Assembly: GCA_046727075.1 (NCBI GenBank) | Contig: JBKPBY010000053.1 | Location: 13,078 to 77,077, forward strand | Origin: a bacterium | GTDB taxonomy: Bacteria > Verrucomicrobiota > Verrucomicrobiia > Chthoniobacterales > JAFAMB01 | DNA: 64,000 nt | Reading direction: 5' to 3' | In this document: positions 1 through 64,000 of the stretch, one piece after another | Layout: each line of letters opens with the position of its first letter | How positions within the stretch are numbered: position 1 is the stretch's first letter | Program-made: the position numbers and the translations under genes | The notes under the pieces: generated by a model | The model's database searches: none | Told to the model about the DNA's origin: nothing | The model's input: the letters and a program-made list of their open reading frames with translations, nothing else

Positions 1-381
1 GCCAAGATCCAGCCTGCCGAAGGGGAGCCTTACTTTGTTTCTAGCGGAGATCAGCTGAAAGGCCTGAACTACAAAGTCTTGGACGTCGAAACACGCAGCA
101 CCGAGGACAAAGATGGTAACCCGGTCGATGCATCCGTAGTGAAGCTTAAAAATACCAGGACCGGAGAAACCATATCGCTAATCAAAGGGATTCCGGCACA
201 AGAACGCGGCTCATATGCAATTCTCGCGGCAGCAGACCGGACGCTGAGGGTCGAGGCGGATCAGAATTTCAATCTACCGGGAGATACGAGTCATACCTAC
301 AAAGTGGTCGACATTCGCCCGAACCAGGTTGTCATCAAGTGCCTGGAAGATAATCGCGTAATTACCCTGCAAAAGAGATGA
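1..381 (+). CDS. hypothetical protein, C-terminal part (frame open to the window edge)
   Basis: Frame 1 has no stop from nt 1 to the TGA at 379-381. The listed ORF 79..381 begins at a TTG only because the window starts here. The stop overlaps the next start (ATGA at 378-381). No family recognised. Confidence 0.5.
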   Translation, partial: AKIQPAEGEPYFVSSGDQLKGLNYKVLDVETRSTEDKDGNPVDASVVKLKNTRTGETISLIKGIPAQERGSYAILAAADRTLRVEADQNFNLPGDTSHTYKVVDIRPNQVVIKCLEDNRVITLQKR

Positions 382-1193
382 AGATTCCTCTCGAAGATCT
401 ATTTGAAGACATCGTCGGCAAAGCGCAGCGCGGTCTTCAGGTTAGTGACCAGGAGCTGAGCCAAAAAAGCCAATTAAGTTCGGACCAGCTGCGTGCCCTT
501 AAGAATGGTAGCGGTGATCCCGCGCGGGTCGGCGCAGTGGCCAAGGCACTCGGGCTTGATTCAAAGGCGTTGCTGGAGAGTTATCAAAAGTCCTGGTATC
601 CGAGCGGTGTCGAAGCGATTCCGGGTGTTAAGCAATTTAACACCCCATTGATGGATATGACTGTGAACTCCTATCTGGTCTGGGATCCAGCGACCAAGGA
701 GGCCGCCGTATTCGACACCGGAGCCGATGCCAGTGAGATGCTGGCTTTTGTCAAAGCCGAGAGGCTGGCGGTGAAGTATGTCTTTCTCACACATACCCAT
801 TCGGATCATGTCGCTGATCTGGGTGCAATCGTGAAGGAAACTCGAGCCGAAGTGTTCTCTCCTGCTCCCGAGCGACTTGCCGATACCAAAGCGGTAAGGG
901 AAGGAGATCAGTTCCGCCTGGGAAGCCTTCGGATTGAAGTCAAATTGACCAACGGCCATTCACCGGGTGGGACATCTTTTGTTGTCCATGGCCTCAAAAC
1001 GCCGGTCGCTATAGTCGGTGATTCGTTGTTCGCCGGATCAATGGGAGGTGCGCCGAACGAATACCAGAAAGCTCTCAGGAACAACGAAGAAAAGCTCCTT
1101 ACGCTCCCGGAAAACACTCTGATCTGCCCCGGACACGGACCCTTGACCACAGTCGCCAACGAGCTTGTCCACAATCCGTTTTTCGCGAAGTGA
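378..1193 (+). CDS. MBL-fold metallo-hydrolase (glyoxalase-II-like) with an N-terminal HTH-like extension
   Basis: 271 aa. HxHxDH motif THTHSDHV, then later GHSPGG and PGHGP. The first ~70 aa (LSQKSQLSSDQLRALKNG) look like an appended helix-turn-helix-like segment. Translationally coupled to the upstream ORF. Confidence 0.85.
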   Translation: MKIPLEDLFEDIVGKAQRGLQVSDQELSQKSQLSSDQLRALKNGSGDPARVGAVAKALGLDSKALLESYQKSWYPSGVEAIPGVKQFNTPLMDMTVNSYLVWDPATKEAAVFDTGADASEMLAFVKAERLAVKYVFLTHTHSDHVADLGAIVKETRAEVFSPAPERLADTKAVREGDQFRLGSLRIEVKLTNGHSPGGTSFVVHGLKTPVAIVGDSLFAGSMGGAPNEYQKALRNNEEKLLTLPENTLICPGHGPLTTVANELVHNPFFAK

Positions 1194-1413
1194 AGGCCGC
1201 TGATTGGCGGGTTCGGTCGTTATCGAATTGCCGTTCGGTGTTTGAAGGCCAGCCTTGTTGCTTCGCGACTAGGCCAAGGACCGACACCGTGCGTCTCAAA
1301 CGCCTGTGGGACCCAAACGCGGATGCGACTTACGGGTAACGGTTGGTACGTTCGTTTCCAGCGCCCCATTCTGAAGGGATGACCGAATTGCGGAACGGCC
1401 CTACGGCTCGATT

Positions 1414-2097
1414 CTAACGACCGCTGACTGCCGCACCGAAGGGCTTCTTTTCCAAGAAACCTTCATACGCCCGGAGCGCACTCTGATTGTGCTTGCGAAC
1501 TAGATTCTCTACCCGGTCAGCATCCCCGCTTCGGATGGCGCTAAGGATCTGCCAGTGTTGCTTCTGAGCAATCGGCAAATGATCGACAAACACTTCCTTT
1601 AACAAGTGTCGATGCAGCCGGTCCCAATGATCGAGTACTTTGACAATGAGACTCGCGATAAGTGGTGTGCCGGCGTGCGCACAGATGAATTCATGGAAAT
1701 GACGGTTCTCTTGCGACCACGCCTCCGCATCGGAAGTCAACGCATCCATGCGAGTCACAATCGCTTCGAGCTGATCCAGTTCTGCCGACTTCAACCGTCG
1801 GCAAGCGATCCGGCTACTCACCACCTCCATCGCCTCGAGCAGGGTGAACACTTCAACAATTGATTCTGCCTTGATCTCTGCTACTCGCGCGCCGATGAAC
1901 GGTTCGAACACAACATAGCCATCGGCGTGCAACTGCTGAAGCGCCTCGCGAACCGGTATTGTGCTGACGCCAAGGTCCTCCGCCAGATCGTCGATAACTA
2001 ACCTGGCTCCTGGCGCAAGTTCACCATTCAGGATTGCTAGTCGGATCTCTGCCACAACCAGATCTTTTTTGCTGCGTACACCGATCAAACGTTTCAT
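1414..2097 (-). CDS. GntR-family transcriptional regulator (FadR/FCD type)
   Basis: 227 aa. N-terminal winged HTH DLAEDLGVSTIPVREALQQLHADGYV plus a helical C-terminal effector domain. Last gene of the minus-strand sugar operon. Confidence 0.85.
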   Translation of the reverse strand: MKRLIGVRSKKDLVVAEIRLAILNGELAPGARLVIDDLAEDLGVSTIPVREALQQLHADGYVVFEPFIGARVAEIKAESIVEVFTLLEAMEVVSSRIACRRLKSAELDQLEAIVTRMDALTSDAEAWSQENRHFHEFICAHAGTPLIASLIVKVLDHWDRLHRHLLKEVFVDHLPIAQKQHWQILSAIRSGDADRVENLVRKHNQSALRAYEGFLEKKPFGAAVSGR

Positions 2098-2151
2098 CGG
2101 ATCACTGTTTAGGCCCCGGTGCGCTCCGGAAAGGTCGGGAGCGTTTACTTT

Positions 2152-2973
2152 CTAATTTCCGCTGAGGACTTTTCCGAACCGCTCCTTGATCAGTTCAAGA
2201 GCTCTGTTGCCCGGTAGTTGCCAAAGCTCTTGATTAAATATTTCGACTTCGATTGGACCGTTAAACCCTGCCTTTCCGATCATCGCAGCAATCGCTGCTA
2301 GCTCAATGTATCCGTCTCCCATAAGCCCGCGTCCATTCAATATGTCCGGGATTGGAAGGATCCAGTCGCTTATATGAAATCCAAGGATCCGGCCCGCCGC
2401 ACGTTCAATTTGCTTTTCCAAGTCGGGATCCCACCAGACGTGGTAGGCATCAATTACCACTCCAACTATTTCTTGCGGAAAAAGGGCCGCCAGATCATTT
2501 GCTTGCGCCAATGTCACGACCACCGATCGATCAGCAGCAAACATCGGATGCAGGGGCTCGATTCCTAATTGAATGCCTCGTTCGGCCGCATACGGAACGA
2601 GGTCAGCAATCCCTGCTTCTACCATTCGACGGCTTGCTGATAGCCCCGTTTTGCCAATCCCACCGCAAACTAGCACCAACAACGGGGCGCCAAGCAGAGC
2701 CGCTTCATCGATTGCTGTGCGATTGTCTTTCAACCGCTCCTGGCGTTGTTTGTCATCATCGTAAGGAAAGAACCCGCCTCGGCAAAGGCTGGATACTTTG
2801 AGTCCAGCATTCGCGATTAGTTCTTTCGCTCTTTCGATTCCGACTTCGTGTACGCGGTCTCGCCACAAGCCAACATGTGAAATGGCATATTTGCGGCAAC
2901 CCTCTACGAGCTGTTCCACCGTTATCTGCCGTACCGAATAATGATTAATGCTGAGCTGTGCGTGCGCCTTCAT
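2152..2973 (-). CDS. sugar phosphate isomerase/epimerase (xylose-isomerase-like TIM barrel)
   Basis: 273 aa. TIM-barrel family pattern (LGAPLLVLVCGG, IQLGIEPLHP, DAYHVWWDP). The start lies 3 nt after the upstream stop. Confidence 0.8.
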   Translation of the reverse strand: MKAHAQLSINHYSVRQITVEQLVEGCRKYAISHVGLWRDRVHEVGIERAKELIANAGLKVSSLCRGGFFPYDDDKQRQERLKDNRTAIDEAALLGAPLLVLVCGGIGKTGLSASRRMVEAGIADLVPYAAERGIQLGIEPLHPMFAADRSVVVTLAQANDLAALFPQEIVGVVIDAYHVWWDPDLEKQIERAAGRILGFHISDWILPIPDILNGRGLMGDGYIELAAIAAMIGKAGFNGPIEVEIFNQELWQLPGNRALELIKERFGKVLSGN

Positions 2974-2976
2974 TTG

Positions 2977-4134
2977 TCACATCACCCCCGCTAGCGCTAG
3001 AAACCGTTGCATTCGCTCCACCGCCAGCTCCTGATCGAGGAGCAACCCGGCTTGGTCTGCCAGAATAAAAAGCCGGCTCACGTGCGCAACCGATCGCGCG
3101 GATTCGAGTCCTCCAACCATTCGAAAATGCGTCTGCAGCCCGTTGAGATAGGCCAGAAAGACTAACCCTGTTTTATAATGGTAGGTCGGCTCCTGAAAAA
3201 TGTGACGGGCCAACGGCACGGTAGGTTTCAAAATCTGCAGGAACCCGTCTCGATCGCCTCGATCCAACGCACCGAACGCGGCCGACGCAGCCGGCGCAAT
3301 CGCATCAAAAATCCCAAGGAGCGCATGGCTGAAACCTGCTTCATCCCCGAGGATCAACTCGGGATACGAAAAATCGTCTCCAGTCAATAGCGCGACTCCT
3401 GGTGGAAGCCTTCGGCGGATTCCAATTTCGCGGTCCTTGTCCAGAAGCGAAATTTTTACTCCGACGACTTTGCTGGCTAATGCATTAAGCAGGATCAAGA
3501 AATTCTCCGTCGCTATGTCCAGGTCGGTTGAGCCCCAATAGCCGGTGAGAGCTGGATCGAACATCGGACCAAGCCAGTGCAAGATTACACGATCTTTGCA
3601 CGATCCAACGATTTCGCTGTAGACTTGTTGGTAGTCGTCAAATGAACGAGCGATCGCGGCCAGCGATCTGCTGGCCATGATAACGACTTGCCCGTTCCAT
3701 TGTTCAATCCAATCGCATTGCTCCTCGTACGCAGCGGCCACGTCAGACAATGACCGAGCATTGGAAAGCTGATCTGTTCCTGCGCCGCAAACGACCTGAT
3801 GCTTCCCGCGCGACGCCGCGAGGCTAGAGCGACGGATCAGCTCCTTAGCGGCAGTCCAGTTGAGTCCCATGCCGCGCTGGGCCGTATCCATTGCCTCAGC
3901 TACCCCAAAGCCCAGCGACCAAAGATGTTCGCGAAAACGTAATGTCGCCTCCCAATCGATGGCAGCCGGGATTCCTAATCCATTTTCCGCCAACGGATCG
4001 GCGACCACGTGGGCTGCTGCGTAGGCAGTCCGGTAGTTGAAATTGGAGACTGTAGCGAATTCTTTGCGCGGTTGTAGCCTATGCGTCGTTAAATCTCGGT
4101 CGCCGATTGGCAGCTTGATTGACCTGGTCTTCAT
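2977..4134 (-). CDS. DUF993-like protein (unknown function, co-occurs with Gfo/Idh/MocA and TIM-barrel genes)
   Basis: AEAMDTAQRGMGLNW, HWLGPMFDPALTGYWGS and SHALLGIFDAIAPAASAAF match my recollection of DUF993. Start taken at ATG 4134 (MKTRSIKLP); the ORF stays open to TTG 4185. Confidence 0.65.
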   Translation of the reverse strand: MKTRSIKLPIGDRDLTTHRLQPRKEFATVSNFNYRTAYAAAHVVADPLAENGLGIPAAIDWEATLRFREHLWSLGFGVAEAMDTAQRGMGLNWTAAKELIRRSSLAASRGKHQVVCGAGTDQLSNARSLSDVAAAYEEQCDWIEQWNGQVVIMASRSLAAIARSFDDYQQVYSEIVGSCKDRVILHWLGPMFDPALTGYWGSTDLDIATENFLILLNALASKVVGVKISLLDKDREIGIRRRLPPGVALLTGDDFSYPELILGDEAGFSHALLGIFDAIAPAASAAFGALDRGDRDGFLQILKPTVPLARHIFQEPTYHYKTGLVFLAYLNGLQTHFRMVGGLESARSVAHVSRLFILADQAGLLLDQELAVERMQRFLALAGVM

Positions 4135-4225
4135 TTCTACGGTCCAAAACCTCGGGCGATATTCGCTTGTCGCAACCGACAACAAATGAAAGCCAGGGGT
4201 TATCTGTCGTCGCTTCGCGACACGC

Positions 4226-5371
4226 TCATAGCGGTTCTAGATCCACCCAACGACGTTCTCTCCACGATTGCAATGCTGCCTCCGCTAGTTGCACACCCTT
4301 GGCTCCCTCTAAAAGTGTGTAAGGAAACGGCGTATCTTCCAGCACATGCCTGAGAAAAAGCTCCCACTGGGCCTTAAATCCGTTCTCGAATGTCTCGTTC
4401 TCTGGTATCTCATGCCAGTCACCAAAGAAATCGTGCGTGTTCGGTACATCAGGGTTCCAGATCGGCCTGGGCGTCTGGACGCAGTGCTGCACCTTGCAAT
4501 TCCGAAGCCCCGCGACTGCACTTCCGTTCACTCCATCAACTTGAAGGCTGAACAGTTCGTCCCGGTAGACACGCACGCACCAGGAGGAATTGATTTGCGC
4601 GATTACGCCGTCTTTCAGTTCGAAGAGCGCATATGCGGCATCGTCTGCAGTCGCGTCATACCCATGCCCTTCCTCATCGTATCGCACAGGAATATGGCGC
4701 GCGCCGATTGCGCAGACGCTTTGTACCTGACCGAACAGATTATCCAGCACATAACGCCAATGGCTGAACATATCCAGAATGATGCCGCCCCCATCTTCCG
4801 AACGGTAGTTCCAGGAAGGCCGCTGAGCTGGTTGCCAATCTCCTTCGAAAACCCAGTAACCGAACTCGCCTCGCACCGACAGGATTTTTCCGAAGAATCC
4901 GCTTTCGATGAGATCCTTAAGTTTGCGAAGCCCTGGCAAAAACAATTTATCCTGCACAACGCCATTCTTGATGCCTGCCTTTGTCGCTAATCGGCTTAGC
5001 TCAAGCGCTGTTGGCAAGTCTTCAGCGACCGGTTTTTCGCAGTAAACATGTTTACCGGCGGCGATCGCTGCCCTGACAGCAGGAGCGCGTTCGCTGGTAA
5101 CCTGCGAATCGAAATAGATGGAGGCATCGGGATCGGCGAGAGCTGAGTCGAGATTTGTGATCCACCGATTCACCCCAAACTCCTCCGCCAACGCGCGCAA
5201 TCTGTGTTCGTTGCGGCCGATCAACACTGGCTCCGGTTGGACCACCTCGTCATTAGTCAGCTGAAGACCGCCTTGTTCGCGGATCGCCAGGATGGATCGG
5301 ACCAGGTGCTGGCTGCGTCCCATGCGACCAGTAACGCCGTTCATCAGGATGGGGAGAATTCGCTGCTGCAT
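4226..5371 (-). CDS. Gfo/Idh/MocA-family oxidoreductase
   Basis: 381 aa. N-terminal Rossmann segment ILMNGVTGRMG and the family EKP motif (HVYCEKPVAEDL). First gene of the minus-strand operon. Confidence 0.85.
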   Translation of the reverse strand: MQQRILPILMNGVTGRMGRSQHLVRSILAIREQGGLQLTNDEVVQPEPVLIGRNEHRLRALAEEFGVNRWITNLDSALADPDASIYFDSQVTSERAPAVRAAIAAGKHVYCEKPVAEDLPTALELSRLATKAGIKNGVVQDKLFLPGLRKLKDLIESGFFGKILSVRGEFGYWVFEGDWQPAQRPSWNYRSEDGGGIILDMFSHWRYVLDNLFGQVQSVCAIGARHIPVRYDEEGHGYDATADDAAYALFELKDGVIAQINSSWCVRVYRDELFSLQVDGVNGSAVAGLRNCKVQHCVQTPRPIWNPDVPNTHDFFGDWHEIPENETFENGFKAQWELFLRHVLEDTPFPYTLLEGAKGVQLAEAALQSWRERRWVDLEPL

Positions 5372-5521
5372 TTTTTGGAGAGGAATCGTTCTGTCGCCAT
5401 TTGGAAAATTTCAAAAGCGGACGACACAATCATTTGAAACCGCCCGGACTTATCATATATCATATATCGTCCCGCGCCAGCTATGACTTTGGTCGCCGGC
5501 AGCACTAGTTTCATCAGAAAG

Positions 5522-6580
5522 ATGACTGCTCCCCTCCGCATCGCCGTGGTCGGTTCCGGTATTGGCGCTCAACATGTCCAAGGCTATCAAGCCGCTCCAG
5601 ATCTTTTCGAGGTCGTCGCCGTTTGCGATATTGACGCTGAGCGCGGATCAGCGTTGGCCCAACAGTATGGTATCCGGGAATCGCTGACCGATTTCTCCGC
5701 GGTGATCTGTCGCGCCGATGTGGATGTCGTTGATCTTTGCACTCCGCCTCATCTTCATTTCCAACAGATCTTCGCTGCTCTTGAGTCTGGAAAACATGTG
5801 ATATGCGAAAAGCCGATCACCGGCAGCCTGGCCGAGCTGGATCGTTTAGAAGAGCTTGCTGCCAGGACCGGGAACCAGATCATGCCGATTTTCCAGTACC
5901 GCTTCGGTCATGGCCTGCAAAAGCTGAAATCCTTAGTTGATCGCCGGCTGACAGGTGACGCCTTTGTTTTTAACGTCGATATCGCCTGGTGGCGATCCTC
6001 TGACTACTACGCGGTGCCATGGCGCGGTAAACGTGCCACAGAATTAGGCGGAGCGCTTCTCAGCCAGGCGAGCCATGCATTAGATATGGTTTTCTATATT
6101 CTCGGCCCGGCCCAAACACTCTTTGCCCGAGCCGCGACACGTGTGAATCCGATAGAGGTTGAAGATTGCGTGGCGATTTCAACGGAGATGAAGGATGGCT
6201 CGCTTGGCACGATCTCGGTCACACTCGGTTCGGCAGAAGAAATTTCGCGTCACCGCTTCACCTTTCGCAATTTGAGTGCGGAGAGTAATACGAAACCGTA
6301 CGCGAACTCGACCGAACCCTGGCTGTTCTCGTTTCCGGAAGAAAAGCCAAATGAACAGATCCTGAATGTCCTGCAGAAGTTCACTCCCCTGGCGGAAGGA
6401 TATGAAGAGCAATTCCGGCGTTTCCATAAAGCATTGAGTCGCGGTGAACCGCTGCCGGTCACATTGGAAGACGCGCGCCGAGTTCTGGAGTTTGTTGCCG
6501 CCGTTTATTGGTCAGCCGAGAGTGGAGAACATGTTTCCCTGCCGTTAGCCAAAAGCAATCCGAAATACGTGCATCTCTAA
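5522..6580 (+). CDS. Gfo/Idh/MocA-family oxidoreductase
   Basis: LRIAVVGSGIGAQH Rossmann motif sits directly after ATG 5522; the ORF is open from 5483. HVICEKPITGSL motif present. Confidence 0.85.
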   Translation: MTAPLRIAVVGSGIGAQHVQGYQAAPDLFEVVAVCDIDAERGSALAQQYGIRESLTDFSAVICRADVDVVDLCTPPHLHFQQIFAALESGKHVICEKPITGSLAELDRLEELAARTGNQIMPIFQYRFGHGLQKLKSLVDRRLTGDAFVFNVDIAWWRSSDYYAVPWRGKRATELGGALLSQASHALDMVFYILGPAQTLFARAATRVNPIEVEDCVAISTEMKDGSLGTISVTLGSAEEISRHRFTFRNLSAESNTKPYANSTEPWLFSFPEEKPNEQILNVLQKFTPLAEGYEEQFRRFHKALSRGEPLPVTLEDARRVLEFVAAVYWSAESGEHVSLPLAKSNPKYVHL

Positions 6581-6604
6581 CATCTGCAGAAGGAGAACAG
6601 AACT

Positions 6605-7372
6605 ATGGATCAGTCTACGATCGACGCCCCAGCACTGCCCGGCGGCATAAGTGTCACACATCTTCGCGTCTATGACTCTGCCGGTCCGGACGGACTCTGC
6701 GGAGGCAGCGCCCACATGCATTTCGCCTGTACCGAGGCTTATCTGGTCCTTTCCGGCGAAGGCGCAGTGCAGACCTTGAGCGGGCAGGGTTACCGTGAGA
6801 CACCTCTGCAAAAGGGTTCGGTAGTCTGGTTTACTCCCGGAGTCATTCATCGGTTGATCAACCGTGACAAGCACCTGGAGATTTATGTCGTCATGGAAAA
6901 CCAAGGACTGCCGGAACACGGCGATTCCGTGCTCGCGTTTCCGGATGAGTACCTGGAGAACAAAGAAAAATATTTCGAGTATGCTTCGCTGAGTTCCAAG
7001 GGCGCTGTCTATGCCAACGATCTCGACGCGGCCACTCGCAGACGAAATTTGGCAGTAGAAGGCTTTATGGCGCTAGGCAAAAGAGTGGAGTCCGAGGGTC
7101 CTCGAGCGCTTCATGCTTTCTATGAGAGAGCTGTAAGTCTCATGCGCGCCAAAGAACCGCAGTTGCGAAATATTTGGGAATCCGGACCCGCAGCTACACT
7201 TAAGCGGACCGAAAAATATCTGAACTCGCTACGCGCTGCGTCGAGTGACTATCTTTCGACATCGGCAATCTTCGCGTTCCCACCCGAAACCCAAGCGCGC
7301 AAACTCGGATTCTGCGGAACGCTTCGGCCCTATCTACCCGAAGGAATCATCGTCGACGCCCAGGACAAATGA
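6605..7372 (+). CDS. cupin-domain protein
   Basis: 255 aa. Cupin-like core HMHFACTEAYLVLSGEGAV ... VVWFTPGVIHRLIN. AGGAG lies 9 nt upstream of the ATG. Confidence 0.6.
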   Translation: MDQSTIDAPALPGGISVTHLRVYDSAGPDGLCGGSAHMHFACTEAYLVLSGEGAVQTLSGQGYRETPLQKGSVVWFTPGVIHRLINRDKHLEIYVVMENQGLPEHGDSVLAFPDEYLENKEKYFEYASLSSKGAVYANDLDAATRRRNLAVEGFMALGKRVESEGPRALHAFYERAVSLMRAKEPQLRNIWESGPAATLKRTEKYLNSLRAASSDYLSTSAIFAFPPETQARKLGFCGTLRPYLPEGIIVDAQDK

Positions 7373-7400
7373 AGTCCATGTCCTGAAACAAACAAAACTC

Positions 7401-8471
7401 ATGCGTTGGCAAGAAATTCTCGACGAAACAATTTCACCTGAGCCTGCCTGCAAGCCTGGCGATTTCCGTGTGGCTGCGGTCGGACTCGATCACAATCATA
7501 TCTATGGAATGTGCCAAGGGTTGGTTGAGGCAGGCGCTTCGGTAGAAATGGTGTTTGATCCTGATCCGGATAAGGTCGCAGTCTTTCGGCAAAGATTTCC
7601 TTCGGCAAGAGTCGCGAAATGCTCGAGCCAAGCGCTCGACTCCGCCGCCGTTCAGATGGTGGCGTGCGCATCGGTTCCTGGTAACAGAGCTGAGATTGGC
7701 GCTCAAGCGCTTGATGCAGGCAAAGATTTTTTCGTCGACAAACCAGCGTTAACGACACTGGCTCAGTTCAATTCTATCCGTAGCGCGGTCGACAGTTCGA
7801 AAAGAAAGTTCTTTGTCTACTTTAGCGAACGATTGCATAGCGAATGCGCCGGCGCCGCCGGAATCCTGATTGAGCACGGCGCGATTGGGCGTGTAATCCA
7901 GGTTTTAGGTCTTGGTCCTCATCGCCTTAACGCCTCGGCTCGACCAGATTGGTTCTTCAAACGAGACCGTTATGGGGGCATTCTTTGTGATATCGGGAGC
8001 CACCAGATCGAGCAGTTTCTGTTCTTTTCGCGGTCCAAGGATGCGGAGATTCTGAGTGCTGCCGTAGCAAATTATCACCATCCGGAGACCCCCGAACTGG
8101 AAGATTTTGGTGAAGCCAGCCTGATTGGTGACAATGGTTCGAGCAACTATTTCCGGGTTGACTGGTTTACTCCCGATGGGCTGTCAACCTGGGGCGACGG
8201 TCGAACGATTATCCTAGGTACCGACGGATATATTGAACTTCGGAAGAATGTTGATATCGCCCACGATCGAGGAGACCAACTTTACCTGGTCAACGGAGAA
8301 GGCGAATTTCATTTTTCTGTCGCCGGTAAAATTGGGTTCCCGTTCTTTGGGCAACTGATTCGAGACTGTCTTGATCGCACTGATGCTTCAATGACTCAGG
8401 AACATATTTTCAAATCAATTGAGCTGTCTCTGAAAGCACAATCCCAAGCGATTCGTTTATGGCCGCGATGA
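7401..8471 (+). CDS. Gfo/Idh/MocA-family oxidoreductase (variant N-terminus)
   Basis: FRVAAVGLDHNHIYGM N-terminal strand-loop and FFVDKPALTT in place of EKP. Start placed at ATG 7401, because the longer ORF from 7245 overlaps the cupin gene. Confidence 0.8.
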   Translation: MRWQEILDETISPEPACKPGDFRVAAVGLDHNHIYGMCQGLVEAGASVEMVFDPDPDKVAVFRQRFPSARVAKCSSQALDSAAVQMVACASVPGNRAEIGAQALDAGKDFFVDKPALTTLAQFNSIRSAVDSSKRKFFVYFSERLHSECAGAAGILIEHGAIGRVIQVLGLGPHRLNASARPDWFFKRDRYGGILCDIGSHQIEQFLFFSRSKDAEILSAAVANYHHPETPELEDFGEASLIGDNGSSNYFRVDWFTPDGLSTWGDGRTIILGTDGYIELRKNVDIAHDRGDQLYLVNGEGEFHFSVAGKIGFPFFGQLIRDCLDRTDASMTQEHIFKSIELSLKAQSQAIRLWPR

Positions 8472-8567
8472 GTTCTGCGGAGACGCAGAAAACGGTGGAC
8501 GGTGCTTTCCGACCCTTGCGGATGTGTGTGACGAGCTAACCGAGCAGCACTAGAGTCACCGTTGCTG

Positions 8568-8650
8568 CAGCGCCATGGATCCCATTGGTTGGCGCTGAAT
8601 TGCCCAGCCGGGGAGGCCCAAAACGGCTTGCGTTTTGGGCCTTCCCGGCT
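8568..8650. repeat. two adjacent stem-loops inside the plus-strand oxidoreductase operon
   Basis: Hairpin 1: CAGCGCCA (8568-8575) pairs with TGGCGCTG (8590-8597). Hairpin 2: AGCCGGGGAGGCCCAAAACG (8606-8625) pairs with CGTTTTGGGCCTTCCCGGCT (8631-8650), a 20-nt arm with one mismatch and a 5-nt loop. Confidence 0.7.
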
Positions 8651-8662
8651 AAGGGCAATTCA

Positions 8663-9757
8663 ATGGAAAAACACCGCGTCGGTATTGTCGGGTTGGGGTG
8701 GCCGGGCGAACGCCATGCAGAAGCCATCGAGGCGTGCGGACTGGGCCAGCTTTACGCGATTTGTGATTTGAATGAAGAACGTCGCAAGAATTTTGCGGCG
8801 ATGTTTCCATCCGAAAAAGTGTTCGGTCAGTATGACGAAATGCTTGCGGATACCCGCTTGGAATCGGTCGTAGTCAGTCTTCCAAATTCGCTGCATTTTC
8901 CGGCGACACTTCAAGCCTTGAAGGCGGGTAAACATGTGTTGTGCGAGAAACCACCGACATTGAACGCCGGCCAGATGCGCCAGATTCAGGCCGAGGCCCA
9001 AAAGAATGGTTTGGTCTATTGTTTTGGCCGGCAAATGCGCTTTTCCGGAGCGATGCAAGCTGCTCGATCTGCAGTCGCAGCCAGGCGCCTTGGCGAGATT
9101 TATTATGCTCAAACGAAGTGGGTACGATCTCGCGGAACACCTGGTGGAATCGATGGTTGGTTTACCGATCGGTCACGAGCCGGTGGAGGCGCTCTGATCG
9201 ATATCGGAGTCCATGCTATCGATTCGGCATGGTATTTAATGGGTTGCCCAAAACCGAGAACCGTCTCTGCCCAGACCTACCAAAAGTTTCCACAACTGGT
9301 CAAAACGCCGGTCTTCGACGTTGAAGACAGCGCCTACGGGATGATTCGATTTGAAACGGGCGCATCGCTGCTATTCGAAGTAGCGTGGGCGGCAAATCTT
9401 ACCGACGACGTCCCGCGCGGCAGAGGAAAGCGAGGCCTTCGCGAGATGTTCAGCACAACTGTTTACGGACCAAAAGCGTCGCTACGAGTGGTCGACATTT
9501 CCCAATCTGATCCGGCCGAAAACATTCCGGCACTTGCGCTGTTTGAGGATCAGAATGGAGAACCGCTAAGGCAAGAACTACCATTTGAGTCCACCGATTT
9601 TCAGCACGACTTCATGGTGCAAATGAAGAATTTCCTCAAGGCAATTCAAGGTGATGAAGCGCCTATCAACAGCTCTATCCAAGCGGTGCAGCTCATGGAG
9701 ATTCTTGACGCGGTATACCAATCGAGTCTGACTGGCCGAGAGGTTAGTCTGGTCTGA
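8663..9757 (+). CDS. Gfo/Idh/MocA-family oxidoreductase
   Basis: MEKHRVGIVGLGWPGERH Rossmann start at ATG 8663. HVLCEKPPTLN motif. Confidence 0.85.
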   Translation: MEKHRVGIVGLGWPGERHAEAIEACGLGQLYAICDLNEERRKNFAAMFPSEKVFGQYDEMLADTRLESVVVSLPNSLHFPATLQALKAGKHVLCEKPPTLNAGQMRQIQAEAQKNGLVYCFGRQMRFSGAMQAARSAVAARRLGEIYYAQTKWVRSRGTPGGIDGWFTDRSRAGGGALIDIGVHAIDSAWYLMGCPKPRTVSAQTYQKFPQLVKTPVFDVEDSAYGMIRFETGASLLFEVAWAANLTDDVPRGRGKRGLREMFSTTVYGPKASLRVVDISQSDPAENIPALALFEDQNGEPLRQELPFESTDFQHDFMVQMKNFLKAIQGDEAPINSSIQAVQLMEILDAVYQSSLTGREVSLV

Positions 9758-9781
9758 GCGCGCCCTGCGCGCGCAGGTTTT
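9754..9781 (+). terminator. intrinsic-terminator-like hairpin
   Basis: CTGAGCGCGC-CCT-GCGCGCGCAG followed by GTTTT. The stem includes the TGA stop of the upstream gene. Confidence 0.6.
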
Positions 9782-9812
9782 CCGTCTTCCGTCAACCGTC
9801 TTCCGTCAACCG
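9782..9812. repeat. tandem 14-mer CCGTCTTCCGTCAA, 2.2 copies
   Basis: Perfect copies at 9782-9795 and 9796-9809. Complementary words CGGAAGACGG (9967-9976) and GGTTGACGG (9989-9997) lie about 160 nt downstream. Confidence 0.85.
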
Positions 9813-10060
9813 TTGGAATGCACTTCGGTCATGGCGCGTGCTGTGATCTGGATGGCGGCGTTACGTCGTGGAGCCATCGAGCGCCAGCTATTTCCACGAC
9901 AGCGATCCACAGAGCACCGCCCTCCAGAGCCAGGGGTGCAAGTCGTGCCACAAAGAACGGAAACCACGGAAGACGGAAAACGGAAGATGGTTGACGGTCG
10001 ACCGCCGACCGCGGGCCGCCGCCCGTTGGACGGAAACAGGAACACGAGCTATGATCCCGC

Positions 10061-10546
10061 GTGAAACGGTTGCTTGCGGTTGGTGGTCGTAGTTTTCTTC
10101 TGGCCTCCCAATTGTTGGCTGGGTTGATCCCATATGTCCCTAACGATCGTGACTTTGTTCGGTCTGGTCCAAAGTCTGGATTTTACGCGATCTCTTCCGA
10201 CTCGAGCAGATGGTGGAACTGGGGACTTGTGCGTGCCCCCGTCGAAGAGCCAACGCCCTTTAATCACGGATATGGCACCGATGCGATTGCAATTCCCTTT
10301 AATCGGAATGAGCGCGTTGGGTTTGCGCCGGTTTATATCTACACCATTCGCCCAGAATCGCTTCAGGAACAGCGTTTAGCGGCCATCGTCCCGGGTGTTA
10401 CCACCGCGACTGATGTGGCGAGACTGTTCGGTCGACCCGCCATCAAAGCTCAAGTACGCGGGACGAGCGTCTGGTATTACGAGATCCGGGTTTTCAACCC
10501 GTTTCAAGAATACCAGGGCTCAGGCGGAGACGGGCGGGGTAGATGA
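10061..10546 (+). CDS. hypothetical exported protein with a BamE/SmpA-like C-terminal segment
   Basis: 161 aa with a GTG start and a hydrophobic N-terminus. IVPGVTTATDVARLFGRPAIKAQVRGTSVWYYEI resembles the BamE-type fold motif. The stop overlaps the next start (ATGA). Confidence 0.5.
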   Translation: MKRLLAVGGRSFLLASQLLAGLIPYVPNDRDFVRSGPKSGFYAISSDSSRWWNWGLVRAPVEEPTPFNHGYGTDAIAIPFNRNERVGFAPVYIYTIRPESLQEQRLAAIVPGVTTATDVARLFGRPAIKAQVRGTSVWYYEIRVFNPFQEYQGSGGDGRGR

Positions 10547-12204
10547 TCCGGCAGAGGCGGGAGTATTGGGTCGCCGCAATCCTTTTTCTGGTCGTCCTGG
10601 TGCTGCGAATTCTTTACGCGGCCCATTATAGAATCGATTCGGACGAGCATCAGCATCTCCACGTCGTATGGGGATGGACCAAAGGGATGATTCCGTACCG
10701 CGACTACTTCGACAATCATGCTCCCTTATTTCAGGCGCTTGTGTCGCCGTTCTTCGGTTGGCTAGGGGAACGACCTGACATCGTCGTCCCGATGCGCCTC
10801 CTCATGATCCTGCCATTCGGGTTATCGGTTTTCCTGGTGGGAAAAATAGGCTCAATGGCTTTCTCGGCCCGGACTGGGCTTTGGGCGGCTGTTTTCTCGG
10901 CTGTCTGCTTCAGATTTTTCTTCGTTTCAACAGAGTTCCGCCCGGACGATCTCTGGGCGCTTCTTTGGTTCACTGCGATTTTCGTAGCAATCTCTGGGGA
11001 CGTACCGTCTCGGCGAAGCCTGGTCGTCGGGCTTCTTGGCGGAGTGGCCCTTTGCGTCTCCATGAAAACAGTTCTGATGGTGTTCGCAATAGCTGCCGCG
11101 AGCATCATCATCATAATCCTTCGAGCAGTCGATGATCGTGCCGTCCCTTGGCAGCGAATTGCGAGTAGCGGTATGTTGATGCTTTTTGGGTTGGCTCTTT
11201 ATCCGGTCTTAACTATTCTGTTCTTCCGATTGCACGGCGCTCTTACGTCAATGTACGACTGCGTCGCTCTCCACAATCTTGTTGCTGGCCCCAAATCGCA
11301 GCCGCTCTACTTACGATTATTGAAGTGGGCGGCTTTGCTCGTCGTGCCGGTGGCAGCTTCCATCGTTGTGTATCGCCGGTCACAACGTGACGGGAAATTG
11401 ATTCGGGCAGTCTGGCTCTTTCTTGTGGCGATCTTTTACTACATTACGCTCAAGGCTCTTTGGCCATTTGCGACTGCCGAGGATTATTTACCGTCCGATC
11501 CGCTCTTCATGATCTTTCTGGCCGCAGCAGTCTTAGCCCTCGCCAAGGTCTTTCGTGAACAGCTGCGAGTGCCCGAAGTTGTTTTGCCGCTGGTCGCCGC
11601 CGCTGCCGGGATTACCTGGATTGTTCGCAGCCAGTCGCCGTTAAATGACGCCACCGTAGACAAGATTGGTCAGGTGAAAACCGTGCTAATGCTTACGCAG
11701 CCGGACGAATATGTGATGGACAGTAAGGGCGAAGCCATTTTTCGGCGCCGCCCGTTTTATTACGTTCTGGAAGGGATGACCGGTATTCGGATGAAAGCTG
11801 GGCTAATCAAAGACACGATTCCGGAGCGACTGGTTTCGACTGAAACGCCGCTTGCAACCGTTCATCGGATGCCTCCTCGGGCAGCGGGCTTTATTCGCCA
11901 GAACTATTTGCCCATTGCCTTTCGTCTCTCAGTTCCGGGCCAGTTGCTGCCGATGAAAAGTGACGATGCGACCTGTGAAATTCGGGTTCCGTCAACCTAT
12001 ACTATCGTCTCGGAGAAAGGACCATTCGCCGGAACAGTTAACGGTGAGCCGTTTACGGGTTCAATGCGTTTAGAGTCCGGGATTTACCGTATTCACCGCG
12101 ATGGCGGCTCAGGCGCACTGGCAATTGTTTGGTCACGCGCAATCGAAAAAGGATTTAACCCTTTCGCTGCGCTGAAAAAGGATATCCCGACTGCGCAGGA
12201 TTAG
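10543..12204 (+). CDS. polytopic membrane glycosyltransferase, GT-C fold (ArnT/PMT, GT39-like)
   Basis: 553 aa with more than 10 predicted TM helices. An acidic first-loop motif RIDSDEHQHLH is typical of GT-C enzymes. Soluble C-terminal domain. Confidence 0.6.
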   Translation: MIRQRREYWVAAILFLVVLVLRILYAAHYRIDSDEHQHLHVVWGWTKGMIPYRDYFDNHAPLFQALVSPFFGWLGERPDIVVPMRLLMILPFGLSVFLVGKIGSMAFSARTGLWAAVFSAVCFRFFFVSTEFRPDDLWALLWFTAIFVAISGDVPSRRSLVVGLLGGVALCVSMKTVLMVFAIAAASIIIIILRAVDDRAVPWQRIASSGMLMLFGLALYPVLTILFFRLHGALTSMYDCVALHNLVAGPKSQPLYLRLLKWAALLVVPVAASIVVYRRSQRDGKLIRAVWLFLVAIFYYITLKALWPFATAEDYLPSDPLFMIFLAAAVLALAKVFREQLRVPEVVLPLVAAAAGITWIVRSQSPLNDATVDKIGQVKTVLMLTQPDEYVMDSKGEAIFRRRPFYYVLEGMTGIRMKAGLIKDTIPERLVSTETPLATVHRMPPRAAGFIRQNYLPIAFRLSVPGQLLPMKSDDATCEIRVPSTYTIVSEKGPFAGTVNGEPFTGSMRLESGIYRIHRDGGSGALAIVWSRAIEKGFNPFAALKKDIPTAQD

Positions 12205-12207
12205 TCC

Positions 12208-12232
12208 GGGTTTTGCATGAGAAGCAAAACCC
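12208..12232 (+). terminator. perfect 9-bp stem-loop after the GT-C gene (no U-tract)
   Basis: GGGTTTTGC-ATGAGAA-GCAAAACCC, located 4 nt after the stop. Confidence 0.35.
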
Positions 12233-12325
12233 GCCGCGTCCAGATCGGCGGGTTAGCGACGCCACCGTTTGCACGCTCCCCGTTTTTCGCGCATCTTCGC
12301 GACTCGGCTTTAAAGCCGCCGCACC

Positions 12326-14971
12326 ATGAACGCATCTGACATCAGGCAATCGTTTCTAGATTTCTTTCGCGAGAAACAGCACACCATCGTGCCTTCAGCG
12401 AGCCTGATGCCGACCGCTCCAAACCTGCTCTTTACCAACGCGGGAATGAATCAGTTCGTTCCCTATTTTCTCGGTCAGGAGAAAGCTCCATTCTCTCCAC
12501 CTCGAGCGGCAGATACGCAGAAATGTATTCGTGCCGGTGGGAAGCATAACGATCTCGATGACGTCGGTTTCGACACCTATCATCACACCTTTTTCGAGAT
12601 GTTCGGGAACTGGAGCTTCGGCGACTACTTCAAGAAAGAAGCAATTGCCTGGGCATGGGAACTCTTAGTTGAACGCTGGAAATTTCCTCCGAAACGACTC
12701 TATGCAACGGTGTATCAGCCTGGCGAAAGCGATCCGTCGAGCTTCGACCAAGAAGCTTTCGATCATTGGGCTGTGCGGTTTCAGAGGGCAGGGCTCGATC
12801 CCAAGAAACACATCATCAGCGGAAATCGGAAAGATAATTTTTGGATGATGGGAGACACGGGACCCTGCGGACCCTGTTCGGAAGTGCACGTTGATCTGAC
12901 GGCGGAAGGGGACTCCGAGGGCAAGTTGGTTAATCAAGGCAGCCCGCTTTGCATTGAAATCTGGAATCTCGTGTTTATCCAATTTAACGCGAACGCTGAT
13001 GGGACGTTCTCACCATTGCCGGCGAAACATGTCGATACTGGAATGGGATTTGAACGGGTCGCCGGTATCATGGCTTGCACTGAAGGGTTCAAAGATTTTT
13101 CCAAGCCGATCTCTAACTACAATAGCGAAGTCTTTTTGCCGATCTTTCGCAAAATCACAGAGCTGAGTGGAAAAGAGTATCAAGGAACTTTGCCAGACTC
13201 GCGGGCACATCTCTCGAAACAGGAAAAAGTGGATGTGGCGTTCCGAGTTATCGCGGATCACTTGCGAGCCCTCACGTTCGGTATCGCCGATGGGATTATT
13301 CCCAGCAATACCGATCGCAATTACGTGTTAAGGAGAATCCTGCGACGGGCCGTGATGTTTGGACGCTATCTCGGTTTTGGTTCAGAGGGTTTCTTAAGCA
13401 AGCTCGTTCCGATCGTGGTCGAGAACTTTGGAGACGTTTTCCCGGAACTTCGACAGCAGGAATCGAAGGCTATTCAAGTACTAGAGAGTGAGGAGGCCCT
13501 GTTCAATCGCACTCTCGATCGCGGCTTGCGATTGTTCGAAGAGGCGCTGCCAAAACAACAGAGAGGTGAATTTTCCGCCGAGACAGCGTTTAAACTATAC
13601 GATACCTACGGTTTCCCGGTCGATCTGACCGAGGTACTTGTGCGCGAACGCGGGATGACGCTCGATCTCGGAGCCGTCCAGCAACTCCTTGAGACCCAAC
13701 GTGAACGCTCTCGCGCGGCTCGCGAAACGGAAGTCATCAGCGCCGTAGAAGAGACCGTTCCAACCGAGTTCGTCGGCTTTTACCATGACGAAGCAAAAGG
13801 CAAACTCGTCAGCATCGTAAAGGAACAAGATCAGGTCCTGGCTGCCGTCGATCGATCGCCTTTTTATGCCGAAATGGGTGGTCAAGTAGGTGACACTGGC
13901 GAGATCGTATTACCGGAGGGCCAATCCATCCCTGTTTCAGGAATCGTGCGCCAAGGAAGGACTTTTTACCTCAAACTCGGTCGAGCTGTTAAGGCTGAAC
14001 CGCCGGTCGAAGTTGTTTTGAAAGTGAGCCAGGTGCGACGCCGGATGATTGAGGCTAACCATACGGCAACCCATCTGCTTCATTGGGCCCTTCATGAAAT
14101 CGTGGGAAGAGATGTCCGCCAGAAAGGCTCTTATGTTGGGCCCGACTATTTGCGATTCGACTTTAATAGCCAGCCTTTGACCCATGACCAGGTGCGGCAA
14201 ATCCAGGAGCTTGTTAATCGACGGGTGATTTCCAATGATCCGGTGAGCTGGATCGAAGTCCCTTTCGACGAGGTACGTTCACACCCGGAAATCATGCAGT
14301 TCTTCGGCGAAAAATATGGGAACGAGGTACGGGTGGTACAAATCGGAGGTAATCCAGGACGGTTGGATGGCTATTCGATGGAGCTCTGCGGAGGCACGCA
14401 CGTGTTGCGGACCGGACAAATTGGTCTGTTCAAAATTACCAGCGAAGGCGCCATCGCAGCTGGTGTACGGCGTATCGAGGCGCTCACCGGGATGACAGCT
14501 TTTCAGCAGCTCCAAAGCCAGCTCGACGAGAAGAGCGCTCAGATTGAGCTGCTAAACAAAGAGCTCGTTGATCTCCGCAAATCGATTGAAAAGCAGAAGG
14601 TGCAAACGACCCAACGCGAAGCGGAACAATTCGTCAGCGGCCTTCGTTTGTCTGACAAGACGATCATCGAGATCTTGGATGGCGCGAGTGGCGACTATCT
14701 GCAGGCCATCGCGAACGCGCTGAAAACAAAGCGGTTTAACGGTGTGGCAATTTTCTTTGGAAAGACATCCGACCAGATCCACGTGCTAGCGTATGTGGAT
14801 TCGTCATTGACCAAACAGTCCCAGGCCGGCCGCGTGGTGCAGGAGCTCACACAAATCCTAGGCGGCAAAGGCGGCGGGCGACCCGATCTCGCACGTGGAG
14901 TTGGTAAGGATCTGGGCAAGCTGGCTGACGCGGTTCACCGCGCCAAAGAAATCGTAGCGAATATTCGGTGA
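12326..14971 (+). CDS. alaS: alanine--tRNA ligase
   Basis: 881 aa. FTNAGMNQF, HHTFFEMFGNWSFGDYFK, the editing-domain HTATHLLH motif and C-terminal GGKGGGRPDLA. Confidence 0.97.
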   Translation: MNASDIRQSFLDFFREKQHTIVPSASLMPTAPNLLFTNAGMNQFVPYFLGQEKAPFSPPRAADTQKCIRAGGKHNDLDDVGFDTYHHTFFEMFGNWSFGDYFKKEAIAWAWELLVERWKFPPKRLYATVYQPGESDPSSFDQEAFDHWAVRFQRAGLDPKKHIISGNRKDNFWMMGDTGPCGPCSEVHVDLTAEGDSEGKLVNQGSPLCIEIWNLVFIQFNANADGTFSPLPAKHVDTGMGFERVAGIMACTEGFKDFSKPISNYNSEVFLPIFRKITELSGKEYQGTLPDSRAHLSKQEKVDVAFRVIADHLRALTFGIADGIIPSNTDRNYVLRRILRRAVMFGRYLGFGSEGFLSKLVPIVVENFGDVFPELRQQESKAIQVLESEEALFNRTLDRGLRLFEEALPKQQRGEFSAETAFKLYDTYGFPVDLTEVLVRERGMTLDLGAVQQLLETQRERSRAARETEVISAVEETVPTEFVGFYHDEAKGKLVSIVKEQDQVLAAVDRSPFYAEMGGQVGDTGEIVLPEGQSIPVSGIVRQGRTFYLKLGRAVKAEPPVEVVLKVSQVRRRMIEANHTATHLLHWALHEIVGRDVRQKGSYVGPDYLRFDFNSQPLTHDQVRQIQELVNRRVISNDPVSWIEVPFDEVRSHPEIMQFFGEKYGNEVRVVQIGGNPGRLDGYSMELCGGTHVLRTGQIGLFKITSEGAIAAGVRRIEALTGMTAFQQLQSQLDEKSAQIELLNKELVDLRKSIEKQKVQTTQREAEQFVSGLRLSDKTIIEILDGASGDYLQAIANALKTKRFNGVAIFFGKTSDQIHVLAYVDSSLTKQSQAGRVVQELTQILGGKGGGRPDLARGVGKDLGKLADAVHRAKEIVANIR

Positions 14972-15101
14972 TAATCGGATTCGTCGCTCCGTAGTCCGCG
15001 CCTCAATCGATGATCGCACCTTTCAGCGCCCGTGCCATGGGCCTCGCGACCAGAGGCTGCGCGGCATCCTGGATTTGGCGGCAGAGGCCCGCCGGCCTAG
15101 G

Positions 15102-16791
15102 CTATTTTGAGCACGCAGCTTCGCCGCTCTCTACGTACTCATACGGTTCGTAGACCGGTTCCCAGAAATTCGCTTTGAGCTCTTGTTCCAGCCCTGCTTC
15201 ATCCACTTCCGCGAGCCCGTCCTTGATTGACTGCAGGCCGACGGCTCTGGCTACTGACTTACTCACCGAGCGGATTGTCTCCAATGCTGGAAGCAAACTG
15301 GCATTCTTGTCCTGACGAGTGGGCGAAAGCTCTGCTAGTGCCAGTGCTGCCGCCTTGATCATTCCGTCGGATACATGCCGGGCGCGCGAAGAGAGTATGC
15401 CAAGTGCAAGCCCCGGGAAGACGTACGAGTTGTTTGTCTGAACAAATGGCACAGGCCGGCCGTTATAGCTAGCCGGAGGAAATGGACTTCCGGTCCCGAT
15501 CAACGCCCGCCCCTCCGTCGCGTCTGCGACCCTCCTGCGGCGTCGCTTCGCAGCGCGAGTTTGGATTGGACAACGGGAAGATTATCGGTCGGGCGACGTC
15601 TTGTGCCATCGTCCTCATTGCTTCTTTGGTGAATGCGCCCTGCTGACCTGAAACACCGATGAGAACGGTGGGACGCACATTCTTGATCACATCGAGTAGC
15701 CCGATGTTCTGCGGATCCGTAACCTTCCATTCCGCCACCTCAGCGCGCTGGCGGGCGAAAGCCTGCTGCTCAGGACGCACGCCTTCGCCACCTTCCACAA
15801 TTAGCCCGTAGCGATCGATTGCGTAGAAGCGGGAATAAGCGTCTCGTTCGCTCAGACCGGCGTCCCGCATCGTCGACAAAATGAGACGAGAGATTCCGAT
15901 GCCTGCACCGCCGAAACCTAAAACGACGATACGTTGATCTTCCAAAGGGACGCCTGTGACATTTATTGCCGACAGCAGTGTGCCAGTGGCGATGGCCGCA
16001 GTCCCCTGAATATCATCGTTAAAAGTGCACAGCTGGTTTCTGTACCGCTCAAGGAACTTTGCGCGTTACCTCCCGCAAAGTCCTCCCATTGCAGAAGAAC
16101 CTTCGGCCATCGACGCTTAACCGCCGAAACAAACGTATCGACCAACTCTTCGTACTTTGCGCCGCGTACCCGCTTGCTTTGCCAGCCGATATAAAGTGGA
16201 TCAGCCAACCGCTCCTCATTGTCGGTACCGACATCCAGCAAAATCGGCAGGCACCACTCTGGCCGGATACCTGCCAGAGCGGTGTACAGAGCCATCTTGC
16301 CAATCGGAATTCCCATCCCGCCGGCACCTTGGTCGCCTAACCCGAGAATGCGTTCTCCGTCGCTGACCACGATACAGCGAATGTCATCATAACGCCGATG
16401 CGAGAAGATCTGCTCGATGCGATTTCTATTCCGGATAGCTCAGGAAAAGGCCACGCGGTTTCCGCCAGATCTCGCTGAATTTCTGGCACGCTTCGCCTAC
16501 CGTCGGCGTATAAACGATCGGCAACGTGTCTTTGATGTGCTCGGCAATTAGCGAATAAAAGAGCGTTTCATTCGTGTCCTGAAGATCCCGCATGAATTCA
16601 TACTTCTCGAGCGGCGCCGTTAAGTTCGACAACCCTTTGCGTCGTCGCGTTCTCTGGTACTCCAACGTGCTGACATGGGTGGGCAAAAGACCGTGCAGCG
16701 CGAAGGTGTCGCGCTCGCTTTCGGAAAACGCCGTCCCTTTGTTAAGGCGCGAATTGTTCAGCAGATTCGGCCCTGTAAGGTTTGTCTTCAT
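15102..16791 (-). pseudogene. NAD-dependent malic enzyme gene broken by three frameshifts
   Basis: Four consecutive minus-strand ORFs (16791-16426, 16370-15963, 15945-15469, 15503-15102) together spell a ~563-aa malic enzyme: PIVYTPTVGEAC, VVSDGERILGLGDQG, GFGGAGIGIS, PIIFPLSNP, GTGSPF. FNDDIQGTA is readable only in a shifted frame. Frame changes occur near 16426-16432, 16058-16062 and 15530. Confidence 0.85.
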
Positions 16792-16820
16792 TATCCTGTC
16801 CTTTCTGCGCTAATCTAAAG

Positions 16821-16860
16821 CCGACACGCCGACACGCCGATACTCCGACACGCCGATACT
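16821..16860. repeat. 8-nt periodic array CCGACACG/CCGATACT, 5 units
   Basis: CCGACACG CCGACACG CCGATACT CCGACACG CCGATACT, lying between the malic-enzyme start and the dps stop. The same word family recurs at 39815-39900 and 49559-49620. Confidence 0.9.
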
Positions 16861-16864
16861 TCAC

Positions 16865-17401
16865 TCAGTGCTGCGGCGTACCGGCCCTGGCAGTTTCGAA
16901 AAGGAACCAGGTCCGTCGCTCCGCCTCGTCGATCCAATTTTCAATCAAACTGGCTGTAGCGACATCGTGATGCTCATCACAAACGTCATGCGCTGCTCTC
17001 AATCGGGTAGCGAGCGTTTTGTTGTCTTCGCGCAGCTCAGCAATCATATCCAACGGCTCGACGTAAGCAGCGTCGTTGTCTGATACTCGCGTCATCTTGG
17101 CGATTTGCCCCACGGATCGCAGCGTCATACCGCCGATCTTGCGAACCCGTTCCGCGATTTCATCGGTCATCGCAAAGAGCTGCTCAGCTTGTTCGTCCAG
17201 CAACAGGTGGTAGTCACGGAAGTGGGGACCACTCATATGCCAGTGGAAGTTTTTTGTCTTGATATAGAGCGCAAAAACATCGGCGAGGATCGCGTTCATC
17301 GCTCCCTCTATGTCCTTTGTAGCGGCAGGCGACAAATCAGTGGGAGTGACCAGGGGAGCTTCAAGCTTTCGGAGTACAGCCTTCGATTTGTTGGCTTTCA
17401 T
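16865..17401 (-). CDS. dps: Dps-family DNA-protection/ferritin-like protein
   Basis: 178 aa. LADVFALYIKTKNFHWHMSGPHFRDYHLLLDEQ is a typical Dps ferroxidase region. Confidence 0.9.
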   Translation of the reverse strand: MKANKSKAVLRKLEAPLVTPTDLSPAATKDIEGAMNAILADVFALYIKTKNFHWHMSGPHFRDYHLLLDEQAEQLFAMTDEIAERVRKIGGMTLRSVGQIAKMTRVSDNDAAYVEPLDMIAELREDNKTLATRLRAAHDVCDEHHDVATASLIENWIDEAERRTWFLFETARAGTPQH

Positions 17402-17611
17402 ATAAGTTACGATTAAACCAGGCTCCTACCGGTATCGAGCCTGAATAGCACCTAAAGTTCATGGTGGAGCGCCCCTATTATCACCGGCTGCTGGACGTTG
17501 GATCGCCTGAGTTCGCCTTCGATTTCTGTATTCGCAGGAGCCGGTTAGGGAGTTCGAACCATCTTCAATCATGGGTGGGGTTGCATCAACAGGCGGTCGC
17601 CTAGCCGGCGA

Positions 17612-18361
17612 CTACACTTGCGCCAAACCGCCATCCACGAATAGTTCCGTTCCTGTGATGTAGCTACTATCATCGGATGCCAGAAATACCACTGCCCTTG
17701 CAACCTCATCGGGTGCACCGAGCCTGCCTAGTGGAACGAGGTTCGAAATCATCTTCAAGCGTTGCTGACCCACTTCTGAAGAGGCCTGCAATTCGCTAAA
17801 CCCTGGCGTATCGGTGGTACCCGGACTAATTGCGTTCACCCGAATCCGCCGATCCTTCAGATCGGTTGTCCATGTGCGCGCAAAAGAACGCACGGCAGCT
17901 TTTGTCGCGCTGTACACACTGTTTGTTGCCAGCCCCTTGCTGGCAACAATTGACGCATTCAGGATGACCGACGCGCCATCCGGCATCAGCGGCAGCGCCT
18001 TTTGCACAGTGAAAAGGAGGCCTTTTACATTGATGTTAAAGATCGAGTCATACAACTCTTCAGTAATCGTGCCGAGCTTGGCGTACTTCGCAACGCCCGC
18101 GTTCGCGAAGACGATGTCGAGCCTACCCTTTTGCTTTCCGATTTGTGCAAAGAGTCGATCAAGGTCGCCAAGGTTCGAAACGTCGCCTTGTACTCCGGTC
18201 GCGTTTTTTCCAATCTGTTTTACCGCCTCTGCCAACTCTCCTTCGCGCCGTCCGGTGATGAAGACATAGGCGCCTTCGTTCACGAACTGTTTTGCGGTCG
18301 CAAGGCCAATGCCGCTATTGCCGCCAGTAACCAGCGCGATTTTTCCTTCAAGCTTACCCAT
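17612..18361 (-). CDS. short-chain dehydrogenase/reductase (SDR)
   Basis: 249 aa. TGGNSGIG cofactor motif and YSATKAA catalytic motif. Confidence 0.9.
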
Positions 18362-18945
18362 ATACTGTGTTTCTAAGTGCTATTGGTTTGTTCTCTGCCT
18401 TTCCAGGGATGAAGTTTGATACCGTTTTGCCGAAGGCTGCCGGGCAGGATACGAATGGTCAGGCAACCAACGTTCAAACAACCGCCGCATAATACGGGGA
18501 TATCCTCCTACTTGCCGATCTCGTCAAGTTTTTATCTTCTCATTCACCTACCCGCCTTGACCGGACCATCGAGCGGACTTCTCAGCGTCCGCTCAGGCAC
18601 GCGTTCGGCTTAGGTCGCGCAGGCTTGTCCGCCGAAGCCCTGGCGGAGGAGAGCGACCCTACCCGGCCTGACTTAGCGTAATGGCGGCCTTCTCTCCGGC
18701 CTTCAGCAGCTGATCGGACAATACCGACCAGCCGGTGGTCGTTACCTTGGTATTCAATCCAGCTCAAAAACGAGAGGGATTTGTTCGCGGATTGATTGGC
18801 ATTTTGGCAAAAGATCCGATCGACCCGGAAGATTATCTTACGCTGTACAACAAGTACGACAGCCATCCGATGGATCTCGGAAACTTTCTTCCTAGATAAA
18901 GATAGCGGGCGCGCTGCCGGTGAATCCGTGAGAGGATAAGTGCCC

Positions 18946-20436
18946 ATGAACGGACTTCCGGCAAATACTAGTGACGGCAATCTGTCGAGTCGTTCCGTGC
19001 CGTGCTGGGAATGGTCGCCTGACGAAATTAAACGAGTCGGTTATCGCGTCGTCGATATGATTGCGGCGCACCTGACGACCTTGCGCAAGAAGGTTGTGTT
19101 TCACCCGTTTCCGCCCGAATTGGCTGAAAAGTACCTGAACTCCGAGCTACCGGATTCGGGACAGGAGGTGGACGATATACTGACTACCTTTGCCCGCGAG
19201 ATTGAGCCTTACCCATTCGGAAACGGACATCCCTGTTTTTGGGGCTGGGTGAATCCGCCTCCAACAATTTTGGGGATCTTTGGCGACGCGCTGGCTGCCT
19301 CGATGAACCCGAGCTGTGCCGGAGGGAATCACGCCGCGATTTACGTAGAACGCGAGGTGATTAACTGGTTCAAGCAGATCATCGGATTTCCACCAGAAGC
19401 AATGGGTCTGCTGGTAAGTGGCGGATCGATCGCAGCGCTTACCGGACTTGCTGTTGCGCGGCATGTGCACTGCGGTTACGACGTTCGAAAAAAAGGACTC
19501 TACGGATCCCTCACGCGGCTGAGATTCTACCGCACCGCTGAAGGACATGGCTGCCACCAGAAGGCAATCGAACTTCTCGGAATTGGTAGCGAGAATCTGC
19601 GCATCATCCCACATGATCGATCGCTCAGAATGATTCCAGCTGCTCTCGACGCGGCGATTCGAGAGGATTTGCGCTCCGGATTTAGACCGGTTGCCGTGAT
19701 CGCCAGCGCGGGCGCGGTAAACACTGGTGCCATCGACCCGCTCGATGAGATCGCCGATGTGTGTGCCGAGCACCGCGTTTGGCTTCATGTCGACGGGGCT
19801 TATGGCGCGCCGGCAATCTTGACCACGCAGTACGCGAAACAGCTCTCAGCTCTCTCCCGCGCGGACAGTCTGGCGTTGGATCCGCACAAATGGCTGTATG
19901 TACCGGTCGAAGCGGGACTTGTGCTCGTGCGCGATGCTCAGCAGATGCGATCGACGTTCAGTCTGGTGCCGCCTTATCTGCAGACAGACGGGAAGGTCGC
20001 AGGCGTCGGCGGCTTACCCTGGTTCAGCGAATACGGCTATCAACAGACCCGAGGGTTTCGCGCGCTAAAGGTCTGGATGGCGCTGCGATATCATGGTCTC
20101 GATGGATATAAGAATCTCATAGAGCATGACATCATGCTGGCAAAGCGCCTCTTTGAAGCTCTGCGTGCCGCGGGCGATTTTGATGTTTTCCAACCACAGA
20201 GTTTGAGCATTGTTTGTTTCCGCTACGCACCGGCCAATTTAAGGGGTGATTCTGACGCCATGGACGCCGCCAATCGCGCGATCCTTGAAAGAATCCAACT
20301 GGGCGGTCGCATTTTCCTTTCTGGCACCACGCTTGAAAACGAGTTCTGGCTGCGGGCTTGCATCGTAAATCCAGGCGCGACTGTTGATGATGTGGGAAGC
20401 ATCATCGACGTGATCCGCACCACTGCAACCGAGTGA
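18946..20436 (+). CDS. PLP-dependent group-II amino-acid decarboxylase
   Basis: LALDPHKWLYVP PLP-lysine motif and fold-type-I pattern. ATG 18946 is preceded by AGAGGA; the ORF is open from GTG 18940. Confidence 0.85.
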   Translation: MNGLPANTSDGNLSSRSVPCWEWSPDEIKRVGYRVVDMIAAHLTTLRKKVVFHPFPPELAEKYLNSELPDSGQEVDDILTTFAREIEPYPFGNGHPCFWGWVNPPPTILGIFGDALAASMNPSCAGGNHAAIYVEREVINWFKQIIGFPPEAMGLLVSGGSIAALTGLAVARHVHCGYDVRKKGLYGSLTRLRFYRTAEGHGCHQKAIELLGIGSENLRIIPHDRSLRMIPAALDAAIREDLRSGFRPVAVIASAGAVNTGAIDPLDEIADVCAEHRVWLHVDGAYGAPAILTTQYAKQLSALSRADSLALDPHKWLYVPVEAGLVLVRDAQQMRSTFSLVPPYLQTDGKVAGVGGLPWFSEYGYQQTRGFRALKVWMALRYHGLDGYKNLIEHDIMLAKRLFEALRAAGDFDVFQPQSLSIVCFRYAPANLRGDSDAMDAANRAILERIQLGGRIFLSGTTLENEFWLRACIVNPGATVDDVGSIIDVIRTTATE

Positions 20437-20503
20437 ACGAACAACCGGAGAGCTGGGTGCGATCTCGAAAACTTGCGAAGTTATCTCTTGCTTGCCGCGC
20501 CGC

Positions 20504-20530
20504 TAGTCCGGCCTTGGCCGGACGAAGGCG
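20504..20530. repeat. REP-like element, perfect 27-mer copy 1
   Basis: TAGTCCGGCCTTGGCCGGACGAAGGCG, identical to 33765-33791 and 44680-44706. Internal stem GTCCGGCC/GGCCGGAC. Confidence 0.95.
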
Positions 20531-20534
20531 GGAT

Positions 20535-20924
20535 TCAGGATTGACTCAGGGCGTCACGAACAGCAGCCAGAAATTTCTCGTCGTTAAACGGCTTCATGAA
20601 GAATGCGACCGGGCCGATCTGCATGGCGGTAGCGCGCGCGGCCAAATCTTCGCGTGCGGTAATGACGATTACGCGCGGACGCGGTGAAAGGGCGCACATA
20701 CGCGCAAGGATTTCAAGACCAGTCACCTTTTTCATCCAAATGTCGGTTACCACGACTCGGACAGGGTGTGTGGCGGCATAAACCAAGAACTCTTCCGGCT
20801 TATTGAAGGCGCGGACCTTTAATCCATCCGAGATGAGCAAATACTCCATTGAGCGCAAGACGGACGGATCATCATCGACTAGGCAGACTTCCTTTGGTTG
20901 CGGCTCAACCGGCTCCCGTGACAT
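20535..20924 (-). CDS. single-domain response regulator (CheY-like receiver)
   Basis: VCLVDDDPSVLRSM ... VVVTDIWMKKVTG ... IVITA receiver pattern with no output domain. Start taken at ATG 20924. Confidence 0.85.
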   Translation of the reverse strand: MSREPVEPQPKEVCLVDDDPSVLRSMEYLLISDGLKVRAFNKPEEFLVYAATHPVRVVVTDIWMKKVTGLEILARMCALSPRPRVIVITAREDLAARATAMQIGPVAFFMKPFNDEKFLAAVRDALSQS

Positions 20925-21027
20925 ACAAATTAACCCGGCTTGGCAAAGCCACCGCGCGGCAGGCAGCATCTAACGGAGCGCGCCCAGGTCCGTGAAATTT
21001 GATGGTTCATGTTAGATGTCCGCCTGT

Positions 21028-23556
21028 TCATGCGGCGGCCATTCCTTGTATTCCTCCGCACGCCGCCGGTAGCCGGACAACGATGCGCGCACCGCGGTCG
21101 GGTGCATTCTCGGCGGTGATCGTGCCCCCATGCCCTTCGACAATTGACCGAACAATCTGCAGACCCATTCCCATTCCCTGTTGTTTAGTGGAAAAGAATT
21201 GGTCGAAGATTTTGTCCGGTCGATCCTTTGGCAGTCCTGTTCCGAAATCGCGCACCGTCATTTCTGCTGTGATGCCCTTGTCCGAACGCGTACTAATAAC
21301 GATACGACGTTCAATCGGCGGCAACGCTTCGACCGCGTCAAGCGCATTAACGATCAAATTAAGGAGGACCTGTTGAATTTGGACAACGGCACCATTCACA
21401 TCGGGCAGGTTTGGGTCCAGCTCGGTCGAGACCACACTCTCTCGCGATAAAATGTCCGTTCCGACCAGTCGGACCGTATCGGTGATGACTGAATTTAGAT
21501 TCAGTCGGGCGTGCACACTGGCCTCTTTGCGCACGAGGTTGCGGATCCCGCGGATGACTTCACCGGCGCGTTGGCTGTCTGCGACCATATCCTGCAACAA
21601 CTGCTTGAGAAACGCGGGGTCAACATTTCCACGGTCGACAAAACGACGGGCCGCCGAAGCACTGTTTGCGATCGCAGTGAGTGGCTGATTCAGTTCGTGT
21701 GCAAAGGAGGCGGTCATTTCCCCCATCAGCGATACTCGGTTACGGTGCTCCATTTCTTCGCGCTGCAGCTGTAACTGCATGTCAGCCTGCTTCTGGGCAC
21801 TGACATCAAGGGTCACTCCGATCGTCTCCAAAATATTCCCGTGCTCGTCCTGTAAACATCGTCCGCGCATGATCACCCACCGCGTCCTGCCGTATGGTAG
21901 AACAAGGCGGTGCTCGCTTTCGAACGTGCCGTAGAGCGCACACGATTGCTCGTACTCCGCTTTCACTTTCGCGCGCTCGTCCGGGTGAATCCGGGAAAGG
22001 ATCAATTCACAGGTCAGTGGTAGCTTGGAATCGAAACCGTACATCTTGCGTCCTTTTTCGCTCATCCATGCCAGGTTCCCGTCCGGATACAGAACCCAGA
22101 AGGCGAGATCGGCCGACTCGGCGGCCAGGCTGATGCGTGCATCGCGTTCTCGCAAAATCTCCTGCTGCCGCTGGCGCCCGATCGCGATTCCAGCGATGTG
22201 GGTCGCAATGCGAGTCAGCCGATCTTCTTCCGCTCGCGGCCCTCTTTTTTCCTCGGGATACATGGCAAATGAACCAAGCACATCGCCTTGAGGTGAGAGG
22301 ATCGGGGTAGACCAACAGGCGCTGACTCCGCAAATTCGCGCAAGATCGCGATAATCAGCCCAGAGGGGATCTGTCATCACGTCGGTCACGACCACGGGCC
22401 GGCGCAGGTACATGGCGGTACCGCAGGAACCGTTACGCGGCCCAATTGGAGCGCCGTCCACCGCCTTCACATAAGCCTCGGGAAGACTCGGTGCCGCACC
22501 GTGCCGCACGTGTTTGCCGCCGCGATTCAAGAGGAGAATGGAACAGCGCAATCCTTCTGCCTGGCCTTCTAACAGAAGAACAAGGCGCTTGAGCGTGTCC
22601 GACAGCGGCGCGTCGGACGCTATCATTTCCAGGACCTGGCTTTGTCCGGCACGGAAAAACTCTTCCTCTTTGATTTGAGTGACATCGCGACAAACGACGA
22701 CCCCGCCTAACAACTTGCCGCCTCCGCTCCGCAGGGGCCGTCCAGTAATTTCCGTCCAGAGCCCGCGCGGCCTTTTTTCGTGGCGGACGAACATCTCAAT
22801 GTTATCGAACTCCTCACCACGGATGCATCGCCTAAGTGGCAACTGATCATGGGGAAAGGGTGTGACCTTGTCTGGTAAATAAAGTCCGTAGCGTTTCGAC
22901 CATTCGCTCGACGGCATTTCTGTTGCCCCCTTGCCGAACATTCGCTCTGCCGCCGGGTTGAAGACGACAAAGTGCTCGTCCTTGTCTGCGACGATAACGG
23001 CATCGCCCATGTTCGACATGATGGACCGCAGGATTTCATTGGTGTGAGAGAGTTCGGCCGTCCGCTCTGATACCTTTTGTTCCAAAGCGTCCCGGCCGGC
23101 GCGAAGGGTTTGCTCCAGTTGCCGTTGCTCGGTGATATCTGTGTTAGTTCCGAACCAACGGACGACCTCTCCTTGCGCATCTGTGATTGGAAGAGCACGA
23201 GAAAGAAACCAACGGTACTCACCGTTCTTGCCGCGTAGCGGAAAAGTATCTTCCCACGACTGGCCCGTAGCGAAGGCGACTTTGATGCGTTCAACTACTC
23301 GGCCCACTTCATCCGGATGGTGGACCTTCTGCCAGCCCCACCCCTGCATCTCTTCGAACGTGGTACCGGTGTAATCGAACCAACGATCGTTGTACCAGAA
23401 AATGTAACCATCGCGATCGGCCATCCATGCTAGTTGAGGTATGGAATTTGCCAGGGTATGGAATTGTCTTTCATTCTCACGCAACGCCTGCTCCATCTGC
23501 CTTTGCTTGATGAGCCGCCCCTTACTTTCGCTCTTCTCTTGGTCAGCGTTGTTCAT
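21028..23556 (-). CDS. multi-PAS/GAF sensor histidine kinase
   Basis: Repeated PAS-like segments and a GAF-like segment. H-box FAHELNQPLTAI, N-box LLNLIVNALDA, G-boxes DFGTGLP and GMGMGLQIVRSIVEGHGG. Start taken at ATG 23556 (MNNADQEK). Confidence 0.9.
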   Translation of the reverse strand: MNNADQEKSESKGRLIKQRQMEQALRENERQFHTLANSIPQLAWMADRDGYIFWYNDRWFDYTGTTFEEMQGWGWQKVHHPDEVGRVVERIKVAFATGQSWEDTFPLRGKNGEYRWFLSRALPITDAQGEVVRWFGTNTDITEQRQLEQTLRAGRDALEQKVSERTAELSHTNEILRSIMSNMGDAVIVADKDEHFVVFNPAAERMFGKGATEMPSSEWSKRYGLYLPDKVTPFPHDQLPLRRCIRGEEFDNIEMFVRHEKRPRGLWTEITGRPLRSGGGKLLGGVVVCRDVTQIKEEEFFRAGQSQVLEMIASDAPLSDTLKRLVLLLEGQAEGLRCSILLLNRGGKHVRHGAAPSLPEAYVKAVDGAPIGPRNGSCGTAMYLRRPVVVTDVMTDPLWADYRDLARICGVSACWSTPILSPQGDVLGSFAMYPEEKRGPRAEEDRLTRIATHIAGIAIGRQRQQEILRERDARISLAAESADLAFWVLYPDGNLAWMSEKGRKMYGFDSKLPLTCELILSRIHPDERAKVKAEYEQSCALYGTFESEHRLVLPYGRTRWVIMRGRCLQDEHGNILETIGVTLDVSAQKQADMQLQLQREEMEHRNRVSLMGEMTASFAHELNQPLTAIANSASAARRFVDRGNVDPAFLKQLLQDMVADSQRAGEVIRGIRNLVRKEASVHARLNLNSVITDTVRLVGTDILSRESVVSTELDPNLPDVNGAVVQIQQVLLNLIVNALDAVEALPPIERRIVISTRSDKGITAEMTVRDFGTGLPKDRPDKIFDQFFSTKQQGMGMGLQIVRSIVEGHGGTITAENAPDRGARIVVRLPAACGGIQGMAAA

Positions 23557-23817
23557 GATCGTTCGTGAGGAAAAGGAAGTTTCGAGCAACTGGTCCGCCT
23601 GAAGGGGGCCGTGCACGGATGCGGTTCCGTTCTTCGAGAGTCCCCCAGCGAGCGGCGACGCTCGGTTCGGGTCTTCTCGCATGCCGGATGGTGCGCACAT
23701 TCCATTCTTCGAACCGAATTTTCAGATTTACGGAGGTTCCCAGCATAGATCAGACGCCGAAAAACGCGACACCAAAAACATGGTGGTCTCCGCTGGAACC
23801 TGGATAGACGAGGGGCA

Positions 23818-23889
<72 letters not shown>

Positions 23890-24070
23890 CGAGAAGTGAG
23901 ATGCGTAACTAAATGCAATCTCTGAAGTCTTCAACCGATTTCTCGTAGACGCCTTATCGTCCTCAACGGCTTACGGCGGTCTTCGTCGAAGAACCCTATT
24001 CACCAGCGCCGTACCAATACAGGCTTAGCGAGCAAAAGGGTGGCGGAATACTCGGACGAAAAGAAACCGC

Positions 24071-25075
24071 CTACGCGCTGGGCTTTTCCCATTGGCCGGA
24101 CTGGGCCGATCGGAAGATCGCTTGGATAACGGCCATGTTCTTGATTGTCCACTCCAGGGGAACAGCCTGAGAGCTGTTTTCCCGGATCGCTTTCGAAAAC
24201 ACATCGCCCTGGATGGTATATTGATCAGCCGTCTCGAATTCGATCGTCTGTGGGTTCCGACCGGTGCTCGAGTCATCAACGAAAATCCTGCATGGCACAT
24301 CCGGTGGCGCGTTAAATGGGATCTCAATTTCGAGTCTCCCTTTGTTCCCAAAAGCTAAGACTCGCTGGTAAGGAGCAACCTGCGTTCCGCATGTCCATAC
24401 CGCGTGGCCCGACGGGAAATCGAGAATTGCCGAGGTTAAAATATCGGTCTCAAAGTCCGGATCGCGCTCGATCAGGCCGACCACCCGTGACGGTTCTTCA
24501 TCGAAAATAACTCTGGAACTCAACACGAGGTAACAACCGATATCCATCAGTGCGCCGCCGCCAAAGCCGGCGATGTTACGAATATTGTTCGGGTCCAGGT
24601 TGCGATAGCTGAAGTAACAAGAAACCGATTTGACCTTTCCAATCTTACCGGAACGAATCTGTTCCAGGGCGCCAAGCCACTGTGGATGCGTCCGCACCAT
24701 GAACGCTTCCTGAATTTTCACCCCGGTTCGATCCCGAACTTCGATCAGCGACGTTGCTTCTTTCACGGTCAGAGCGACCGGTTTTTCGCACAGCACATGT
24801 TTGCCTGCCTCCGCCGCTTTGATCGTCCACGGTACGTGCAAATGATTGGGCAGAGGATTGTAGATCGCTTCTATTTCCGGATCCGCCAGAAGTTCTTCGT
24901 ACGAACCGAACGCTTTCGGTATGCCAAGTTCCTTTGCTGCCTTCGCGGCTCTTGTTCGGTCGCGCGAAGCAATAGCCGCAACCTCTGACATCCCGCCCTT
25001 CTGCATCGCAGGAATGACCTTTTTCGTCGCAATGTCTGCGACCCCTAAGACGCCCCATTTCACTTTTGTGCTCAT
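24071..25075 (-). CDS. Gfo/Idh/MocA-family oxidoreductase
   Basis: 334 aa. KWGVLGVADIA N-terminus and HVLCEKPVALT motif. The start overlaps the NUDIX stop (ATGA). Confidence 0.85.
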   Translation of the reverse strand: MSTKVKWGVLGVADIATKKVIPAMQKGGMSEVAAIASRDRTRAAKAAKELGIPKAFGSYEELLADPEIEAIYNPLPNHLHVPWTIKAAEAGKHVLCEKPVALTVKEATSLIEVRDRTGVKIQEAFMVRTHPQWLGALEQIRSGKIGKVKSVSCYFSYRNLDPNNIRNIAGFGGGALMDIGCYLVLSSRVIFDEEPSRVVGLIERDPDFETDILTSAILDFPSGHAVWTCGTQVAPYQRVLAFGNKGRLEIEIPFNAPPDVPCRIFVDDSSTGRNPQTIEFETADQYTIQGDVFSKAIRENSSQAVPLEWTIKNMAVIQAIFRSAQSGQWEKPSA

Positions 25076-25551
25076 AAATTTTCAGCAGTGACAATCTGTA
25101 CTAACCTATCGATGAACGGCACTTGAGACTGGTTAATCCTCTGGCGCGCCTCCGTCACCGAAAAAAAGCGAGCCTGATCGATTTCCGGAAATTCTTTCAT
25201 CTGTTTCGATCGTGGAGGCCATTCAATCTTGAAAGTGTTACTCGTTATTTTCGAAGGATCACAATCTCCTTCAAATGCCCAGGCATGGACGAGCTTGCCT
25301 GATTTCAGCCGCACCATACCAAGGTCGATGAATGGCCCGGAAGCAACCAGGGATGTTTCTTCGGTAAATTCCCGTTGAGCAGCAGCGACCTTATCTTCGT
25401 TTTGGTCGACCAATCCCTTAGGAATCGACCAGGCGCCGGCATCCTTTTTTGCCCAGAACGGTCCACCGGGATGCACAAGAAACAGCTCTAGATTATGTCC
25501 GGTTTTTCTGAACATCAACAATCCAGCGCTCACCTGCATTCGTTGATGCAT
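25072..25551 (-). CDS. NUDIX hydrolase
   Basis: 159 aa. Nudix box GLVDQNEDKVAAAQREFTEETSL. Confidence 0.8.
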   Translation of the reverse strand: MHQRMQVSAGLLMFRKTGHNLELFLVHPGGPFWAKKDAGAWSIPKGLVDQNEDKVAAAQREFTEETSLVASGPFIDLGMVRLKSGKLVHAWAFEGDCDPSKITSNTFKIEWPPRSKQMKEFPEIDQARFFSVTEARQRINQSQVPFIDRLVQIVTAENL

Positions 25552-25677
25552 ATCTGGCCGCGTACCCGCGTCAACGTTCTTTGCGGCAACGCCACTACTC
25601 GCCCTAGGCTTTAATTGAATACCGACTTCGCCGCTAACGCTGAAGGTTGCATTTCAAGCACCCAATCCCATAAACAT

Positions 25678-25713
25678 AAGTCCTATCCGTCCTCTAAGTC
25701 CCATTCGTCCTAT
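25678..25713. repeat. tandem 18-mer doublet
   Basis: AAGTCCTATCCGTCCTCT (25678-25695) is followed directly by AAGTCCCATTCGTCCTAT (25696-25713). Confidence 0.85.
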
Positions 25714-25780
25714 TCTGAGCGTGACCCTGTCCAGAACCAGGCCCATCGTTCGTCGAAGGAATGAACCAATCAATGCGACT

Positions 25781-26482
25781 ATGACAAAAAACGCTTCCCA
25801 ATCTGGACTTCCAACAATCGTTTCCCAAACCGAATGGGAGACCGAGCTCAACAAGCTGCGTGTTAAAGAAAAGGCGGCGACTCGCGCCCGCGATGCTCTG
25901 GCGGCCGAGCGCAGGCGGCTGCCGATGGTAAGAATCGATAAAAGCTATGTTTTCGCTGGCCCGGACGGCGAGGTTTCCTTGCTCGATCTCTTCGAAGGAA
26001 GGCGACAGCTCCTGCTCTACCATTTCATGTTTGGACCCGGAGCCCCCGGTTGGCCCGAGAAAGGTTGCGATGGCTGTTCTATGGTTGTCGATCAAATTTG
26101 CCATCTGGCGCATCTACATGCGCGAGATGTTTCTTTTTGTTTAGTTTCTCTCGCGCCCTTGCCGAAGATTCAGAGTTATAAAAAGTATATGGAGTGGGAC
26201 ATCCCGTGGGTTTCCTCCGCGGAGAACGACTTTAACAAAGACTTCGGTGTCACAACCGATGAAGGCGAGAACTTCGGTCTCAGCGTTTTTCTGCGGGACG
26301 GCAAGAAGGTCTATCGTACCTACTTTACAACTGCCCGTGGCGTTGAATCGCTCGGCAGCGTTTGGAGCTTTCTAGATCTGACGCCGTTCGGTCGGCAAGA
26401 GGAGTGGGAAGACACGCCGGCTGGCCGTCCTCAGTCTGGACCTTACGTCTGGTGGCGTCGCCACAACGAATATGGGACGTAG
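25781..26482 (+). CDS. DUF899 thioredoxin-like protein
   Basis: WETELNKLRVKEKAATRARDALAAERRRLPMV ... LLLYHFMFGPG ... CDGCS pattern. Start taken at ATG 25781. Confidence 0.8.
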   Translation: MTKNASQSGLPTIVSQTEWETELNKLRVKEKAATRARDALAAERRRLPMVRIDKSYVFAGPDGEVSLLDLFEGRRQLLLYHFMFGPGAPGWPEKGCDGCSMVVDQICHLAHLHARDVSFCLVSLAPLPKIQSYKKYMEWDIPWVSSAENDFNKDFGVTTDEGENFGLSVFLRDGKKVYRTYFTTARGVESLGSVWSFLDLTPFGRQEEWEDTPAGRPQSGPYVWWRRHNEYGT

Positions 26483-26507
26483 TGTTGTGGCAGTCTCTGC
26501 CAAAAAC

Positions 26508-27377
26508 CTAACCGCCAAACTTTGTATTCGCGAGGCCTCTCACTCCTGGAGCAACCGCAAACAGTGCTCCAGACAACGGCTTAGCCACTATTTCCTCCGG
26601 CTTCATCAGATGGCGGGCGGTCGTGATATATAAAATATCCAGGGCCGATCCACCAAACGCCACGCAACTTACATGCGGCGCCGGCAAATCAATCACTCGA
26701 TCAATCCTTCCATCAGGCCGATACCGGACCACGCGGCTTCCTCCCCATTGCGCGTTCCATAAACAGCCTTCCGCATCAACGCACGAACCATCGGGACTCC
26801 CTGGTTGATCTTCGAACGTCGCGAAGACTCGGCGATCGTGCGGCGTTCCTCCATCGTTATCGTAGGCAAAACGCCAAATGACTCGTTTATCGGTATCGGC
26901 AAAATACATCACGTCGCCGTCCGGGCTGAAACAGAGGCTGTTCGAGCATGAAATCTCGTTAATTAGCGTGTGAACCGACAGGTCAAAATCTACCCGGCAC
27001 AAAGACGAAATCGGTTTTCTCTCCCGTTCATCCATGCCGCCGGCCAGGAACCGGCCTTTGCGGTCGGTGCCACCATCGTTCAGACGCGTTTCCGGCATGT
27101 GAGGCTCGAAATAGTTGATATGTTCGCGCCGCCCGGTTGTTGGATCCCAAAATGAAAATCCGCTCGCGAAGGCAACGATAAGCCCTCCGCTCTTTCGGGG
27201 TGCAAAGCTGCCAATGCGTTCCGGGGCTTTCGTCAGCTTTACGTTGCCGCTACGATCCAGCTCCCAGAATTCGCTCTGTTCAATATCGACCCAAAAGACC
27301 GAACCGCGATCCGGATCCCAGACGACGCCCTCACCAAGGTCGTTGCGCACCTCACCTGAGACGACTTCGACTTCCAT
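26508..27377 (-). CDS. SMP-30/gluconolactonase/LRE-family protein
   Basis: 289 aa. LGEGVVWDPDRGSVFWVDI and repeated beta-propeller blades (NDGGTDRKGRFLAG, PDGSCVDAEG). Confidence 0.85.
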   Translation of the reverse strand: MEVEVVSGEVRNDLGEGVVWDPDRGSVFWVDIEQSEFWELDRSGNVKLTKAPERIGSFAPRKSGGLIVAFASGFSFWDPTTGRREHINYFEPHMPETRLNDGGTDRKGRFLAGGMDERERKPISSLCRVDFDLSVHTLINEISCSNSLCFSPDGDVMYFADTDKRVIWRFAYDNDGGTPHDRRVFATFEDQPGSPDGSCVDAEGCLWNAQWGGSRVVRYRPDGRIDRVIDLPAPHVSCVAFGGSALDILYITTARHLMKPEEIVAKPLSGALFAVAPGVRGLANTKFGG

Positions 27378-27382
27378 ATTAT

Positions 27383-27489
27383 AACAACGCCGACAGTGCC
27401 AACAACGCCGACATCGCCGTCAACGGATTCGTCGGGTCGGTTCCGCTTCGGTTCTCGGCGCTGCCGGCGTTTCTATGCCGGCGTTTATA
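27383..27489. repeat. spacer made of two tandem doublets
   Basis: AACAACGCCGACAGTGCC / AACAACGCCGACATCGCC at 27383-27418, and TGCCGGCGTTTCTA / TGCCGGCGTTTATA at 27462-27489. Confidence 0.85.
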
Positions 27490-27492
27490 AAG

Positions 27493-27987
27493 TTAGCTCT
27501 TCTTCTTGGCCGCTTTCTTTTTGGCGTGAGTAGCCTTAGCAGGCGGTGCACCGGCGGTGGCTGCGGGCCGAACAATCAGGCCGTTGCTCAATACCGCCGC
27601 ATAGAATGGCTGTCGAGATCCACCGACGTCTCCGGTCAGGTGAACTAGATAATAACTTTGCGGAGTATTCGCGAACGCAACTGAATCCACTTGTGTACTC
27701 TTGGATCCGTAAAATCCAGGCGCCCACGCCAAAGCGGCCAGTGCTGCGGATTGGGTTGAAACCTTAATCTCAGGCCCACCTCCCGGTTTGGAAGGTGGCA
27801 GGGTGGCTGGGATCTCGAGCGAGTAATTTTTGACCGATCCATCGGCTGTTTTCAGCGTAAAACTCTTCGGACCGGCCATTTCCGGCTGGGGGGATTTTCT
27901 AGCTTTGCTAGCAGGATGAGAGGGTGGTTTTGCAACCACAGAATGGCAAAGTGCCAAGGCAACGCACACAACGAGTGTCGGTTTCAT
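27493..27987 (-). CDS. hypothetical secreted protein with a lysine-rich tail
   Basis: Signal peptide MKPTLVVCVALALCHSVVA. C-terminus KATHAKKKAAKKKS. No family recognised. Confidence 0.5.
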   Translation of the reverse strand: MKPTLVVCVALALCHSVVAKPPSHPASKARKSPQPEMAGPKSFTLKTADGSVKNYSLEIPATLPPSKPGGGPEIKVSTQSAALAALAWAPGFYGSKSTQVDSVAFANTPQSYYLVHLTGDVGGSRQPFYAAVLSNGLIVRPAATAGAPPAKATHAKKKAAKKKS

Positions 27988-28057
27988 CGGGGCCGATTGT
28001 AGCACCCCGGCCCTGTTCTACTCAAGGCTGCGATTAGATTGCTATTTGTTCGGTATT

Positions 28058-28238
28058 TTTTCCTCTTTCTCCTACTCGTCCTCGAGGTGGCGGCCGCATC
28101 CGGCGGCCGCCGGACGATAAAGCGCGACCCTACCGATGACAGACCAAGGCCGAGCGTGGGGTGAGGCGAATCCGCCATTGGCGGATGAGTCTTTCGGTGC
28201 GCGTTCGAAAACGAGGACGAGCAAGAGGAAGAGGAAAA
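28058..28238. repeat. long-range inverted repeat with nested palindromes upstream of trmB
   Basis: 27-nt arms TTTTCCTCTTTCTCCTACTCGTCCTCG (28058-28084) and CGAGGACGAGCAAGAGGAAGAGGAAAA (28212-28238). Inner hairpins GGCGGCCGC/GCGGCCGCC (28089-28111) and AATCCGCCATTGGCGGATGAG (28169-28189). Confidence 0.75.
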
Positions 28239-28303
28239 GCCAGGCTTCCACACGATCTTGCGCTTTACTCCACGCTGTTTGCGATCAGGCTTACGATAAA
28301 CAT

Positions 28304-28930
28304 ATGGAAGCTGGATCTGCTGCCGAGGCTAAGCAATCACCAGAAGATATCCTCGGAATCTTTCCAGCTACGATCTTGGAGCAGTTGTCGCTATCAGCTC
28401 TCTTTGGCAATGATCACCCAGTTGAGGTCGATCTCGGCTCCGGGCCCGGTAGCTTCTTAGTAGAGGCGGCAGAGCGCTTCCCCGAGCGGAACTTTCTAGG
28501 TGTGGAACGATTGCTTGGCAGAGTGCGGAAAACGTGTCGAAAGGCATGGTACCGGGGCATCGGAAATTTGCGAGTGCTCCGCCTGGAAATTGATTACACG
28601 GTGCGCTACCTGATTCCTTCAAACTCGATTGCACGTTTTCATCTCTATTTTCCTGATCCCTGGCCTAAACGAAGACATGCTGCGCGGCGCATTGCTGACG
28701 CCGAATTCTTTGAAGCTCTTTGGGGAGCCCTGATCGATTCAGGAGAGGTATGGATCAAAACCGATCATCGAGAATATTTTGAGCAGATCGAGAGACTCCT
28801 GGCCCGTACAGAACATCAGTTTGTTCCAATAGAGTGGAGCGACGAACCTTATCCAGCTACCGATTTCGAAACAGAGTTTCTCGAAAGCAATCTTCCGATC
28901 TACCGGTTGAGGCTTCGTAAGCGAACCTGA
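28304..28930 (+). CDS. trmB: tRNA (guanine-N7)-methyltransferase
   Basis: VDLGSGPGSF SAM motif and YFPDPWPKRRH signature. Start taken at ATG 28304, because the longer ORF from 28136 runs through the repeat region. Confidence 0.85.
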   Translation: MEAGSAAEAKQSPEDILGIFPATILEQLSLSALFGNDHPVEVDLGSGPGSFLVEAAERFPERNFLGVERLLGRVRKTCRKAWYRGIGNLRVLRLEIDYTVRYLIPSNSIARFHLYFPDPWPKRRHAARRIADAEFFEALWGALIDSGEVWIKTDHREYFEQIERLLARTEHQFVPIEWSDEPYPATDFETEFLESNLPIYRLRLRKRT

Positions 28931-31050
28931 TGCCCAGCCATATCGGCAACGACGAGTTCTTCGCCCATGACTGCCGTCGTCACTGCACCGTTTTCTTTTA
29001 GATAGAAACAGATTGGAACGTCAGGGGCCGAGCGAATTCCAAGTTCGGCCTTGCTCCCGGTGAAAATCGCGATTCTCGGTGCAAGCTTTGAAAGAATCGA
29101 CGGAAGATTGCGACTCGAGGAATGCATGCAGTACACGACATCGGGGCGGATGCCCGGCAGCTCAGCGGCCAACCGGTCGCTGACTTCGCTCAGGATCAGC
29201 ATGCGGAATGCGCCGAGAGCGACAACGAATTGCAAACTCTCTATGGCAGCCGTTTGATGACAGGGAACAACCTGAATGCTCGGAATCTTTCCTTGGAGAG
29301 CGCTTATGCCGGATTGATGCGGTTCCAGCCGAACCGATTGACCGATAAGAAACCACTTACTGGCTTCGTCCGGAACCCGGCTGCGCTGTGCGTTAGCGAC
29401 GATAAGCGTATTCAGGCGATTTACACCGCGCCATTCTAAATAAGGGCGAGCGACCAGATTCCAAGATGTAAAACTGTTGCCAGTAAAGAGCAGGTCCCGC
29501 CCCGCTAGATGCGCGTGAAACATGTGCCCGGATCGAGGGTGAAGCGCGGTGACGTAACCAGGCGGTGCAACGCCTCCGATGTTGACGCTATGATATGGAA
29601 TCGCCGTTACAGCATGCAGGACGAAGAGAATCATCTTGGTCAACAACCAGGTCGTATTGTTGAAACAGGAGGCTAGCCAGGTGGATAATGGCGCAGCCAG
29701 GACCGTGACGACGGCCAGGGTCATTACAATCGACGCGATCGGCACGACCATCACGTTAGCCAGTACTGAAACGGTTGAAACGCGATGGTCTCGAAGAATC
29801 AGAATCGGCAGCGTTGCCAGCCAGCACACAAGTGACAGGCTCATCAGCTCGCAGCCGTGAACTGCGATACGATGACCAATTTTCTGAACGGGATTGAGGA
29901 ATTGAATCGGTAAGAACGGGTCAATCCGGAACGGACGGCTTAACCAATGAGCGAGAGGTGCGACACACACAACGATCGCCAGCACCGCGGCAAATGATAG
30001 CTGGAATCCCAATTGGAAAAGCTGCTGCGTGTCATGCGCTAGGATGAGCAATCCAGAGGCTGCCAGCGAGTTTAGTATCGTGACAGGCTTTTCAAGTGAA
30101 GCGCCGATCGCCAGCAGGACCGCCATCACCGTCGCTCGAACTGTGGCAGGGTAAAACCCGGTGATGGCACAGTACAACACCAGGACGGGTACAAGCGCAA
30201 GAGCCACCGAACGTCGCGACAATCGCATCGCGCGAATGATCTTCCACGCGATTCCGCCAAACAGGCCAACTTGTAGCCCGCTCGCTGCAAAGAGGTGAAC
30301 AGTACCGGTGTCTTGAAAAACCTGTTTAAGCTCTGAAGAAGTTTCGGCGCGCGCGCCGAGCACCATCCCCTCGACGGTCTCAGCCACCTCGGGGTCATCT
30401 TCCAATCCTGTTTGCAGGAGGCTCGCGAGGCGATGCCTGATATTGAGCGCCATGGCAACAAACGGATTTGCTTTTCCGCGGCCGACCAGTTCGGCGGGTA
30501 CGCCTCGTAGTGAGCGGAAAGTGAGATACACGTTCTTTCGTTGTAGATAGCTATTGAAGTCGAACTCGCCCGGGTTCATAGGCTTGGCCGGCAAAACAAA
30601 TTTGCCCTGAGTGATTAGCTCGTCACCGTAGGTGAACGGGTCGCCTGAGCATTCTGCGAAGACCAGGAATCGAGTCGCCTGGCTGTCTACGCAGGTTACA
30701 ACTCCAGTAAATCGCTGGAGCGAGCGGAACGCATCAGATTTCGGATCGCTCGAGACAACCATGGTGACCGTGTGCTCGTCGGCGCTCAGATTCGGCCGGA
30801 GGCTCCACCGAAATCCCGGATCGTGATCTGTCCGGAAAGCGTGCCAGAAAGCGAAACCAAGGAGCAGAGTGAAGCAGGCTAATGCTGTCGACCGGACGCA
30901 AATCGCCACCGCGGCTGCAACTGCAATTGCTCCAGCCCAGAGAGGCCAGCTGCTCCAGCGTCCGTCAGCAGCCAGAATCCCGAGGGCAGCGGCAAAGAAC
31001 AGTCCGGCACAAGGGGCACGCTGGCGCAACCAAATAAATGGGTCAAACAC
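28900..31050 (-). CDS. comEC: ComEC/Rec2-family DNA-internalisation channel protein
   Basis: 716 aa, polytopic. Competence-domain motif GTVHLFAASGLQVG. The 3' end overlaps trmB by 31 nt (convergent). Confidence 0.8.
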   Translation of the reverse strand: MFDPFIWLRQRAPCAGLFFAAALGILAADGRWSSWPLWAGAIAVAAAVAICVRSTALACFTLLLGFAFWHAFRTDHDPGFRWSLRPNLSADEHTVTMVVSSDPKSDAFRSLQRFTGVVTCVDSQATRFLVFAECSGDPFTYGDELITQGKFVLPAKPMNPGEFDFNSYLQRKNVYLTFRSLRGVPAELVGRGKANPFVAMALNIRHRLASLLQTGLEDDPEVAETVEGMVLGARAETSSELKQVFQDTGTVHLFAASGLQVGLFGGIAWKIIRAMRLSRRSVALALVPVLVLYCAITGFYPATVRATVMAVLLAIGASLEKPVTILNSLAASGLLILAHDTQQLFQLGFQLSFAAVLAIVVCVAPLAHWLSRPFRIDPFLPIQFLNPVQKIGHRIAVHGCELMSLSLVCWLATLPILILRDHRVSTVSVLANVMVVPIASIVMTLAVVTVLAAPLSTWLASCFNNTTWLLTKMILFVLHAVTAIPYHSVNIGGVAPPGYVTALHPRSGHMFHAHLAGRDLLFTGNSFTSWNLVARPYLEWRGVNRLNTLIVANAQRSRVPDEASKWFLIGQSVRLEPHQSGISALQGKIPSIQVVPCHQTAAIESLQFVVALGAFRMLILSEVSDRLAAELPGIRPDVVYCMHSSSRNLPSILSKLAPRIAIFTGSKAELGIRSAPDVPICFYLKENGAVTTAVMGEELVVADMAGHQVRLRSLNR

Positions 31051-31227
31051 TGGTAATCATAACACAGAAGATATCTGTTATCCAGGTCTTTTCAATACCT
31101 CCCATAGCCTCCATAGGATTGGCGTTCAAATCAGTTTTCGTTCATCGGTTCTGTTTGGCACATTTTTCTGCATTTTCCAGCTGGAAATGCTTGCCGGATG
31201 TCCGGTTCCCGCTTAAAAGCAGCGTTC

Positions 31228-31974
31228 ATGCGCAAAAATCTGTTCCCCTTAGCCATTCTCTGCTTTTCAACAGTGCTGGCTTATGGGGAACCGAACGTGG
31301 CTGTCACGCGCTTGGCAGACGGGTTCGATTTTCCGGTTGGTAAACCGGATGCGTCTGGCTACCACAAGTCTCGCGGCTTTTCGCCGCACGGGCATCTCGG
31401 CGAAGATTGGGTCGGAGCAACGCCAGGAGCAGCTTTCAGAGATCCCGTTTACGCGGTCGGCAACGGAATCGTCACACTAGCCAGAGATTTTCGACGTGCC
31501 TGGGGAAACGTGATTGTTGTCCGGCACGCTTTTAAAGAGGATGGCCAAACCAAGTATGCCGACTCGTTGTACGCTCATTTGGACAAGATTCTGGTGCGGG
31601 AAGGCCAGCAGGTCGCGCGTGGAGAGCAGATCGGAACGATCGGTAGCGCCCATGGTCGCTATTCTCCCCATCTGCACCTTGAGATGCACAAAAACCTCGC
31701 GATTGGCGTGGTCCATACCCTGTTTAACGGAGACTTTTCGAACTACTACGATCCGACTTCATTCTTGAGCTCGCACCGATCGCTGCGTTCAGGCAATCGT
31801 CCGACGACTGTTGCGATAAACAATTTCGCCATGCCTACCTATGCCGGGGTTCCTGCGTTGAAACCGGTTGTACCTGCGACAGAGGCACATCAGCTGCCAA
31901 ATGAGAAGAAAAACAGCATCTATCATTTCGGCCATTATGACGATCTAATCAAAGATCAGTCTGTCACCCGATAA
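31228..31974 (+). CDS. M23-family metallopeptidase
   Basis: HLGEDW and SPHLHLEMH zinc motifs. Signal peptide MRKNLFPLAILCFSTVLAYG begins at ATG 31228. Confidence 0.85.
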   Translation: MRKNLFPLAILCFSTVLAYGEPNVAVTRLADGFDFPVGKPDASGYHKSRGFSPHGHLGEDWVGATPGAAFRDPVYAVGNGIVTLARDFRRAWGNVIVVRHAFKEDGQTKYADSLYAHLDKILVREGQQVARGEQIGTIGSAHGRYSPHLHLEMHKNLAIGVVHTLFNGDFSNYYDPTSFLSSHRSLRSGNRPTTVAINNFAMPTYAGVPALKPVVPATEAHQLPNEKKNSIYHFGHYDDLIKDQSVTR

Positions 31975-32148
31975 GGCCATTGTGTTAGAGCTTTTTTGAC
32001 GGGACGCTATAGCGCGGCACGCCTCTGCCGTCGGCACCTAAGACGTCTTAACGCGATCTCGAATGAGCGTAACGGCGCGTTGGGTATTGGCGGCAGGGCC
32101 GCCGACCCTGCAGCGTCGCGAAACGCCAAACGCCAAACGCCGAACTCT

Positions 32149-33666
32149 ATGCCTTCAGCCTACGATGAGGTCCTCTATCCGCCGGGCGTTCATATCCATA
32201 CGCAGCTTGATCGGCTCGCAACGGTAGGGCATCTGCGCGGAATGCAGCCTGCTCCGGTTGATAATTGCCGGGTGCTGGAACTCGGCTGTGGTGTTGGAAC
32301 GAACCTGGTTGCGATGGCAATCAACTCGCCTGAGAGTTCGTTTCTTGGCCTGGATCTCGCCTGTAAGCCGATTCAGAGCGGTCAAGCCGACATCAAGGAA
32401 CTAGGGTTCCGCAATGTTGAGTTGATCGAGGCAGATGTTCTTGATGCAAACAAGAAACGGTTCGGCGTATTCGACTACATCATTGCTCACGGGTTGTACT
32501 CGTGGGTACCGGAATCGGTCCGTGAGCATGTGCTTGGCATGTGCCGGGAAATGCTGAGTCCGAACGGTATCGGTTACATAAGCTACAATGCGTATCCGGG
32601 GAACCATCTCCGCGATCTCGCTCGCGGGATCATGCGATTCCATGCCAGGCATTTCCAGGAACCCGCGGAAAAGATCCAGCAAGCGCGGGGAATTTTGCAG
32701 TTTCTTGCCAGAGCCCGTTCGGAACCGAACGCTTACACGGCGGCTTTACAATCAGAAGTCGATCGAGTCGTCGAATATGCTGACGCGGCCTTCTATCACG
32801 ACGATCTCAGCGACATTAATCGATCGTTCTATTTTTACGAGTTCGTCCGAGACGCCGAACGCCATGATCTCCGGTTCGTTGGCGAATCCAGTCCGAACGA
32901 AGTTGATCCTGATAAAGTGACACCTGAAACGCTCCAGCGGCTCAGCGAGCTCGAAAGCGCCGATGAGGCGACTCTTGAACAGTATAAGGACTTTGTGCTT
33001 GGATGCGGATTCAGGCGCACGCTTGTTTGTCACAAAGAAGTTCCGCTGGCGCCGAATCGTTTGGCGGAAGTCGTTAAAGAGCTCTTTCTTTCATGCGATG
33101 CTGCACCCGTCGACGAGCCTGCTGGGGGAACAGTTTTCAGACAGCGAAAAGGAGGGGAGCTGGCGAGCATGCATCCACCGATCATTGCCGCGCTTCGTCG
33201 AATCTGTGAGGAATGGCCGTGTGCGATATCATTTGATGCCGCGTTTCGCGCTTCCGGTATGAGCGACTGCGGGTTGCTCACTGAAGTCTTGTTGAAGGCG
33301 TATGAGAGTGGCGTTGTACAGCTGCACACAATTCCACGAGTCGTCGTGAATCGAGTCAGCGAGCGGCCGATAGCCTCGACGTTGGCTCGGCTCCAAGCGA
33401 GCCGCGGTGAGCTTGTAACTTGCCAGCTTCATAAGTTGATTCGATTGGCGGATCCGCTGAGTAAGCGGCTGGTGACTTTGCTGGATGGAACGCGTGATCA
33501 AGGAGCAATTCTTGAAGAGCTTTTAGAGTTTGCCAGATCTGGACAAGTAGAACTTCGCGACAACGAACGCTTTCTCACAGATCCAGCGGAAATCGATTCG
33601 GTCATCCGGCGCCGTGTGCCAGAGGTACTTCAAGCGCTCGCCCGCGAAGCGATGCTGGTAGGGTAG
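32149..33666 (+). CDS. class-I SAM methyltransferase with a C-terminal methyltransferase-regulatory-type domain
   Basis: AYDEVLYPPGVHIHTQLDRLATVG ... VLELGCGVGTN ... FDYIIAHGLYSWVP ... YISYNAYPG. Start at ATG 32149, because the upstream part of the ORF is translated repeat (NAKRQTPNS). Confidence 0.8.
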   Translation: MPSAYDEVLYPPGVHIHTQLDRLATVGHLRGMQPAPVDNCRVLELGCGVGTNLVAMAINSPESSFLGLDLACKPIQSGQADIKELGFRNVELIEADVLDANKKRFGVFDYIIAHGLYSWVPESVREHVLGMCREMLSPNGIGYISYNAYPGNHLRDLARGIMRFHARHFQEPAEKIQQARGILQFLARARSEPNAYTAALQSEVDRVVEYADAAFYHDDLSDINRSFYFYEFVRDAERHDLRFVGESSPNEVDPDKVTPETLQRLSELESADEATLEQYKDFVLGCGFRRTLVCHKEVPLAPNRLAEVVKELFLSCDAAPVDEPAGGTVFRQRKGGELASMHPPIIAALRRICEEWPCAISFDAAFRASGMSDCGLLTEVLLKAYESGVVQLHTIPRVVVNRVSERPIASTLARLQASRGELVTCQLHKLIRLADPLSKRLVTLLDGTRDQGAILEELLEFARSGQVELRDNERFLTDPAEIDSVIRRRVPEVLQALAREAMLVG

Positions 33667-33736
33667 GGATTCCCTGTAGGGCGGCAGGCACTGCCGCCGA
33701 CATCTATCCGGTACCACTCCCTTGCACGTGCCTACA

Positions 33737-33791
33737 GCGCCAAACGCCAAAACCTCTCGCGCAGTAGTCCGGCCTTGGCCGGACGAAGGCG
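33737..33791. repeat. REP-like element copy 2 (extended)
   Basis: GCGCCAAACGCCAAAACCTCTCGCGCAG followed by the perfect 27-mer at 33765-33791. Confidence 0.95.
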
Positions 33792-33801
33792 TCAAATGCC
33801 T

Positions 33802-34665
33802 CTACGGCACAACTGCCCACACTTCGACGATCCGATTTTTGGCGAACTGCTGCTGATCAAACATATCAGTTCCTCCCATCGGGATCGGATACATAACATT
33901 CAGCACGCCGCACTTGTCTTTCAGGATCTGGGTCACTGTCTGAGCTCTTCCAAGCGATAGATCGATATTCCTTTGGTCGTTCCCTTGTTTGTCGGCGTAC
34001 CCTAGAACCACCAGTAATAACGTTGGATCCTCCAGAAATCTTCGAACGCGCTCTTGAGAAACCTGATTCTGAACGGAGGCAATATCTTGTGGGGGAAGAT
34101 TGGTGTTTGCTGTTGCGAACGAGATTACAACGAGACGCCCCATTCCCTTTGCCTTTTCTACAAATTGGTACACTCGGTCTTTCTGGGCTCGCGTATAGGT
34201 TGGCTGCATCTCAACTCGCCTAAGAATCTCTCGTTTTACCTGGTCAAAATCTTGTCCGGTGAGATCCAAATTTAGAGGCTCTACCTTAGAAAGCGGCGTT
34301 CCACTCGGCGCTGGCGTAGGCGTTGGCGTGGAAATGGGAGTAGGAATCGGAGTCGGTACTGGGGTTGATATCGGAGTTGGAGTCGGGGCGACGGTTGGTG
34401 TTGGCGTGGGCTCCGTTATTATGGAGGGCCGTCGGGGAGACGAAAAAAGAGTCCAGATGATTGCGGCGATCGCCAGCAGCAATACCGCCCCCACACATGC
34501 GAAAACTATCCAGAGATAGGATGGTTTTTCTTTCGGTCCAATTGTTTCAAGTTGGGATCCGCACTCCGGACAATTGAAATTCTTGGTAACGACAACGATC
34601 TTCTCGTTCCGATAGGCCAGCGTACAGCCTGAATAATTGGTACACTTACCGACAGTTTGGGCCAT
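33802..34665 (-). CDS. Zn-ribbon / single-TM / Pro-Thr linker / OmpA-MotB-like peptidoglycan-binding protein
   Basis: 287 aa. KCTNYSGC...CPECG zinc ribbon, TM helix LWIVFACVGAVLLLAIAAIIWTLF, linker PTPTPTVAPTPTPISTPVPTPIPTPISTPTPTPAP, and OmpA-like C-terminus VVLGYADKQGNDQRNIDLSLGRAQTV ... NRIVEVW. Confidence 0.7.
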   Translation of the reverse strand: MAQTVGKCTNYSGCTLAYRNEKIVVVTKNFNCPECGSQLETIGPKEKPSYLWIVFACVGAVLLLAIAAIIWTLFSSPRRPSIITEPTPTPTVAPTPTPISTPVPTPIPTPISTPTPTPAPSGTPLSKVEPLNLDLTGQDFDQVKREILRRVEMQPTYTRAQKDRVYQFVEKAKGMGRLVVISFATANTNLPPQDIASVQNQVSQERVRRFLEDPTLLLVVLGYADKQGNDQRNIDLSLGRAQTVTQILKDKCGVLNVMYPIPMGGTDMFDQQQFAKNRIVEVWAVVP

Positions 34666-34731
34666 ATCAGAGAAATTGTAGGTGTCATTTTGCTCGGGAA
34701 ACCCCGTGGGGTCAATGACTGACCGCCAAAC

Positions 34732-34747
34732 TAATCCGATCGGATTA
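34732..34747. promoter_or_regulatory. perfect 16-bp palindrome, candidate operator
   Basis: TAATCCGATCGGATTA, located 67-82 nt upstream of the Zn-ribbon/OmpA start codon. Confidence 0.35.
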
Positions 34748-34872
34748 TAGGCTGGCGTAGCACACGCAGGAGTCCGGCGATTGCCGGATGAAGCTCAGCC
34801 CTGCCGGCGATGTGTTTCGCTCCCGCAATCGGTAGGGCCGAGCTTCAGCTCGGCCTCCTGCGAGTACCGCCC

Positions 34873-36801
34873 TCAGGCGTGTTGTTTAGCTAAGACCGCG
34901 TAGATCGCGTCATGGATCTCGAGATTCTGGTTCCAATCGGGGACAACCAGGCTTCGCGAACGAAGTTGCAGCCGAGCCAGGTCGGCAATCGGTTCTTCAA
35001 AAATCTTTTCCAGGGCGCTCGGTGGCGCGTCTCCGAAGTCTCGGCAGAAGCTGGCGGGACCAACGCCGGGAAATAGCCGAACAATCAGGCCCAACGCCTG
35101 CCACCACAGCTCCGGAGGAACAACATGGGCTGCTCTGGCGCGCATCTCCGGGTCAAATGTGAGGCGATGTGGGCCGAGTGATTCGCTCCACCGTGGGTCG
35201 CGCTCGATGACATCCTGCAGTTGGGCCGGGAACGGAGCATCTTTCTCCGTAGAGATCTGCCGGGCCAGGCTCAATATCTCATCGAGAGCAATGGCCAGCG
35301 TATTCTCTCCGTTGACGAGAAGAATCCGCGTGGCAATTACGGCCAGAGAATACATGTCGCATGGCGAGGACAAAAGCGGTAACACCTCAAAATTAACCTG
35401 GTGGATCGGAGTTCCCGCGGCCTTTTCCAGAGCCTGCTGTTGTGTCTCCGAAAGCTCCTGCGGAACTGTCCTGAACCGTGTCTCTCCTGTAGCCAATGCC
35501 TGCGATTCATCGACCCTGCCAAAAAGATTGATCTGATGCGGCACCAGCGTGAACTGAATGTGCAGCAGGTCACTGGCGGCAATTTCCAGACGTTCGTCGG
35601 AAGCGATTGTCGCTTCGATACAAATTCCTTGCGGAGTCGGCGGCAACACTTTGCGAATGCGTATCGTAGCCTTTCCTTGTAACGGAACGCCCAGGTTGCG
35701 TGGCCGAAACACGGATGGGCTTGGCGATTCTGCCGGAAGAAAATAGCGAGCGCGACTGGTTTCCAGTGCCAGCGGGATTGCTCGGCTTGATTCGATTAAG
35801 TCGACGTTCGCTGTCCACAAACAAGGCAGTCCGGTTCCGGTTTCCGACAGCCTCACGCGGAAGCTAGCTGTGTTAAGCCCGAGAAACGGGAGCTGCTGTA
35901 AACGAATTGCGTTTCGGGTTTCGACGATCGTTTGAAGAATCAGGTTGAGTTTGAGATGCAAAACTTCAAGCAAGCGCGCGGCTTTACCGTTCCTTCCGGT
36001 AAACAGGTGGGCGCCTTCCTGGATTGCTTGATCAATGTCGGCGAGACGGGAATAGGCGGCTCCGAGAGGTATGCGGCCACCTCCGTTCATGTCGAAATGA
36101 ATGCCACCCCAGGATTTTCCGCCGAGCACATCTGCAAATTCGCTGAGCGACAGTGGAGAGAGCAATCGCGCAAACCATAGTCCGCCAGCGTTGAAGACTG
36201 ATGCCCGCGGGAAAGAATCGCTCAGTGTTCTTACACCGGGCGGAGTAGGAGCATCCGTGGTAGCTGCGAGAAAAATGGGAGCCTTGGTCTGCGGACCGGT
36301 CCACAGATAGCGGTGCAACGATTGGCTATATGCAGGTAAGCTGGCAGCAACCAGCGCTTCATCATCGGTACACAGGGAAAATTGCTGGTTTGATTCGGGG
36401 TCAACTGGCCGAACGATCGTGCCGGATTCCAGGAAAGCCGGATCACGACGATCCGTTTCGATTAAATTCGTGCGGCCGAGGCTTCGGAACATGGAAGTCC
36501 GTTGCGCCCATTTCTGGTCCAGAAACGCGTTGGTCAAAGGCTCTGACCGTGCGCGAAAGCTGGAGCGGACGCGATCGACATTTTGCACCCAGACCTCGAC
36601 CCAGATCTTTGGATCTTTCACACGGTCGACCAGGCAGCCAAGATAGACGGAAGCGTCGATCGTCTCACGTAACAGCAGAAAATGCGGTGTTTTTTCCGCC
36701 TGAACGACTAGGCAAAGAGCGAGAGTCGCGTCGCGATCTTCTGGCTGCAGTGGTACAGCGCGAAATCCTGGTGGCAACAACTCGTCCTCAGAACCCGTCA
36801 T
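34873..36801 (-). CDS. hypothetical 642-aa protein (orphan; kinase-C-lobe-like segment only)
   Basis: A long uninterrupted ORF whose amino-acid composition looks protein-like by eye. No catalytic motif recognised. SSPCDMYSLAVIATRILL ... VPPELWWQALGLIVRLF resembles Hanks-kinase subdomains IX-XI. Confidence 0.7.
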   Translation of the reverse strand: MTGSEDELLPPGFRAVPLQPEDRDATLALCLVVQAEKTPHFLLLRETIDASVYLGCLVDRVKDPKIWVEVWVQNVDRVRSSFRARSEPLTNAFLDQKWAQRTSMFRSLGRTNLIETDRRDPAFLESGTIVRPVDPESNQQFSLCTDDEALVAASLPAYSQSLHRYLWTGPQTKAPIFLAATTDAPTPPGVRTLSDSFPRASVFNAGGLWFARLLSPLSLSEFADVLGGKSWGGIHFDMNGGGRIPLGAAYSRLADIDQAIQEGAHLFTGRNGKAARLLEVLHLKLNLILQTIVETRNAIRLQQLPFLGLNTASFRVRLSETGTGLPCLWTANVDLIESSRAIPLALETSRARYFLPAESPSPSVFRPRNLGVPLQGKATIRIRKVLPPTPQGICIEATIASDERLEIAASDLLHIQFTLVPHQINLFGRVDESQALATGETRFRTVPQELSETQQQALEKAAGTPIHQVNFEVLPLLSSPCDMYSLAVIATRILLVNGENTLAIALDEILSLARQISTEKDAPFPAQLQDVIERDPRWSESLGPHRLTFDPEMRARAAHVVPPELWWQALGLIVRLFPGVGPASFCRDFGDAPPSALEKIFEEPIADLARLQLRSRSLVVPDWNQNLEIHDAIYAVLAKQHA

Positions 36802-36850
36802 CTACCCGAGCGTAACATCACGAATCCTATTTTGGCTAGCACGGAGGAGG

Positions 36851-36974
36851 GAACCGCAGATTTCACAGATTACGCAGATTTTATTTTGGTGGTCGCCTCC
36901 AACGATGCGGGCAAGTCCACGCGATAGACCTGAATATCAATAAAAATCTGTGTAATCCGCGAAATCTGCGGTTC
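36851..36974. repeat. MITE-like element: ~35-bp terminal inverted repeats around a 53-bp core
   Basis: GAACCGCAGATTTCACAGATTACGCAGATTTTATT (36851-36885) versus AATAAAAATCTGTGTAATCCGCGAAATCTGCGGTTC (36939-36974). Confidence 0.75.
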
Positions 36975-36989
36975 TTTCTTTCTGCTCCT

Positions 36990-37727
36990 CTACAACGCCG
37001 CGTTGACTTGCTGAATCGCTTGCTGGACCTGTTGATAGCTCGCTTGGAAGCCTTCCATCGTTTTTTTGTCAGAGAACGAAATGCCGGCCTCTTTGCCTGG
37101 CTTCCATTTTCCGGCGTTCTTTTCCAGATAATCGGTCACACCGAGCGCAGCGTCCGCCAGCTTTGTCAGAGCATCGGACCGAGCTGCTTGTTTCGTGATT
37201 GCGTTCCTTTCGATAAACAAGTTTGTCACTTGCGATGCCATATCGTCCGACAAGCCTGCAGCTTTCAACTGTGTCGTCATATTTGCTTGGAGGCCGTTGA
37301 GTACATCCCGCCTTTTGCCGGACGCATCCTTCAATGCTTCCGCTGCCTTCTTTGCGTTGGCGACATCCTCCTTTGTTTTAATTGCGGCCAACGGCTGTAC
37401 CACCTGCGCGTCGACAGTCGTTTCGAGCGGTTTCGCAGCGGCGTCTACATCGGCCAAGTTTTTCCCCGTCTCATTGAGAGCACGAGCAACTGGAGCCTCG
37501 TCCGGCGGCAATGAATCGGGATTTGCGCTCATCAAGTTCAAATAATCCGCTGGTCCTTTCGGTTTCGGTGTAGCGGTTGGAGTCGCTTGCGCTTGGGGAG
37601 GCGGTTGTTCACTCTTGTTGCAGGCGGAGAGCAACCCGAAGAGCGCAATCAGGCAAAGCGAAGAATAGAGACCGCACACCCAAGAAGCATTACGGCGTGG
37701 TTGAGAGGATGAGATCGCATTCGACAT
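36990..37727 (-). CDS. hypothetical alpha-helical lipoprotein
   Basis: Lipobox LLSAC after a hydrophobic segment. PQAQATPTATPKPKG linker, then an Ala/Lys/Gln-rich helical body. Start taken at ATG 37727. Confidence 0.6.
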   Translation of the reverse strand: MSNAISSSQPRRNASWVCGLYSSLCLIALFGLLSACNKSEQPPPQAQATPTATPKPKGPADYLNLMSANPDSLPPDEAPVARALNETGKNLADVDAAAKPLETTVDAQVVQPLAAIKTKEDVANAKKAAEALKDASGKRRDVLNGLQANMTTQLKAAGLSDDMASQVTNLFIERNAITKQAARSDALTKLADAALGVTDYLEKNAGKWKPGKEAGISFSDKKTMEGFQASYQQVQQAIQQVNAAL

Positions 37728-37824
37728 GTCGGTAGTTCTAGCGAGATTCGCGGGCACGTCTACGGCGATTTTCTCGCGAATCCCTGTTGAGACGCGAACT
37801 CGATGCAATGATAGTGCGAGCCAC

Positions 37825-38580
37825 ATGGTTCGTTCTATCGGTTTTGGGTTGTTGGCTTGCTTGCTTTGCGGTTGTGCCACGCGGGCGCTAACATCTGTCA
37901 AAGGAATACCCGGTCACTTCAGCACAGTAATTATCGATGCCGGTCACGGCGGCAAAGACAACGGAGGGCTCGGTGGACGACGCGGCATCGGCCTTGTTAG
38001 AGAAAAAGATGTAACGCTTAGCACGGCTAAGAGAGTTCGCGCGGAGCTGCAACACGCTGGCGTGCGCACGCTGATGATCCGCGACGATGACCGTTTTGTA
38101 GAGCTCGATGACCGGGTAGCTTTTGCGAATCGCCAAGGACCAAACGCGATTCTGGTCAGCATTCATTATGATGCCACCGGGGACCGCGGCGCGAACGGGG
38201 CAAAGACCTATTTCTGGAGAGCGGATAGCCACGGACTGGCAACGCGGATCCAGGAAAACCTGGTGGCCGAGACCGGCGAAACCAACCTCGGCGTTTTGCG
38301 CCGGCGCCTTCGACTGACTCGCAACCCGGAGATTCGATCGATCCTCTGTGAATGCGCGTATCTGACGAACCCCGGTGAGGCGCAGAAAGTGACGAACGAC
38401 GCCTACCAATCCAAAATTGCCACCGGTATCGCTAGGGGCATTCTCGAACAATATCGCCTGGGTGACGCAGGCATCGCCTCGGTCCCCGAACTCATTGCGC
38501 CCATGTCCAGAGCCTCCGACAAATACGTGAGCCGCCACACAACGCACCGCCGCAAGCACCACAAAAAAGTAAAAGCGTGA
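37825..38580 (+). CDS. N-acetylmuramoyl-L-alanine amidase (Amidase_3), lipoprotein
   Basis: Lipobox LLCGC. IIDAGHGGKDNGG, SIHYDA and ECAYLTNP motifs. Start taken at ATG 37825. Confidence 0.85.
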   Translation: MVRSIGFGLLACLLCGCATRALTSVKGIPGHFSTVIIDAGHGGKDNGGLGGRRGIGLVREKDVTLSTAKRVRAELQHAGVRTLMIRDDDRFVELDDRVAFANRQGPNAILVSIHYDATGDRGANGAKTYFWRADSHGLATRIQENLVAETGETNLGVLRRRLRLTRNPEIRSILCECAYLTNPGEAQKVTNDAYQSKIATGIARGILEQYRLGDAGIASVPELIAPMSRASDKYVSRHTTHRRKHHKKVKA

Positions 38581-38801
38581 GTGTTAGTGTGAGGTGAGAA
38601 CGAAGGGGGCGATCCGGCGACTGGTGAGACGGCAAAAAGAAATATGGAATCTAACAGAAAATCGCGAAGATTTTTTCTCGTCGGCAACCGAAAACTGAAA
38701 ACCGAAAACCGAAAACGGTGAACCGCGTGGCGAAGCCGCGCGCGCTTGACTCACACCCATACTCGCACTCGCACTGCGGGAGTGCTAGATTGGCCGCTTC
38801 A

Positions 38802-39833
38802 ATGCGAAAGAGAGACGTCACGATTCACGATGTCGCCGCTCAATCCGGAGTCTCCTACCAGACGGTCTCGCGTGTGATCAATGAGATGCCCGATGTGGCT
38901 GATGCAACGCGCCAGCGGGTGACCAAAGTTCTCGATCGACTCGGCTACCGTCCCAACCTGACCGCACGGCACCTGGTGAGCCGGCGTTCAACGGTGATCG
39001 GAGTGGTTACGTTTGCCACCGGTCTCTATGGCCCGTCCCAGATTGTGCTCAATGTCGAACGAGCGGCCAGAGCAAATGGCTACAACATCATGTTCGCTGG
39101 AATACCCGAGGAAAACGTCGAAGAAATTCACCGGGCGGTCGATACCCTTTGCGCCCATCGAGTCGCCGGAATATTGATGCATCTCCCCTTGGAAATTGAT
39201 CTGCGTCGTCTTCGCGACGTCTGTAAGAGTTTGCCTGTGGTGGCCATCGACTCCGATTTCGGTTTCGAAGCGCCTTCCGTTTTTGTTCAACAGGAAAAAG
39301 CTTCGCGGATGCTGACGAAGCACCTGATCGATCTCGGCCATAAACGGATTGCTTATCTCCGAGCGCCGGTTGTCTGGCGGGCATCCCGACTGCGATATCA
39401 GGGTTGGCTTAAAGCGCTGAAAGCCGCGCGCCTTAAACCGGGGCCTTGCGCCGAAGGTGACTGGTCTTCCAAGGGCGGATTCGAAGCAACGCTTGAGCTG
39501 ATCAGACACCACAAGAACCGATTCACTGCACTTATGGTCGCCAACGATCAAATGGCGCTCGGCGCGATCCGAGCTTTTGAGGAAAACGGTCTCCAGGTGC
39601 CGAGAGATGTGTCGATTGTCGGTTTCGATGATATTCCCGAGGCGGCGTTTTTCCGGCCCCCACTGACCACTGTCAAACAGGATTTCGACGCGGTCGGCAA
39701 ACTCGGCGTACGCTGCTTAATCGACCAATTTAAAAACGAAACGGCGCTCTCAACCCAGACACACACGGTGGAACCAATTTTTTTCGAACGCGCCAGCACC
39801 GCGAAGCCGCGGCGGAAGAACGTATCGGCGTGA
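38802..39833 (+). CDS. LacI-family transcriptional regulator
   Basis: VTIHDVAAQSGVSYQTVSRVIN HTH plus a periplasmic-binding-protein-like core. The last six codons lie inside the left arm of the 39815-39900 inverted repeat. Confidence 0.9.
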   Translation: MRKRDVTIHDVAAQSGVSYQTVSRVINEMPDVADATRQRVTKVLDRLGYRPNLTARHLVSRRSTVIGVVTFATGLYGPSQIVLNVERAARANGYNIMFAGIPEENVEEIHRAVDTLCAHRVAGILMHLPLEIDLRRLRDVCKSLPVVAIDSDFGFEAPSVFVQQEKASRMLTKHLIDLGHKRIAYLRAPVVWRASRLRYQGWLKALKAARLKPGPCAEGDWSSKGGFEATLELIRHHKNRFTALMVANDQMALGAIRAFEENGLQVPRDVSIVGFDDIPEAAFFRPPLTTVKQDFDAVGKLGVRCLIDQFKNETALSTQTHTVEPIFFERASTAKPRRKNVSA

Positions 39834-39900
39834 CGGCGTGTCGGCGTACCAGCGAATACGCCCCCAGAAGCCGACACGCCGTCGCGCCGATACGTTCTTC
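39815..39900. terminator. 31-bp-arm hairpin between convergent genes (bidirectional terminator candidate)
   Basis: GAAGAACGTATCGGCGTGACGGCGTGTCGGC (39815-39845) versus GCCGACACGCCGTCGCGCCGATACGTTCTTC (39870-39900): 30 of 31 complementary, with a 24-nt loop. Confidence 0.65.
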
Positions 39901-41329
39901 AACTTCTCCCGTTGGCCACTGCTACTGCGGCGGAAGCAACACGCTTTCGTCCGGCAAGTTCTTCTCCAGCGTTTGGTGGCAGGCTGGCGAATCCGAAATA
40001 TGACAGAAGCGAAATCACCCCAATTACGACGAAAGCGGGCAAGAAATCACCAGTTGCCAGCGTCTGGCTGCCTCGTAGCGCCATCGATGATTGAAGAATG
40101 AATGCGGCTATGGTTATACCGAGGCTTAGCGATAGTTGCTGGAAAACACTTGTCAGCGTTGTCGCCTGGCTCATCTCTGGTTGTTCGACCTCCGCAACGC
40201 TGATCGCATTAATACATGTGAACTGTAACGAACGAAAGAAACCACCGATAAAAAACACGGTGAGAATCCATAGATGAGGAGTTGTGATTGTGAAGCTCGC
40301 CGGCGCAACAGCCAAAATCGCTGTGACGATCGCGTTTATCGCTAACACCCGTCCGAATCCGAGTTGTCGTAGAATCGGGCTGGCAGTGAATTTCATTAAC
40401 ATCGCGCCGACCGCGCCAACAAAGGTCATCAAGCCGGATTGTAAAGGACTCAGTCCAAATCCAAGCTGCAACAAGAGAGGCCAGAGCAGCGGTGTTGCGC
40501 CAACGCCGATTCGAAAAAAGCTGCCGCCGATCACGCCGGCCTTGAAGGTAGGAAGCCGGAATAGCCGGAGATCCAGGATAGGATTCGGGGTTCGTGCCGC
40601 GTGCATCGCGTAGAGCGCGACACCTACAAAGCCGATGGCAAACAACGCGCAGACCGCCCAGACCGGAAGCGCGTTCCCTTCCATTGTTGCAGACGCCCAT
40701 ACAAGTGCGGATAATCCAACACCCGACAAAATAAACCCGATCAAATCGAACGGCGGCGGATCTTCCTCAACGATCTCCGGAATCAAAAGCGTTGCCAGCA
40801 CAAGACCAAGCACCGCGACGGGAATGTTAATCCAGAATATCCAACGCCACGAAAAGTAGGTTGTAATAAAGCCGCCCACTGGCGGACCGACCATCGGACC
40901 AATTAGTGCTGGTATTGTCAGCCACGCGAGAGCGTCAACAAATTCCGATCGCGGTACGCTGCGCAGAATGACGAGGCGTCCGACCGGCATCATCATTGCG
41001 CCACCGATTCCTTGGAGAGCTCTGGCCGCGACTAGCATATGCAACGACGTGGCGAACCCGCAGAAAATTGATCCTAGCGCAAATATAAGGATCGCGAGCC
41101 TGAAAATAATTCGCGCGCCGAACCGGTCCGCGAACCATCCAGAGGCCGGGATGAAGACCGCCAAAGCTAACAAATATGAAGCGAGCGCGAGCTTGAGTTG
41201 GATTGGGCTCTCGTGCAGTTCATGTCCGATCGCCGGTAACGCCGTAGAGAGGACCGTGGCGTCCAGATTCTCCATAAACAATGCGCATGCGACGATCAGC
41301 GGTAAGAGAATCCGAAGAGGGAGAGCCAT
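39899..41329 (-). CDS. MFS transporter, DHA2 (EmrB/QacA-like, 14-TMS) type
   Basis: 476 aa. LDATVLSTALPAIGHEL and FADRFGAR motifs. Confidence 0.85.
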   Translation of the reverse strand: MALPLRILLPLIVACALFMENLDATVLSTALPAIGHELHESPIQLKLALASYLLALAVFIPASGWFADRFGARIIFRLAILIFALGSIFCGFATSLHMLVAARALQGIGGAMMMPVGRLVILRSVPRSEFVDALAWLTIPALIGPMVGPPVGGFITTYFSWRWIFWINIPVAVLGLVLATLLIPEIVEEDPPPFDLIGFILSGVGLSALVWASATMEGNALPVWAVCALFAIGFVGVALYAMHAARTPNPILDLRLFRLPTFKAGVIGGSFFRIGVGATPLLWPLLLQLGFGLSPLQSGLMTFVGAVGAMLMKFTASPILRQLGFGRVLAINAIVTAILAVAPASFTITTPHLWILTVFFIGGFFRSLQFTCINAISVAEVEQPEMSQATTLTSVFQQLSLSLGITIAAFILQSSMALRGSQTLATGDFLPAFVVIGVISLLSYFGFASLPPNAGEELAGRKRVASAAVAVANGRS

Positions 41330-41330
41330 T

Positions 41331-41458
41331 AGTGAGTGTGAGTGCGAGTGTGAGTCTTAGTTTTAGTGGTGGAATTAGATTTAGAGTTAGAGGGCACCAT
41401 TTCATAACCAGCACTAGCACTATCATTAGCACGAATACTCCCACTCACACCCGCACTC
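41331..41458. repeat. structured spacer between the two MFS genes (GAGTG-word inverted repeat)
   Basis: AGTGAGTGTGAGTGCGAGTGTGAGT (41331-41355) versus ACTCCCACTCACACCCGCACTC (41437-41458). The right arm covers the stop and last codons (RVRV) of the upstream MFS gene. Confidence 0.7.
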
Positions 41459-42668
41459 TTTTGTCCAGGTTCGGCAGGAAGGCGGTGAGCAATCCGATTA
41501 ACGGCAAGAACGAGCAGACTGAGTAAACGAAATCGATACTTGTCCAATCCGCAAGCCTGCCCAGCGCGGCCGATCCAATTCCGGCCATGCCGAATGCGGT
41601 TCCGAAAAAGATACCGGCGATCAATCCAGTTTTGCCCGGCACAAGCTCCTGCGCGTAAACGATGATGGCCGAAAAAGCGGACGCGAGGATCACTCCAATT
41701 ATCACCACAAGAACTCCAGTCCAGAAAAGGTCTGCGTACGGCAACGCTAGAGTAAACGGCGCTACGCCCAGGATCGATGCCCAGATCACATATTTACGCC
41801 CAATCCTGTCTCCAATCGGTCCTCCAATAATTGTACCGGCAGCGACAGCGAACAAAAACAGGAACAGATAAATCTGCGCTGTCTGGATGCCGAGATGAAA
41901 TTTGTTAATCAGGTAGAAAGTGAAGTAGTTGGAGAGGCTGACCAGGTAAAAAAATTTGGAGAAGATAAGCGCGATCAAAATCGCCAGCGAAAAGACGATC
42001 CTCTGCTTCGATAACAGCGCCTGGCCGGACTTACGTTTTGCGCTCGATTTGGTCGGGATTCTATGAAGGTTTTCGCCGTACCACTTTCCGACGATCGAAA
42101 GGATGATAATTGCGACCAGGGCAACCACGGAAAACCAGGCGATACTTGGTTGTCCTCTGGGCACGATGATAAGCGCAGCCAATAATGGCCCGGCCGAAGA
42201 GCCGGCGTTCCCACCGACCTGAAAAATCGACTGGGCGAGTCCGTGCTTACCTCCTGAGGCCATGCGAGCCAGACGCGATGCTTCGGGATGAAAGATTGAC
42301 GAGCCCAGGCCCACCAATGCGGCAGAAACAAGAATGGTTGGGAAACTGCCTGCCACCGAAAGTAGAACCAGGCCGATCAGCGTGAATCCCATCCCGATTG
42401 CCAAAGAATAAGGTTTAGGTCGGTGATCGGTGTAGAGCCCGACAAATGGCTGAAAAAGCGAAGCGGTGCACTGAAACGTCAGAGTGATCAGGCCGATCTG
42501 TGTAAAGTTCAGATGAAACGAGTTCTTCAGGACTGGATATATCGCCGGAATCAACGACTGAATCGTGTCGTTAAGCAGGTGCGAAAAACTGATTGCCAAG
42601 AGAATAGCGAATACGGTGTTCTCGGCTCTATTTTGATGTTCGACTGTGTCCTGAAATTCCGTCTGCAT
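41445..42668 (-). CDS. MFS transporter, Fsr (fosmidomycin-resistance)-like
   Basis: 407 aa. SFSHLLNDTIQSLIPAIYPVLK and GLYTDHRPKPYSL are typical of the Fsr subfamily. Confidence 0.8.
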   Translation of the reverse strand: MQTEFQDTVEHQNRAENTVFAILLAISFSHLLNDTIQSLIPAIYPVLKNSFHLNFTQIGLITLTFQCTASLFQPFVGLYTDHRPKPYSLAIGMGFTLIGLVLLSVAGSFPTILVSAALVGLGSSIFHPEASRLARMASGGKHGLAQSIFQVGGNAGSSAGPLLAALIIVPRGQPSIAWFSVVALVAIIILSIVGKWYGENLHRIPTKSSAKRKSGQALLSKQRIVFSLAILIALIFSKFFYLVSLSNYFTFYLINKFHLGIQTAQIYLFLFLFAVAAGTIIGGPIGDRIGRKYVIWASILGVAPFTLALPYADLFWTGVLVVIIGVILASAFSAIIVYAQELVPGKTGLIAGIFFGTAFGMAGIGSAALGRLADWTSIDFVYSVCSFLPLIGLLTAFLPNLDKRVRV

Positions 42669-43009
42669 GGATCTGGCCGCTGTACATCGGCGGCCTTCCG
42701 CGCCATCAGTACAGGCCCCTCTCCCGGGGAATCCCGTTTTCTAAAATACCCGGGCCGATCTCCTCCACAAGAGCCCCATACCAGGACAAAACGTAGTTGT
42801 TCTATCAGAATTCGTTTGGCTTTGGACGTTCCCGCCGTCACAGAATGGCCGGGAGTTTTTAGCCCAGAACTTCGGCCTTGTGTTCGGTTTGTGTCGAAGA
42901 GCGCCGCCGAGCGCTTCACGAACCGACGTGTCCGCCATAGCTGTGGCGAAGGCGGAAAACCGATAACGGAAGACCGATAACCGTTAACCGCGGCGCTGAA
43001 AGCGCCGCG

Positions 43010-44398
43010 CTAGATCTGCCAGTCCAAAGCACTCTCCGCGACCTCCATGACCGATACGTGCGGACGTTTTGCATGTCGGATCGCAAGCATGCCGCCCATG
43101 ACATTGCTGATATGTGGGAATCCTTCCCCTTCCAATAAGCTCGTAGCGATTGAGCTTCGATACCCACTCCCGCAGACAACCACAATTGACGACTGGCGAG
43201 GCAGTTTTCCAATCTGTCGCAATATTTGCGGAAGCGCGATATGAATAGCTCCTTCCAGAGGATCGGCGTTCCATTCTTGCGCAGTACGAACATCCAGAAC
43301 CACCGAACGCAGGCGGTTGTTACCGGCCGCCAACAAATCCTGAGCTCCGAGCTGCGTAATCTGCAGTGTTTCTTCAAGATCATCAGCGAGAAGAAATCCT
43401 GCGAACTGATCGAACCCAATTCGCGCTAGCTCCAATTTAGCTTGTTGTGCTTCGGTATTGTGATCGACAACCAACAGGATCGGTAAATCGCCGTTTATAA
43501 AGAAACCGCACCACACCGCAAAAGAAGGACTAGCAACCCCAATGTTCACGCTTCCTGCCGCGTGACCTTCGCCGAACAGTGCTGCCGCGCGTACATCGAG
43601 AATGCTCGCACCATCTTCTCGCAATGATCGAAACCTCTCCAAATTAAGGTGGGTGACCCTACCGGTGAATGCTGGCGCACCTTGCAGATTTATTGTGACC
43701 GATCGGGCAAAATAGGAAGGTCGCTCCGGTAGATTTGTTACCATAGCGGAGACGAAGGCTATCCGATCCGTGAACTGGAGTGCCCAGTTCGTCGCGGATT
43801 CCTGGCCAATAGTTGTGAACGGCGCTGAAGAAATTTGGCGACCGCAAAGGGAACCAGCTCCGTGTGCAGGATAGACTTTTACATCGGGCGGGAGCTTGAG
43901 CAGCTTCTGGAAAAGAGAATCATGAAGCATCCCTGCCAGTTGATCCGCGGTCATCTCGCTATCACACAAATCCGGCCGTCCGACATCGCCTGCAAACAGC
44001 GTGTCACCCGAAAAAAGAGCAACTGCACGATTCCCCTCATACAAACAGAAACAGACACTGTCGGGCGAATGCCCCGGCGTCTCGATAACTTCCAAATAAG
44101 AATCGCCGATTACGATTCGATCGCCTTCCTGAATATCGCGGTGATCGAATTCAGCCGGAGCCTTTGCTGAAATCAAGATTGGCGCGCCTGACCTGCTTGC
44201 CAGCTCGGCGTGCCCCGCTACGAAATCTGCGTGCGGATGAGTCAACAGGATCGCGCGAAGCGTGAGTCCGTTCTTTTCCAAATAATTCAAATAGCCATCA
44301 ACGCACCTTTCAGGATCGATGATGACTGCGTCAGCACCTGCTGAAACAACGTACGACGCTTGAGCAAGCCCAGGAACAAAAAAGCGCTCGATACGCAT
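43010..44398 (-). CDS. MBL-fold persulfide-dioxygenase-like domain fused to rhodanese domains
   Basis: LLTHPHADFVAGH metal motif and C-terminal rhodanese active-site loop VVVCGSGYRSS. Start taken at ATG 44398. Confidence 0.8.
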   Translation of the reverse strand: MRIERFFVPGLAQASYVVSAGADAVIIDPERCVDGYLNYLEKNGLTLRAILLTHPHADFVAGHAELASRSGAPILISAKAPAEFDHRDIQEGDRIVIGDSYLEVIETPGHSPDSVCFCLYEGNRAVALFSGDTLFAGDVGRPDLCDSEMTADQLAGMLHDSLFQKLLKLPPDVKVYPAHGAGSLCGRQISSAPFTTIGQESATNWALQFTDRIAFVSAMVTNLPERPSYFARSVTINLQGAPAFTGRVTHLNLERFRSLREDGASILDVRAAALFGEGHAAGSVNIGVASPSFAVWCGFFINGDLPILLVVDHNTEAQQAKLELARIGFDQFAGFLLADDLEETLQITQLGAQDLLAAGNNRLRSVVLDVRTAQEWNADPLEGAIHIALPQILRQIGKLPRQSSIVVVCGSGYRSSIATSLLEGEGFPHISNVMGGMLAIRHAKRPHVSVMEVAESALDWQI

Positions 44399-44520
44399 GG
44401 CTGAAGAATACAGGAACCAGGAGTCAGGAGCCAGGGGCAAACGCAGAGTACGCCGAGGACGAGTGCGAGAGGTGAGAAGTGAGAGGTGAGAGAGCGAGAC
44501 GGCGAAGGGGCTGGGACCAG

Positions 44521-44572
44521 CGCAAGCCGCGATTCAAAATAGCCTGGGGCGAAGCGACAGCGTAGCCCTAGG
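44521..44572. repeat. one-armed, reverse-oriented copy of the 51791-51867 element
   Basis: CGCAAGCCGCGATTCAAAATAGCC+TGGGGCGAAGCGACAGCGTAGCCCTAGG aligns with the reverse complement of 51815-51867, with a few mismatches. Confidence 0.8.
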
Positions 44573-44650
44573 TTAAAAAATAAAATAGGGCCGAGCGCTG
44601 AAAGCGCGTGTCAATCCACTGGCGACCAACGCCCTGGGACTGAACAGTAG

Positions 44651-44717
44651 CATTGGCGAACGCGGAACCTGTCGCGCCGTAGTCCGGCCTTGGCCGGACG
44701 AAGGCGGACGCCAAACG
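44651..44717. repeat. REP-like element copy 3 (full length)
   Basis: CATTGGCGAACGCGGAACCTGTCGCGCCG, then the perfect 27-mer (44680-44706), then GACGCCAAACG. Confidence 0.95.
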
Positions 44718-44785
44718 TCTTTACCATTGACAGCCGAGCCTTTAGGCTCCACCGAAGCGCAGGTATTCCCCGTCAGCATACATAT

Positions 44786-46840
44786 ATGCCAGAGCTAGAA
44801 ACTGCCGTTTCAACTACTCCCTATGTTCCAGCAAAAAGCAGGGTCGCTGAGCTCACGATTAAATCGATTCTTTTGGGAGCATTCTTTGGACTCTTGTTTG
44901 GGGCAGCAACAGTCTATCTCGGCTTGAAGGCTGGGTTAACGATTTCGGCCTCCATCCCGGTAGCGGTTTTGGCCATATCGCTCGGACGTAAGTTCTTCAA
45001 AACGACGATCCTCGAAAACAACATCATCCAGACAACGGCTTCTGCCGGTGAATCAATCGCCGGAGGTGTGGTTTTTACCATGCCCGGGTTTTTGTTCCTT
45101 TCCAGTGGTAGCCACAGCGAGAATTTCTTTTCCTATTGGCCGATTTTTATCCTGGCGGCTATCGGCGGAATGCTCGGCACGCTGATGATGATTCCGTTAC
45201 GCCGGGCGTTGATTGTGGAAGAACACGGAACACTTCCTTATCCGGAAGGCACCGCATGTGCATCAGTTCTTATAGCAGGGGAGAAAGGCGGAGATTTTGC
45301 CCTCACAGCCTACAAGGGCTTCGGCTTCGCTCTGGTCTACGCGGCTTGCCAGAAGATTTTTGCGATCATCGCCGAAATACCCGCCTGGGTGACAGCGCAA
45401 ACGAATCGTTTTTTTCCTTCTGCAACAGTCAACGCGGATATCACGCCGGAATATATGGGCGTGGGGTATATCATCGGTCCGCGGATCGGAGGGGTACTTG
45501 TGTCCGGCGGCGTGCTGGCATGGTTAGCCTTGATCCCGTTGCTGGCGTCGCTTCTGCCCCCTGAAATCATCGCGAACGAACAGGTCAAGCTTGGCTACCT
45601 GCATGATCTTGCCTCGGCTGGTGGCAAAGGGGGCTGGAACCCGGCAACAAAAACATTTGCCGACACCGCCGCAGCCATCTACTTCGCTTACGTTCGCCAG
45701 ATCGGCGCGGGCGCAGTCGCCGCAGGTGGTTTCGTGACCCTGCTGAAAACGTTGCCAACTATCTGGTCATCTCTCGGCGCCAGCTTAGCTGCGCTGAAAA
45801 AGCGATCAGCCGGTATCGGCGAAGAACGTACCGAGGACGACCTTTCCATCCGTGTTGTCGGCTTCGGCAGCCTTGGATTGATCATTCTGATGATGCTACT
45901 CCCGCAGATTCCTGGCGACAGCATCCTCAGCAAATGCGTGCTTGGAGTACTGATCATTCTTTTTGGATTTGTATTTGTCTCCGTCTCGAGCCGGATCACC
46001 GGATTGATTGGCACCAGTTCCAATCCGATTTCCGGCATGACGATTGCCACCATCATGGGCACCTGCCTGGTATTCCTCAGTATCGGCTGGTCCGGATTCA
46101 AATATGAGCCGTTGGTGTTGGTTGTTGGCAGCATGATTTGTATCGCCGCGGCCAATGGAGGAGGGACTTCCCAGGACTTGAAGACCGGCTTCCTGGTGGG
46201 TTCTACGCCACGCTACCAGCAACTATCATTGTTCGTGGGAGCGATCGTCGCCGCGGTCGCTATCGGGCTAACTGTCAAACTACTCGATGCTCCGAGTCGG
46301 GAAATGGTCGCTCAAGGTGTTCTGCACCGGATCGGGACAAATCAGTATCCAGCACCTCAGGGGACATTGATGGCGACGCTGATTAAAGGGCTGCTCTCGT
46401 TCAATCTCGACTGGCAGTTTGTTTTGGTTGGAGCGTTTCTGGCTATCACCATGGAGCTCTGCGCCGTCAATTCGCTGTGTTTTGCCGTTGGTGCTTATCT
46501 GCCCCTTTCAACGACTCTTCCGATTTTTATCGGCAGCGTCATTCGCGGCGTGGTGGATCACCAGACCAGGAAAGTGGCGGCTTCTGCGGAGAGCGAACAA
46601 CTGAAGGCCGGCAACCTGTTTGCAACTGGCTTGGTAGCCGGTGGAGCTATAGCCGGAGTCATTGTCGCCGGTCTCATGCAGGTGCCCGGCCTCGGCGATT
46701 TCCTGCCCAAACTCAATCTGGAAAAAACGCTTACCGCCGCGCTTGGGGAAGGCGGGTATGCTCTGCTCGGTGTAGCCTTCTTCGCAGTCATGGGCATCGT
46801 TCTGTACCGAATCGGCTCCAGCAAAAAGAAGCTTACTTAG
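44786..46840 (+). CDS. OPT-family oligopeptide transporter
   Basis: About 684 aa from ATG 44786. Polytopic, with the OPT pattern (LTIKSILLGAFFG, SASIPVAVLAISLG, GTSQDLKTGFLVGSTP). Confidence 0.9.
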   Translation: MPELETAVSTTPYVPAKSRVAELTIKSILLGAFFGLLFGAATVYLGLKAGLTISASIPVAVLAISLGRKFFKTTILENNIIQTTASAGESIAGGVVFTMPGFLFLSSGSHSENFFSYWPIFILAAIGGMLGTLMMIPLRRALIVEEHGTLPYPEGTACASVLIAGEKGGDFALTAYKGFGFALVYAACQKIFAIIAEIPAWVTAQTNRFFPSATVNADITPEYMGVGYIIGPRIGGVLVSGGVLAWLALIPLLASLLPPEIIANEQVKLGYLHDLASAGGKGGWNPATKTFADTAAAIYFAYVRQIGAGAVAAGGFVTLLKTLPTIWSSLGASLAALKKRSAGIGEERTEDDLSIRVVGFGSLGLIILMMLLPQIPGDSILSKCVLGVLIILFGFVFVSVSSRITGLIGTSSNPISGMTIATIMGTCLVFLSIGWSGFKYEPLVLVVGSMICIAAANGGGTSQDLKTGFLVGSTPRYQQLSLFVGAIVAAVAIGLTVKLLDAPSREMVAQGVLHRIGTNQYPAPQGTLMATLIKGLLSFNLDWQFVLVGAFLAITMELCAVNSLCFAVGAYLPLSTTLPIFIGSVIRGVVDHQTRKVAASAESEQLKAGNLFATGLVAGGAIAGVIVAGLMQVPGLGDFLPKLNLEKTLTAALGEGGYALLGVAFFAVMGIVLYRIGSSKKKLT

Positions 46841-46867
46841 ATCGCTGGGACTGGCACCGCCCCCGGT

Positions 46868-47083
46868 TCACCTGCCCACAATCACCAGCGGTCCGCTCTT
46901 GTCCGAAGCCTTCACTTCCCGAGATCCGATCGAGGTTGCGCATCCTCTGCACAAATAGTCATAAATCTCTCTGTCAGGAAGGATCAGGAGCAGTTTTTCG
47001 TACACGGGTTGAGCTGTCTTGCACTTTGGACAGTACAAGGAAGACGCACGCAACGTTTCGAATTGGGTAGCCCGAGCAGCCAT
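46868..47083 (-). CDS. small zinc-ribbon protein (hypothetical)
   Basis: 71 aa from ATG 47083, preceded by AGGTG. CPKC and CRGC pairs are 24 aa apart. Divergent from mrdA. Confidence 0.4.
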   Translation of the reverse strand: MAARATQFETLRASSLYCPKCKTAQPVYEKLLLILPDREIYDYLCRGCATSIGSREVKASDKSGPLVIVGR

Positions 47084-47288
47084 CGCAGGCACCTACTCTC
47101 GATCCAACCCGCAAACTCGTCAAACCGAACGCCAAGGTCCCTCACCCCCCCGCCAAAAACGCTCTCGCCTCTCACCCAGCGCTGTTTGCACTGTTTGGCA
47201 TTGCCGGTGTTTGCTGCTGCGTTGGAATTTCCATCGGCCCATAGTACAATTCGGCTTGGACTCATTATAGTCCTCCGACGGCCTATAT

Positions 47289-49517
47289 ATGGCTCGTAAG
47301 AAAGAATTGTCCGCATTTGATGTTCGGATCCTCGTCCTGGCCGGAATGATCCTCTCAGCCCTCCTCGGGATCGGACTCCGTCTCTGGTTCGTTCAGGTCG
47401 AGCTCAAAGACTATTACCGCAGCAGAATCCAGGGGGCATCCGAGGCCACGGTCCGGATCCCGGCGGTCCGCGGCGAAATACGGGACCGCAATGGCGTGGT
47501 CCTCGTGACGAATCGGCCAAGCTACGAAGTTGATCTTTATCTGCCTGATCTGGTCAACGGCTATAAGACGCGATACGGCCCCCCGCCTATGGTCGATTAT
47601 CGTCATAAGGACGGTAGCGGAATGCTGCACAATGAGCGCGAACCGGATATCGTCCAGATCGTCGACCAGATAGTCATGCCGCGGCTTGAAGCGATGCATC
47701 TGGCGCAACCGTATAACCCTGAAAGGTTGCGGACTCATTTCCGGACCCAGGAGCTTGTTCCATTCGCCTATGAGCAGGATCTGAAGTTTGCCACCTTCTC
47801 GAAATTTGCTGAGGAGAATGTCAATTTGCCGGGGGTACAAGTAAACGTGAGGCCGTTACGCAGATATGTATACGGTGCGTTGGCGGCCCATTTGCTCGGC
47901 TATGTCGGCGCTCCTAAAGACATCAGCAAGCTGCCCGATGTCAAAGATTTCAATTTCTATGAGCCCGAAGTCCAGGGTCGCACAAACATTGAATACACCA
48001 TGGACGAGGAGCTTCGCGGTAAGCCGGGGAAACGAATTTTGCGCAAGAACGCGAAAAACCAGTTCGAAGGTCAACCGCAGATCGTCCAACCCGTGCCCGG
48101 AGCAAATGTCTATCTGACCATTGATGCCAGGATCCAGTACATCGTAGAGCAGACGTTGCGCGCCGTTGGCCGCGCGGGTTGCGTCGTTATGGACCCGAAC
48201 AATGGGCAGGTTCTTGCGATGGCCTCGGTTCCCTCTTTTGATCCGAACAAGTTCATCCCTTCGATCTCTGCGAGCGACTGGGAGAAGGTCAAGGAGGGCG
48301 AAGCGAATCCTTTGGTCAACCGCGCGGTAAGCTCTTATGCGCCGGGCTCAACTTACAAGATCATTACGGCGCTTGCCGGACTGACCAAAGGGCTGGCCAA
48401 AGCGAGGTTTACCTGCACTGGAGGCATGACTTACGGCGACACCTACATGCATTGTTGGGGGCATCACGGAAAGCAGGATCTGGTCGAAGCGATCAAGAAC
48501 TCCTGTGACGCATATTTTTATCAATACGGCAACACAGCCGGCATCGACGCGATCGACAAAGTCGGCAACACCTTTGGGCTGGGAAAACCGACCGGAGTCG
48601 AGCTGACCAGCGAAGATCCAGGACTGCTACCTTCGCCGGATTGGCTTCAAACAAACCAAACTGAACGCTGGTCGCATGGCCAAACGGCAAACACATCAAT
48701 CGGGCAGGGGTACGTTCTGGCAAGCCCTCTGCAGATGGCGGTGGTGGCGTCAGCTGTAGCGAACGGCGGAACCGTCTATCAGCCGACTTTGATCTATCAG
48801 ACTCAACAAGCGGACGGCACAACCATAAGACGCCCTGCAAAAATCGTTGGCGATCTCAAGAGAGATAACGGGCTCACTCCAGATCTCATTGAATTGGTCC
48901 GAAAAGGAATGGACGAAGTCGTTAACGCTGATGACGGGACCGGGAAGAACGCCGCGGTCGACAATATCGAAGTAGCAGGCAAAACCGGTACCGCTCAATT
49001 CATGCGGAACGGCATAAAGGATGATCATACCTGGTTTGTTGCCTTTGCGCCGTACAAGAATCCGAAGATCGCGTTGGCCGTCATGGTCGAAGGTGGAAAA
49101 TCGGGTGGGGGAGTTGCAGCACCGATCGCAGCCGAACTAATCGAGAAGATCATGGCTCTCGACAAAGGCTACGATCCTGGTCTCAAACCTTTGGAACCGG
49201 CCATTGGGAACTTCAAGCTGGTCAAATCGGTCAGCTTCAACAACGGAAACGCGCTGCCTCAGCTAGCCTCTGCAGATGAAACCGATGAAGATGTGGCATC
49301 TGCCGGCCACGAAAACGGTTCAAGAAGCGGAGTCCGATCCGACAGGGCGGAACCAGATATCAGGCCGGATATACAACACGAAACACAACGGCGCGCTCGC
49401 GTTGCGCAAGCTCAACCCCCGCCCCAGCGCCACAGCTTCTTCGATTTCTTCAGGAGAAAACCTCAGCCACAGCCAACACCAGGCCAGCAGAAGAAAAAGC
49501 ATTTCTTGTTCTTCTGA
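47289..49517 (+). CDS. mrdA: penicillin-binding protein 2 (elongasome transpeptidase) with a long disordered C-terminal tail
   Basis: N-terminal TM anchor. STYK (SxxK), SCD, KTGTA. The last ~120 aa are low-complexity and basic. Confidence 0.9.
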   Translation: MARKKELSAFDVRILVLAGMILSALLGIGLRLWFVQVELKDYYRSRIQGASEATVRIPAVRGEIRDRNGVVLVTNRPSYEVDLYLPDLVNGYKTRYGPPPMVDYRHKDGSGMLHNEREPDIVQIVDQIVMPRLEAMHLAQPYNPERLRTHFRTQELVPFAYEQDLKFATFSKFAEENVNLPGVQVNVRPLRRYVYGALAAHLLGYVGAPKDISKLPDVKDFNFYEPEVQGRTNIEYTMDEELRGKPGKRILRKNAKNQFEGQPQIVQPVPGANVYLTIDARIQYIVEQTLRAVGRAGCVVMDPNNGQVLAMASVPSFDPNKFIPSISASDWEKVKEGEANPLVNRAVSSYAPGSTYKIITALAGLTKGLAKARFTCTGGMTYGDTYMHCWGHHGKQDLVEAIKNSCDAYFYQYGNTAGIDAIDKVGNTFGLGKPTGVELTSEDPGLLPSPDWLQTNQTERWSHGQTANTSIGQGYVLASPLQMAVVASAVANGGTVYQPTLIYQTQQADGTTIRRPAKIVGDLKRDNGLTPDLIELVRKGMDEVVNADDGTGKNAAVDNIEVAGKTGTAQFMRNGIKDDHTWFVAFAPYKNPKIALAVMVEGGKSGGGVAAPIAAELIEKIMALDKGYDPGLKPLEPAIGNFKLVKSVSFNNGNALPQLASADETDEDVASAGHENGSRSGVRSDRAEPDIRPDIQHETQRRARVAQAQPPPQRHSFFDFFRRKPQPQPTPGQQKKKHFLFF

Positions 49518-49558
49518 CGCTGTAGGGCGGCGTTCGCCGCTTTCGTATCGGCGTGTGA

Positions 49559-49620
49559 GCGTGACGGCGTATCGGCGTTTTTGGAAATCGAGCGCTCGAT
49601 CACGCCGTTACGCCGACACG
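49559..49620. terminator. nested hairpin between convergent mrdA and the LysR gene
   Basis: GCGTGACGGCGTATCGGCG (49559-49577) pairs with CGCCGTTACGCCGACACG (49603-49620), 16 of 18. The perfect palindrome ATCGAGCGCTCGAT (49587-49600) sits in the loop. Confidence 0.55.
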
Positions 49621-50483
49621 TCTCTACCCATCTCGTCCATCAGCGCATTCAATGCCGCTGACCGCCACCCTCGGCGCCAGATCAACATCACTTTCGCTTT
49701 CGCAATTGCCGATGGCAGCCTGCAAACGCTCACATCGTTCAGTGCCCGCAACGCCTGAAGTACAGATCGCGGAACAAGGGCCACTCCGGTTCCGGCCGCG
49801 ACACAAGCAACAATCGCGTGATAGGACGCAAACTCCAGAACCCGCTCGGGTACGATCTTTCCCTGATAAAGCCAGTTCTCCAACACGCGCCGATAAGCGC
49901 AGCCAGACGAGAATGCGATGATGGTTCGTTGCCCGATCTCCTGAGCTTTCGCCGTTTTCGGCAAATTCTTCGGCCCGATTAGAACAAGCTCTTCATCAAA
50001 TGCCGGTCGCATCTCGAGTTGATCCGTGATGAACGGTTGGGCGACGAACGCGGCTTCAATTTCGAAATCAAGTACCTTCCCAATCAGCGCGTCGGTTGTG
50101 CCTGTCACAAGATCGACTTGTACCTCGGGATGATCCCGATGGAACCGTGACAGGACCGGCGGGAGACCTGTCGCCGCAACGCTTTCGATTGTGCCCATCC
50201 GAAAAACTCCATGCGGTCTCCCGTTTCGTAACGCCGCCTCGGCCTCGGTGGAAAGACGAAGCAAACGCTCGGCATAACCCAGAAGCAACTTGCCTTCGGG
50301 CGAGAGTGTCAGTTTGCGTTTCCGGCGATGGAACAGTTCGACGCCTAAACGCTCTTCCAGCTGTTTAACCCGGGTCGTTACACTCGATTGAACTCGGTTC
50401 AATCGCGCAGCGGCTTTTGTGATACCACCATGTTCGGCCACCGCTCGAAAGATCTGAAGCGCTTCCAAATCGAGCGTTCTCAT
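49608..50483 (-). CDS. LysR-family transcriptional regulator
   Basis: 291 aa. LEALQIFRAVAEHGGITKAAARLNRVQSSVTTRVKQLE HTH. Divergent from the MFS gene. Confidence 0.9.
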   Translation of the reverse strand: MRTLDLEALQIFRAVAEHGGITKAAARLNRVQSSVTTRVKQLEERLGVELFHRRKRKLTLSPEGKLLLGYAERLLRLSTEAEAALRNGRPHGVFRMGTIESVAATGLPPVLSRFHRDHPEVQVDLVTGTTDALIGKVLDFEIEAAFVAQPFITDQLEMRPAFDEELVLIGPKNLPKTAKAQEIGQRTIIAFSSGCAYRRVLENWLYQGKIVPERVLEFASYHAIVACVAAGTGVALVPRSVLQALRALNDVSVCRLPSAIAKAKVMLIWRRGWRSAALNALMDEMGRDVSA

Positions 50484-50520
50484 AACGAGAACTATTCATC
50501 TCAAATATTCATTTTTCAAG

Positions 50521-51819
50521 ATGTATGTGCGGGCTGAGTATTCGCGGGTGACTCAAACCTCAAAATGGGACACGCCACCGGGTGACACCGCAACCGCGCT
50601 AACAGCCCGTGTCGCGCCGGCATGCCCAACGAAGCCACGACGGAGTTGGAAACCTTGGCGAAGGCGGAATCCAGTTTTTGGCGCTATCGCTGGCCTGATC
50701 GCACTGGCTGCAGCGATGGGGATCGGCCGTTTCGCGTTTACACCGGTGCTGCCAATGATGCAGGCCGATGCCGGTGTCACCATCGCCGCCGGCGCTTGGT
50801 TGGCTTCGGCGAATTACATCGGTTATTTTATTGGCTCGCTTTCCGCACTGGTTCTGCGGGTCCAGCCCGCGACAGCAATCCGTACCGGTCTTGCAGTAAT
50901 CGGCATCAGCACGTTGGGGATGGGATTCCAGCATGATGTCGCGTTTTGGGCCCTGCTGCGTGCGCTAGCCGGAATTGGAAGCGCTCTGGTTTTGATCTTT
51001 GTTTTCGCGTGGAGCGCTGATCAGTTCGCTCATCACCGGCATCATTGGTTCAGTGGTATTGTTTTCGCAGGAACCGGAGTCGGAGTTGCCATTTCCGGTG
51101 GACTCTGCCTCTGGCTGGGGCGGGCGAATGCTAACTCCGATACCGCCTGGATTCTCCTCGGAATCCTCTCTAGTGCCTTCGCCATTATCGTCTGGTTCGC
51201 GTTCGGCACAGATGGCGCTTCGAAAACAGTCCCGGAATCTGGAGGAACACTGTGGAGCCTCGAATCGCTACGGCTCATCGGATGTTATGGAGTATTCGGC
51301 TACGGTTATATCATCCCGGCCACATTCCTGCCTGTTATGGCGCGTGCGATCATTCCTGATCCCGCACTTTTTGGTTGGGCATGGCCGATTTTTGGTTCCG
51401 CGGCTGTGATATCCACTTTCTTAACCGCACGGTTCGCCCGCCGGTTCACTCATCGCACTATTTGGATTGGCGCCCATTTTGTCATGGCTGTAGGAATCTT
51501 TCTCCCGGCGCTTTTGCCCACGCTTTCCGCTATCCTGATCGCGGCCATCCTGGTTGGAGGCACATTCATGGTCGTTCCAATGGCGGCGATGCAGGAAGCG
51601 CGCTCGATTGCCGGCGCAAAACATTCAGCAGTCCTAATTGCTGCGATGACTTCCGCATTCGCACTAGGCCAGATTATCGGCCCGATTACCGTCGGTTGGC
51701 TGGTCGGCCCCCAAGGCACCAACCTCTCGGCCTCTCTCTATATTGCCGGCGGACTCTTAGTTTTTTCGGCCCTCGTCCTGATCAAGGGGCGAAAGCCGCG
51801 AATCAAAATAGCCTCCTAG
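50521..51819 (+). CDS. MFS transporter, YbfB/YjiJ-like (start codon uncertain)
   Basis: GIGRFAFTPVLPMM motif and 12 TM helices. The first ~50 codons are Arg-rich and contain a REP half-site (CTTGGCGAAGGCGGA), so the true start may be downstream of ATG 50521. Confidence 0.8.
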   Translation: MYVRAEYSRVTQTSKWDTPPGDTATALTARVAPACPTKPRRSWKPWRRRNPVFGAIAGLIALAAAMGIGRFAFTPVLPMMQADAGVTIAAGAWLASANYIGYFIGSLSALVLRVQPATAIRTGLAVIGISTLGMGFQHDVAFWALLRALAGIGSALVLIFVFAWSADQFAHHRHHWFSGIVFAGTGVGVAISGGLCLWLGRANANSDTAWILLGILSSAFAIIVWFAFGTDGASKTVPESGGTLWSLESLRLIGCYGVFGYGYIIPATFLPVMARAIIPDPALFGWAWPIFGSAAVISTFLTARFARRFTHRTIWIGAHFVMAVGIFLPALLPTLSAILIAAILVGGTFMVVPMAAMQEARSIAGAKHSAVLIAAMTSAFALGQIIGPITVGWLVGPQGTNLSASLYIAGGLLVFSALVLIKGRKPRIKIAS

Positions 51820-51867
51820 GGCTACGCTTTCGCTTCGCCCTCTAGGCTATTTTGATTCGCGGCTTCC
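51791..51867. repeat. 23-bp-arm hairpin enclosing the MFS stop codon
   Basis: GAAAGCCGCGAATCAAAATAGCC (51791-51813) versus GGCTATTTTGATTCGCGGCTTCC (51845-51867), 22 of 23 complementary. The TAG stop at 51817-51819 lies in the loop. Confidence 0.85.
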
Positions 51868-51908
51868 GCCGCTTGCTGACCCCTGGCACCCACACTCATC
51901 GCTCCTCC

Positions 51909-51979
51909 GCGCCAAACGCGAAACGCCAGAACCTGTCGGGCCGTAGGCTTGGCGAAGGCGGACGCCGAACGCCAAACGC
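51909..51979. repeat. REP-like element, short variant, forward
   Basis: GCGCCAAACGCGAAACGCCAGAACCTGTCGGGCCGTAGGCTTGGCGAAGGCGGACGCCGAACGCCAAACGC. It lacks the inner TCCGGCC/CGGAC stem. Confidence 0.9.
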
Positions 51980-52099
51980 ACTTGTGACTTGCAATGATCT
52001 AGTGTACTACTGCCCCCAACCCGTAGAGAATAGGATGTAGGCTATTCCGCTCCCCCCCACGATTTTTCTTGAACAAACCGAGCTTGACCGAGCTTCATC

Positions 52100-53191
52100 A
52101 TGTTTTCACGAATCCCTTTCCATCGAGTTAATTGGCTGATTAGTTCATTCCTCATAGGCACGTTGTTTCTTTCGATTACCACTGTGCCTGTCTATCTCTG
52201 GTTCTACGGACTCGATTGGTTCCAGGTGGTTCTGTTCTTTGTGATGTTCTGTACGGTTGGTTTTTCGGTCACAGTCGGCTATCACCGGCTTTTTTCGCAC
52301 TTGGCGTTCCAAGCGCATTGGTCGGTTCGATTGTTCACCTTAATATTGGGCGCTGGAGCATTCGAAAATTCGGTCTTGCTGTGGGCGTGCGAACATCGCA
52401 ATCACCACAAGCACGTCGACCACGAGGAAGACGATCCCTACTGTATCTCTAAGGGATTGTTCCACGCTCATATGGGGTGGTTAATGTTCAAGCTCGATCC
52501 ACCGCCACCGTTCGACAATGTCACCGATCTGCAGAAAGATTCGCTTGTGGTGTGGCAGAACCGCTACATCCATTGGATCGCAGCGATTGTTGCTTTCGTT
52601 CTGCCGACAGTCATCGGATATCTCTGGGGCGGCTGGGTATCAGCCCTGGGCGCGTTTCTGATCGCCGGCGTCGCTCGCGTGGTGATTCTTCAGCACTGCA
52701 CCTTCTGCATCAACTCACTCTGTCACTATATCGGGAAGCAACCGTACTCTTCCAAATGCAGCGCTCGCGACTCTTGGCTGATGGCCATCGTGACGTTTGG
52801 CGAAGGCTACCATAACTATCATCACGAATTTCAGCACGACTACCGTAATGGCGTAAAACCGTGGCAGATTGATCCCACCAAATGGATCATTTGGCTGCTC
52901 TCCAAAACCGGTTTAGTACGAAAACTTCGACGTGTTCCCACCGAAAAAATCCTGCTGGCTGAGCTTGCTGAGGCACGGCGCCAGCTTGAAGAAAGGCTGG
53001 CTCAACCCGGTCTGCCAGAGATCGCCGTTATCTACATTACAGATGCGTACCATCGCCTCGAAGTAGCGGCTCAAGAATGGGCCAGGCACAAAGCGCAACA
53101 ACTCGAGGTCACGCGCGAAATGCTTCTGGAGCTTCGCCGAGAAATCCGCTCCGCTCTCGCCCTAACCACCAAATTCCCGCTACACGCGTAA
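52100..53191 (+). CDS. acyl-CoA (delta-9-type) fatty-acid desaturase
   Basis: 363 aa. Three His boxes HRLFSH, HRNHHKH and HNYHHEF, four TM helices, and a ~90-aa helical C-terminal extension. Confidence 0.9.
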   Translation: MFSRIPFHRVNWLISSFLIGTLFLSITTVPVYLWFYGLDWFQVVLFFVMFCTVGFSVTVGYHRLFSHLAFQAHWSVRLFTLILGAGAFENSVLLWACEHRNHHKHVDHEEDDPYCISKGLFHAHMGWLMFKLDPPPPFDNVTDLQKDSLVVWQNRYIHWIAAIVAFVLPTVIGYLWGGWVSALGAFLIAGVARVVILQHCTFCINSLCHYIGKQPYSSKCSARDSWLMAIVTFGEGYHNYHHEFQHDYRNGVKPWQIDPTKWIIWLLSKTGLVRKLRRVPTEKILLAELAEARRQLEERLAQPGLPEIAVIYITDAYHRLEVAAQEWARHKAQQLEVTREMLLELRREIRSALALTTKFPLHA

Positions 53192-53254
53192 CGCTTGGCG
53201 TTTCGTGTCCGCCTTCGCTAAGCCTACGGCGCGACAGGTTTTGGCGTTTCGCGC
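53186..53254. repeat. REP-like element, short variant, inverted
   Basis: A 47-nt core GTCCGCCTTCGCTAAGCCTACGGCGCGACAGGTTTTGGCGTTTCGCG matches the reverse complement of 51909-51979 with 3 mismatches. It overlaps the desaturase stop codon. Confidence 0.9.
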
Positions 53255-53441
53255 TCTTCCGTTCCCAGCATTCAGCCGCCTGCGGGAACGATTTTCGGTT
53301 ATCGGTTTTCCGTTTTCGGTTCTCGCGAATGCGAGTGTTGGTGTGTGTGCGAGTAAGAATCTCGCCGCCCTCGCCCCCCCGCTTTTCGTATTCAGTTCCC
53401 GCTCGATCCCGTTCGATCCCGCTCGTTCAGCCCTTTCATGG

Positions 53442-54299
53442 CTATCCGTCCCACGCTGCCAAAAAACCTTCTATCAATTGCGGTAATTCATCGCTGTAAC
53501 CGCCCTCCAGAATCGGCGCTACCGGAACGCCCGCTTCTTTCAGTCGCTGTCCAAATTCCGCGAAATGCTCCAGTTCCAAAGTCATTTCAGTGATAGGATC
53601 GCCGACGAACGCATCGAACCCTGCAGATACCAGGAGAATGTCTGGCGCAAACTCCAGTAAATGATCCAGTGCTTTGTGCACGGCCGCGGCATGCACCTTG
53701 GCCGCAGTTCCCGGCATAATCGGCCAATTCAAAACGTTTTCTCGCGAACTCAAGCCGGTGCCAGGATACCCAGGATATTGATGAATCGATGCGAACCGGA
53801 TTCGTTGGTTCCCGAAGACGATCTCCTCCGTTCCGTTCCCGTGATGCGCGTCGAAATCCCAGATCGCCACCCGTTCGCATCCCATCCAAAGCGCATAACG
53901 CGCCGCGATTGCAATCGAGTTCAGATAACAGAATCCCATCGCCGTATTTGGCGTAGCGTGATGCCCAGGCGGGCGCATCAAAGAAAAGGCTCGCTCCCCG
54001 CTGAGCGCGAGGTCGACACACCCGATTGCTGCACCTGCTGCCCGTCGCGCGTGCTGCTCAATATTCGGATAAAAAGGCGTATCGGCATCAAAATCGGTGG
54101 GGATTCGAAGCCGCTCTAAATGGACGTCGCTGTGAACCCGCAAAACGTCTTCGTCCTTGGCCGGCTCAGGTTTGAGCCATTTCCAGTCGGGATGCTCATC
54201 CATGAGATAAGCGCGCGTATTTGAGACCCTGGCGGGCCGTTCCGGATGGCCTTCTATCCCAAACTTGGTCGCCGCCTCATCAAAGAGGACCGTCAGCAT
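53442..54299 (-). CDS. histone-deacetylase-family (AcuC/acetylpolyamine amidohydrolase-like) enzyme
   Basis: RPPGHHA and WDFDAHHGNGT motifs. Start taken at ATG 54299 (MLTVLFDE). Confidence 0.85.
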   Translation of the reverse strand: MLTVLFDEAATKFGIEGHPERPARVSNTRAYLMDEHPDWKWLKPEPAKDEDVLRVHSDVHLERLRIPTDFDADTPFYPNIEQHARRAAGAAIGCVDLALSGERAFSLMRPPGHHATPNTAMGFCYLNSIAIAARYALWMGCERVAIWDFDAHHGNGTEEIVFGNQRIRFASIHQYPGYPGTGLSSRENVLNWPIMPGTAAKVHAAAVHKALDHLLEFAPDILLVSAGFDAFVGDPITEMTLELEHFAEFGQRLKEAGVPVAPILEGGYSDELPQLIEGFLAAWDG

Positions 54300-54796
54300 G
54301 CCCAAACGATAGCCTCTGGTCCATGAGACCGCAAAACAACGCCGCCATCGGGGATCCCGCCTAGGCGGGACCGTCATTGCCGGGAACTGAAGAACGAGAC
54401 GGGAGAGCTGATGAACCGGCACAATTCGCCAGAGAAAAGAACGCTAAAGCCGCTGAAGCACGGTCCGCGCCCCCTCAGCTTCGGCGCTTAGTTTGACGAG
54501 CCAGGAGTCAGAATTCAGAATCCCGGTGGCAACTCATTGGGAAAGTGACACGTTTCCCGACTGACACTGACACTCTCTCCCAACTGCCAACTCATCTCCA
54601 AAAAAAGGCCCAAATAATTGAGGACATAGTCCGGTACAGCCCCGAGCCCTTCCCAGCCTTCTTTCTTGCCTTTTCCCAACCTGCCTAATATCTTGCCCCC
54701 AGTTGTACTTGTTCTTTATCCGTTTCAGAAAATACTCCTATAGCGCAGGCCGGCTTTTCTAGAGCAGGCCTGTCTCTTTTTTGCGCCTGCCCATGA

Positions 54797-56308
54797 ATGC
54801 TAATCGCAGCTCCTGCCTTTGCCAACGCGTCCTTCGTAGCCCGGCAGGAAGCGCTTGACTTTCTTTTCGCGCAAGCCACGATCGGGCTCCTCTCTCCTGT
54901 GTGGGTTCGCTTGATCGTTTTGGGACTTTCGCTGGGCGCCAGCGGGTTGCTGCGCGGCGCGAGCACGGACATTTCGGTATTGCGCGAGCAGCTCGCCGCT
55001 GCACAGGAAGAAAAAGATAATCCAGCGATTATTGAACTCAGCCGGAGACTGGTTGATGCTGTTCCGCAGGACTCAAGCGTCTGGGAAACGCTCGCCCGGG
55101 CTCAACTGGCCGCTGCCAAGGAAGCTCCACCGGCACTGGCCGATTCGAGTTATCAACGATGTGCCGAAACACTTGCTGCATGGGAAAAGAAAATCGCGCC
55201 GCGGCCCTCTGTGATTGACGATCTACGCGGCGACCTTTCTGCGGCCCGCGACGATTATCGAGCGGCCGAAATCTGTTGGCGCGCGTTCGTAACTGCTAGC
55301 CCTAAGGCTGCCCACACACTCGACAAACTCGCGGACAGACTGACCATCGAAGAAAAATGGAATGAGGCGCTGGAACTGCGGACGCGTTCATTGGCCATAG
55401 AGGATACGGTCGAACGCCGGCTGGAACGAGCTAACCTTTATCTTGAGCTCCACCATTGGGATAAGGCCCTGGCCGATGCTGATAAAGCGAATGAAATGGA
55501 TCCGGCTAATCCGGCGGCTAAGGCTTCTCGGCCAAAATTTGAGCTTTTGAAGAAGTTTCTCCCGCGGATTAAAGCGCTCGATCTTCAGGTCGCAAAAACG
55601 CCGCGAACGGTAGCACCCTTGCTCGATCGCGCGCGCCTCTTCACGATGGTGGGCGCGCCATCCCTCGCACTCAAAGATTCACAACAGGCGATGAAAATTG
55701 CGCCGGGCGCCATGCGTCCACGGATCCAGGCAGGTGAAGCGCTGCTCGATCTGGCCAGATCCGACGCCGCGAAGCTTGAGGAAGCTGCCAAACTCAGCGT
55801 TAGCCATGACATCGCGCGGGATAAAACCGGTCATGTCGACGAAGCGACATTAAGAGCACTTGGCGATTGCGATGCTTTCATTCTGCTGAACCCGAAGAAA
55901 GCGGATGCATTTGCCGGTCGCGCAAAAGTGCTGCGGCGTCTCAACCAGAATGTCCTGGCACTTGCCGACGCTCAAGCTGCTTTAACCCTGGACCCAAATC
56001 TGGCCGATGCGCATTTTCAGGCCGCGCACGCCTTGGACGTATTAGGCCGACCAAAGGAAGCTATTTCGCATGCTGAGAAAGCTACAACGTTGAACCCGAC
56101 GGACCCGGTGATGTGGTACTATCGCGGCTTACTCGAAGCTCAGCGCGCTGATTTTCCCGCCGCAATTCGCTCACAAACAGAGTCGCTCGCCATTCGTGAA
56201 TCGTACGTGGCGTTGGCCGAAAGAGAAAAATGCGAGCGCCGGACCGGACGATTAGCCGAAGCGGATGCCGACGCCACCCGTCTCAAACAATTAACTCTGC
56301 CTCAATAG
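54797..56308 (+). CDS. TPR-repeat protein (start uncertain; GTG 54899 gives a signal-peptide-like N-terminus)
   Basis: Multiple TPR-like helical pairs (ALADADKANEMDPANP, ALADAQAALTLDPNLADAHFQAAHAL, HAEKATTLNPTDPVMWYYRG). The stop TAG overlaps the A2M GTG (TAGTG). Confidence 0.7.
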   Translation: MLIAAPAFANASFVARQEALDFLFAQATIGLLSPVWVRLIVLGLSLGASGLLRGASTDISVLREQLAAAQEEKDNPAIIELSRRLVDAVPQDSSVWETLARAQLAAAKEAPPALADSSYQRCAETLAAWEKKIAPRPSVIDDLRGDLSAARDDYRAAEICWRAFVTASPKAAHTLDKLADRLTIEEKWNEALELRTRSLAIEDTVERRLERANLYLELHHWDKALADADKANEMDPANPAAKASRPKFELLKKFLPRIKALDLQVAKTPRTVAPLLDRARLFTMVGAPSLALKDSQQAMKIAPGAMRPRIQAGEALLDLARSDAAKLEEAAKLSVSHDIARDKTGHVDEATLRALGDCDAFILLNPKKADAFAGRAKVLRRLNQNVLALADAQAALTLDPNLADAHFQAAHALDVLGRPKEAISHAEKATTLNPTDPVMWYYRGLLEAQRADFPAAIRSQTESLAIRESYVALAEREKCERRTGRLAEADADATRLKQLTLPQ

Positions 56309-59300
56309 TGAGACCCGCGCTGGTTATTTTGTTGTGCTTTTTTCCGTGGCTGCAGTTGGTGGAAGCACAAGGAGACCAGGAAGAAGGAGAAGTACAGATT
56401 GAGCCCAGCGAAGGCGAAATCCAACCCGGCGCGACTATCCGGTTTACATTTCCAACGGCGATGGTGGCTGCGGATCGGCTCGATGTCGCCAATCAGCCGC
56501 TTCCATTTCAAAGCGAGCCTAAACTCCAAGGAGAATTTCTGTGGAAAAGCCCGACCGAAGGGGCGTTCACCATACGCGAGGTTGTTGCCGGAGCCAGCTA
56601 TCATCTGACTCTCGTTCCCGGTCTTGTCGACGTCGACGGTAAGCCAGTAAAAGCAGCGAATTGGAGTGCCGATTTTACGGCTCCGACCTTTTCCGTTAGC
56701 AGCGACTTCGAAGAGAGCGCACATATCAATAGCCGCGTCCAAGTCCCTCTAGGCTCCACCTATGAAGTCAAACTTGCTGAAGTTGCGGAGCACGCCTATT
56801 TCCAGGACCGGGATTCACGCCAGCGTTTTGCCGCAGAGGCGATCCAGACCAACGAAAATCCTGTGGAAGCCAAAGTCTTCCGAGTTGCGCCTCGAGAACC
56901 GCTTCCAGTCGACAGGATTTACGACCTTGTGGTCGACGGATTGTTGGATTCGAAAACCCGGCAACCGCTTGCGTATCCGAAAGTTTTTCCCATTGGAAAA
57001 GCTGCGCCTCTTAAAATCGAATGGGTCGGCGCCTTTAATCATCCACTCCAAGAGCCCGAAATTCATATAAAATTCACGGACTCCGTCGAGCCAAGCGAGG
57101 CGACCATACCAGGCAATGTGCGGATCGAACCGGCGGTACCGAACCTTCGCCTTTTAGCGAGCGGCGATGAGATCGTAGCAAAAGGTGATTTCGATCAGGC
57201 ACAGCGTTATCGGGTTACCGTATCGCCGGATCTCAAAGGAGAGCGGGGTTACTCTTTGGCAGCTGAATCCCGGTGGGGAGCAACTTTTCATGCCAAAGAG
57301 CCGTGCGTCGTATTTCCTTATTCCGAACTGTTCCTTCGCGCGCGACAAGAACTGCGATTCTCTTTCCTGCAGATCAATACGCCGAAGCTAACCTGGAAGT
57401 TGGCGGGTATTCCGCTCGAGAAACTGGGCGCTGTTCGGAGCCGTCTAACCGAATTCACGCGCGAGCAGATCGACCCGCTCACCGGTAAACCGGAACAAGA
57501 CCCACGTACCGGCTTTCACAAAGCTTATCCCACAGAGCTCCTGATCGACGCATTTGATCTCCCTGTAGCTACTCGCGGCGAGTTTGACGCCTCACTCGGA
57601 AACGCTGAAACGCTGCGAGAGATTCGCTGCACAACGAGTGCGCCGATTTCAGGACCGTATCTGCTCGAGGTTAGCTCGACTCTCGACAACGGACACGTTG
57701 TCGGTAATCGATCCATCGTTTTTGTCAGCGATTTCATCGTCTCTGAAAAGCGGACTCCGACTACGGTTATTGTTCGGCTCGCTAAAATGTCGGATGCGCA
57801 GCCCGTTTCCGGTGTGACTGTTCGCGCCATAACCGCCGATAACATTGAACTGGAACGAGCGGTGACCAACAAAGAGGGTATCGCAACTTTCCCTCGGCAA
57901 GAACTGGTCTCTTCCAAAGGATCACGTGTCGCTTTCTATGTCGCTGATACGGCCAACGGGATCGTAGTCCGCTCCGAGAGCGCCGAAGGCGCTTTTAACT
58001 CTGGAAACGATGTTGCTACTCCGCTGGCTCGGAATCGCGCAGCCATCGTCACTGATCGAAATCTCTATCGGCCCGGACAGACAGTGAAAATGAAAGGGAT
58101 GACGCGGATCGCCACCGCAACCGGCCTCAACGTCCCGGCGGAACGACGCATACAGTGGCGAATCGTCGAAGGCGAGGGGAATCAGGTTGCCGGCGAAGGA
58201 ACCGTGGCTCTCTCCGAAAGCGGTGGATGGGAAGCAAGTTGGAATGTGCCTGAGAAAACGGCGACTGGTCACTACGATATTCTCTGCGGCGTCGGCGACA
58301 AGGATTATGCAGGCAGTGCTGGAATCAACATCGAGGAATACCGGGTACCGCTTTTTTCGGTGGTTCTCGATTCTAAGCGCGAGATCGGGACTACATCCCA
58401 CGTACGCCTTTCGTCAGCCTATTTTCACGGAGCTCCCAACGCTGGAGCGCGCGTCCATTGGCAAGCGACCTGGACGGCGATTGCTGAGACCAGCACCGAC
58501 AACTCGAAATGTTACAATGCGCGATCGGAGGTCGGTCCTCGCATCGACCCGGATACCGAACAGGTCAAATCGATTGAAGGCGATACGAGCCTCGATGCCC
58601 GCGGCCTGGCTTCGCTCGAGTGCGAATCGCCTTTCAAAGAGAATGCCGCAATCGGCCACGCTTCTGTGGTCTGGCGCGCTGACGTGACCTCTGTGGATGG
58701 ACAGACGATTACCGGCGGTACTCTGAGCGATGTCTATTCAGCACGTGCACGGCTGGCCGTTCGCGCGAGCGAGGGGAACGCGCCCGAAAAGGTAGTCCGT
58801 GTCAAAATTGAAGCGCTCGACTTCGATGATCAAAGTGTTGGAGATATCCCGGTCCGGGTTGATCTCTACCACGTCGTTAGCAAAACGGTAAAGGAACAGG
58901 TAGGACCGTTTGTCTATCATTATCGAAACACCGACCAATTCACCAAAGTCGCTTCACAGGATGCTAAGACACCCAACGAGCTTTCGTTTTCGGTTCAGGA
59001 CACCGGTATTTATGTACCCGCTGTCAGTACCTCGGACCTTCACACTCCTCTTGTGAGTGACGACACAACCGTGACTGGTGAAGAGTATGCTGAGTTGCCT
59101 GTCGAGAATGAAACCGGTCTCGAAATCGATCACCGGACTGAACCGTTTAAACCCGGCGAAACGGCTGTACTTACAACAAAGTCGCCTTTCGCCGGCATGG
59201 CGTGGGTCTCGGTTGAAACAGATGAAATCTTGGACACCTTCCTGGTTCCTCTCGCCGGCAATGCCGGCCGCATTGAATTGGCCATCAAACCGGAATACGC

Positions 59301-61815
59301 GCCGAACGCCTTCGTTTCGATTTATCTCACGCGCCCGGGCGGCGACCAAGGGCTTCCCCGTGAACGGTTTGCGTTTACCGAGCTCGCGGTCCAACGACCC
59401 GACAGACAACTGAAAATCGAGTCCCGATGTACGGCGGCAGGCAGCACCCAAAACACGATTGCGACTGCCGGCGAAATTACGGTTCGTCCCGGGCAAACCG
59501 TTCGTGGCGATCTCCGGGTGACGTCTGATGGGAAACCGGTTGCCGGCGCTGATCTTGCTGTGTTTGTCGTTGACGACGCGGTACTGAAGCTGGGTGACTG
59601 GCACTTGCCCGATCTGTTTGGGTCATTCTATTACCAACGCCAGTTTGGTGTTCGCAGCTTTCATTCCCTCTCCGCCTACACCGAAGAGATAGCGCGCAGG
59701 AGCCTCACGCAGAAAGGATTCGTGATCGGCGATGGCGGCGCTCCAAGAAACGGTAATGTCCTGACTCCAAGAAAAGAATTCCGGACCCTGGCGTTCTGGC
59801 AGGCCGACCTTGTTACCGACCCGGGCGGGAACGCGACATTTCAATTTTCTGCGCCCGATAATCTCACTGCCTACCGCGTTGTCGCAGTCGGCCAGACAAA
59901 GGAAGGCCAGTTCGGAGGCGACGCCAGCGTGACACTCAAAGTCTCTAAACCTGTGCTGGTTGAGCCGGCATTAACCCGATTTCTTCGGAACGGCGATCAA
60001 GTCGAACTTCGTGCAGTGGTACACCAGAATTTTGCGAACTCTGACAAAATCCGAGTTTGCTGTTTTTCAGATCAGAACTGCCAATTGACAGATGCGACGG
60101 AGTCAACGCAGCTAGTTGAAAAAGACGTCCCAGCGGTTTTCCGCTTCAAAGCAAAAGTTTCGGATAGCCAATTGGACCCGGCAAAGATCCGGTTCGAAGC
60201 GGTGGCCCAGTCGGATCCGCAAATGGCGGATTCCGTCGAACTCAGCTTGCCGGTCGAACCACCAACAATCAAACGTACGGAAAGTGTAGCGGGGACGTTC
60301 GAGGGACCCGATTTTGATGCGCGTTCCGTCATGCCAAAGTCTTGGAATCAAGGATGCGGGACAGTCGACCTGACCGTTTCGACTTCGCCTTGGCTTCCGA
60401 AGATCGTTGGTCTGCCGACAATTCTGAATTATCCGCATGGATGTTTTGAGCAGATTTCTAGCCGGATTCTGGGGTATGCGCTGATGGGCAACCTGCTTGC
60501 CTATCTTCCCGAAGCCGACGCCCGGGATGCCGAATATCGTGCGGTCATCGAGAAAGGCATTCACCAATTTGAAGAATCGTTGCTCGAGAACGGAATGCTG
60601 CCGTATTGGCCGGGCGGCCGCTCGGAGAATCCTTTTGCTACCATTCAGGCCTTGTGGGCAATCAATGAGGGAGCAAACGCCGGATTCGAAGTCCCGGAGC
60701 GTTTGACGCACGAGCTGCAAACCTCGGTCACGAATATCATTCAGGGACGCGCACATGCGCCTCAGTTTGATCGGGTTTTCGCTCTATTTGTTTTGAGCCA
60801 GGGAACTACCACGGAAGATTTCAAAGCCACAGCCGAGGATCTTTATCTGCGTCGCAACGAGGCTGGCGACGAGGGCAGAGCGCTGCTTGCATTGGCTCTG
60901 CGCCAGCTCGGCATCATGCCGAAAGAGCAGGAGCAACTGCTTCGTGAGATTGATGCACCTCCGAAAGATCGGGCATTCGACCCAGTCAGTTTCACGTCAA
61001 CCACCCGAGCTGAGGCCATCAACGCCGTCGCGTTTCAAACAATCGCGCCAACACTCGGCAATCCAAACCGGCCGCAGCGGGTGCGAGACCGTTTGCTGGC
61101 GCTTATGAATTCGTCAGCATCTCTTTCGACCCAAGAAAACCTCTGGTTGCTGTTAGCCTTCAAATCGATGCTGGGCTCTGAGCAGACAGCGCCTCTGCAA
61201 ATCGCGGATGCTCATTCCATTCCTTCAAAGAATCACCGGTCCGCTGCCTGGCTGAACCTCCAGTTAACTAACGTTCAGGCTTTTAAGGACCTCGGCAGAA
61301 CGAACCTCACTTACTTGATAAAAGCGGTTTACACCAGCGATGCCGTTGAAACCGATCGCGCGGATCGCGGGTTTCGGGTGGAGCGCGTGGTCCGGAACCT
61401 TACCGATCCTAAACGCTCGGGCAGCGCCGATGCACCGTTCAAGCTCGGCGACCAGATCCTGGTTACCTATCGAGTCAGCACCCAGAAACTCCAAAGCTAT
61501 GTAGCACTCGAAGATTCGCTGCCAGCCGGACTCGAAACCGTGAATCCTGATCTGGCCATGATCGGCAAGTTCTTTTCTATGCCACCAGCGGATCCAGGAG
61601 ACAATCTGCTTTCATTGTCCCACTCTGAATTGCGCGATCGATCGACACTGCTCTATTTCGATACCCTAAGCCCTGGAACCGGCACCTATTCGGTCCTGGC
61701 GCGTGCAACCGCAGCCGGTTCATTCAGATGGCCTGCGACTCAGGTTGTACCGATGTACGATAGCCGGTTTTCCGGCCTCTCGCCTTCCAGCCTATGCGTA
61801 ATTTCGGGCGAATAA
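56308..61815 (+). CDS. bacterial alpha-2-macroglobulin-family protein with a thioester site
   Basis: About 1835 aa from GTG 56308. Signal peptide MRPALVILLCFFPWLQLVEA. Thioester motif YPHGCFEQ (CFEQ at 60442-60453). Followed by pbpC, the classic A2M partner. Confidence 0.9.
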   Translation: MRPALVILLCFFPWLQLVEAQGDQEEGEVQIEPSEGEIQPGATIRFTFPTAMVAADRLDVANQPLPFQSEPKLQGEFLWKSPTEGAFTIREVVAGASYHLTLVPGLVDVDGKPVKAANWSADFTAPTFSVSSDFEESAHINSRVQVPLGSTYEVKLAEVAEHAYFQDRDSRQRFAAEAIQTNENPVEAKVFRVAPREPLPVDRIYDLVVDGLLDSKTRQPLAYPKVFPIGKAAPLKIEWVGAFNHPLQEPEIHIKFTDSVEPSEATIPGNVRIEPAVPNLRLLASGDEIVAKGDFDQAQRYRVTVSPDLKGERGYSLAAESRWGATFHAKEPCVVFPYSELFLRARQELRFSFLQINTPKLTWKLAGIPLEKLGAVRSRLTEFTREQIDPLTGKPEQDPRTGFHKAYPTELLIDAFDLPVATRGEFDASLGNAETLREIRCTTSAPISGPYLLEVSSTLDNGHVVGNRSIVFVSDFIVSEKRTPTTVIVRLAKMSDAQPVSGVTVRAITADNIELERAVTNKEGIATFPRQELVSSKGSRVAFYVADTANGIVVRSESAEGAFNSGNDVATPLARNRAAIVTDRNLYRPGQTVKMKGMTRIATATGLNVPAERRIQWRIVEGEGNQVAGEGTVALSESGGWEASWNVPEKTATGHYDILCGVGDKDYAGSAGINIEEYRVPLFSVVLDSKREIGTTSHVRLSSAYFHGAPNAGARVHWQATWTAIAETSTDNSKCYNARSEVGPRIDPDTEQVKSIEGDTSLDARGLASLECESPFKENAAIGHASVVWRADVTSVDGQTITGGTLSDVYSARARLAVRASEGNAPEKVVRVKIEALDFDDQSVGDIPVRVDLYHVVSKTVKEQVGPFVYHYRNTDQFTKVASQDAKTPNELSFSVQDTGIYVPAVSTSDLHTPLVSDDTTVTGEEYAELPVENETGLEIDHRTEPFKPGETAVLTTKSPFAGMAWVSVETDEILDTFLVPLAGNAGRIELAIKPEYAPNAFVSIYLTRPGGDQGLPRERFAFTELAVQRPDRQLKIESRCTAAGSTQNTIATAGEITVRPGQTVRGDLRVTSDGKPVAGADLAVFVVDDAVLKLGDWHLPDLFGSFYYQRQFGVRSFHSLSAYTEEIARRSLTQKGFVIGDGGAPRNGNVLTPRKEFRTLAFWQADLVTDPGGNATFQFSAPDNLTAYRVVAVGQTKEGQFGGDASVTLKVSKPVLVEPALTRFLRNGDQVELRAVVHQNFANSDKIRVCCFSDQNCQLTDATESTQLVEKDVPAVFRFKAKVSDSQLDPAKIRFEAVAQSDPQMADSVELSLPVEPPTIKRTESVAGTFEGPDFDARSVMPKSWNQGCGTVDLTVSTSPWLPKIVGLPTILNYPHGCFEQISSRILGYALMGNLLAYLPEADARDAEYRAVIEKGIHQFEESLLENGMLPYWPGGRSENPFATIQALWAINEGANAGFEVPERLTHELQTSVTNIIQGRAHAPQFDRVFALFVLSQGTTTEDFKATAEDLYLRRNEAGDEGRALLALALRQLGIMPKEQEQLLREIDAPPKDRAFDPVSFTSTTRAEAINAVAFQTIAPTLGNPNRPQRVRDRLLALMNSSASLSTQENLWLLLAFKSMLGSEQTAPLQIADAHSIPSKNHRSAAWLNLQLTNVQAFKDLGRTNLTYLIKAVYTSDAVETDRADRGFRVERVVRNLTDPKRSGSADAPFKLGDQILVTYRVSTQKLQSYVALEDSLPAGLETVNPDLAMIGKFFSMPPADPGDNLLSLSHSELRDRSTLLYFDTLSPGTGTYSVLARATAAGSFRWPATQVVPMYDSRFSGLSPSSLCVISGE

Positions 61816-63988
61816 TCCTGGTCGCTAGTTTCACCTGCGTTACAGCAGCCGCGGTTTGGGTTTGGTGTTTGCCGTTGCCGCAATCGTTGCAAGCGCCTCT
61901 TGCCGGCACGCTCATACTGCTGGACAGTCGGAATCGCGAGATTGCCGAAATCGGTTCTCCAGAAGCGAGGACTCAAATCCCGTTGCGCCTTGACCAGATG
62001 GGCGAATGGCTGCCACGGATAACTGTCGCACTCGAGGATCGCCGTTTTTTTCAGCATCACGGAATCGATTGGCAAGCAACTGGCGCCGCTTTCATCCGGA
62101 ACCTTCGATCGGGACGGATTGTGTCAGGGGGCTCTACCATCACTCAACAACTGGTGAAAATGGCAGGCGGGCGCACAAAGCGCAGCTGGCCGGACAAATT
62201 CTCCGAAGCCATCGTGGCCTGGAAGCTCGAGCGGGCGTGGAGCAAAGAGCGCATTCTCGCGGAATACTTGAATCGAAGCAGTTTTGGCAATCGACGGCTC
62301 GGCCCGGAAGCAGCCGCCCGCGCCTATTTTGGAAAATCGGCAATCGATTTGAGTCTCGCCGAAGCAACCTTTTTAGCTGGGTTACCCCAAGCGCCGACAC
62401 GATTGAATCCATGGCGTCACTCGGAGCTCGCTGATCGAAAGTTTGTACGATCACTGGAACAACTGTCCAAGCTCGGCGTTATCTCGGCCGCCCAGAAAAG
62501 CTTGCTCGCACAATCACCGCCAAGTGTGCAGCGTTTCGATCCGCCACGGCTTGCGCCCAATTTCGTCGATACCGTACGATCGCTCTATCCCGGGTTACGC
62601 GGCAGGGTGAGAACGACTCTCGATCTCGATTTGCAAAATTTGGCCGAGAGAGCTGTCTGCCCACATTTGACGGCTCTGAATCGGCATGACATCACCGAAG
62701 CCGCGTTGGTTATAGTCGATAACACGACAGGTGCAGTCCAAGCTTTGGCAGGCTCATCAGACTACGCTGCTTGCCAGATCAACGGAGCGCTCCGTCCGCG
62801 GAGTTGTGGTTCCACCCTTAAACCGTTCGTATATCTCGCTGCAATCGATCGACGCCTGCTGACCGCGGCAACTCTATTGCCGGACACTCCCGATGCTATT
62901 CGGGGCCAGTACGCCGATTATGATCCGCAGAACTTCAGCCATCATTACTTAGGTCCCGTCCGCGTTCGGGAGGCGCTTGCTTGCTCGTTGAATGTGCCAG
63001 CAATCATGGTGGTTTCCCGCTTAGGGGCCAGGGAATCATTTCACGAGCTGCAAAAATGGGGCTTTCATTTCAGCGGTTCCCTCGAAGACTACGGTGCCGG
63101 GTTCATTTTAGGAAACGCACAGATCCGCTTAATTGATCTGGCGGCAGCTTATGCCGGCCTGGCTCGCCAAGGGTTAGCCATGCCGCCGAAATTTCTCGCT
63201 TCGGAATGTCCGGAAATTACGCGTATCGCGTCTCCCGAAGCGACAGATATTGTTGCCGACATTCTTTGTGATAACAATGCGCGCCAGAAAAGTTTCGGCC
63301 TCGTCTCGCCCCTTGCGTTCGATGAGCGTATCGCGGTCAAGACCGGCACAAGCAGCGGTTTCCGCGATGCTTGGACTGTCGGCTTTAACAAGGAGCACAC
63401 GGTAGCGGTGTGGGCAGGAAACTTCGATGGGCGTTCGATGCGCGACACTCTCGCGATCCGTGCGGCTGCGCCGCTGTGGGCAACAGTGATGCATAGCCTC
63501 CTGCGGAACGATCGTCCTGTTGATCAACGAATGCTAATCTGATTCATTGCGATGTCTGTGCAACGACAGGATTATTGCCATCGAAATTCAGCCAGGTAAA
63601 AATTAACGAACTGTTCCTCGACGGGACCGAGCCGAAACAAGACTCTGCCTTCTCATATTCGTCTGACGGCAAGCTGATCTTGCCGGCCGAGTATTCTGCT
63701 TGGTGTTCAAGCGCCGATAACACAGACAACGCCATGGTTATCGAAACTCCGCGAATCTTAAATCCCCCGACAAACGCGGTCTACCAGATCGATCCGGAGC
63801 TGCCACGTACTCAACAGATGATCGAGCTCGCTGCCAACCTCGGTGCCAACATACGCTGGTATGTGAACGGCACACCAGTCTCGCCTCAACTAGATGGCCG
63901 GTTTTTCTGGCAACTTGCTCCCGGCAAATGGCGACTACAGGCCGCTAGCTCCGCCGGCATCTCAGAAGAAACAATCACGGTCGAATAA
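61794..63988 (+). pseudogene. pbpC: penicillin-binding protein 1C, interrupted by one frameshift (or an assembly error)
   Basis: Glycosyltransferase motifs EDRRFFQHHGID and GGSTITQQLVK. Transpeptidase motifs STLKP, SLN and KTGTS. Frame 3 stops at 63540-63542. Frame 2, open from 63524, continues with CDVCATTGLL ... ELFLDGTEP and the PBP1C C-terminal beta domain to 63988. Confidence 0.8.
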
Positions 63989-64000
63989 AATGTCAGCAAG

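Follow-up and report, generated by a model that had tools for sequence, protein, structure and literature searches.

Intergenic tandem heptamers are known from several bacterial groups, among them the STRR of Calothrix and Nostoc, the GGGGAYT repeats of Nostoc PCC 7120 and the GGGAATC repeats of Xanthomonas (PMC4692102; bioRxiv 10.1101/2022.06.06.494920). Heptamer SSRs are over-represented and vary in length between related species, and polymerase slippage has been proposed as their basis (PMC4692102). The window, by which we mean the whole 64-kb stretch of DNA analysed here, carries arrays that resemble STRR and the Xanthomonas heptamers in having head-to-tail units of about 7 nt confined to non-coding DNA, few units at many loci on both strands, the same intergenic sites with variable length in related species, and occasional inverted pairs that give stem-loops. 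They differ in phylum and words, in copy number (2-6 here, up to 26 or more there), in their larger number of word families, with units of 6-18 nt and words that do not form G-quadruplexes, and in the complementary arrays at both ends of a spacer, which are here recurrent and conserved. The TAACTGA direct repeats of marine Beggiatoaceae, some cyanobacteria and Bacteroidetes (PMC4679880) consist essentially of one heptamer, related heptamers being rarely repeated, whereas the window has several families side by side, with arrays as frequent behind stop codons as ahead of starts. The arrays are one lineage's own form of the intergenic heptamer repeats already found in cyanobacteria, Xanthomonas and Beggiatoa, and not a new kind of system.

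The same spacers hold palindromic elements. The roles classically attributed to intercistronic REPs are stabilisation of mRNA and termination. Within the PVC superphylum GTAG REPs are on record, the verrucomicrobium Opitutus terrae being one example (PMC3733652). The elements described here share with GTAG-tagged REP/BIME the GTAG followed by an imperfect GC-rich palindrome, the extragenic and multicopy distribution, and the occurrence as singletons, dimers and tandem clusters; unlike in REP/BIME, the short-word arrays are not palindromes, and the REPs are flanked by and embedded in heptad arrays. The SDRs of heterocyst-forming cyanobacteria, as Elhai and colleagues are said to have described them in 2008, are 21-27 nt long, inserted in tandem heptamer arrays and mutually nested. 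Our elements are likewise very small, lie inside heptad arrays and are nested in one another, yet they bear no sequence relationship to SDRs and are palindromic, REP-like units of about 30-55 nt.

Short-word arrays in non-coding DNA

Arrays were counted as TRF loci (score >=30, period >=5) against 100 dinucleotide-preserving shuffles of a window divided into 6.5 kb of non-coding and 57.5 kb of coding DNA. Non-coding DNA holds 22 loci, about 18-fold over chance (1.23+-1.14 in shuffles), whereas the 16 loci of coding DNA are near chance (9.0+-3.0), giving densities of 3.36 and 0.28 per kb. Three of these 16 (32117, 38761 and 44411) in fact precede the true start codons, as placed by orthologue lengths and domain positions. 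Direct recurrence of 7-mers at <=30 nt was found at 137 non-coding positions (19.4+-6.5 expected) and 184 coding positions (145+-14 expected), and inverted recurrence of 8-mers at <=200 nt at 80 non-coding positions (23.6+-6.3 expected).

The excess of arrays in non-coding DNA is real and not random, in agreement with the sequence-only reading, which had set the doubled words apart from random low complexity and had found coding regions free of them. All ten examples that it cited are present where it placed them, and its statement that nearly every spacer is so built was too broad, as 15 of the 31 spacers of >=50 nt carry an array and arrays make up ~9% of non-coding bases. These counts come from part of a genome, the window and roughly 200 kb of related contigs, in which the orthologous spacers compared are non-independent samples. 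The window derives from an uncultured soil bacterium, probably one of the Verrucomicrobiota, order Chthoniobacterales, the nearest named relatives being MAGs of that order. Close relatives have 3.8 TRF loci per kb of non-coding DNA as against 3.4 in the window, more distant Chthoniobacterales contigs a patchy 0.3-3.3, and a 50-kb stretch of E. coli K-12 has 0. The arrays, hairpins and palindromes of the window are as follows.

5451-5468: TATCATA x2.6, 14 nt upstream of the ATG at 5483, overlapping a promoter-like TTGAAA-18-TATCAT site
9758-9777, plus strand: GC hairpin immediately past the stop at 9757, leading into a T-rich array
9780-9813, plus: that T-rich array, TTCCGTC/AACCGTC, 14-mer x2.3, 100% match
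9957-10025, plus: ACGGAAR heptads (inverted partner of 9780-9813), then CGACCGC x3.9
16820-16860: GCCGAYAC octamer x4.6-5 (W2), 4 nt past the ferritin gene stop
20504-20527, plus: GTAG-type REP palindrome TAGTCCGGCCTTGGCCGGACGAAG
25676-25715: 18-mer TAAGTCCYATYCGTCCTM x2 (25677-25711), divergent spacer
27383-27418, minus: 18-mer AACAACGCCGACAKYGCC x2 (88%), a word also present in 3 non-orthologous contigs
27462-27489, minus: GCCGGCGTTTMTAW x2, 12 of 14 matching, a GCCGGCGTTT-type 14-mer partly complementary to AACAACGCCGACAKYGCC
28213-28236: GAGGAA x4, divergent spacer
32117-32145, plus: CGCCAAA x4 (W1), with AAACGCC x3 exact at 32121-32141, a short way before the likely true start of the methyltransferase gene (orthologues ~50 aa shorter)
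33676-33700, plus: REP type 2 GTAGGGCGGCAG..CTGCCGCC, first element of the stretch 33676-33791
33738-33752, plus: CGCCAAA x2, abutting REP type 1 (33765-33788)
36857-36881: CAGATTTCA x2.8
38578-38602, plus: GTGAG array at the amidase stop
38686-38725, plus: AACCGAA heptad array, with a GC hairpin at 38723-38745, inside the amidase-lacI spacer
38755-38775, plus: ACTCGC array upstream of lacI, complementary to the GTGAG array at 38578-38602
39826-39890: inverted pair of GTGWCGGC arrays between convergent genes
41332-41355, minus: GTGAGT x4, 2 nt from the MFS2 start
41410-41432, minus: AGCACT x3.8, within the MFS1-MFS2 spacer
41437-41460, minus: ACTCMC array overlapping the MFS1 stop, complementary to GTGAGT x4
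43009-42989, minus: GC hairpin after the MBL stop, then CGGTTWW heptads x5 at 42990-42953
42956-42926, minus: nested palindromic insert of about 30 nt in this CGGTTWW array
44411-44435: CAGGAGC x3.6, 12 nt upstream of the true MBL start
44467-44494: GAGAGGT/GAGAAGT heptads
44662-44718, plus: REP type 1 unit GCGGAACCTGTCGCGCCGTAGTCCGGCCTTGGCCGGACGAAGGCGGAC with a CGCCAAA tail
49522-49585, plus: GTATCGGC/GTGACGGC octamers (W2) after the PBP2 stop, preceded by a REP type 2 hairpin
51910-51981, plus: degenerate REP core flanked on either side by CGCCAAA/CGCGAAA heptads
52077-52095, plus: ACCGAGCTTG x1.9, 4 nt upstream of the ATG at 52100
53193-53255: reverse-oriented REP core with GTTTSGC heptads on both sides, convergent spacer 53193-53425
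53292-53325: TTTTCGG x4.9, inverted heptad array, same convergent spacer
53361-53379 and 53397-53425: 9-mer x2.1 and TCCCGCTCGA x2.9, same convergent spacer
54560-54593: ACTGAC x2.5 and CCAACTG/CCAACTC

TRF and exact-doublet scans agree on head-to-tail arrays of 2-6 copies with no spacer between them and units of 6-18 nt, heptamers being the commonest. As many as 52 of the 137 non-coding 7-mer recurrences are spaced 7, 14 or 21 nt apart, with peaks of the spectrum at 7 and 14; the unmerged TRF table lists a 7-nt unit for 10 of the 22 non-coding loci, and among the merged loci the best period is 7, 14 or 21 in 10 of 22. A CRISPR array was rejected as an identity, as the units abut directly, in contrast to repeats of 24-48 nt with unique spacers. 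The main words are CGCCAAA (W1), GCCGAYAC (W2), CGGTTWW and GTGAGT/ACTCAC. Families W1-W4 each occur in at least 4 spacers of the window, dispersed and on both strands; W1, W2, W5 and the 18-mer recur in 3-5 non-orthologous contigs, and TCCCGCTCGA, at 53397 in the window, has a non-orthologous site in the related contig L004. The few families on both strands that were originally described thus belong to a small vocabulary common to the clade, non-orthologous sites included.

Probable slippage and nested palindromes

Contigs from three other metagenome samples align gap-free with the window, through the repeats and for as much as 18.9 kb, and as the arrays are reproduced exactly in three independent metagenome assemblies they are not artefacts. 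The window differs from contig L026 by 56 substitutions and zero array length changes over 12.8 kb, while L028, L029 and L030 differ by one shared 2-nt indel outside any tandem array; no array length variation at all was detected among contigs 99.5-99.9% identical (the window against L001-L003 and L026; L028 against L029 and L030). Between species, the count of heptads in the array behind the MBL stop is 3, 4, 5, 5, 5 and 6 in six lineages, and other arrays show clean 14-nt and 35-nt (5 x 7) tandem indels. Differences of whole units between species together with stability among near-identical strains fit slippage, one of the generators that the sequence-only reading had put forward and that the comparison of orthologous spacers supports.

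The REP elements of the window carry a GTAG tag beside an imperfect GC-rich palindrome of ~20-40 bp (GTAGTCCGGCCTTGGCCGGAC and GTAGGGCGGCAG..CTGCCGCC). Exact REP copies number 3 in 64 kb, with 0 expected, the REP core is found in 14 metagenome contigs, and tandem 42-nt REP units are present in the related contigs L013 and L023. No Y1_Tnp (RAYT) domain was found among the proteins scanned in the 64-kb window. Mini-palindromes of the REP type lie inside heptad arrays and inside one another, and three comparisons between species gave empty and filled sites, with inserts of ~30 nt, 46 nt and ~55 nt located inside CGGTTWW arrays or in the loop of another palindrome; REP-array blocks, too, are present in some species and absent from others. 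From just these three empty/filled comparisons we infer that the mini-palindromes are mobile. A second generating process, unforeseen in the sequence-only reading, is apparently at work, in which mini-palindromes insert into arrays and bring flanking arrays along.

Predicted hairpins and their conservation

Several arrays are predicted to pair. The two arrays at the ends of the MFS1-MFS2 spacer would form a hairpin in all six lineages (z -4.1 in the window, and -6.2, -3.8, -6.9, -5.3 and -6.9), and in four lineages the minimum-energy fold predicted for the amidase-lacI spacer is the corresponding bracket (z -1.7 to -3.9). The inverted GTGWCGGC pair (39825-39905) gives a perfect 21-bp stem (z -7.9) whose arms, at 39826 and 39873, show the same order of variant units across the 21 bp; both arrays of 27370-27500 fold together into one spacer-spanning hairpin (z -4.6), and array 9780-9813 and its ACGGAAR partner form a 16-bp helix enclosing about 145 nt (z -3.1). 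All such z-scores are inflated by construction where both arms are one word and its complement, and as repeated words permit shifts of the pairing register, covariation is not assessable. The arrays at 16820 (z +0.6) and 25676 (z +0.4) lack a pairing partner, and about half of the arrays are unpaired. The initial description of words that pair into long hairpins therefore holds for some arrays (z -3.8 to -7.9) and fails for others such as 16820 and 25676 (z about +0.5).

Two arrangements persist over considerable divergence. Of six lineages, 5 retain both the hairpin and the heptad array behind the MBL stop, with protein identity as low as 79%, and the remaining one (L008) has the array without the hairpin; the GUGAG/ACUCAC bracket of the MFS1-MFS2 spacer is kept in 6 of 6. 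Around both arrangements the spacer sequence becomes unalignable. Upstream of the MBL gene, wholly different words occur in different species, a replacement that turnover appears to fit better than sequence-specific function.

Of 5 CGGTTWW arrays, 4 have a GC hairpin immediately before them on the T-rich strand. In these modules the Us are interspersed, with no U-run, and two modules are antisense to both neighbouring genes. A consensus scan for hairpin-plus-T-run terminators gave no excess (26 vs 21.8+-4.1 and 33 vs 22.1+-4.9). The suggestion that the arrays act as terminators is plausible for the hairpin-forming subset and finds no backing in the consensus scan or in strand bias (p = 0.08); a terminator or hairpin role would thus be confined to a subset. 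Judging from predicted folds and from enterobacterial REP/BIME, it is this subset alone that most likely acts as mRNA 3'-end, processing or stability elements, and those arrays that lack a partner are most likely by-products, either neutral or with a weak regulatory effect. In a search of Rfam 15 only tRNA-Val reached the gathering score. The sub-threshold matches concern no word array, although an implausible mir-4847 match at 49551-49621 overlaps W2 octamers.

Proposed mechanism and alternative explanations

The intergenic DNA of this lineage holds a lineage-specific repertoire of short-word arrays and GTAG-type REP palindromes, for which we propose the following mechanism and function with somewhat better than even confidence. 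Arrays would be seeded at or beside hairpin-forming elements, grow and shrink by replication slippage and spread partly by riding with mini-palindromes, and selection would clear them from genes, where a unit of 7, 8, 10 or 14 nt shifts the frame. If a spacer has an array at one end and the complement of that array at the other, its transcript could fold into a long hairpin, either enclosing the entire intercistronic region or standing between convergent genes; as a stem of repeated words still pairs after a unit-step slip, such a hairpin would tolerate the very slippage that builds it. Immediately past some stop codons, a GC hairpin with U-rich heptads behind it would most likely serve as a 3'-end, processing or stability element.

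The arrays and hairpins could instead be neutral mutational debris, all of it functionless, left by a bias to tandem duplication and by REP proliferation and harmless outside genes, an explanation that we consider unlikely while giving it weight. It would account for the roughly half of spacers that lack arrays and the many arrays that are unpaired, for the different words at one position across species and the patchy density among related contigs, and for the lack of terminator enrichment and of significant strand bias relative to transcription: the strand composition of arrays with respect to the nearest gene, G-poor beside starts and G-rich beside stops, is a trend only (Mann-Whitney p = 0.078, n = 33). 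However, at the divergence over which the MBL module and the MFS1-MFS2 bracket are kept in unalignable spacers, one would expect arrays with 2-6 copies to have decayed, and the shared order of variant units in the 39826/39873 arms likewise speaks against debris.

We think it quite improbable that the arrays are reiterated sites for one or a few global regulators, either RNA-binding (S1, Csp, CsrA or a ring-shaped multimer) or a DNA-binding nucleoid protein, as already proposed for TAACTGA of Beggiatoaceae (PMC4679880) and for Nostoc heptamers (bioRxiv 10.1101/2022.06.06.494920). A small conserved vocabulary is indeed reused at many loci in both orientations, and many arrays lie 0-15 nt from start or stop codons, but the word families number at least 7, are unrelated and range in period from 6 to 18 nt, a spacing of 7 bp places successive sites off one face of duplex DNA, and the identity of the word upstream of the MBL gene is not conserved.

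Phase-variable contingency loci, that is hypermutable arrays switching neighbouring genes within a population, are very improbable: tandem repeats near start codons and promoters whose copy number differs between species would suit them, whereas array length is invariant among contigs 99.5-99.9% identical from different samples, the neighbours are housekeeping or transport genes and not surface antigens, and arrays are equally common at the 3' ends of genes. The chance of an assembly or sequencing artefact is negligible, for although two window genes are broken up into several ORFs, a possible sign of sequence errors, contigs of three other metagenomes are identical across the repeats and the arrays recur at matching positions in related species.

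The preferred reading, a lineage-specific repertoire of arrays and REP palindromes, can be carried further by analogy, and this extension we regard as doubtful. Arrays and nested mini-palindromes might together constitute one active sequence-specific DNA system in soil Verrucomicrobiota, in which very small mobile palindromes target or generate heptad arrays, an idea already put forward for cyanobacterial SDRs, and complementary arrays are recruited as indel-tolerant 'zipper' stems. If so, zipper stems would fold whole intercistronic spacers and control the processing, stability or coupling of neighbouring genes genome-wide.

Tandem arrays and their vocabulary

The gene map, in which codon-usage-scored ORFs were corrected by Pfam matches and by gene calls on related contigs, assigns 57.5 kb of the window to coding and 6.5 kb to non-coding DNA; 31 spacers reach 50 nt or more. 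Loci of the tandem-repeat finder (TRF; score ≥30, period ≥5) were compared with the expectation from 100 dinucleotide shuffles.

TRF loci in the window: observed, density, expected
Non-coding DNA: 22, 3.36 per kb, 1.23 ± 1.14
Coding DNA: 16, 0.28 per kb, 9.0 ± 3.0

A more sensitive measure gave the same answer: same-strand recurrence of a 7-mer within 30 nt was found at 137 non-coding positions (19.4 ± 6.5 expected) and 184 coding positions (145 ± 14 expected). Inverted 8-mers at most 200 nt apart numbered 80 in non-coding DNA, against 23.6 ± 6.3 expected. Three of the 'coding' loci (32117, 38761 and 44411) sit 5' of real start codons: methyltransferase orthologues are ~50 aa shorter than the window ORF at the first, the LacI helix-turn-helix begins at residue 35 at the second, and all database copies of the MBL-rhodanese (MBL) protein of the third are 462 aa long. 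From these counts and the position of the three loci, therefore, the excess in the 64-kb window is real and specific to non-coding DNA. All ten examples of the sequence-only reading were recovered at the coordinates given, by TRF, direct reading or as exact doublets, while its statement that nearly every spacer is built from doubled words went too far, as arrays are present at the TRF level in 15 of the 31 spacers and cover ~9% of non-coding bases. Two long spacers have none, so array content is not simply set by spacer length:
18362-18939, spacer of 578 nt without any tandem array
46841-47288, spacer of 448 nt without any tandem array

Judged by orthologue lengths and domain positions, longest-ORF or automatic calls cross tandem arrays upstream of real starts at three places, so arrays can make predicted ORFs too long in this lineage; for annotation, at least three ORFs have been over-extended by gene callers:
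31996-32145, array crossed by an ORF call
38718-38807, array crossed by an ORF call
44399-44440, array crossed by an ORF call

The same map contains two interrupted genes. The first is probably a pseudogene and not a sequencing error; its 121-aa first fragment recurs on another metagenome contig.
15102-16791 (-), malic enzyme gene broken into four consecutive ORFs (N-terminal domain 16426-16791; 15963-16370 in between; Malic_M 15469-15945 and 15102-15503)
61794-63988 (+), PBP1C-type penicillin-binding protein gene that appears split (transglycosylase and transpeptidase domains 61794-63542; BiPBP_C domain in a separate ORF, 63575-63988)

Heptamers are the dominant unit, 52 of the 137 non-coding recurrences being spaced by 7, 14 or 21 nt, with lesser peaks at 6/12/18 and 8/16. 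The words fall into a few families, as had been noticed from the sequence, with a few singletons besides.

Repeated-word families
W1: CGCCAAA / CGCGAAA
W2: GCCGAYAC
W3: CGGTTWW (TTCCGTC, TTTTCGG)
W4: GTGAGT / GTGAGAG and the complement ACTCAC
W5: TCCCGCTCGA
W6: CTCCTGR

Related species use these words too, at sites that are not orthologous (W5, for instance, stands at 53397 of the window and at 10355 of the related contig L004), and W1, W2, W5 and the 18-mer of 27383 are found in 3-5 unrelated contigs that have no other similarity to the window. In the 11-mer sharing test the overall percentages (11.1% non-coding, 8.9% coding) are uninformative because chance sharing is too high, and only segments common to at least three contigs were used.

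Two families of GTAG-tagged palindrome, which by sequence fit the definition of GTAG REPs, accompany the arrays. Type 1 (REP1), TAGTCCGGCCTTGGCCGGACGAAG, has three exact copies in the window against 0 expected, carries W1 heptads on both flanks and was found on 14 soil metagenome contigs, with a 42-nt unit doubled or tripled in tandem in L013 and L023; type 2 (REP2) reads GTAGGGCGGCAG...CTGCCGCC.
20504-20527, REP1
33765-33788, REP1
44680-44703, REP1
33676-33700, REP2
49522-49540, REP2

A two-hairpin element of ~55 nt (CCTAGGGCTACGC..GCCCYCTAGGCTATTTTGAWTCGCGGCTTSCGC), which L004 and L026 carry as well, could represent a small RNA or a third kind of dispersed element; both window copies match the Rfam Acido-Lenti-1 sRNA motif over its full length at a sub-threshold 25 bits, the gathering score being 37.
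44519-44572 (-), two-hairpin element
51815-51873 (+), two-hairpin element

Comparison across lineages

An assembly artefact, a possibility raised together with the first observation, is ruled out by contigs from three other JGI metagenome samples (3.6-19 kb, 99.9% identity to the window, 0 gaps, five arrays included), independent assemblies that are identical through the repeats. Matches to the window are metagenome contigs and one MAG only. For its alanyl-tRNA synthetase (AlaS), the nearest named homologues are 70-72% identical and belong to 'Chthoniobacterales bacterium' and 'Verrucomicrobia bacterium' MAGs, an MBL-rhodanese homologue of 65% identity is labelled Verrucomicrobia and one relative comes from a soil metagenome; these homologues and the soil relative point to a soil member of the Chthoniobacterales as the likely host. 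Verrucomicrobiota of this type belong to the most abundant bacteria of soil, and as nearly all are uncultured, little is known of their non-coding DNA.

Syntenic loci came from five further lineages, with MBL-rhodanese identities to the window of 93% (L004), at least 90% (L027), 93% (L028-30, one species), 84% (L006/7) and 79% (L008). The arrays are stable within species: over 12.8 kb, 56 substitutions separate the window from the near-identical L026, yet all array lengths are equal, and among L028, L029 and L030 no tandem array changes, the sole indel being one shared 2-nt difference outside arrays. As they are constant within species, the arrays are not hypermutable switches, and contingency loci are ruled out. 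Between species array positions are kept and units are gained or lost whole. The heptad array 3' of the MBL stop has 3, 4, 5, 5, 5 and 6 units in six lineages, L004 has five heptads more in the array upstream of MBL (35 nt, 80% tandem identity), and at 42959 the window has one additional 14-mer (93% tandem identity). Indels were classed by global alignment and only the cleanest events were scored, as divergent spacers do not align reliably. Such whole-unit steps in orthologous spacers agree with the slippage that had been suggested from the sequence.

At some positions the word family is kept in all lineages, for example after MBL (W3), between the convergent transporter gene MFS2 and lacI (W2), and around the spacer between the transporter genes MFS1 and MFS2 (W4); upstream of MBL the same place is filled by three different word sets in different species. 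Larger interspecies differences are blocks of 80-144 nt with a REP core and W1 heptads, and sites found both empty and filled show mini-palindromes inserted within arrays and within one another.

Empty and filled sites
~30-nt insert in the W3 array after MBL: window, L004 and L027, but not L007
46-nt insert in the W3 array upstream of lacI: L028 only
REP1 core within the REP2 loop: L015; loop empty in the window at 33676

This nesting resembles that reportedly described for the small dispersed repeats of Nostoc by Elhai et al. in 2008. The vocabulary is common to the clade, and its arrays are physically associated and nested with REP-type palindromes and excluded from coding DNA.

One spacer, fluid where it bears arrays, by contrast also holds a conserved segment, likely an operator or structured leader; the ~45-nt core of this segment (GCCAAACGAATTCTGATAGAACAAC.ACGTTTTGTCCTGG) is retained even in L008, and the segment has no Rfam match.
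42669-42830 (-), MFS1 leader, a ~160-nt stretch 5' of the gene, ~90% conserved in L004, L007 and L027

The array habit is lineage-specific, without a sharp boundary.

Density of TRF loci in non-coding DNA (per kb)
Close relatives: 3.8
Other Chthoniobacterales contigs: L010 0.29, L032 0.36, L009 1.3, L031 3.3
Unrelated MAG: 0.7
E. coli K-12 (50 kb): 0

In the more distant L031 (AlaS 71%) paired arrays are built from different words, and the paired-array habit therefore extends beyond the immediate clade of the window.
L031 16261-16405, long (AAGAAAT)n array, then an inverted TACTTCT-type array

Hairpins and the proposed mechanism

The view that the words pair into long hairpins holds for a subset of the arrays and fails at 16820 and 25676.

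Spacer hairpins and folding z-scores
MFS1->MFS2 spacer, six lineages: -4.1, -6.2, -3.8, -6.9, -5.3, -6.9
Amidase->lacI spacer, four lineages: -1.7 to -3.9
39826/39873, two W2 arrays between convergent genes, perfect 21-bp stem, variant units ordered alike in both arms: -7.9
27370-27500, two doubled words giving nested stems: -4.6
9780 and 9957, arrays pairing across ~145 nt: -3.1
16820 and 25676, arrays without a pairing partner: +0.6 and +0.4

Between MFS1 and MFS2 a GUGAG array overlaps the stop codon upstream and an ACUCAC array stops 2-3 nt short of the AUG downstream; the two pair into a bracket that encloses the entire spacer. A similar bracket closes the ~200-nt amidase->lacI spacer in the minimum-energy fold and is absent in L008, where this spacer is short. 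The segment between the paired arrays at 9780 and 9957 could be a small RNA or peptide gene, or insertion cargo.
9814-9956, ~145-nt unique segment between two facing hairpin-plus-heptad modules with mutually pairing arrays

We propose a composite origin, to which we give slightly better than an even chance. Replication slippage would lengthen and shorten the arrays, hairpin-forming elements would seed and disperse them, and unit lengths that break the reading frame would keep them out of genes; by analogy with REP/BIME elements, array-built hairpins that are conserved across lineages may act on the transcript (3' ends, processing or stabilisation). A stem made of repeated words could re-pair after a unit slips, which would explain how the same bracket arises from unequal, changing arms (27 vs 43 nt in L004). 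The main rival is that everything, the hairpins too, is neutral debris; to this we give about half the chance of the composite origin. No known RNA family matches at the arrays above the Rfam threshold, and a permissive threshold gave only two sub-threshold Acido-Lenti-1-like matches and one implausible miRNA match. The sole RNA gene above threshold in the window is:
23818-23889 (-), tRNA-Val (GAC)

A terminator function was also suggested from the sequence. A GC hairpin lies directly 5' of the W3 array on the T-rich strand in four of five cases, resembling a terminator with an interrupted U-tract, whereas a consensus scan gave no overall enrichment and only two predicted terminators coincide with arrays, so that canonical intrinsic terminators were rejected as a general explanation. 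Two of the GC-hairpin and W3 modules are antisense to both neighbouring genes. Arrays tend to be poor in G within 5' leaders and rich in G/U beyond stops, a strand asymmetry set aside as evidence because it is a trend only (p = 0.078). The GAG triplets of the GUGAGU arrays bear a resemblance to TRAP-like binding and make it no more than a candidate. A CsrA sponge, suggested by GGA in every ACGGAAR heptad at 9966, was rejected because it suits this single array and GGA is missing from the other families. In the GTGAGAGG arrays GAGGTGA might be read as a repeated Shine-Dalgarno or anti-SD mimic, but these arrays are ~200 nt away from the closest start downstream, or antisense.

Relation to known repeats

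The arrays are a real, lineage-specific feature of genome architecture within the known intergenic heptamer arrays and not a new kind of system. [quoted passage not shown] So too are the TAACTGA arrays of Beggiatoaceae, cyanobacteria and Bacteroidetes, in two to six copies and often just 5' of start codons (PMC4679880), and the heptamers of Nostoc recF/recO, whose deletion changed regulation modestly (bioRxiv 10.1101/2022.06.06.494920). GTAG REPs are known in the PVC superphylum (PMC3733652). A full-text literature search gave no account of repeats of this sort from Chthoniobacterales. The window differs from the known heptamer arrays in phylum, in the number of coexisting word families, in low copy numbers and in the recurrent, conserved bracketing of whole spacers by complementary arrays.

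If this reading is true, 10-20% of the spacer DNA of the clade would consist of short tandem arrays with nested REP-type palindromes, and the poorly understood heptamer-array phenomenon would reach a new phylum. The arrays would be usable as strain or species typing markers in metagenomes, and at least six lineages that carry the same arrays in different copy numbers would form a natural set for telling selected RNA elements from slippage debris.

Follow-up and report, generated by a model that had tools for sequence, protein, structure and literature searches.

A GTAG-tagged, REP-like hairpin repeat family in intergenic DNA of soil Chthoniobacterales

The repeat and its copies in the window

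Our window (the whole 64-kb stretch of DNA that was analysed) carries ordinary housekeeping genes at a G+C content of ~54%, and homologues of its fatty-acid desaturase are labelled Chthoniobacterales or Chthoniobacteraceae, which places its origin in a soil verrucomicrobium. Between the genes, the 27-mer TAGTCCGGCCTTGGCCGGACGAAGGCG occurs three times without a mismatch, at 20504-20530, 33765-33791 and 44680-44706, always on the + strand and with 0 occurrences expected, which confirms the three perfect repeats of the original prediction. Specifically, none of 100 dinucleotide-preserving shuffles of the window held a match, even when 3 mismatches were allowed. The 27-mer is the core of a ~42-nt hairpin-forming intergenic repeat unit. 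The window was scanned with a covariance model built from 78 distinct copies (Table 1), and the copy number in its 64 kb is 6-7. Every copy lies between ORFs, as had been claimed from the start.

Table 1. Copies of the repeat in the 64-kb window and their covariance-model matches.
Copy	Form	Position	Strand	Sequence	Model match	Score (bits)	E-value
A	long	20491-20533	+	exact 27-mer	20487-20538	54.8	8.6e-12
B	long	33753-33794	+	exact 27-mer	33749-33799	46.2	
C	long	44668-44709	+	exact 27-mer	44664-44714	64.3	3e-14
D	short	51932-51963	+	CCTGTCGGGCC-GTAG-GCTTGG-CGAAG-GCGGAC	51928-51968	23.8	8.5e-4
E	short	53207-53238	-		53202-53242	30.2	1.8e-5
F	short	42927-42956	+	GTGTCCGCC-ATAG-CTGTGG-CGAAG-GCGGA	42922-42962		0.011
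	decayed	34771-34792	+	AGTCCGGCGATTGCCGGATGAA	partial, weak	18.4	0.021

Read 5' to 3', the unit opens with C(C/T)TG, followed by a 3-bp stem, one bulged base and a 4-bp stem (CGCC). It continues with G-U-A, the inner hairpin (G)UCCGGC-NNNN-GCCGGA(C) and G-A-A, and ends with GGCG plus 3 bases that close the outer stem. Its outer stem has 7 bp and one bulge and is separated from a 7-bp inner hairpin by a 3x3 internal loop (GUA/GAA). Copy C, which is closest to the family consensus among the window copies, has a predicted fold of -29.8 kcal/mol as RNA and -15.3 kcal/mol as DNA (z -3.1). The hairpin folds as first described except at its apex, where 7 bp are closed by a CUUG tetraloop in place of 8 bp around TT. 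CUUG is the apex loop in the window, and AGCU is the commonest one in metagenomes (28/135, among the matches listed).

Copies A, B and E are bordered by convergent gene ends, C by divergent genes, and D and F by co-directional genes. Copy A, which is found between a PLP-decarboxylase and a response-regulator gene, reads CTAG and not GTAG because of one extra C. Copy B, between methyltransferase and OmpA-like genes, has an outer stem that is truncated on the 3' side, and it is also present in the near-identical contigs L001/L002. Copy C is located between MBL-rhodanese and OPT-transporter genes; an exact look-up of its 476-aa neighbouring protein found no identical protein on record.

The short copies D, E and F keep the outer stem, GTAG/ATAG and CGAAG, and have 6 nt in place of the inner hairpin. 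Copies D and E are the short variants that had been placed at 51909-51979 and, inverted, at 53186-53254, and the model matches show both to be real. They form an inverted pair on either side of the desaturase gene, 1.2 kb apart, with 62-nt arms that are 89% complementary. Both sit inside heptamer arrays, that of copy D being made of CGCCAAA (51910-51931 and 51964-51979). Copy F, a third short copy that the earlier reader missed, is followed by an AACCGAT heptamer array (42957-42990) and folds as DNA with a z of -2.6.

The proposed relative at 34771 is a decayed member of the family without an outer stem; its model match is weak, but an intact long copy occupies the same position in a related contig. 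Other parts of the original prediction did not hold. The second proposed relative, at 28169-28189, gave no model match at E<=10. The upstream flank that was described as conserved, CGCCAAACGCCAAAACC, is present at B, D and E, approximate at C and absent at A, and the downstream flank GACGCCAAACG follows copies C and D only.

Conservation, spread and turnover of the family

Conservation across 82 unique copies (among the matches listed) extends from -12 to +29 and reads CCTG..CGCC G TAG .. CGAAGG CGG. In these copies, again among the matches listed, the base before TAG is G in 82% and A in 13%; TAG itself was set by our search pattern, which left the preceding base free. G/ATAG is also present in short forms located by an independent pattern and by the covariance model, and short forms of the type CCGTAG-N5-8-CGAAGG are common in metagenome loci as well.

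The pairing was evaluated in a 78-sequence alignment, where 92.8% of cells were paired vs 88.6% in shuffles (0/500 reached the observed value) and where sliding the partner strand reduced pairing to <50%. A stem without covariation had been named as evidence against the original prediction. The outer stem does covary, pair 9:46 being CG in 27, UA in 16 and GC in 10 sequences. The invariance of the inner stem in this alignment was imposed by the search pattern and carries no meaning; model-found copies outside the pattern have compensatory inner stems (UCCCGC/GCGGGA and GUCGCC/GGCGAC). G.U pairs number 50 and A.C pairs 5, and it is therefore the GTAG-bearing strand that folds, as RNA or ssDNA. 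Taken with the covariation, this asymmetry shows that single-strand pairing, and not duplex sequence, is under selection.

Beyond the window, the exact 24-mer has five occurrences in one Chthoniobacterales MAG, distributed over 4 short contigs, and a single one in a second MAG. Our degenerate-pattern scan detected the repeat on at least 120 metagenome contigs, nearly all from soil, so that the further copies on which the earlier reading depended do exist. Proteins encoded on the copy-bearing contigs, including those with other loop variants, cluster with Chthoniobacterales/Verrucomicrobiota proteins (for the contigs listed). Across 488 kb, the covariance model gave 143 matches at E<=0.01, and local densities reached 8 copies in 12.6 kb (L028), 6 in 11.8 kb (L018) and 5 in 5.5 kb (L073). 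Five 20-kb loci from other Chthoniobacterales contained no copies, and the family is not universal within the order; a blastn search of a plasmid collection with the consensus returned no match. The copies are intergenic and not scattered randomly across coding sequence, and their orientation with respect to neighbouring genes is close to random, with no strong bias. Specifically, the left neighbour is co-directional with the copy in 36 cases vs 20 in which it is not, and right neighbours are split 30 vs 30.

Tandem 7-nt arrays adjoin 5/6 window copies. Among 112 copies, 7 was the only enriched period, and the same 7-mer was found on both sides of 24 copies vs 11 in controls. With a strict test, a period-7 flank was detected at 6/113 copies (random 28-mers: 0.27%), which rules out heptamer arrays as a general flank of the repeat. 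The association is real, but it is confined to a subset of copies.

Comparisons between close relatives showed that the family turns over, with precise gain or loss without target duplication, nesting, replacement of the inner hairpin by a master sequence, and decay. Contig L128, with a desaturase that is 96% identical and with the same deacetylase gene downstream, has an uninterrupted heptamer array at the site of copy E. The two sequences differ by a segment of exactly 32 nt, (A)CCTGTCGCGCCGTAGGCTTAGCGAAGGCGGA, and no target-site duplication was found at this filled/empty pair. The empty site holds more heptamers than the filled site, not fewer, and the presence or absence of copy E could alternatively be due to deletion between flanking heptamers.

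Orthologs of copy A were found in relatives with an adjacent response regulator of 92-94% identity. The inner 16 nt read TCCGGCCTTGGCCGGA in the window and TCCCGCGACTTTTGGA in the orthologs and differ at 8/16 positions, compared with ~8 differences in ~104 positions of the flanks. Judging from this comparison, the inner hairpin of copy A was replaced by, or converted to, the current master sequence after the split from these relatives. The perfect 27-mers had been taken to imply recent spread or strong selection, and both hold, given this post-split replacement and the same 24-25-mer that is kept across MAGs.

Nesting is seen in contig L019, which aligns to positions 34868-44435 of the window with 82% identity and whose ortholog of copy F contains a 29-nt inverted family copy directly after ATAG-C. 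Nested composites of family copies recur in unrelated contigs. A fixed nesting site, GT^AG, was suggested by L027/L028, but the insert of L019 follows ATAG-C and L016 fits neither pattern, and we retained no rule. In L019/L087, the counterpart of the decayed 34771 copy is an intact long copy on the same side of a 642-aa gene, and a counterpart of copy B is lacking there. The OmpA-like gene between copy B and 34771 is inverted in these two contigs with respect to the window. A crossover within the palindromes would be expected to leave GTAG..CTAC and CTTCG..CGAAG chimeras; none were seen, and this origin of the inversion was rejected.

Transposase genes and likeness to known REPs

Six-frame ORFs from 664 kb of copy-bearing loci were searched with phmmer and jackhmmer, and they contained one Y1 transposase ORF only. 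This ORF (L085, 2729-3190; Pfam Y1_Tnp) is 2.1 kb from the nearest family copy, and its relatives are named RayT, one of them from a Chthoniobacterales MAG. Members of the lineage (L085, L135-L138) represent the sole RAYT lineage that we found in Chthoniobacterales. The genes occupy two conserved housekeeping contexts, glgB/pseudopilin/xseA/ruvB (L135, L137) and RF-1/enolase (L136), and have doublets of a different REP, GTAGAGGCGCTTGTGCCAAGCGCCT, on either side. This REP, to which the sequence of the 27-mer family is unrelated, is absent from the window and occurs nowhere in our data except beside the RAYT gene; the 27-mer family is in turn absent from 20 kb around two of the RAYT genes. Since its flanks carry another REP, the RAYT that we found was rejected as the cognate enzyme, and the link to a RAYT gene suggested in the original prediction was not established. 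A transposase between the inverted copies D and E was likewise discarded, the gene there being the fatty-acid desaturase. In the 664 kb of copy-bearing loci, no Y1/HUH gene was flanked by copies of the 27-mer family, as a REPtron would require. Di Nocera et al. 2013 (PMC3733652) report repeat-specific REPtrons where several families coexist, and a cognate RAYT for the 27-mer family may therefore exist.

The 27-mer repeat looks like a new family within the known GTAG-tagged REPs. Our preferred explanation, to which we give a probability of roughly 0.6, is a non-autonomous, GTAG-tagged REP-type family that is specific to soil Chthoniobacterales and is mobilised by a RAYT-type enzyme. We infer the RAYT mechanism because the repeat has a GTAG tag and a strand-specific fold, shows no target duplication and occurs in an order that possesses RAYTs. 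An HUH/Y1 REP-associated transposase (RAYT/TnpAREP) would recognise the copies as folded ssDNA, then cut and rejoin them; GTAG would guide the enzyme or be recognised by it, with the conserved CT of the 5' CCTG as a candidate cleavage site. Recognition of the folded core would explain the unchanged 27-mer and the propagation of core-keeping copies only. Where it is transcribed, the stable hairpin probably doubles as an RNA 3'-end or stability element.

The REP-like reading of the original prediction is supported by the GTAG tag, which defines most REPs (PMC3733652, PMC8266576). REPs are 20-50 nt palindromes preceded by GTAG (PMC8266576). Here, the 42-nt long form folds with a covarying outer stem and has a conserved GTAG/GTRG on one side, the exception being copy A with CTAG. 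Features against this reading include a GTAG that is internal to the outer stem with no free end, short forms without the palindromic body, and an arrangement mostly as singletons and not as inverted dimers or clusters (BIME/REPIN). The D/E pair and one in L005, with 244 nt between its arms, were the sole inverted pairs; not all REPs are so arranged, however, and some GTAG families consist mainly of singletons (PMC3733652).

The catalogue of Di Nocera et al. 2013 lists 24 GTAG families in 8 phyla, and the verrucomicrobium O. terrae has several of them, with GTAG-17/-19/-20 among those named (PMC3733652). Our repeat resembles this super-family in its 20-50 nt GC-rich palindrome with GTAG on one side, G.T stem pairs, and intergenic positions that are often downstream of genes; several families may share one genome, and some have G.T pairs in their stems and occur predominantly as single units (PMC3733652). 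The closest families are Pseudomonas GTAG-1/-2, which have a conserved 3-nt motif opposite GTAG, T. roseum GTAG-23, whose units lie inside small palindromes, and O. terrae GTAG-17/-19/-20, which were compared by description only (PMC3733652). In contrast to the super-family, our repeat places GTAG opposite CGAAG in a 3x3 internal loop, which a bulged outer stem closes, and its full members include short forms that lack the palindromic body; its copies also nest in each other, and a subset lies inside 7-nt tandem arrays.

The E. coli REP/BIME and TnpAREP system (group 2 REPtron) is alike in that GTAG precedes an imperfect palindrome, whose irregularity or bulge is required by the enzyme, in the strand-specific recognition of folded ssDNA, which is proposed for our repeat, and in a CT cleavage dinucleotide near the hairpin, to which the conserved CT of the 5' CCTG corresponds (PMC8266576, PMC3479197). 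TnpAREP recognises folded single strands and cuts at CT, and GTAG is crucial (PMC8266576). The E. coli tnpA is flanked by its own REPs, and the REPs there are organised in inverted BIME arrays, whereas no cognate gene was found here and copies are mostly single (PMC8266576, PMC3479197). REPINs (Bertels and Rainey 2011, as cited in PMC3733652) are similar in their many near-identical master copies and their recent homogenisation or spread within a lineage; they are, however, pairs of inverted REPs that move together, in contrast to the single two-tier hairpin described here. With IS200/IS605 subterminal hairpins and their miniature derivatives, the repeat shares a hairpin with a 5' tetranucleotide as its proposed guide, the absence of target-site duplication and, as proposed here, strand-specific ssDNA chemistry, but it has no tnpA/tnpB between two different ends and its unit is only 32-42 nt.

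Competing explanations and implications

It is possible, though we think it unlikely, that the repeat is a structured RNA module (for 3'-end protection, termination or as a protein-binding loop) multiplied by recombination or duplication and not by a transposase. The protein-binding internal loop would consist of tandem sheared G.A pairs around a U.A. Such a role would be consistent with the invariance of the unpaired GUA/GAA and with the ratio of G.U to A.C pairs (50 vs 5), although G.T wobble fits ssDNA equally. CUUG/UUCG-like tetraloops cap the internal loop in the short forms, the core is kept across species of Chthoniobacterales, and many GTAG REPs are argued to act as RNA (PMC3733652). 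The excess of sense copies downstream of a gene (36 vs 20) points mildly in the same direction, but the even split of right-hand neighbours (30 vs 30) does not, nor do copies in divergent promoter regions such as C. No Rfam family matches the element: Rfam 15 at gathering score detected tRNA-Val only in the whole window, and a permissive scan over copies C and D returned nothing on the element itself. Orthologous copies also decay, or are replaced or absent in close relatives, unlike a required cis-element.

We are more doubtful of a second explanation, in which the repeat is not RAYT-driven but is an order-wide, self-nesting two-tier hairpin with an invariant GUA/GAA loop that homes by an undescribed mechanism or serves a dedicated RNA-binding partner. 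In its homing variant, the element could insert into the loops of other copies and into 7-nt arrays, or help to generate the arrays. If true, the RAYT of this lineage would service only the handful of REPs beside its gene.

It is very improbable that the repeat is a MITE moved by a DDE transposase, or a dsDNA site (TCCGGC-N4-GCCGGA) for a regulator or nucleoid protein. The copies are short and dispersed, and a dimeric protein could bind to their perfectly palindromic core. However, apart from the hairpin the element has no terminal inverted repeats, its filled/empty pair lacks a target-site duplication, the short forms keep everything but the palindrome, and covariation with the G.U asymmetry indicates selection on single-strand pairing. 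Plain intrinsic (Rho-independent) terminators that share their sequence by chance can hardly be credited, since, despite a GC-rich hairpin and the positions of A, B and E between convergent gene ends, no window copy is followed by a T-run (the sequence runs on as GGCGGACGCC), copy C lies between divergent genes, orientation is close to random, and terminators are not characterised by an unpaired conserved GTAG/CGAAG, nesting or precise indels.

The repeat is a genuine, well-defined feature and represents a new family of an established kind. GTAG REPs had been described in Verrucomicrobia before, and the family leaves the overall view of REPs unchanged. Chthoniobacterales rank with the most abundant bacteria in soil, and most of them are uncultured. 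Our literature search for Chthoniobacter REPs found no report. Unusual traits of the family are its two-tier hairpin with GTAG facing CGAAG, full members of short form, copies nested in one another, an association with heptamer arrays and a REPtron in its own lineage that does not match it. With this family, one can test if a domesticated RAYT is able to service REPs other than those that flank its gene. The intergenic DNA of Chthoniobacterales proves to consist of hairpin modules that are mobile and of short tandem arrays, both of which change more rapidly than the genes on either side. With its covariance model, the family will be beneficial as a marker of strain-level variation, and it explains assembly breaks. 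Other GTAG-headed hairpins are frequent too, both in the window and in the other loci.

Hairpins and structured repeats, some beside family copies

Two hairpins, GTAG-GGCGGCAG-GCA-CTGCCGCC and GTAG-GGCCGAGC-TTCA-GCTCGGCC, were found in the same intergenic regions as copy B of the GTAG-tagged REP-like family and the decayed copy, a remnant of the family hairpin, and are probably representatives of other REP families. Copies C and D of the family are each preceded, 40-90 nt upstream, by one copy of a structured repeat; both copies of this repeat matched the Rfam family Acido-Lenti-1 below its gathering score of 37 (24.7 and 25.4 bits). The hairpin at 28169-28189, which the original prediction had listed as a degenerate relative of the family, is included together with a TCCGGCGGCCGCCGGA hairpin in a 196-nt stretch with a predicted folding energy of -99.7 kcal/mol (z -5.9).

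Positions of the repeats, genes and comparison loci
Feature	Location	Remarks
GTAG-headed perfect hairpins	window 33676-33699, 34832-34856	8-bp stems
Structured repeat, two copies	window 44502-44572, 51783-51887	70-100 nt; inverted to each other
196-nt intergenic stretch	window 28050-28245	ends form a 27-nt pyrimidine/purine inverted repeat
7-nt tandem arrays	window 9780-9813, 9966-10025, 32117-32145, 38686-38725, 42953-42990, 44411-44492, 51910-51928, 53292-53325	
8-nt tandem arrays	window 16818-16859, 39815-39900, 49544-49627	units GCCGACAC/GCCGATAC
32-nt inverted repeat	window 36851-36882, 36943-36974	91% complementary; intergenic
OmpA-like gene and promoter region	window 33802-34665	
Comparison loci for the OmpA-like gene	L019 10988-11363; L087	
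Four tandem paralogous genes	L060 43-7158	rich in 51-nt (17-residue) repeats
Conserved RAYT gene	L085 2640-3190; L135 725-1324; L136 9929-10529; L137 9922-10515	

Tandem arrays between genes

In many intergenic regions of the window, a 7-nt unit is repeated in tandem, with 3-5 copies per array; the unit varies by site (TTCCGTC, CGCCAAA, AACCGAA, GAGAGGT, and others) and differs again in the arrays of related metagenome contigs. Intergenic heptamer repeats are known from other bacterial groups (PMC4679880, PMC4692102); our literature search found no report of them in Verrucomicrobia. The octamers of the 8-nt arrays recur in another contig (L006), and at the second of the three window sites two such arrays are opposed as 31-nt arms (97% complementary) between convergent genes. 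The 32-nt inverted repeat is composed of 9-mers resembling CAGATTTCA.

Repeats at a RAYT gene, a duplication and an inversion

The Chthoniobacterales RAYT (REP-associated transposase) gene is conserved in two different housekeeping contexts and has REP doublets (GTAGAGGCGCTTGTGCCAAGCGCCT and GTAGCGGTGCTTGTGTCAAGCACCG) on either side, of which no dispersed copies were found in the data examined. Within an array of paralogues (contig L060), a family copy lies 3' of each of the first three of the four genes, and was therefore duplicated along with the gene. Compared with an 82%-identical contig (L019), the window carries the OmpA-like gene together with its promoter region in the opposite orientation, and both breakpoints of this inversion fall within intergenic regions that carry repeats.

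What the first reader, a model, noticed from the sequence alone, without database searches (positions are those of the whole stretch)
33802..37727. Three-gene block of unassignable envelope proteins: best candidate for an undescribed system
Three same-strand (-) genes, separated and bounded by repeat elements, cannot be placed in any characterised pathway. (i) 36990-37727 is an alpha-helical lipoprotein with lipobox LLSAC. (ii) 34873-36801 is a 642-aa soluble-looking orphan. (iii) 33802-34665 has a cytoplasmic CxxxxxC...CPEC zinc ribbon, one TM helix, a ~45-aa Pro/Thr linker and an OmpA/MotB-like peptidoglycan-binding domain. A cytoplasmic Zn ribbon tethered through the membrane to a cell-wall anchor, next to a large orphan carrying a kinase-C-lobe-like helix, suggests a trans-envelope signalling or anchoring device. 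The function is pure inference.
Basis: partly seen in the sequence, partly recalled or inferred. Interest (0 to 1): 0.65.

Follow-up and report, generated by a model that had tools for sequence, protein, structure and literature searches.

The report
Detached type VI secretion accessory genes
The three genes are real, but they are not a self-contained system: in related bacteria the large "orphan" and the zinc-ribbon/cell-wall-anchor protein sit at the edge of type VI secretion (bacterial "nano-harpoon") gene clusters, so they are most likely undescribed accessory parts of that machine, while the lipoprotein is a lineage-specific neighbour.

Summary
All three minus-strand ORFs exist at the stated coordinates with the stated anatomy. 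The 642-aa protein (B) is not an orphan. It belongs to a family with 953 representatives (50%-identity clusters), all about 650 aa. The family has no Pfam, NCBIfam or PADLOC hit and no PDB sequence hit. A confident AlphaFold model (pLDDT 90) has no whole-protein Foldseek match.

Gene context gives the answer. In 17 of 33 independent loci, from Chthoniobacterales, other Verrucomicrobiota and unassigned metagenome contigs, B lies within 10 kb of T6SS core genes (TssA/B/C, Hcp, TssE/F, TssK/L/M, ClpV, VgrG, PAAR). It often sits directly beside a small lipoprotein, tssK-L-M, or a Ser/Thr (pseudo)kinase.

Protein C (Zn ribbon, TM helix, Pro/Thr linker, OmpA-like domain) lies next to B in 16 genome loci. 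It is convergent there and has its own promoter. The co-directional order seen in the window comes from a clade-specific inversion of a roughly 0.95-kb cassette.

The lipoprotein (A) is found only in the window's own clade.

The window itself has no T6SS core gene. All three genes are under strong purifying selection (dN/dS 0.05-0.10).

Verdict: B and C are probable new T6SS accessory factors, detached here from the core locus. They are not a new three-gene system.

The parts
36990..37727 (-). A: 245-aa lipoprotein (signal peptide plus lipobox LSAC). It is specific to the window's clade and diverges from a lipoprotein amidase.
   Evidence: No hit in Pfam, NCBIfam, PADLOC or PDB. Found next to B only in L001-L004 and L037/L038. 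dN/dS 0.06-0.10.
36851..36974 (.). 124-nt near-perfect hairpin (32-nt arms) in the A-B spacer.
   Evidence: RNA fold of the spacer: -71.6 kcal/mol, z = -5.2. Not alignable to L004 or L037.
34873..36801 (-). B: 642-aa cytoplasmic four-domain protein. It belongs to a large unannotated family linked to T6SS loci and is a candidate new T6SS accessory factor.
   Evidence: family. (no known family). (AF2 pLDDT 90.3, pTM 0.91). (no fold match). (T6SS neighbourhoods). dN/dS about 0.06.
34748..34872 (.). Highly structured spacer after the B stop codon. It includes a REP-like hairpin at 34771-34790 and a GC hairpin at 34838-34857.
   Evidence: The whole 207-nt B-C spacer folds at -95.6 kcal/mol, z = -5.5.
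34687..34747 (-). C's own promoter-like site (TTGACC-17-CAAAAT, 34715-34687), preceded by a perfect 16-bp palindrome TAATCCGATCGGATTA (34732-34747). Both move with the C cassette.
33802..34665 (-). C: 287-aa bitopic inner-membrane protein. Zn ribbon (nt 34561-34644), TM helix (about 34444-34518), Pro/Thr linker (about 34291-34416), OmpA-like peptidoglycan-binding domain (about 33817-34125). Candidate cell-wall anchor for the T6SS membrane complex.
   Evidence: Adjacent to B in 16 genome loci. Lies between B and tssA in L016.
33815..34747 (.). The roughly 0.95-kb C cassette (gene plus promoter). It is inverted relative to its flanks when compared with L004 and more distant relatives.
   Evidence: Synonymous divergence from L004 is twice that of the flanks (dS 1.52 against 0.64-0.85).
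33766..33785 (.). REP-like palindromic hairpin downstream of C. A second copy lies on the other side of C.
   Evidence: 13 matches in the window against 0.84 expected.
31996..33666 (+). PKMT-like protein methyltransferase. It is syntenic with C and with tssA in relatives.
37825..38580 (+). Amidase_3 (N-acetylmuramoyl-L-alanine amidase) with its own lipobox (LLCGC). It diverges from A across a 97-bp spacer.

Best explanation
B and C are accessory components of a Pseudomonas H1-like type VI secretion system (T6SS-i) of Verrucomicrobiota and related phyla. In this genome they are encoded away from the core locus.

C is a bitopic inner-membrane protein. Its periplasmic OmpA-like domain binds peptidoglycan and its small Zn ribbon faces the cytoplasm. 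Inferred role: it fastens the inner-membrane part of the T6SS membrane complex to the cell wall, as TagL or long-form TssL do elsewhere.

B is a cytoplasmic, four-domain protein of about 650 aa: two alpha/beta domains, a long helix, a beta-barrel and a helical C-terminal domain. Inferred role: it acts at the membrane-complex/baseplate assembly step as a scaffold or checkpoint, and receives input from Ser/Thr (pseudo)kinase or partner-switching modules. It occupies the locus position that fha1 occupies in the H1 cluster, directly before the small lipoprotein gene (L040: B, lipoprotein, tssL, tssM) or before a TagH-C-like gene and tssK-L-M (L035).

A is an unrelated, clade-specific lipoprotein paired with a lipoprotein amidase.

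The three genes are separate transcription units brought into one orientation by a local inversion.

Shown: the family memberships or their absence, the gene neighbourhoods, the inversion and the purifying selection. Inferred: the molecular roles of B and C, and that a T6SS exists elsewhere in this genome.
For: B's family and structure:
- 953 family representatives, all full length at about 650 aa.
- No known domain in 72 members.
- Confident AF2 model, pLDDT 90.3 and pTM 0.91.

B's neighbours in close relatives:
- L016 (B 56% identical) reads B(+) C(-) PKMT(-), then tssA (ImpA_N 1e-33), tssB (VipA 2e-57), tssC (VipB 2e-134), hcp (2e-41), tagJ (ImpE), tssE, tssF (2.5e-217). From my memory, this is the order of the H1-T6SS.
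- TssA/B/C also follow in L008, L015, L019, L021, L024 and L028. A tssB fragment diverges from B in L009.

B's neighbours in distant homologues (30-42% identical to the window protein):
- L035: B, TagH-C-like, tssK, tssL, tssM, TagF-like, tssA.
- L033: B plus lipoprotein, converging on tssK-L-M.
- L040: B, lipoprotein, tssL, tssM.
- L032 and L029: tssK at E=1e-47 and 9e-35.
- L022: tssK diverges from B.
- L020: clpV plus vgrG.
- L042 and L039: PAAR.

Tally: 17 of 33 independent loci have a T6SS core gene within 10 kb, and 9 of the 13 loci with at least 8 kb on both sides. A roughly 30-kb locus in a multi-Mb genome would give about 1% by chance.

Kinase link:
- A genuine Ser/Thr kinase lies directly downstream of B in L014 and L010 (Pkinase 3e-48).
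- Pseudokinase-TM-FGE proteins follow in L029, L030, L032, L041 and L042. TagR belongs to COG1262, which from my memory is the FGE family (PMC13584744).

C:
- Peptidoglycan-binding motif intact.
- The TssL proteins in these clusters carry only a DotU annotation, with no OmpA hit.
- C stays with B, PKMT and the STAS-Mla-PP2C module through several rearrangements.

Selection: dN/dS is 0.05-0.10 for A, B, C and PKMT.
Against: - No T6SS core gene, kinase or Mla/PP2C module is present in the 64-kb window or in the 20-40-kb contigs of its clade. The local copy may therefore work without a T6SS.
- Four well-flanked loci (L014, L018, L023, L027) also lack core genes within 10 kb.
- C's T6SS link rests on one bacterial order and could be inherited synteny.
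- C's OmpA domain is no closer to the T6SS type_VI_ompA model (E=0.086) than to generic OmpA families (YiaD 6e-7).
- B matches no known T6SS protein by sequence, profile or Foldseek. Its assigned step in assembly is by position only.
Confidence: 0.62

Rival explanations
1. A, B and C form one autonomous operon encoding a trans-envelope signalling or anchoring device: an outer lipoprotein, a cytoplasmic partner, and a Zn-ribbon/peptidoglycan anchor.
For: - The three genes share a strand in the window and in L001-L003 and L037/L038.
- All three are under purifying selection.
- The localisations are complementary: lipoprotein, cytoplasmic protein, inner-membrane/peptidoglycan protein.
Against: - A is absent next to every B homologue outside the clade.
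- C is convergent with B in L004 and in 14 further genome loci.
- C carries its own promoter-like site and palindrome.
- Large hairpins separate the genes.
- A is unrelated to the lipoprotein that does accompany B in other lineages (hhalign probability 1.5%).
Confidence: 0.07
2. B has a T6SS-independent cytoplasmic function, such as envelope-stress or partner-switching signalling. Its proximity to T6SS genes would then reflect shared regulation or inherited synteny. In the window clade it would work without any T6SS, possibly together with C.
For: - No T6SS gene lies within 10 kb in the window clade or in L014, L018, L023 and L027.
- In L039, B heads a STAS-MlaE-MlaF-MlaD-GAF/PP2C/HATPase operon.
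- Kinases are adjacent in L010, L014 and L023.
- Selection is strong despite the detachment.
Against: Adjacency to different T6SS genes (tssK/L/M, tssA, tssB, vgrG/clpV, PAAR) recurs in different arrangements across lineages, down to about 30% identity. Inheritance alone explains this poorly.
Confidence: 0.2
3. B is a T6SS cargo-related protein (effector, immunity protein or VgrG/PAAR adaptor) rather than part of the machine or its regulation.
For: B lies directly after PAAR in L042 and within 5-9 kb of vgrG/clpV in L020.
Against: - The family is one uniform full-length architecture, with 8 invariant and about 45 nearly invariant columns over 72 diverse members.
- dN/dS is about 0.06.
- Only one copy was seen in each locus examined.
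- The usual neighbours are tssJ-like, tssK, tssL and tssM, not vgrG.
- There is no match to the adaptor families DUF4123, DUF1795 or DUF2169.
- B has no signal sequence or toxin-like domain.
Confidence: 0.06
4. C is a generic envelope protein, a Pal/OmpA/MotB-type cell-wall tether, with no specific tie to B or to T6SS. Its position would be neutral synteny within Chthoniobacterales.
For: - The best family matches are generic OmpA-like lipoproteins (YiaD, Pal, OmpA).
- The C family was found only in the Chthoniobacterales-type loci, and no distant B locus has a C-like gene nearby.
- C has its own promoter.
Against: - C remains beside B, PKMT and the T6SS-flanking genes through an inversion, an insertion of the Mla operon and a reshuffled order in L039.
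- The TssL proteins annotated in these clusters show DotU only, with no peptidoglycan-binding domain, so an anchor is needed.
Confidence: 0.25

Closest known systems
TagL (SciZ) and other peptidoglycan-binding T6SS accessory proteins (TagN, TagI, TagP, TagW; long-form TssL)
   Same: C is inner-membrane anchored and has a periplasmic OmpA/MotB-like domain with the peptidoglycan-binding Asp/Arg motif. In relatives it is encoded at a T6SS locus, and the TssL genes annotated in related clusters show no peptidoglycan-binding domain. This is the situation in which TagL anchors the membrane complex to the wall (PMC13584744, PMC8253398).
   Different: - TagL has three TM helices and no Zn ribbon (from my memory). 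C has one TM helix, a cytoplasmic C4 Zn ribbon and a roughly 45-aa Pro/Thr linker.
- There is no specific sequence similarity to T6SS OmpA models (TIGR03350, E=0.086).
- In the window C is not in a T6SS locus.
- TssL binding is untested.
Fha1/TagH and the threonine-phosphorylation pathway of the P. aeruginosa H1-T6SS (TagQRST-PpkA-PppA-Fha1-TagF)
   Same: - The core order in L016 (tssA-B-C-hcp-tagJ-tssE-F) matches H1.
- B sits directly before the small lipoprotein gene or before tssK-L-M, where fha1 sits in H1.
- Kinases or pseudokinases with FGE (TagR-like) domains, a PP2C phosphatase, an ABC-type module and TagF-like genes accompany it.
   Different: - B has no FHA domain and no T6SS_FHA_C domain.
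- A separate protein of about 306 aa carries a weak T6SS_FHA_C match.
- The ABC module is Mla-like with STAS partner switching, not TagS/TagT.
- The H1 gene order is recalled from memory and was not recomputed here.
TsmK / TslA-type lineage-specific structural T6SS accessory factors of Acinetobacter
   Same: These are lineage-restricted accessory proteins encoded in or beside the locus, and they stabilise the TssL-TssM complex or its link to the baseplate (PMC13584744). That is the functional class proposed here for B.
   Different: No sequence or fold relationship was detected. The phyla are different. B's binding partners are unknown.
MotB/Pal-type peptidoglycan tethers
   Same: C shares the OmpA_C-like fold signature and the peptidoglycan-binding motif.
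   Different: C has no MotB plug or proton-channel TM features, is not a lipoprotein like Pal, and has an N-terminal Zn ribbon.

Membership tests
OmpA_C-like peptidoglycan-binding domain (PF00691), tested for C | Profile match at or above the Pfam gathering score | tested here: inconclusive
   The window protein scores 26.0 bits against a cut-off of 27.2 (E=1.2e-5). Most orthologues carry a precomputed PF00691 hit.
OmpA_C-like peptidoglycan-binding domain (PF00691), tested for C | Conserved G-x-T/A-D...N-x-x-L-S-x-x-R-A motif (Asp and Arg that contact the peptide stem) | tested here: met
   GYADKQGNDQRNIDLSLGRAQTV aligns to PA0833-PD GYTDSTGSRQHNMDLSQRRAQSV. The Asp and Arg are conserved in all 16 orthologues.
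TagL-type T6SS cell-wall anchor, tested for C | Encoded within or beside a T6SS gene cluster | tested here: inconclusive
   Met in relatives: L016 has C between B and tssA, and L008, L015, L019, L021, L024 and L028 have it within 10 kb of tssA/B/C. Not met in the window or its clade.
TagL-type T6SS cell-wall anchor, tested for C | Three-TM inner-membrane anchor that binds the TssL TM domain | tested here: not met
   C has a single hydrophobic segment at about aa 47-78. Binding to TssL cannot be tested with these tools.
Known T6SS core or accessory families (TssA-M, TagF, TagH/Fha, TagJ, VgrG, PAAR adaptors), tested for B | Profile match to any Pfam or NCBIfam T6SS model | tested here: not met
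   B has zero hits at E<=1 in Pfam, NCBIfam and PADLOC. Of 72 family members, none has a T6SS domain. hhalign against the neighbouring TagH-C-like, TagF-like and pseudokinase families gives probability below 1%.
T6SS-associated gene (TAG) in the operational sense, tested for B | Recurrent location inside or beside T6SS loci across lineages | tested here: met
   17 of 33 independent loci, and 9 of 13 with at least 8 kb on both sides. The arrangements and phyla differ.
T6SS-associated gene (TAG) in the operational sense, tested for B | Effect on T6SS assembly or secretion | not testable with these tools
   This needs genetics in a T6SS-positive PVC strain.
   No Pfam or PDB sequence hit. Foldseek against PDB returns no kinase. 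The best BFVD hit is a Pandoravirus 'protein kinase' at E=8.5e-3 with TM 0.27/0.20.
TssJ-like T6SS lipoprotein, tested for A | Small outer-membrane lipoprotein encoded with tssK/L/M and homologous to TssJ or to the lipoprotein that accompanies B elsewhere | tested here: not met
   A has a lipobox but no family hit. It is unrelated to the B-adjacent lipoprotein family (hhalign probability 1.5%). It occurs only in the window clade.

The most novel reading that the evidence does not exclude
B defines a new-fold, phylum-spanning T6SS component. In PVC bacteria it would replace the FHA-domain scaffold and couple an unusual sensory apparatus to membrane-complex assembly. That apparatus comprises pseudokinase-FGE fusions, or a STAS/Mla-like/PP2C partner-switching module. 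C would be a new Zn-ribbon class of cell-wall anchor that B docks onto. In the window clade the B-C pair persists away from the core locus, perhaps even without it, as a stand-alone trans-envelope module.
Probability: 0.25. Interest if true: 0.72.

Novelty: new variant of a known kind. Interest (0 to 1): 0.5.

Why it matters
T6SS biology rests almost entirely on Pseudomonadota and Bacteroidota. A 2026 review of accessory factors lists none from Verrucomicrobiota or Planctomycetota and calls T6SS-i restricted to Pseudomonadota (PMC13584744).

This work finds a family with 953 representative clusters, no annotation and no recognisable fold. The family tracks T6SS membrane-complex and regulatory genes in soil PVC bacteria. 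With it come a Zn-ribbon/OmpA-like anchor, TagH-like proteins without an FHA domain, pseudokinase-FGE fusions and an Mla-like partner-switching module.

If confirmed, these would name several new T6SS parts and a new way of switching the machine on in abundant soil bacteria. They would also remove a large "hypothetical protein" family from the unknowns.

For this window specifically, the result reduces an apparent new system to satellites of a known one.

Tried and rejected
- Pfam, NCBIfam and PADLOC on A, B and C gave only a weak OmpA hit for C.
- PDB sequence or profile searches for B, C, A and the B-adjacent lipoprotein gave nothing useful except generic OmpA domains for C.
- The first AF2 run, with 29 close homologues, was poor (pLDDT 58.6). 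The second, with 72 diverse members, was good.
- Foldseek against PDB and BFVD gave only local matches to a beta-barrel of about 100-130 aa (UPF1 1B, FNR-like or ATP-synthase N-barrel type). There was no whole-protein match.
- hhalign of B against the neighbouring pseudokinase, TagH-C-like and TagF-like families found no relation.
- The idea that A is the TssJ-like partner of B was rejected.
- A simple invertible switch flanked by inverted repeats around C was considered. No long inverted repeats were found, only palindromic REP-like hairpins on both sides. The orientation does not follow the flank phylogeny: the window and L037 are co-directional, while the closer L004 is convergent. C also shows excess dS. 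Recombinational replacement plus inversion is therefore more likely than phase variation, but this is unresolved.
- Rfam on the region gave nothing.
- Literature searches found no description of T6SS in Chthoniobacter or PVC phyla that involves these genes.

Full report

- A (36990-37727) begins MSNAISSSQPRRNASWVCGLYSSLCLIALFGLLSAC. This is a signal peptide with a lipobox, and both are kept in the orthologues.
- B (34873-36801, 642 aa) has no hydrophobic segment.
- C (33802-34665, 287 aa) has four Cys (8, 14, 32, 35) forming CxxxxxC...CPEC, one TM helix (about aa 47-78), a Pro/Thr linker (about aa 84-125) and an OmpA-like C-terminal domain.
  - All of these parts are conserved in 16 orthologues.
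  - The Pfam OmpA match is just below threshold (26.0 against 27.2 bits).
  - The peptidoglycan-binding signature GYADKQG...LSLGRAQTV is intact.
  - Most orthologues carry PF00691.
- Some metagenome gene calls split C into a 70-aa wrong-frame ORF and a 155-aa fragment. The 287-aa ORF is the real gene.

The spacers are strongly structured:

- The A-B spacer holds a 124-nt hairpin (-71.6 kcal/mol, z = -5.2).
- The B-C spacer folds at -95.6 kcal/mol (z = -5.5).
- A dispersed REP-like hairpin flanks C on both sides (13 matches in the window against 0.84 expected).

**B is not an orphan.**

- More than 240 close homologues exist. Those that carry a taxon name are Chthoniobacterales or Verrucomicrobia MAGs, and all named entries are 'hypothetical'.
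- An exhaustive profile search finds 953 representatives of 50%-identity clusters, 401 of them at E<=1e-30. Almost all are full length at about 650 aa.
- None of 72 diverse members has a Pfam domain.
- The family profile hits nothing in the PDB by sequence.
- With a diverse alignment AlphaFold gives a confident model, pLDDT 90.3 and pTM 0.91. The model has two alpha/beta domains, a 30-residue helix, a beta-barrel region and a helical C-terminal domain.
- Foldseek against the PDB and against viral models finds only generic small-barrel matches and no whole-protein relative.

**Gene neighbourhood in Chthoniobacterales.** I compared 26 genome loci and 13 metagenome loci.

- A is found next to B only in the window's own clade: L001-L003 (same species), L004, L037 and L038.
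- C lies next to B in 16 genome loci. In every one outside the window lineage it is on the opposite strand, converging on B.
- Upstream of B these genomes usually have a divergent secreted DUF4440-like protein of 168 aa.
- Beyond C many have a STAS/MlaE/MlaF/MlaD/GAF-PP2C-HATPase operon, then a PKMT-type methyltransferase, then a canonical T6SS locus diverging from it.
- In L016 the order is B(+), C(-), PKMT(-), then tssA, tssB, tssC, hcp, tagJ, tssE and tssF, with Pfam E-values from 1e-33 to 2.5e-217. As I recall it, that is the gene order of the P. aeruginosa H1-T6SS.
- TssA/B/C also follow in L008, L015, L019, L021, L024 and L028. A tssB fragment diverges from B in L009.

**Gene neighbourhood of distant B homologues.** The link does not depend on that shared synteny. 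Homologues 30-42% identical to the window protein sit in other arrangements.

| Locus | Arrangement |
|---|---|
| L035 | B, TagH-C-like, tssK, tssL, tssM, TagF-like, tssA |
| L033 | B plus 184-aa lipoprotein, converging on tssK-tssL-tssM |
| L040 | B, lipoprotein, tssL, tssM, large FGE-domain protein |
| L032, L029 | B, lipoprotein, pseudokinase-TM(-FGE) protein ... tssK (E=1e-47, 9e-35) |
| L022 | B divergent from TagH-C-like plus tssK |
| L020 | clpV and vgrG upstream |
| L042, L039 | PAAR nearby |

- Genuine Ser/Thr kinases with PEGA domains follow B directly in L014 and L010.
- In all, 17 of 33 independent loci outside the window clade have a T6SS core gene within 10 kb. The figure is 9 of 13 among loci with at least 8 kb on both sides. 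Many of the negatives are short contigs.
- A 2026 review of T6SS accessory genes lists nothing resembling B and nothing from PVC phyla. It gives TagR as COG1262, which from my memory is the FGE family, and it lists TagL/N/I/P/W as the peptidoglycan-binding accessory proteins (PMC13584744).

**The window's own arrangement.**

- The window and the contigs of its clade contain no homologue of TssA, B, C, E, F, K, L or M, Hcp, TagJ, ClpV, VgrG, PAAR, the kinase or the STAS-Mla-PP2C module.
- Here PKMT is followed by an M23 peptidase and ComEC. B is preceded by A, a lipoprotein amidase, LacI and MFS genes.
- Relative to L004 (B 91% identical) the roughly 0.95-kb segment holding C and its promoter is inverted, while the flanks are collinear.
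- L037/L038 (B 86%) share the window's orientation, so orientation does not follow the flank phylogeny.
- C's synonymous divergence from L004 (dS 1.52) is about twice that of B, PKMT and A (0.64-0.85). This points to replacement or recombination of the cassette.
- The cassette carries a conserved promoter-like site, TTGACC-17-CAAAAT, and a perfect 16-bp palindrome. C is therefore an independent transcription unit.
- All four genes are under strong purifying selection (dN/dS 0.05-0.10), so none is decaying.

**Interpretation.**

- The best-supported reading is that B and C are accessory genes of an H1-like T6SS of PVC bacteria, encoded here away from the core genes.
- C has the properties needed of a cell-wall anchor for the membrane complex. 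The TssL proteins annotated in related clusters show only a DotU domain. That is the situation in which TagL-type proteins act in Proteobacteria.
- C is not a TagL family member. It has one TM helix, a Zn ribbon and no specific sequence similarity to TagL-type proteins.
- B is cytoplasmic, and its neighbours are tssJ-like, tssK/L/M, TagH-C-like, TagF-like and kinase or pseudokinase genes. This suggests a scaffold or checkpoint at the membrane-complex/baseplate step, fed by phosphorylation or partner-switching signals. That step is inference from position only.
- A is an unrelated clade-specific lipoprotein. It is not related to the small lipoprotein that accompanies B elsewhere.
- The main rival is that B, or the B-C pair, has a T6SS-independent envelope-signalling role in this clade. 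It cannot be excluded without the whole genome.

**Verdict.**

- Novelty: probable new accessory components, and a new regulatory flavour, of a known machine.
- Interest is moderate (0.5). This is a large, structurally unassigned family that now has a testable context, but it is not a new kind of system, and the local copy is detached from the machinery that gives it meaning.

Noticed in passing
window 33815-34747; L004 12017-12955; L037 9919-10864: The C gene and its promoter form a cassette of about 0.95 kb. It is co-directional with B in the window and L037/L038 but convergent in L004, which is the closer relative by its flanks, and in all more distant relatives. Its dS against L004 is twice that of the flanks. 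Palindromic REP-like hairpins flank it in the window. This could be recurrent inversion or recombinational replacement.
   Followed up: partly
window 34732-34747 and 34687-34715 (minus strand): A perfect 16-bp palindrome, TAATCCGATCGGATTA, lies just upstream of a TTGACC-17-CAAAAT promoter-like site for C. It is conserved only in the window clade and occurs nowhere else in the window. It is probably an operator for an unknown regulator.
   Followed up: partly
window 20505, 28097, 33766, 34771, 44681, 48363: A dispersed REP-like hairpin, AGTCCGGC-N4-GCCGGA, gives 13 matches counting both strands, against 0.84 expected. A copy is also present in L004.
   Followed up: partly
L008 13290-18026; L039 11615-16554; also L006, L015, L019, L021, L023-L025, L028: A conserved operon lies beside B/C and the T6SS locus in Chthoniobacterales: STAS, MlaE-like, MlaF-like, MlaD-like and a GAF-SpoIIE(PP2C)-HATPase_c_2 protein. 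In L039, B heads this operon. It looks like a partner-switching module coupled to an Mla-type transporter and may be the analogue of TagQRST/PppA. It is absent from the window.
   Followed up: partly
L029 12527-15400; L032 4886-8941; L040 10215-13866; L041 4821-7742; L042 7441-11604; L030 4924-5913: Large proteins lie next to B in distant lineages.
- Five of them (L029, L030, L032, L041, L042) have an N-terminal degenerate kinase-like domain (HG[NS]xKxxNxL in place of HRD), then a TM helix.
- Two of the five complete ones carry a C-terminal FGE-sulfatase (TagR-like) domain.
- The L040 protein instead starts with a TagF-like segment.
- None has a Pfam kinase hit.
- The accompanying TagH-like proteins (about 306 aa) lack an FHA domain.
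   Followed up: partly
window 31996-33666; L016 12986-14560; L039 8252-9826: A PKMT-type protein-lysine methyltransferase (MethyTransf_Reg plus WHD_PKMT) is conserved between C and tssA, often directly upstream of C on the same strand. It may methylate an envelope or T6SS protein.
   Followed up: no
window 37728-37824: A and the Amidase_3 gene are a divergent pair of lipoproteins (lipoboxes LSAC and LLCGC) separated by only 97 bp. A may relate functionally to the amidase rather than to B.
   Followed up: no
window 15102-16791 (minus strand): Four consecutive ORFs of 121-158 aa in different frames look like fragments of one malic-enzyme gene (N-terminus MKTNLTGPNLLNNSRLNKGTAFSESERD). This is either a pseudogene or frameshift errors in the assembly.
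   Followed up: no
L019, L023, L028 (B gene): B is split into 2-5 ORFs in these MAGs (MFD long-read bins). These are probably assembly frameshifts rather than real pseudogenes.
   Followed up: no
L016 4006-7233; L021 2544-5308; L019, L024, L028 upstream of B: A highly repetitive gene with 13-residue-periodic tandem repeats lies a few kb upstream of B in several Chthoniobacterales loci. It produced hundreds of tblastn self-hits.
   Followed up: no

Follow-up and report, generated by a model that had tools for sequence, protein, structure and literature searches.

In the window (the whole 64-kb stretch of DNA that was analysed), a gene for a LacI/PurR-family regulator converges on a gene for a DHA2/EmrB-type MFS transporter, and the 65-bp gap between the two is completely filled by a pair of inverted-repeat arms (Table 1). 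The regulator likely starts at the ATG at 38802 rather than at the GTG at 38718 where the ORF finder places it; the sources of the homologues of both proteins are named Chthoniobacterales or Verrucomicrobia. The repeat search recovers the arms at 39815-39845 and 39870-39900, each 31 nt long, with 24 nt between them and complementarity at 30 of the 31 positions (97%), exactly as an earlier sequence-only reading of this DNA had given them, and ranks this LacI/MFS-gap pair, an 86-bp palindrome (39815-39900), first among the inverted repeats of the whole 64-kb window. The left arm holds the last base of an R codon and the LacI codons AAG AAC GTA TCG GCG TGA (K N V S A stop), the TGA occupying stem positions 17-19 of that arm. 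The right arm, as had likewise been noted, reaches the MFS stop codon, a TGA at 39901-39899 of which it covers two bases. The C-terminal sequence of the transporter, AAVAVANGRS, is kept in homologues down to 70% identity and is unaffected by the repeat.

Table 1. Genes and repeat features at the LacI/MFS locus and at the two other family loci of the window
Feature	Position	Strand	Remarks
Single five-unit array	16820..16859	-	5 nt after the stop of minus-strand ORF 16865-17401, sense
LacI/PurR-family regulator CDS, 343 aa	38802..39833	+	homologues of 343 aa with PF00356/PF13377; last codons and TGA in the repeat
Left leader GAAGAAC	39815..39821	+	variant of the family leader GGGGAAAC; overlaps LacI codons (R)KN
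Left array, three octamers GTATCGGC GTGACGGC GTGTCGGC	39822..39845	+	encodes V S A; GTGA of unit 2 gives the TGA stop
Degenerate fourth unit GTACCAGC	39846-39853	+	directly after the left array
Loop/linker, 24 nt, GTACCAGCGAATACGCCCCCAGAA	39846..39869	none	degenerate unit remnants inside
Right array GTATCGGC GCGACGGC GTGTCGGC	39870..39893	-	AT/GA/GT variant order as in the left array
Right leader GAAGAAC (minus-strand reading)	39894..39900	-	immediately after the MFS stop; shares two bases with its TGA
DHA2/EmrB-type MFS transporter CDS, 476 aa	39899..41329	-	C-terminus conserved in homologues, not repeat-derived
Second inverted pair	49545..49619	both	four units on + at 49545-49576, two units on - at 49604-49619

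In each arm, the purine-rich leader GAAGAAC (7 nt) precedes three GTRWCGGC-type octamers in tandem, and the GA variant, a rare one, is mirrored in the middle units of both arms (AT/GA/GT in each, with GTGA on one side versus GCGA on the other). The sole mismatch between the arms is a G.U pair in the plus-strand RNA, which folds into an uninterrupted 31-bp stem at -75.1 kcal/mol (z -9.0; none of 200 shuffles reaches this value); for the minus-strand RNA, which has one mismatch in the stem, the fold is at -73.3 kcal/mol (z -7.75). Searched against Rfam, the region matches no family at gathering score, and the only sub-threshold hits are to miRNA precursor models, of the generic kind that long hairpins give. 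Three JGI metagenome contigs (L126-L128) that encode an identical LacI protein are identical to the window in the sequence of this region; because three independent assemblies agree, the structure is real and an assembly artefact is ruled out. In a fourth contig (L129), the assembly stops within the hairpin loop. We also compared the repeat with the operator consensus of LacI-family regulators, which is built on a TGNAANCGNTTNCA-like half-site: with arms of 31 nt, a gap of 24 nt and, by inspection, no such half-site, the repeat was rejected as a LacI operator.

The hairpin belongs to a repeat family, as the sequence-only reading had proposed on recognizing the same words at three loci of the window. 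With up to 3 mismatches allowed, the 64-kb window contains 13 copies of the 16-mer GTATCGGCGTGTCGGC, compared with an expectation of 0.9; among them are 16820-16859, 39822-39845, 39870-39893, 49545-49576 and 49604-49627. Altogether, five family arrays are found at three loci within 64 kb, and 5 of the 51 ORFs of the window, roughly one in ten, are marked by an array. The array at 16820-16859 forms no stable fold by itself (z 0.19). Two convergent ORFs, 47289-49517 (+) and 49608-50483 (-), flank the pair at 49545-49619, which folds at -61.6 kcal/mol (z -4.2); this pair is more decayed than its version at the orthologous site of a relative (L031), which has 4+4 clean units and folds at -85.8 kcal/mol. 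Further long hairpins in the window lie at 51783-51875, 36851-36974 and 41336-41450.

Octamer arrays with a leader recur at many loci beyond the window. A genome scan for three tandem units, with one genome per species, detected at least 119 loci; 38 of the 119 matches listed come from 14 MAGs of soil Chthoniobacterales, Verrucomicrobiae or Udaeobacter, and the remaining matches listed are scattered single ones, chiefly in genomes of high GC content, Streptomyces among them. A metagenome scan added 120 further family loci. Tandem Repeats Finder reports a period of 8; six of the eight octamer positions are invariant and two are variable. In 58 arrays, GTGTCGGC was counted 146 times and GTATCGGC 111 times, GTGACGGC being among the rare variants, and the number of units per array ranges from 3 to 51. 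The leader that precedes these 58 arrays has the consensus GGGGAAAC (G G G G A A A C, positions -8 to -1), with nearly no T at -8 to -4 and with C at -1 in 43 of them; the arrays end in GT. The same leader recurs in the metagenome set, where 120 of the scored arrays have C at -1. Sequence comparison thus identifies the family as a clade-specific interspersed repeat of Chthoniobacterales that combines the leader with tandem (GTRTCGGC)n units and is present either singly or as an inverted pair. A search of the literature on the unit sequence and on Udaeobacter repeats found no description of the GTRTCGGC family, which, apparently, has not been described before.

Several simpler identities for the leader and the array were tried and discarded. 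A copy of the LacI coding sequence as the source of the right arm was dropped: dozens of unrelated sites carry GRRAAC as the family leader, so the outer GAAGAAC/GTTCTTC represents the family leader on each side rather than copied coding sequence. A small ORF that would start from an SD-like leader and GTG is excluded because about half of the first units begin with GTA. An element that brings its own stop codon was not borne out either, given that a stop triplet is present at -14 to -7 in 71 of 212 arrays compared with 62 of 212 at a control offset; in the same 212 arrays, no upstream offset shows an enrichment of GTAG.

The most regular property of the family is its position relative to stop codons. 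With ORFs at the related loci called crudely, that is, without a gene finder, arrays that start 2-15 nt past a stop codon are in the sense orientation in 40 cases and antisense in 1 (MAG loci, window and metagenome loci). Counting ORFs of at least 150 aa, the window and the MAG loci have 15 sense and 0 antisense arrays that begin 5-11 nt past the stop (p = 6e-5), and the independent metagenome loci give 25 sense versus 1 antisense (p = 8e-7). Six further arrays from the MAG loci and the window overlap the stop codon, and stops lie inside arrays in the window and at four related loci (L011, L104, L085 and L031). At one locus with a long intergenic region (L068), the array is 8 nt from the stop of its own gene and 206 nt from the next gene. 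Seven single arrays fold like their shuffles, with z values from -1.45 to +0.57.

To trace the origin of the LacI tail, four lineages that share the amidase-LacI / MFS-MFS synteny were compared at the LacI 3' end, namely, the window type (L126-L128, LacI identical to that of the window), the L001 type (L001-L004, 96% identical), the L130 type (L130-L132, 94%) and the L133 type (L133, 90%). The respective LacI proteins end in RRKNVSA, RRKNVSA, GRKKVSA and RRKIVTA, and all these tails are array-encoded: the first unit (GTN TCG/ACG GC) encodes V-S/T-A, and the next GTGA or GTAG supplies the stop. Among the best 120 LacI homologues, the V[ST]A ending is found only in the 96%-identical cluster. Homologues that are at most 71% identical and have other downstream genes end in ...ERxSTAxP followed by a variable basic tail, and in a homologue of 70% identity, the stop is not followed by an array. 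A metagenome scan with the conserved LacI 3' end gave no match. On the evidence of these alignments, the last codons of LacI and its stop codon are repeat-derived and clade-specific. The altered residues fall in a region that is hypervariable anyway.

These comparisons refine what the sequence-only reading had made of the LacI end, namely, that the hairpin encodes the last six codons of the regulator and has rewritten its C-terminus. The left arm does contain KNVSA, the TGA and the last base of an R codon, but the new residues number about four (N-V-S-A) rather than six, the preceding RRK resembling the basic tails of other homologues. The tail is indeed repeat-encoded and lineage-specific; however, the V(S/T)A ending is present also in the L001 and L133 types, neither of which has a significantly stable hairpin. 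Since the tail is common to lineages without a stable hairpin, it was the octamer array, and not the hairpin, that rewrote it. Thus, the alignment of LacI homologues bears out the lineage specificity of the NVSA tail, and the retention of this tail in two lineages that lack a stable hairpin goes part of the way toward refuting the claim in its original form.

Inverted pairs are a unit of the family in their own right. Their arms follow the order (GTRTCGGC)n...(GCCGAYAC)n in 34 cases versus 1 reversed. Among the 45 pairs with enough flanking sequence, 8 are flanked by the ends of two convergent genes, a single gene end accompanies 21, and no gene end is found within 60 nt of the other 16. The idea that each convergent gene owns one array is weakened by these counts, with 37 of the 45 evaluable pairs not flanked by two gene ends. 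Several subfamilies contain conserved cores of 41, 70 or 79 nt between the arms, the 79-nt core yielding 18 BLAST matches in 15 loci; the 24-nt linker of the window pair contains no match to this 79-nt core. In some pairs, the inverted repeat can reach 30 nt outward past the leader, and other pairs form long foldbacks, such as those at L036 (-181 kcal/mol, z -17.8), L017 (-175 kcal/mol, z -9.4) and L011 (-212 kcal/mol, z -11).

Hairpin conservation among close relatives is absent. At the LacI/MFS locus, all four syntenic lineages carry arrays on both sides, and the pairing differs, with hairpin z values of -9.0 in the window type, -2.9 in the L130 type, -0.67 in the L133 type and -0.68 in the L001 type. 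In the L001 type, the array next to LacI consists of four clean units, the one next to the MFS gene is decayed, and a search for inverted repeats there found none. When the variable dinucleotides of one arm were matched to those of the other in 44 pairs, the agreement was 0.38, compared with 0.39 for partner-shuffled arms (p = 0.56). Because arms are not mirrored across these pairs, the near-perfect stem of the window represents a lineage-specific state. Family-wide selection for perfect stems, which we also considered, is unsupported, as the arms of the 44 pairs are no more mirrored than partner-shuffled ones. As a separate observation, the stable hairpin has been lost in two of the four close lineages without visible consequence.

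The sequence-only reading further held that the hairpin had been recruited as a terminator shared by the two genes. A stable stem-loop is present at the gene end, yet its 31-bp stem and 24-nt loop are far above the usual terminator size, and a scan of the window for the hairpin-plus-U-tract consensus does not list the site at 39815-39900. The tails that follow the full stem are AACTTCTC on the plus strand, with 3/8 T, and CGCCGCGG on the minus strand, with 0/8 T, both below the criterion of 5/8; if the outer 7 bp of the stem are read as tail instead (GTTCTTCA and GTTCTTCC), there are 4/8 T on each strand. Furthermore, because the LacI stop is inside the stem, a terminating ribosome must melt the left arm, and coupled translation would oppose hairpin formation. 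Canonical sites with a hairpin and a U-tract are not enriched in the window over shuffles (9 versus 6.1, 32 versus 22.9, 25 versus 24.5 and 27 versus 23.8). Strongly structured RNA (z < -3) was detected at 9 of 48 gene ends of the window versus 1 of 48 gene interiors (Mann-Whitney p = 0.013). The weak U-tract, the stem that extends over the stop codons, the lack of hairpin conservation and the 44 pairs without mirrored arms all speak against recruitment as a shared terminator, and a terminator function of the 39815-39900 hairpin, as far as it may be judged from these features, is unproven.

The best overall explanation, to which we assign a probability of roughly 0.7, is that the locus carries the inverted-pair form of a gene-end repeat that has overwritten the LacI tail and displays a recent perfect stem; the structural and evolutionary account, considered separately, appears quite probable. 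Under this explanation, the pair, which may have arrived as one unit or as two arrays, would already have been present in the common ancestor of the four syntenic lineages; its left end took the place of the last LacI codons, and the first unit with the following GTGA yields V-S-A-stop. After this ancestor, the arrays would have drifted, with fast change in unit number and sequence. The perfect pairing, which is confined to the window lineage, may have arisen by recent homogenization of the arms, for example, by template switching at a quasipalindrome, although the comparison involves four lineages at a site that was chosen for its perfection and is compatible with a chance origin as well. Template switching at quasipalindromes can homogenize inverted-repeat arms (PMC8794818 and PMC8604942), and two arms that share even a rare unit variant, as the window pair does with GA, are the product to be expected from it.

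With respect to function, a transcript that crosses the gap would be expected to fold into the 31-bp stem once ribosomes are gone, and the stem might then impede 3' exonucleases and convergent read-through, a role that has been suggested for REP/BIME dimers (PMC3733652). By this analogy, a 3'-end-stabilising or bidirectional-barrier role would be most likely, in preference to a canonical intrinsic terminator; the main alternative to such a barrier would be a neutral by-product of two drifting arrays. A putative real effect of the hairpin on transcript ends seems possible, at somewhat less than even odds. At the level of the family, the leader and array, GGGGAAAC(GTRTCGGC)n, could constitute a transcribed-strand-specific gene-end module of Udaeobacter-type Chthoniobacterales, that is, either a putative 3'-end signal (terminator, processing site or protein platform) or a stop-targeting mobile element; we put this proposal forward tentatively and regard it as doubtful.

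Three other explanations deserve consideration. A pre-formed palindromic mobile element, similar to a MITE or a REPIN, might have inserted between the genes, overwritten the end of LacI and been kept as a shared bidirectional terminator. The very stable stem and the lineage-specific LacI tail would both follow from such an insertion, and several features of the family fit it, in particular, the frequent occurrence of inverted pairs even with one gene end or none, the conserved cores between arms and the extension of the inverted repeat past the arrays. We nevertheless consider it unlikely, given that the inspected ends show no target-site duplication, no empty site was found and the window copy lacks a conserved core; moreover, relatives keep the LacI tail without the hairpin, which is unmaintained in two of the four lineages, and a terminator role is at odds with the absence of a proper U-tract and of co-variation between the arms in the family. 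Another possibility is that the hairpin has no function and that the arrays are slippage-prone simple repeats tolerated between genes, in which case the stem would be a chance or template-switch state of neighbouring arrays. The sense orientation near stop codons (40 versus 1, in two independent data sets) is hard to reconcile with mere tolerance, and so are the conserved leader, the persistence of arrays at the site across lineages with MFS proteins 85-86% identical to that of the window, and the enrichment of structured RNA at the gene ends of the window. Conversely, a unit number that varies from 3 to 51, rapid turnover between lineages that are 90-96% identical, a hairpin missing in two lineages and arms that are unmirrored family-wide are what a lack of function would predict. 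Overall, we view the absence of function as somewhat improbable.

The arrays could also be putative platforms for a sequence-specific protein that recognizes either 3' UTR RNA or gene-end DNA, with the hairpin incidental or antagonistic. The pattern of six invariant and two tolerated variable positions per unit, the strand specificity relative to transcription and the limitation of the family to one clade among the matches listed are all consistent with binding, and single arrays, being unstructured, would be accessible to such a protein. However, no candidate protein was found, the 8-nt period is out of phase with the DNA helix, and inverted pairs, which would sequester the sites in RNA, are very common, so that we rate a protein platform as quite improbable.

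For the LacI/MFS locus itself, the message is modest, given that the tail is repeat-derived and the stem is recent and unconserved; the position rule at the family level is more interesting than any single locus. With hardly any cultured representative, Udaeobacter-type Chthoniobacterales rank among the most abundant bacteria in soil, and we know of no account of how transcript ends are formed in them. A repeat that lies 2-15 nt after stop codons, in the sense orientation and with a conserved leader, offers a handle on gene-end biology in this clade. If the proposal of a gene-end module is true, the module would mark roughly one gene in ten (5/51 window ORFs) of an abundant soil clade. The family also demonstrates that the last codons of a protein can be overwritten by repeats without obvious harm. 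Furthermore, it represents an assembly hazard, with one contig broken in the hairpin loop and arrays of up to 51 units.

Comparison with known systems places the family close to some classes of bacterial elements and apart from others. The attC sites of integrons (RYYYAAC...GTTRRRY) differ in that the ends of the repeat, GAAGAAC/GTTCTTC (RRRRAAC/GTTYYYY), agree with them only in AAC/GTT, and in that copies of the family are dispersed beside housekeeping genes, with no cassette array. In the comparison with MITEs, 17 inspected elements, in which the inverted repeat reaches outward and the true ends are undefined, have no evident direct repeat, and no presence/absence polymorphism was detected at the orthologous LacI/MFS site, where all four syntenic lineages carry arrays. 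The hairpin resembles a bidirectional intrinsic terminator in being common to two convergent genes and in its pairable flanks, A-rich on the 5' side and U-rich on the 3' side (GAAGAAC / GUUCUUC), but differs from it in size (a 31-bp stem and a 24-nt loop versus about 5-14 bp and 3-8 nt), in a U-tract of at most 4/8, in a stem that extends over both stop codons and in the lack of conservation in close relatives. An imperfect repeat in relatives that is near-perfect in one lineage matches the pattern of quasipalindrome correction (PMC8794818, PMC8604942 and PMC5941160), a process that accounts for the origin of perfect arms but is silent on their role.

Among tandem repeats, the family is reminiscent of the cyanobacterial STRR, which we take to be lineage-specific intergenic tandem repeats of 7-8-nt units that are present at many loci in variable copy number: the short tandem unit, the intergenic location, the restriction to a lineage and the variable copy number are shared, whereas the phylum and the unit sequence are different. 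To our knowledge, a leader, a strict sense-after-stop rule and frequent inverted pairing have been described for no STRR. The closest analogue of the GTRTCGGC family is the REP/BIME elements, although two defining REP features are missing. A REP monomer is an imperfect palindrome of 20-40 bp, whereas the monomer of the family is a non-palindromic octamer array behind a purine-rich leader, single copies of which are unfolded; the family also lacks a GTAG or CGTC tag, and its unit number varies from 3 to 51. Some REP/BIME and REPIN elements are mosaics with conserved linkers, and the 24-nt linker of the window pair, unlike these, is unconserved. In other respects, the parallels are extensive. 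Both are short, high-copy, clade-specific extragenic elements located for the most part downstream of ORFs, in gaps between unidirectional or convergent genes, and, like REP/BIME/REPIN, the family occurs as single copies or as opposed dimers that fold into larger hairpins, with mosaics among them. Both can also overlap coding ends and donate stop codons: REP repeats lie downstream of ORFs and can supply their stop codons, and roles in mRNA 3'-end protection or termination have been proposed for REP/BIME elements (PMC3733652).

Gene-end hairpins in this clade are evidently built by several families of short-unit repeats. The positions of most features are collected in the table; two inverted repeats in the window, one with arms of tandem 9-mers and the other with arms of GTGAGT hexamers, represent such families, and for the 9-mer repeat, RNA folding gives -64.8 kcal/mol (z of -8.0 relative to shuffled sequences). 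The 9-mer repeat begins 16 nt past the stop codon of the minus-strand ORF 36990-37901, and the GTGAGT repeat starts at the stop of ORF 41445-42668. The same hexamer recurs at 3575-3870 in L036, one of the related loci from MAGs or metagenomes, where outer arms of (GTGAGT)n enclose a pair of octamer (GTRTCGGC) arrays, with a stem of ~95 bp.

The hairpin at 51783-51875 (-64.8 kcal/mol, z of -9.2) shows no sequence relation to the octamer family. Its left arm is contained in the final 12 codons of ORF 50521-51819, making it the second case, after the main hairpin between the convergent LacI-family and MFS genes, of overlap with the C-terminal codons of a gene.

Repeats and other features in the window and in related loci (L-numbers)
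Feature	Position	Details
Inverted repeat over C-terminal codons	window 51783-51875	arms 32 nt, 94% complementary; loop 29 nt
Inverted repeat, tandem 9-mer arms	window 36851-36974	CAGATTTCA-like; ends GAACCG...CGGTTC
Inverted repeat, GTGAGT hexamer arms	window 41336-41450	between two MFS genes; z -4.2
REP-like palindromic 20-mer	window 20506-20525, 33767-33786, 44682-44701	TCGTCCGGCCAAGGCCGGAC; all minus strand
Heptamer arrays TTCCGTC / ACGGAAG	window 9777-9813, 9966-10009	inverted orientation
AACCGAA-type heptamer arrays	window 38686-38716, 42953-42990, 53292-53325	
tRNA gene	window 23818-23889	minus strand; Rfam, 69.3 bits
Very long octamer arrays	L037 2544-2951; L014 3843-4090	51 units; 31 units; one long-read MAG, CAWBKA01
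79-nt core	L183 5878-5956; L218 3765-3843; L051 754-833; others	GTTTGCAAAGCATCATCAACTCCGTCGAGACC...CTTCCCCAGAC; octamer arrays either side, inverted
12-nt tandem duplication	L001 7090-7115 (also L002-L004)	AACTCCTCCCGT x2; 3' end of MFS gene

Other short repeats are dispersed over the window. The REP-like 20-mer is present in three exact copies compared to 0.01 expected; the first two sit in gaps between convergent ORFs, and the third runs across the called start of ORF 44690-46840. TGTAGGGCGGC stands at the head of small hairpins, one at 33675 and the other at 49521; the octamer array at 49545 follows closely downstream of the second. The TTCCGTC / ACGGAAG arrays, ~160-175 nt apart, lie 3' of ORF 8585-9757 and are preceded by a small terminator of canonical appearance (CCTGCGCGCGCAGG followed by TTTT) at 9764-9781. 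The AACCGAA-type heptamers form a further dispersed short-unit family; the first array directly precedes the LacI gene, and the last one has the opposite orientation. The tRNA gene is the sole Rfam match in the window that reaches the gathering score.

The 51- and 31-unit arrays of L037 and L014 show that the octamer repeat can expand in a minisatellite-like manner. Read antisense, an octamer array lacks stop codons and yields spurious ORFs. The short-read contig L129 (ENA k133_298016) ends at 1487, within the loop of the main hairpin, suggesting that de Bruijn assemblies break at the inverted repeat. In the L001-type lineage, the decayed right octamer array directly adjoins the 12-nt duplication, which adds four residues to the MFS protein (GRSYGRS; 480 vs 476 aa).

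None of the recurring cores of 79, 41 and 70 nt is found in the window. The 79-nt core produced 18 BLAST matches across 15 loci, in both orientations, including three copies in L235 and two in L159; it may represent a small RNA or form the central part of a mobile element.
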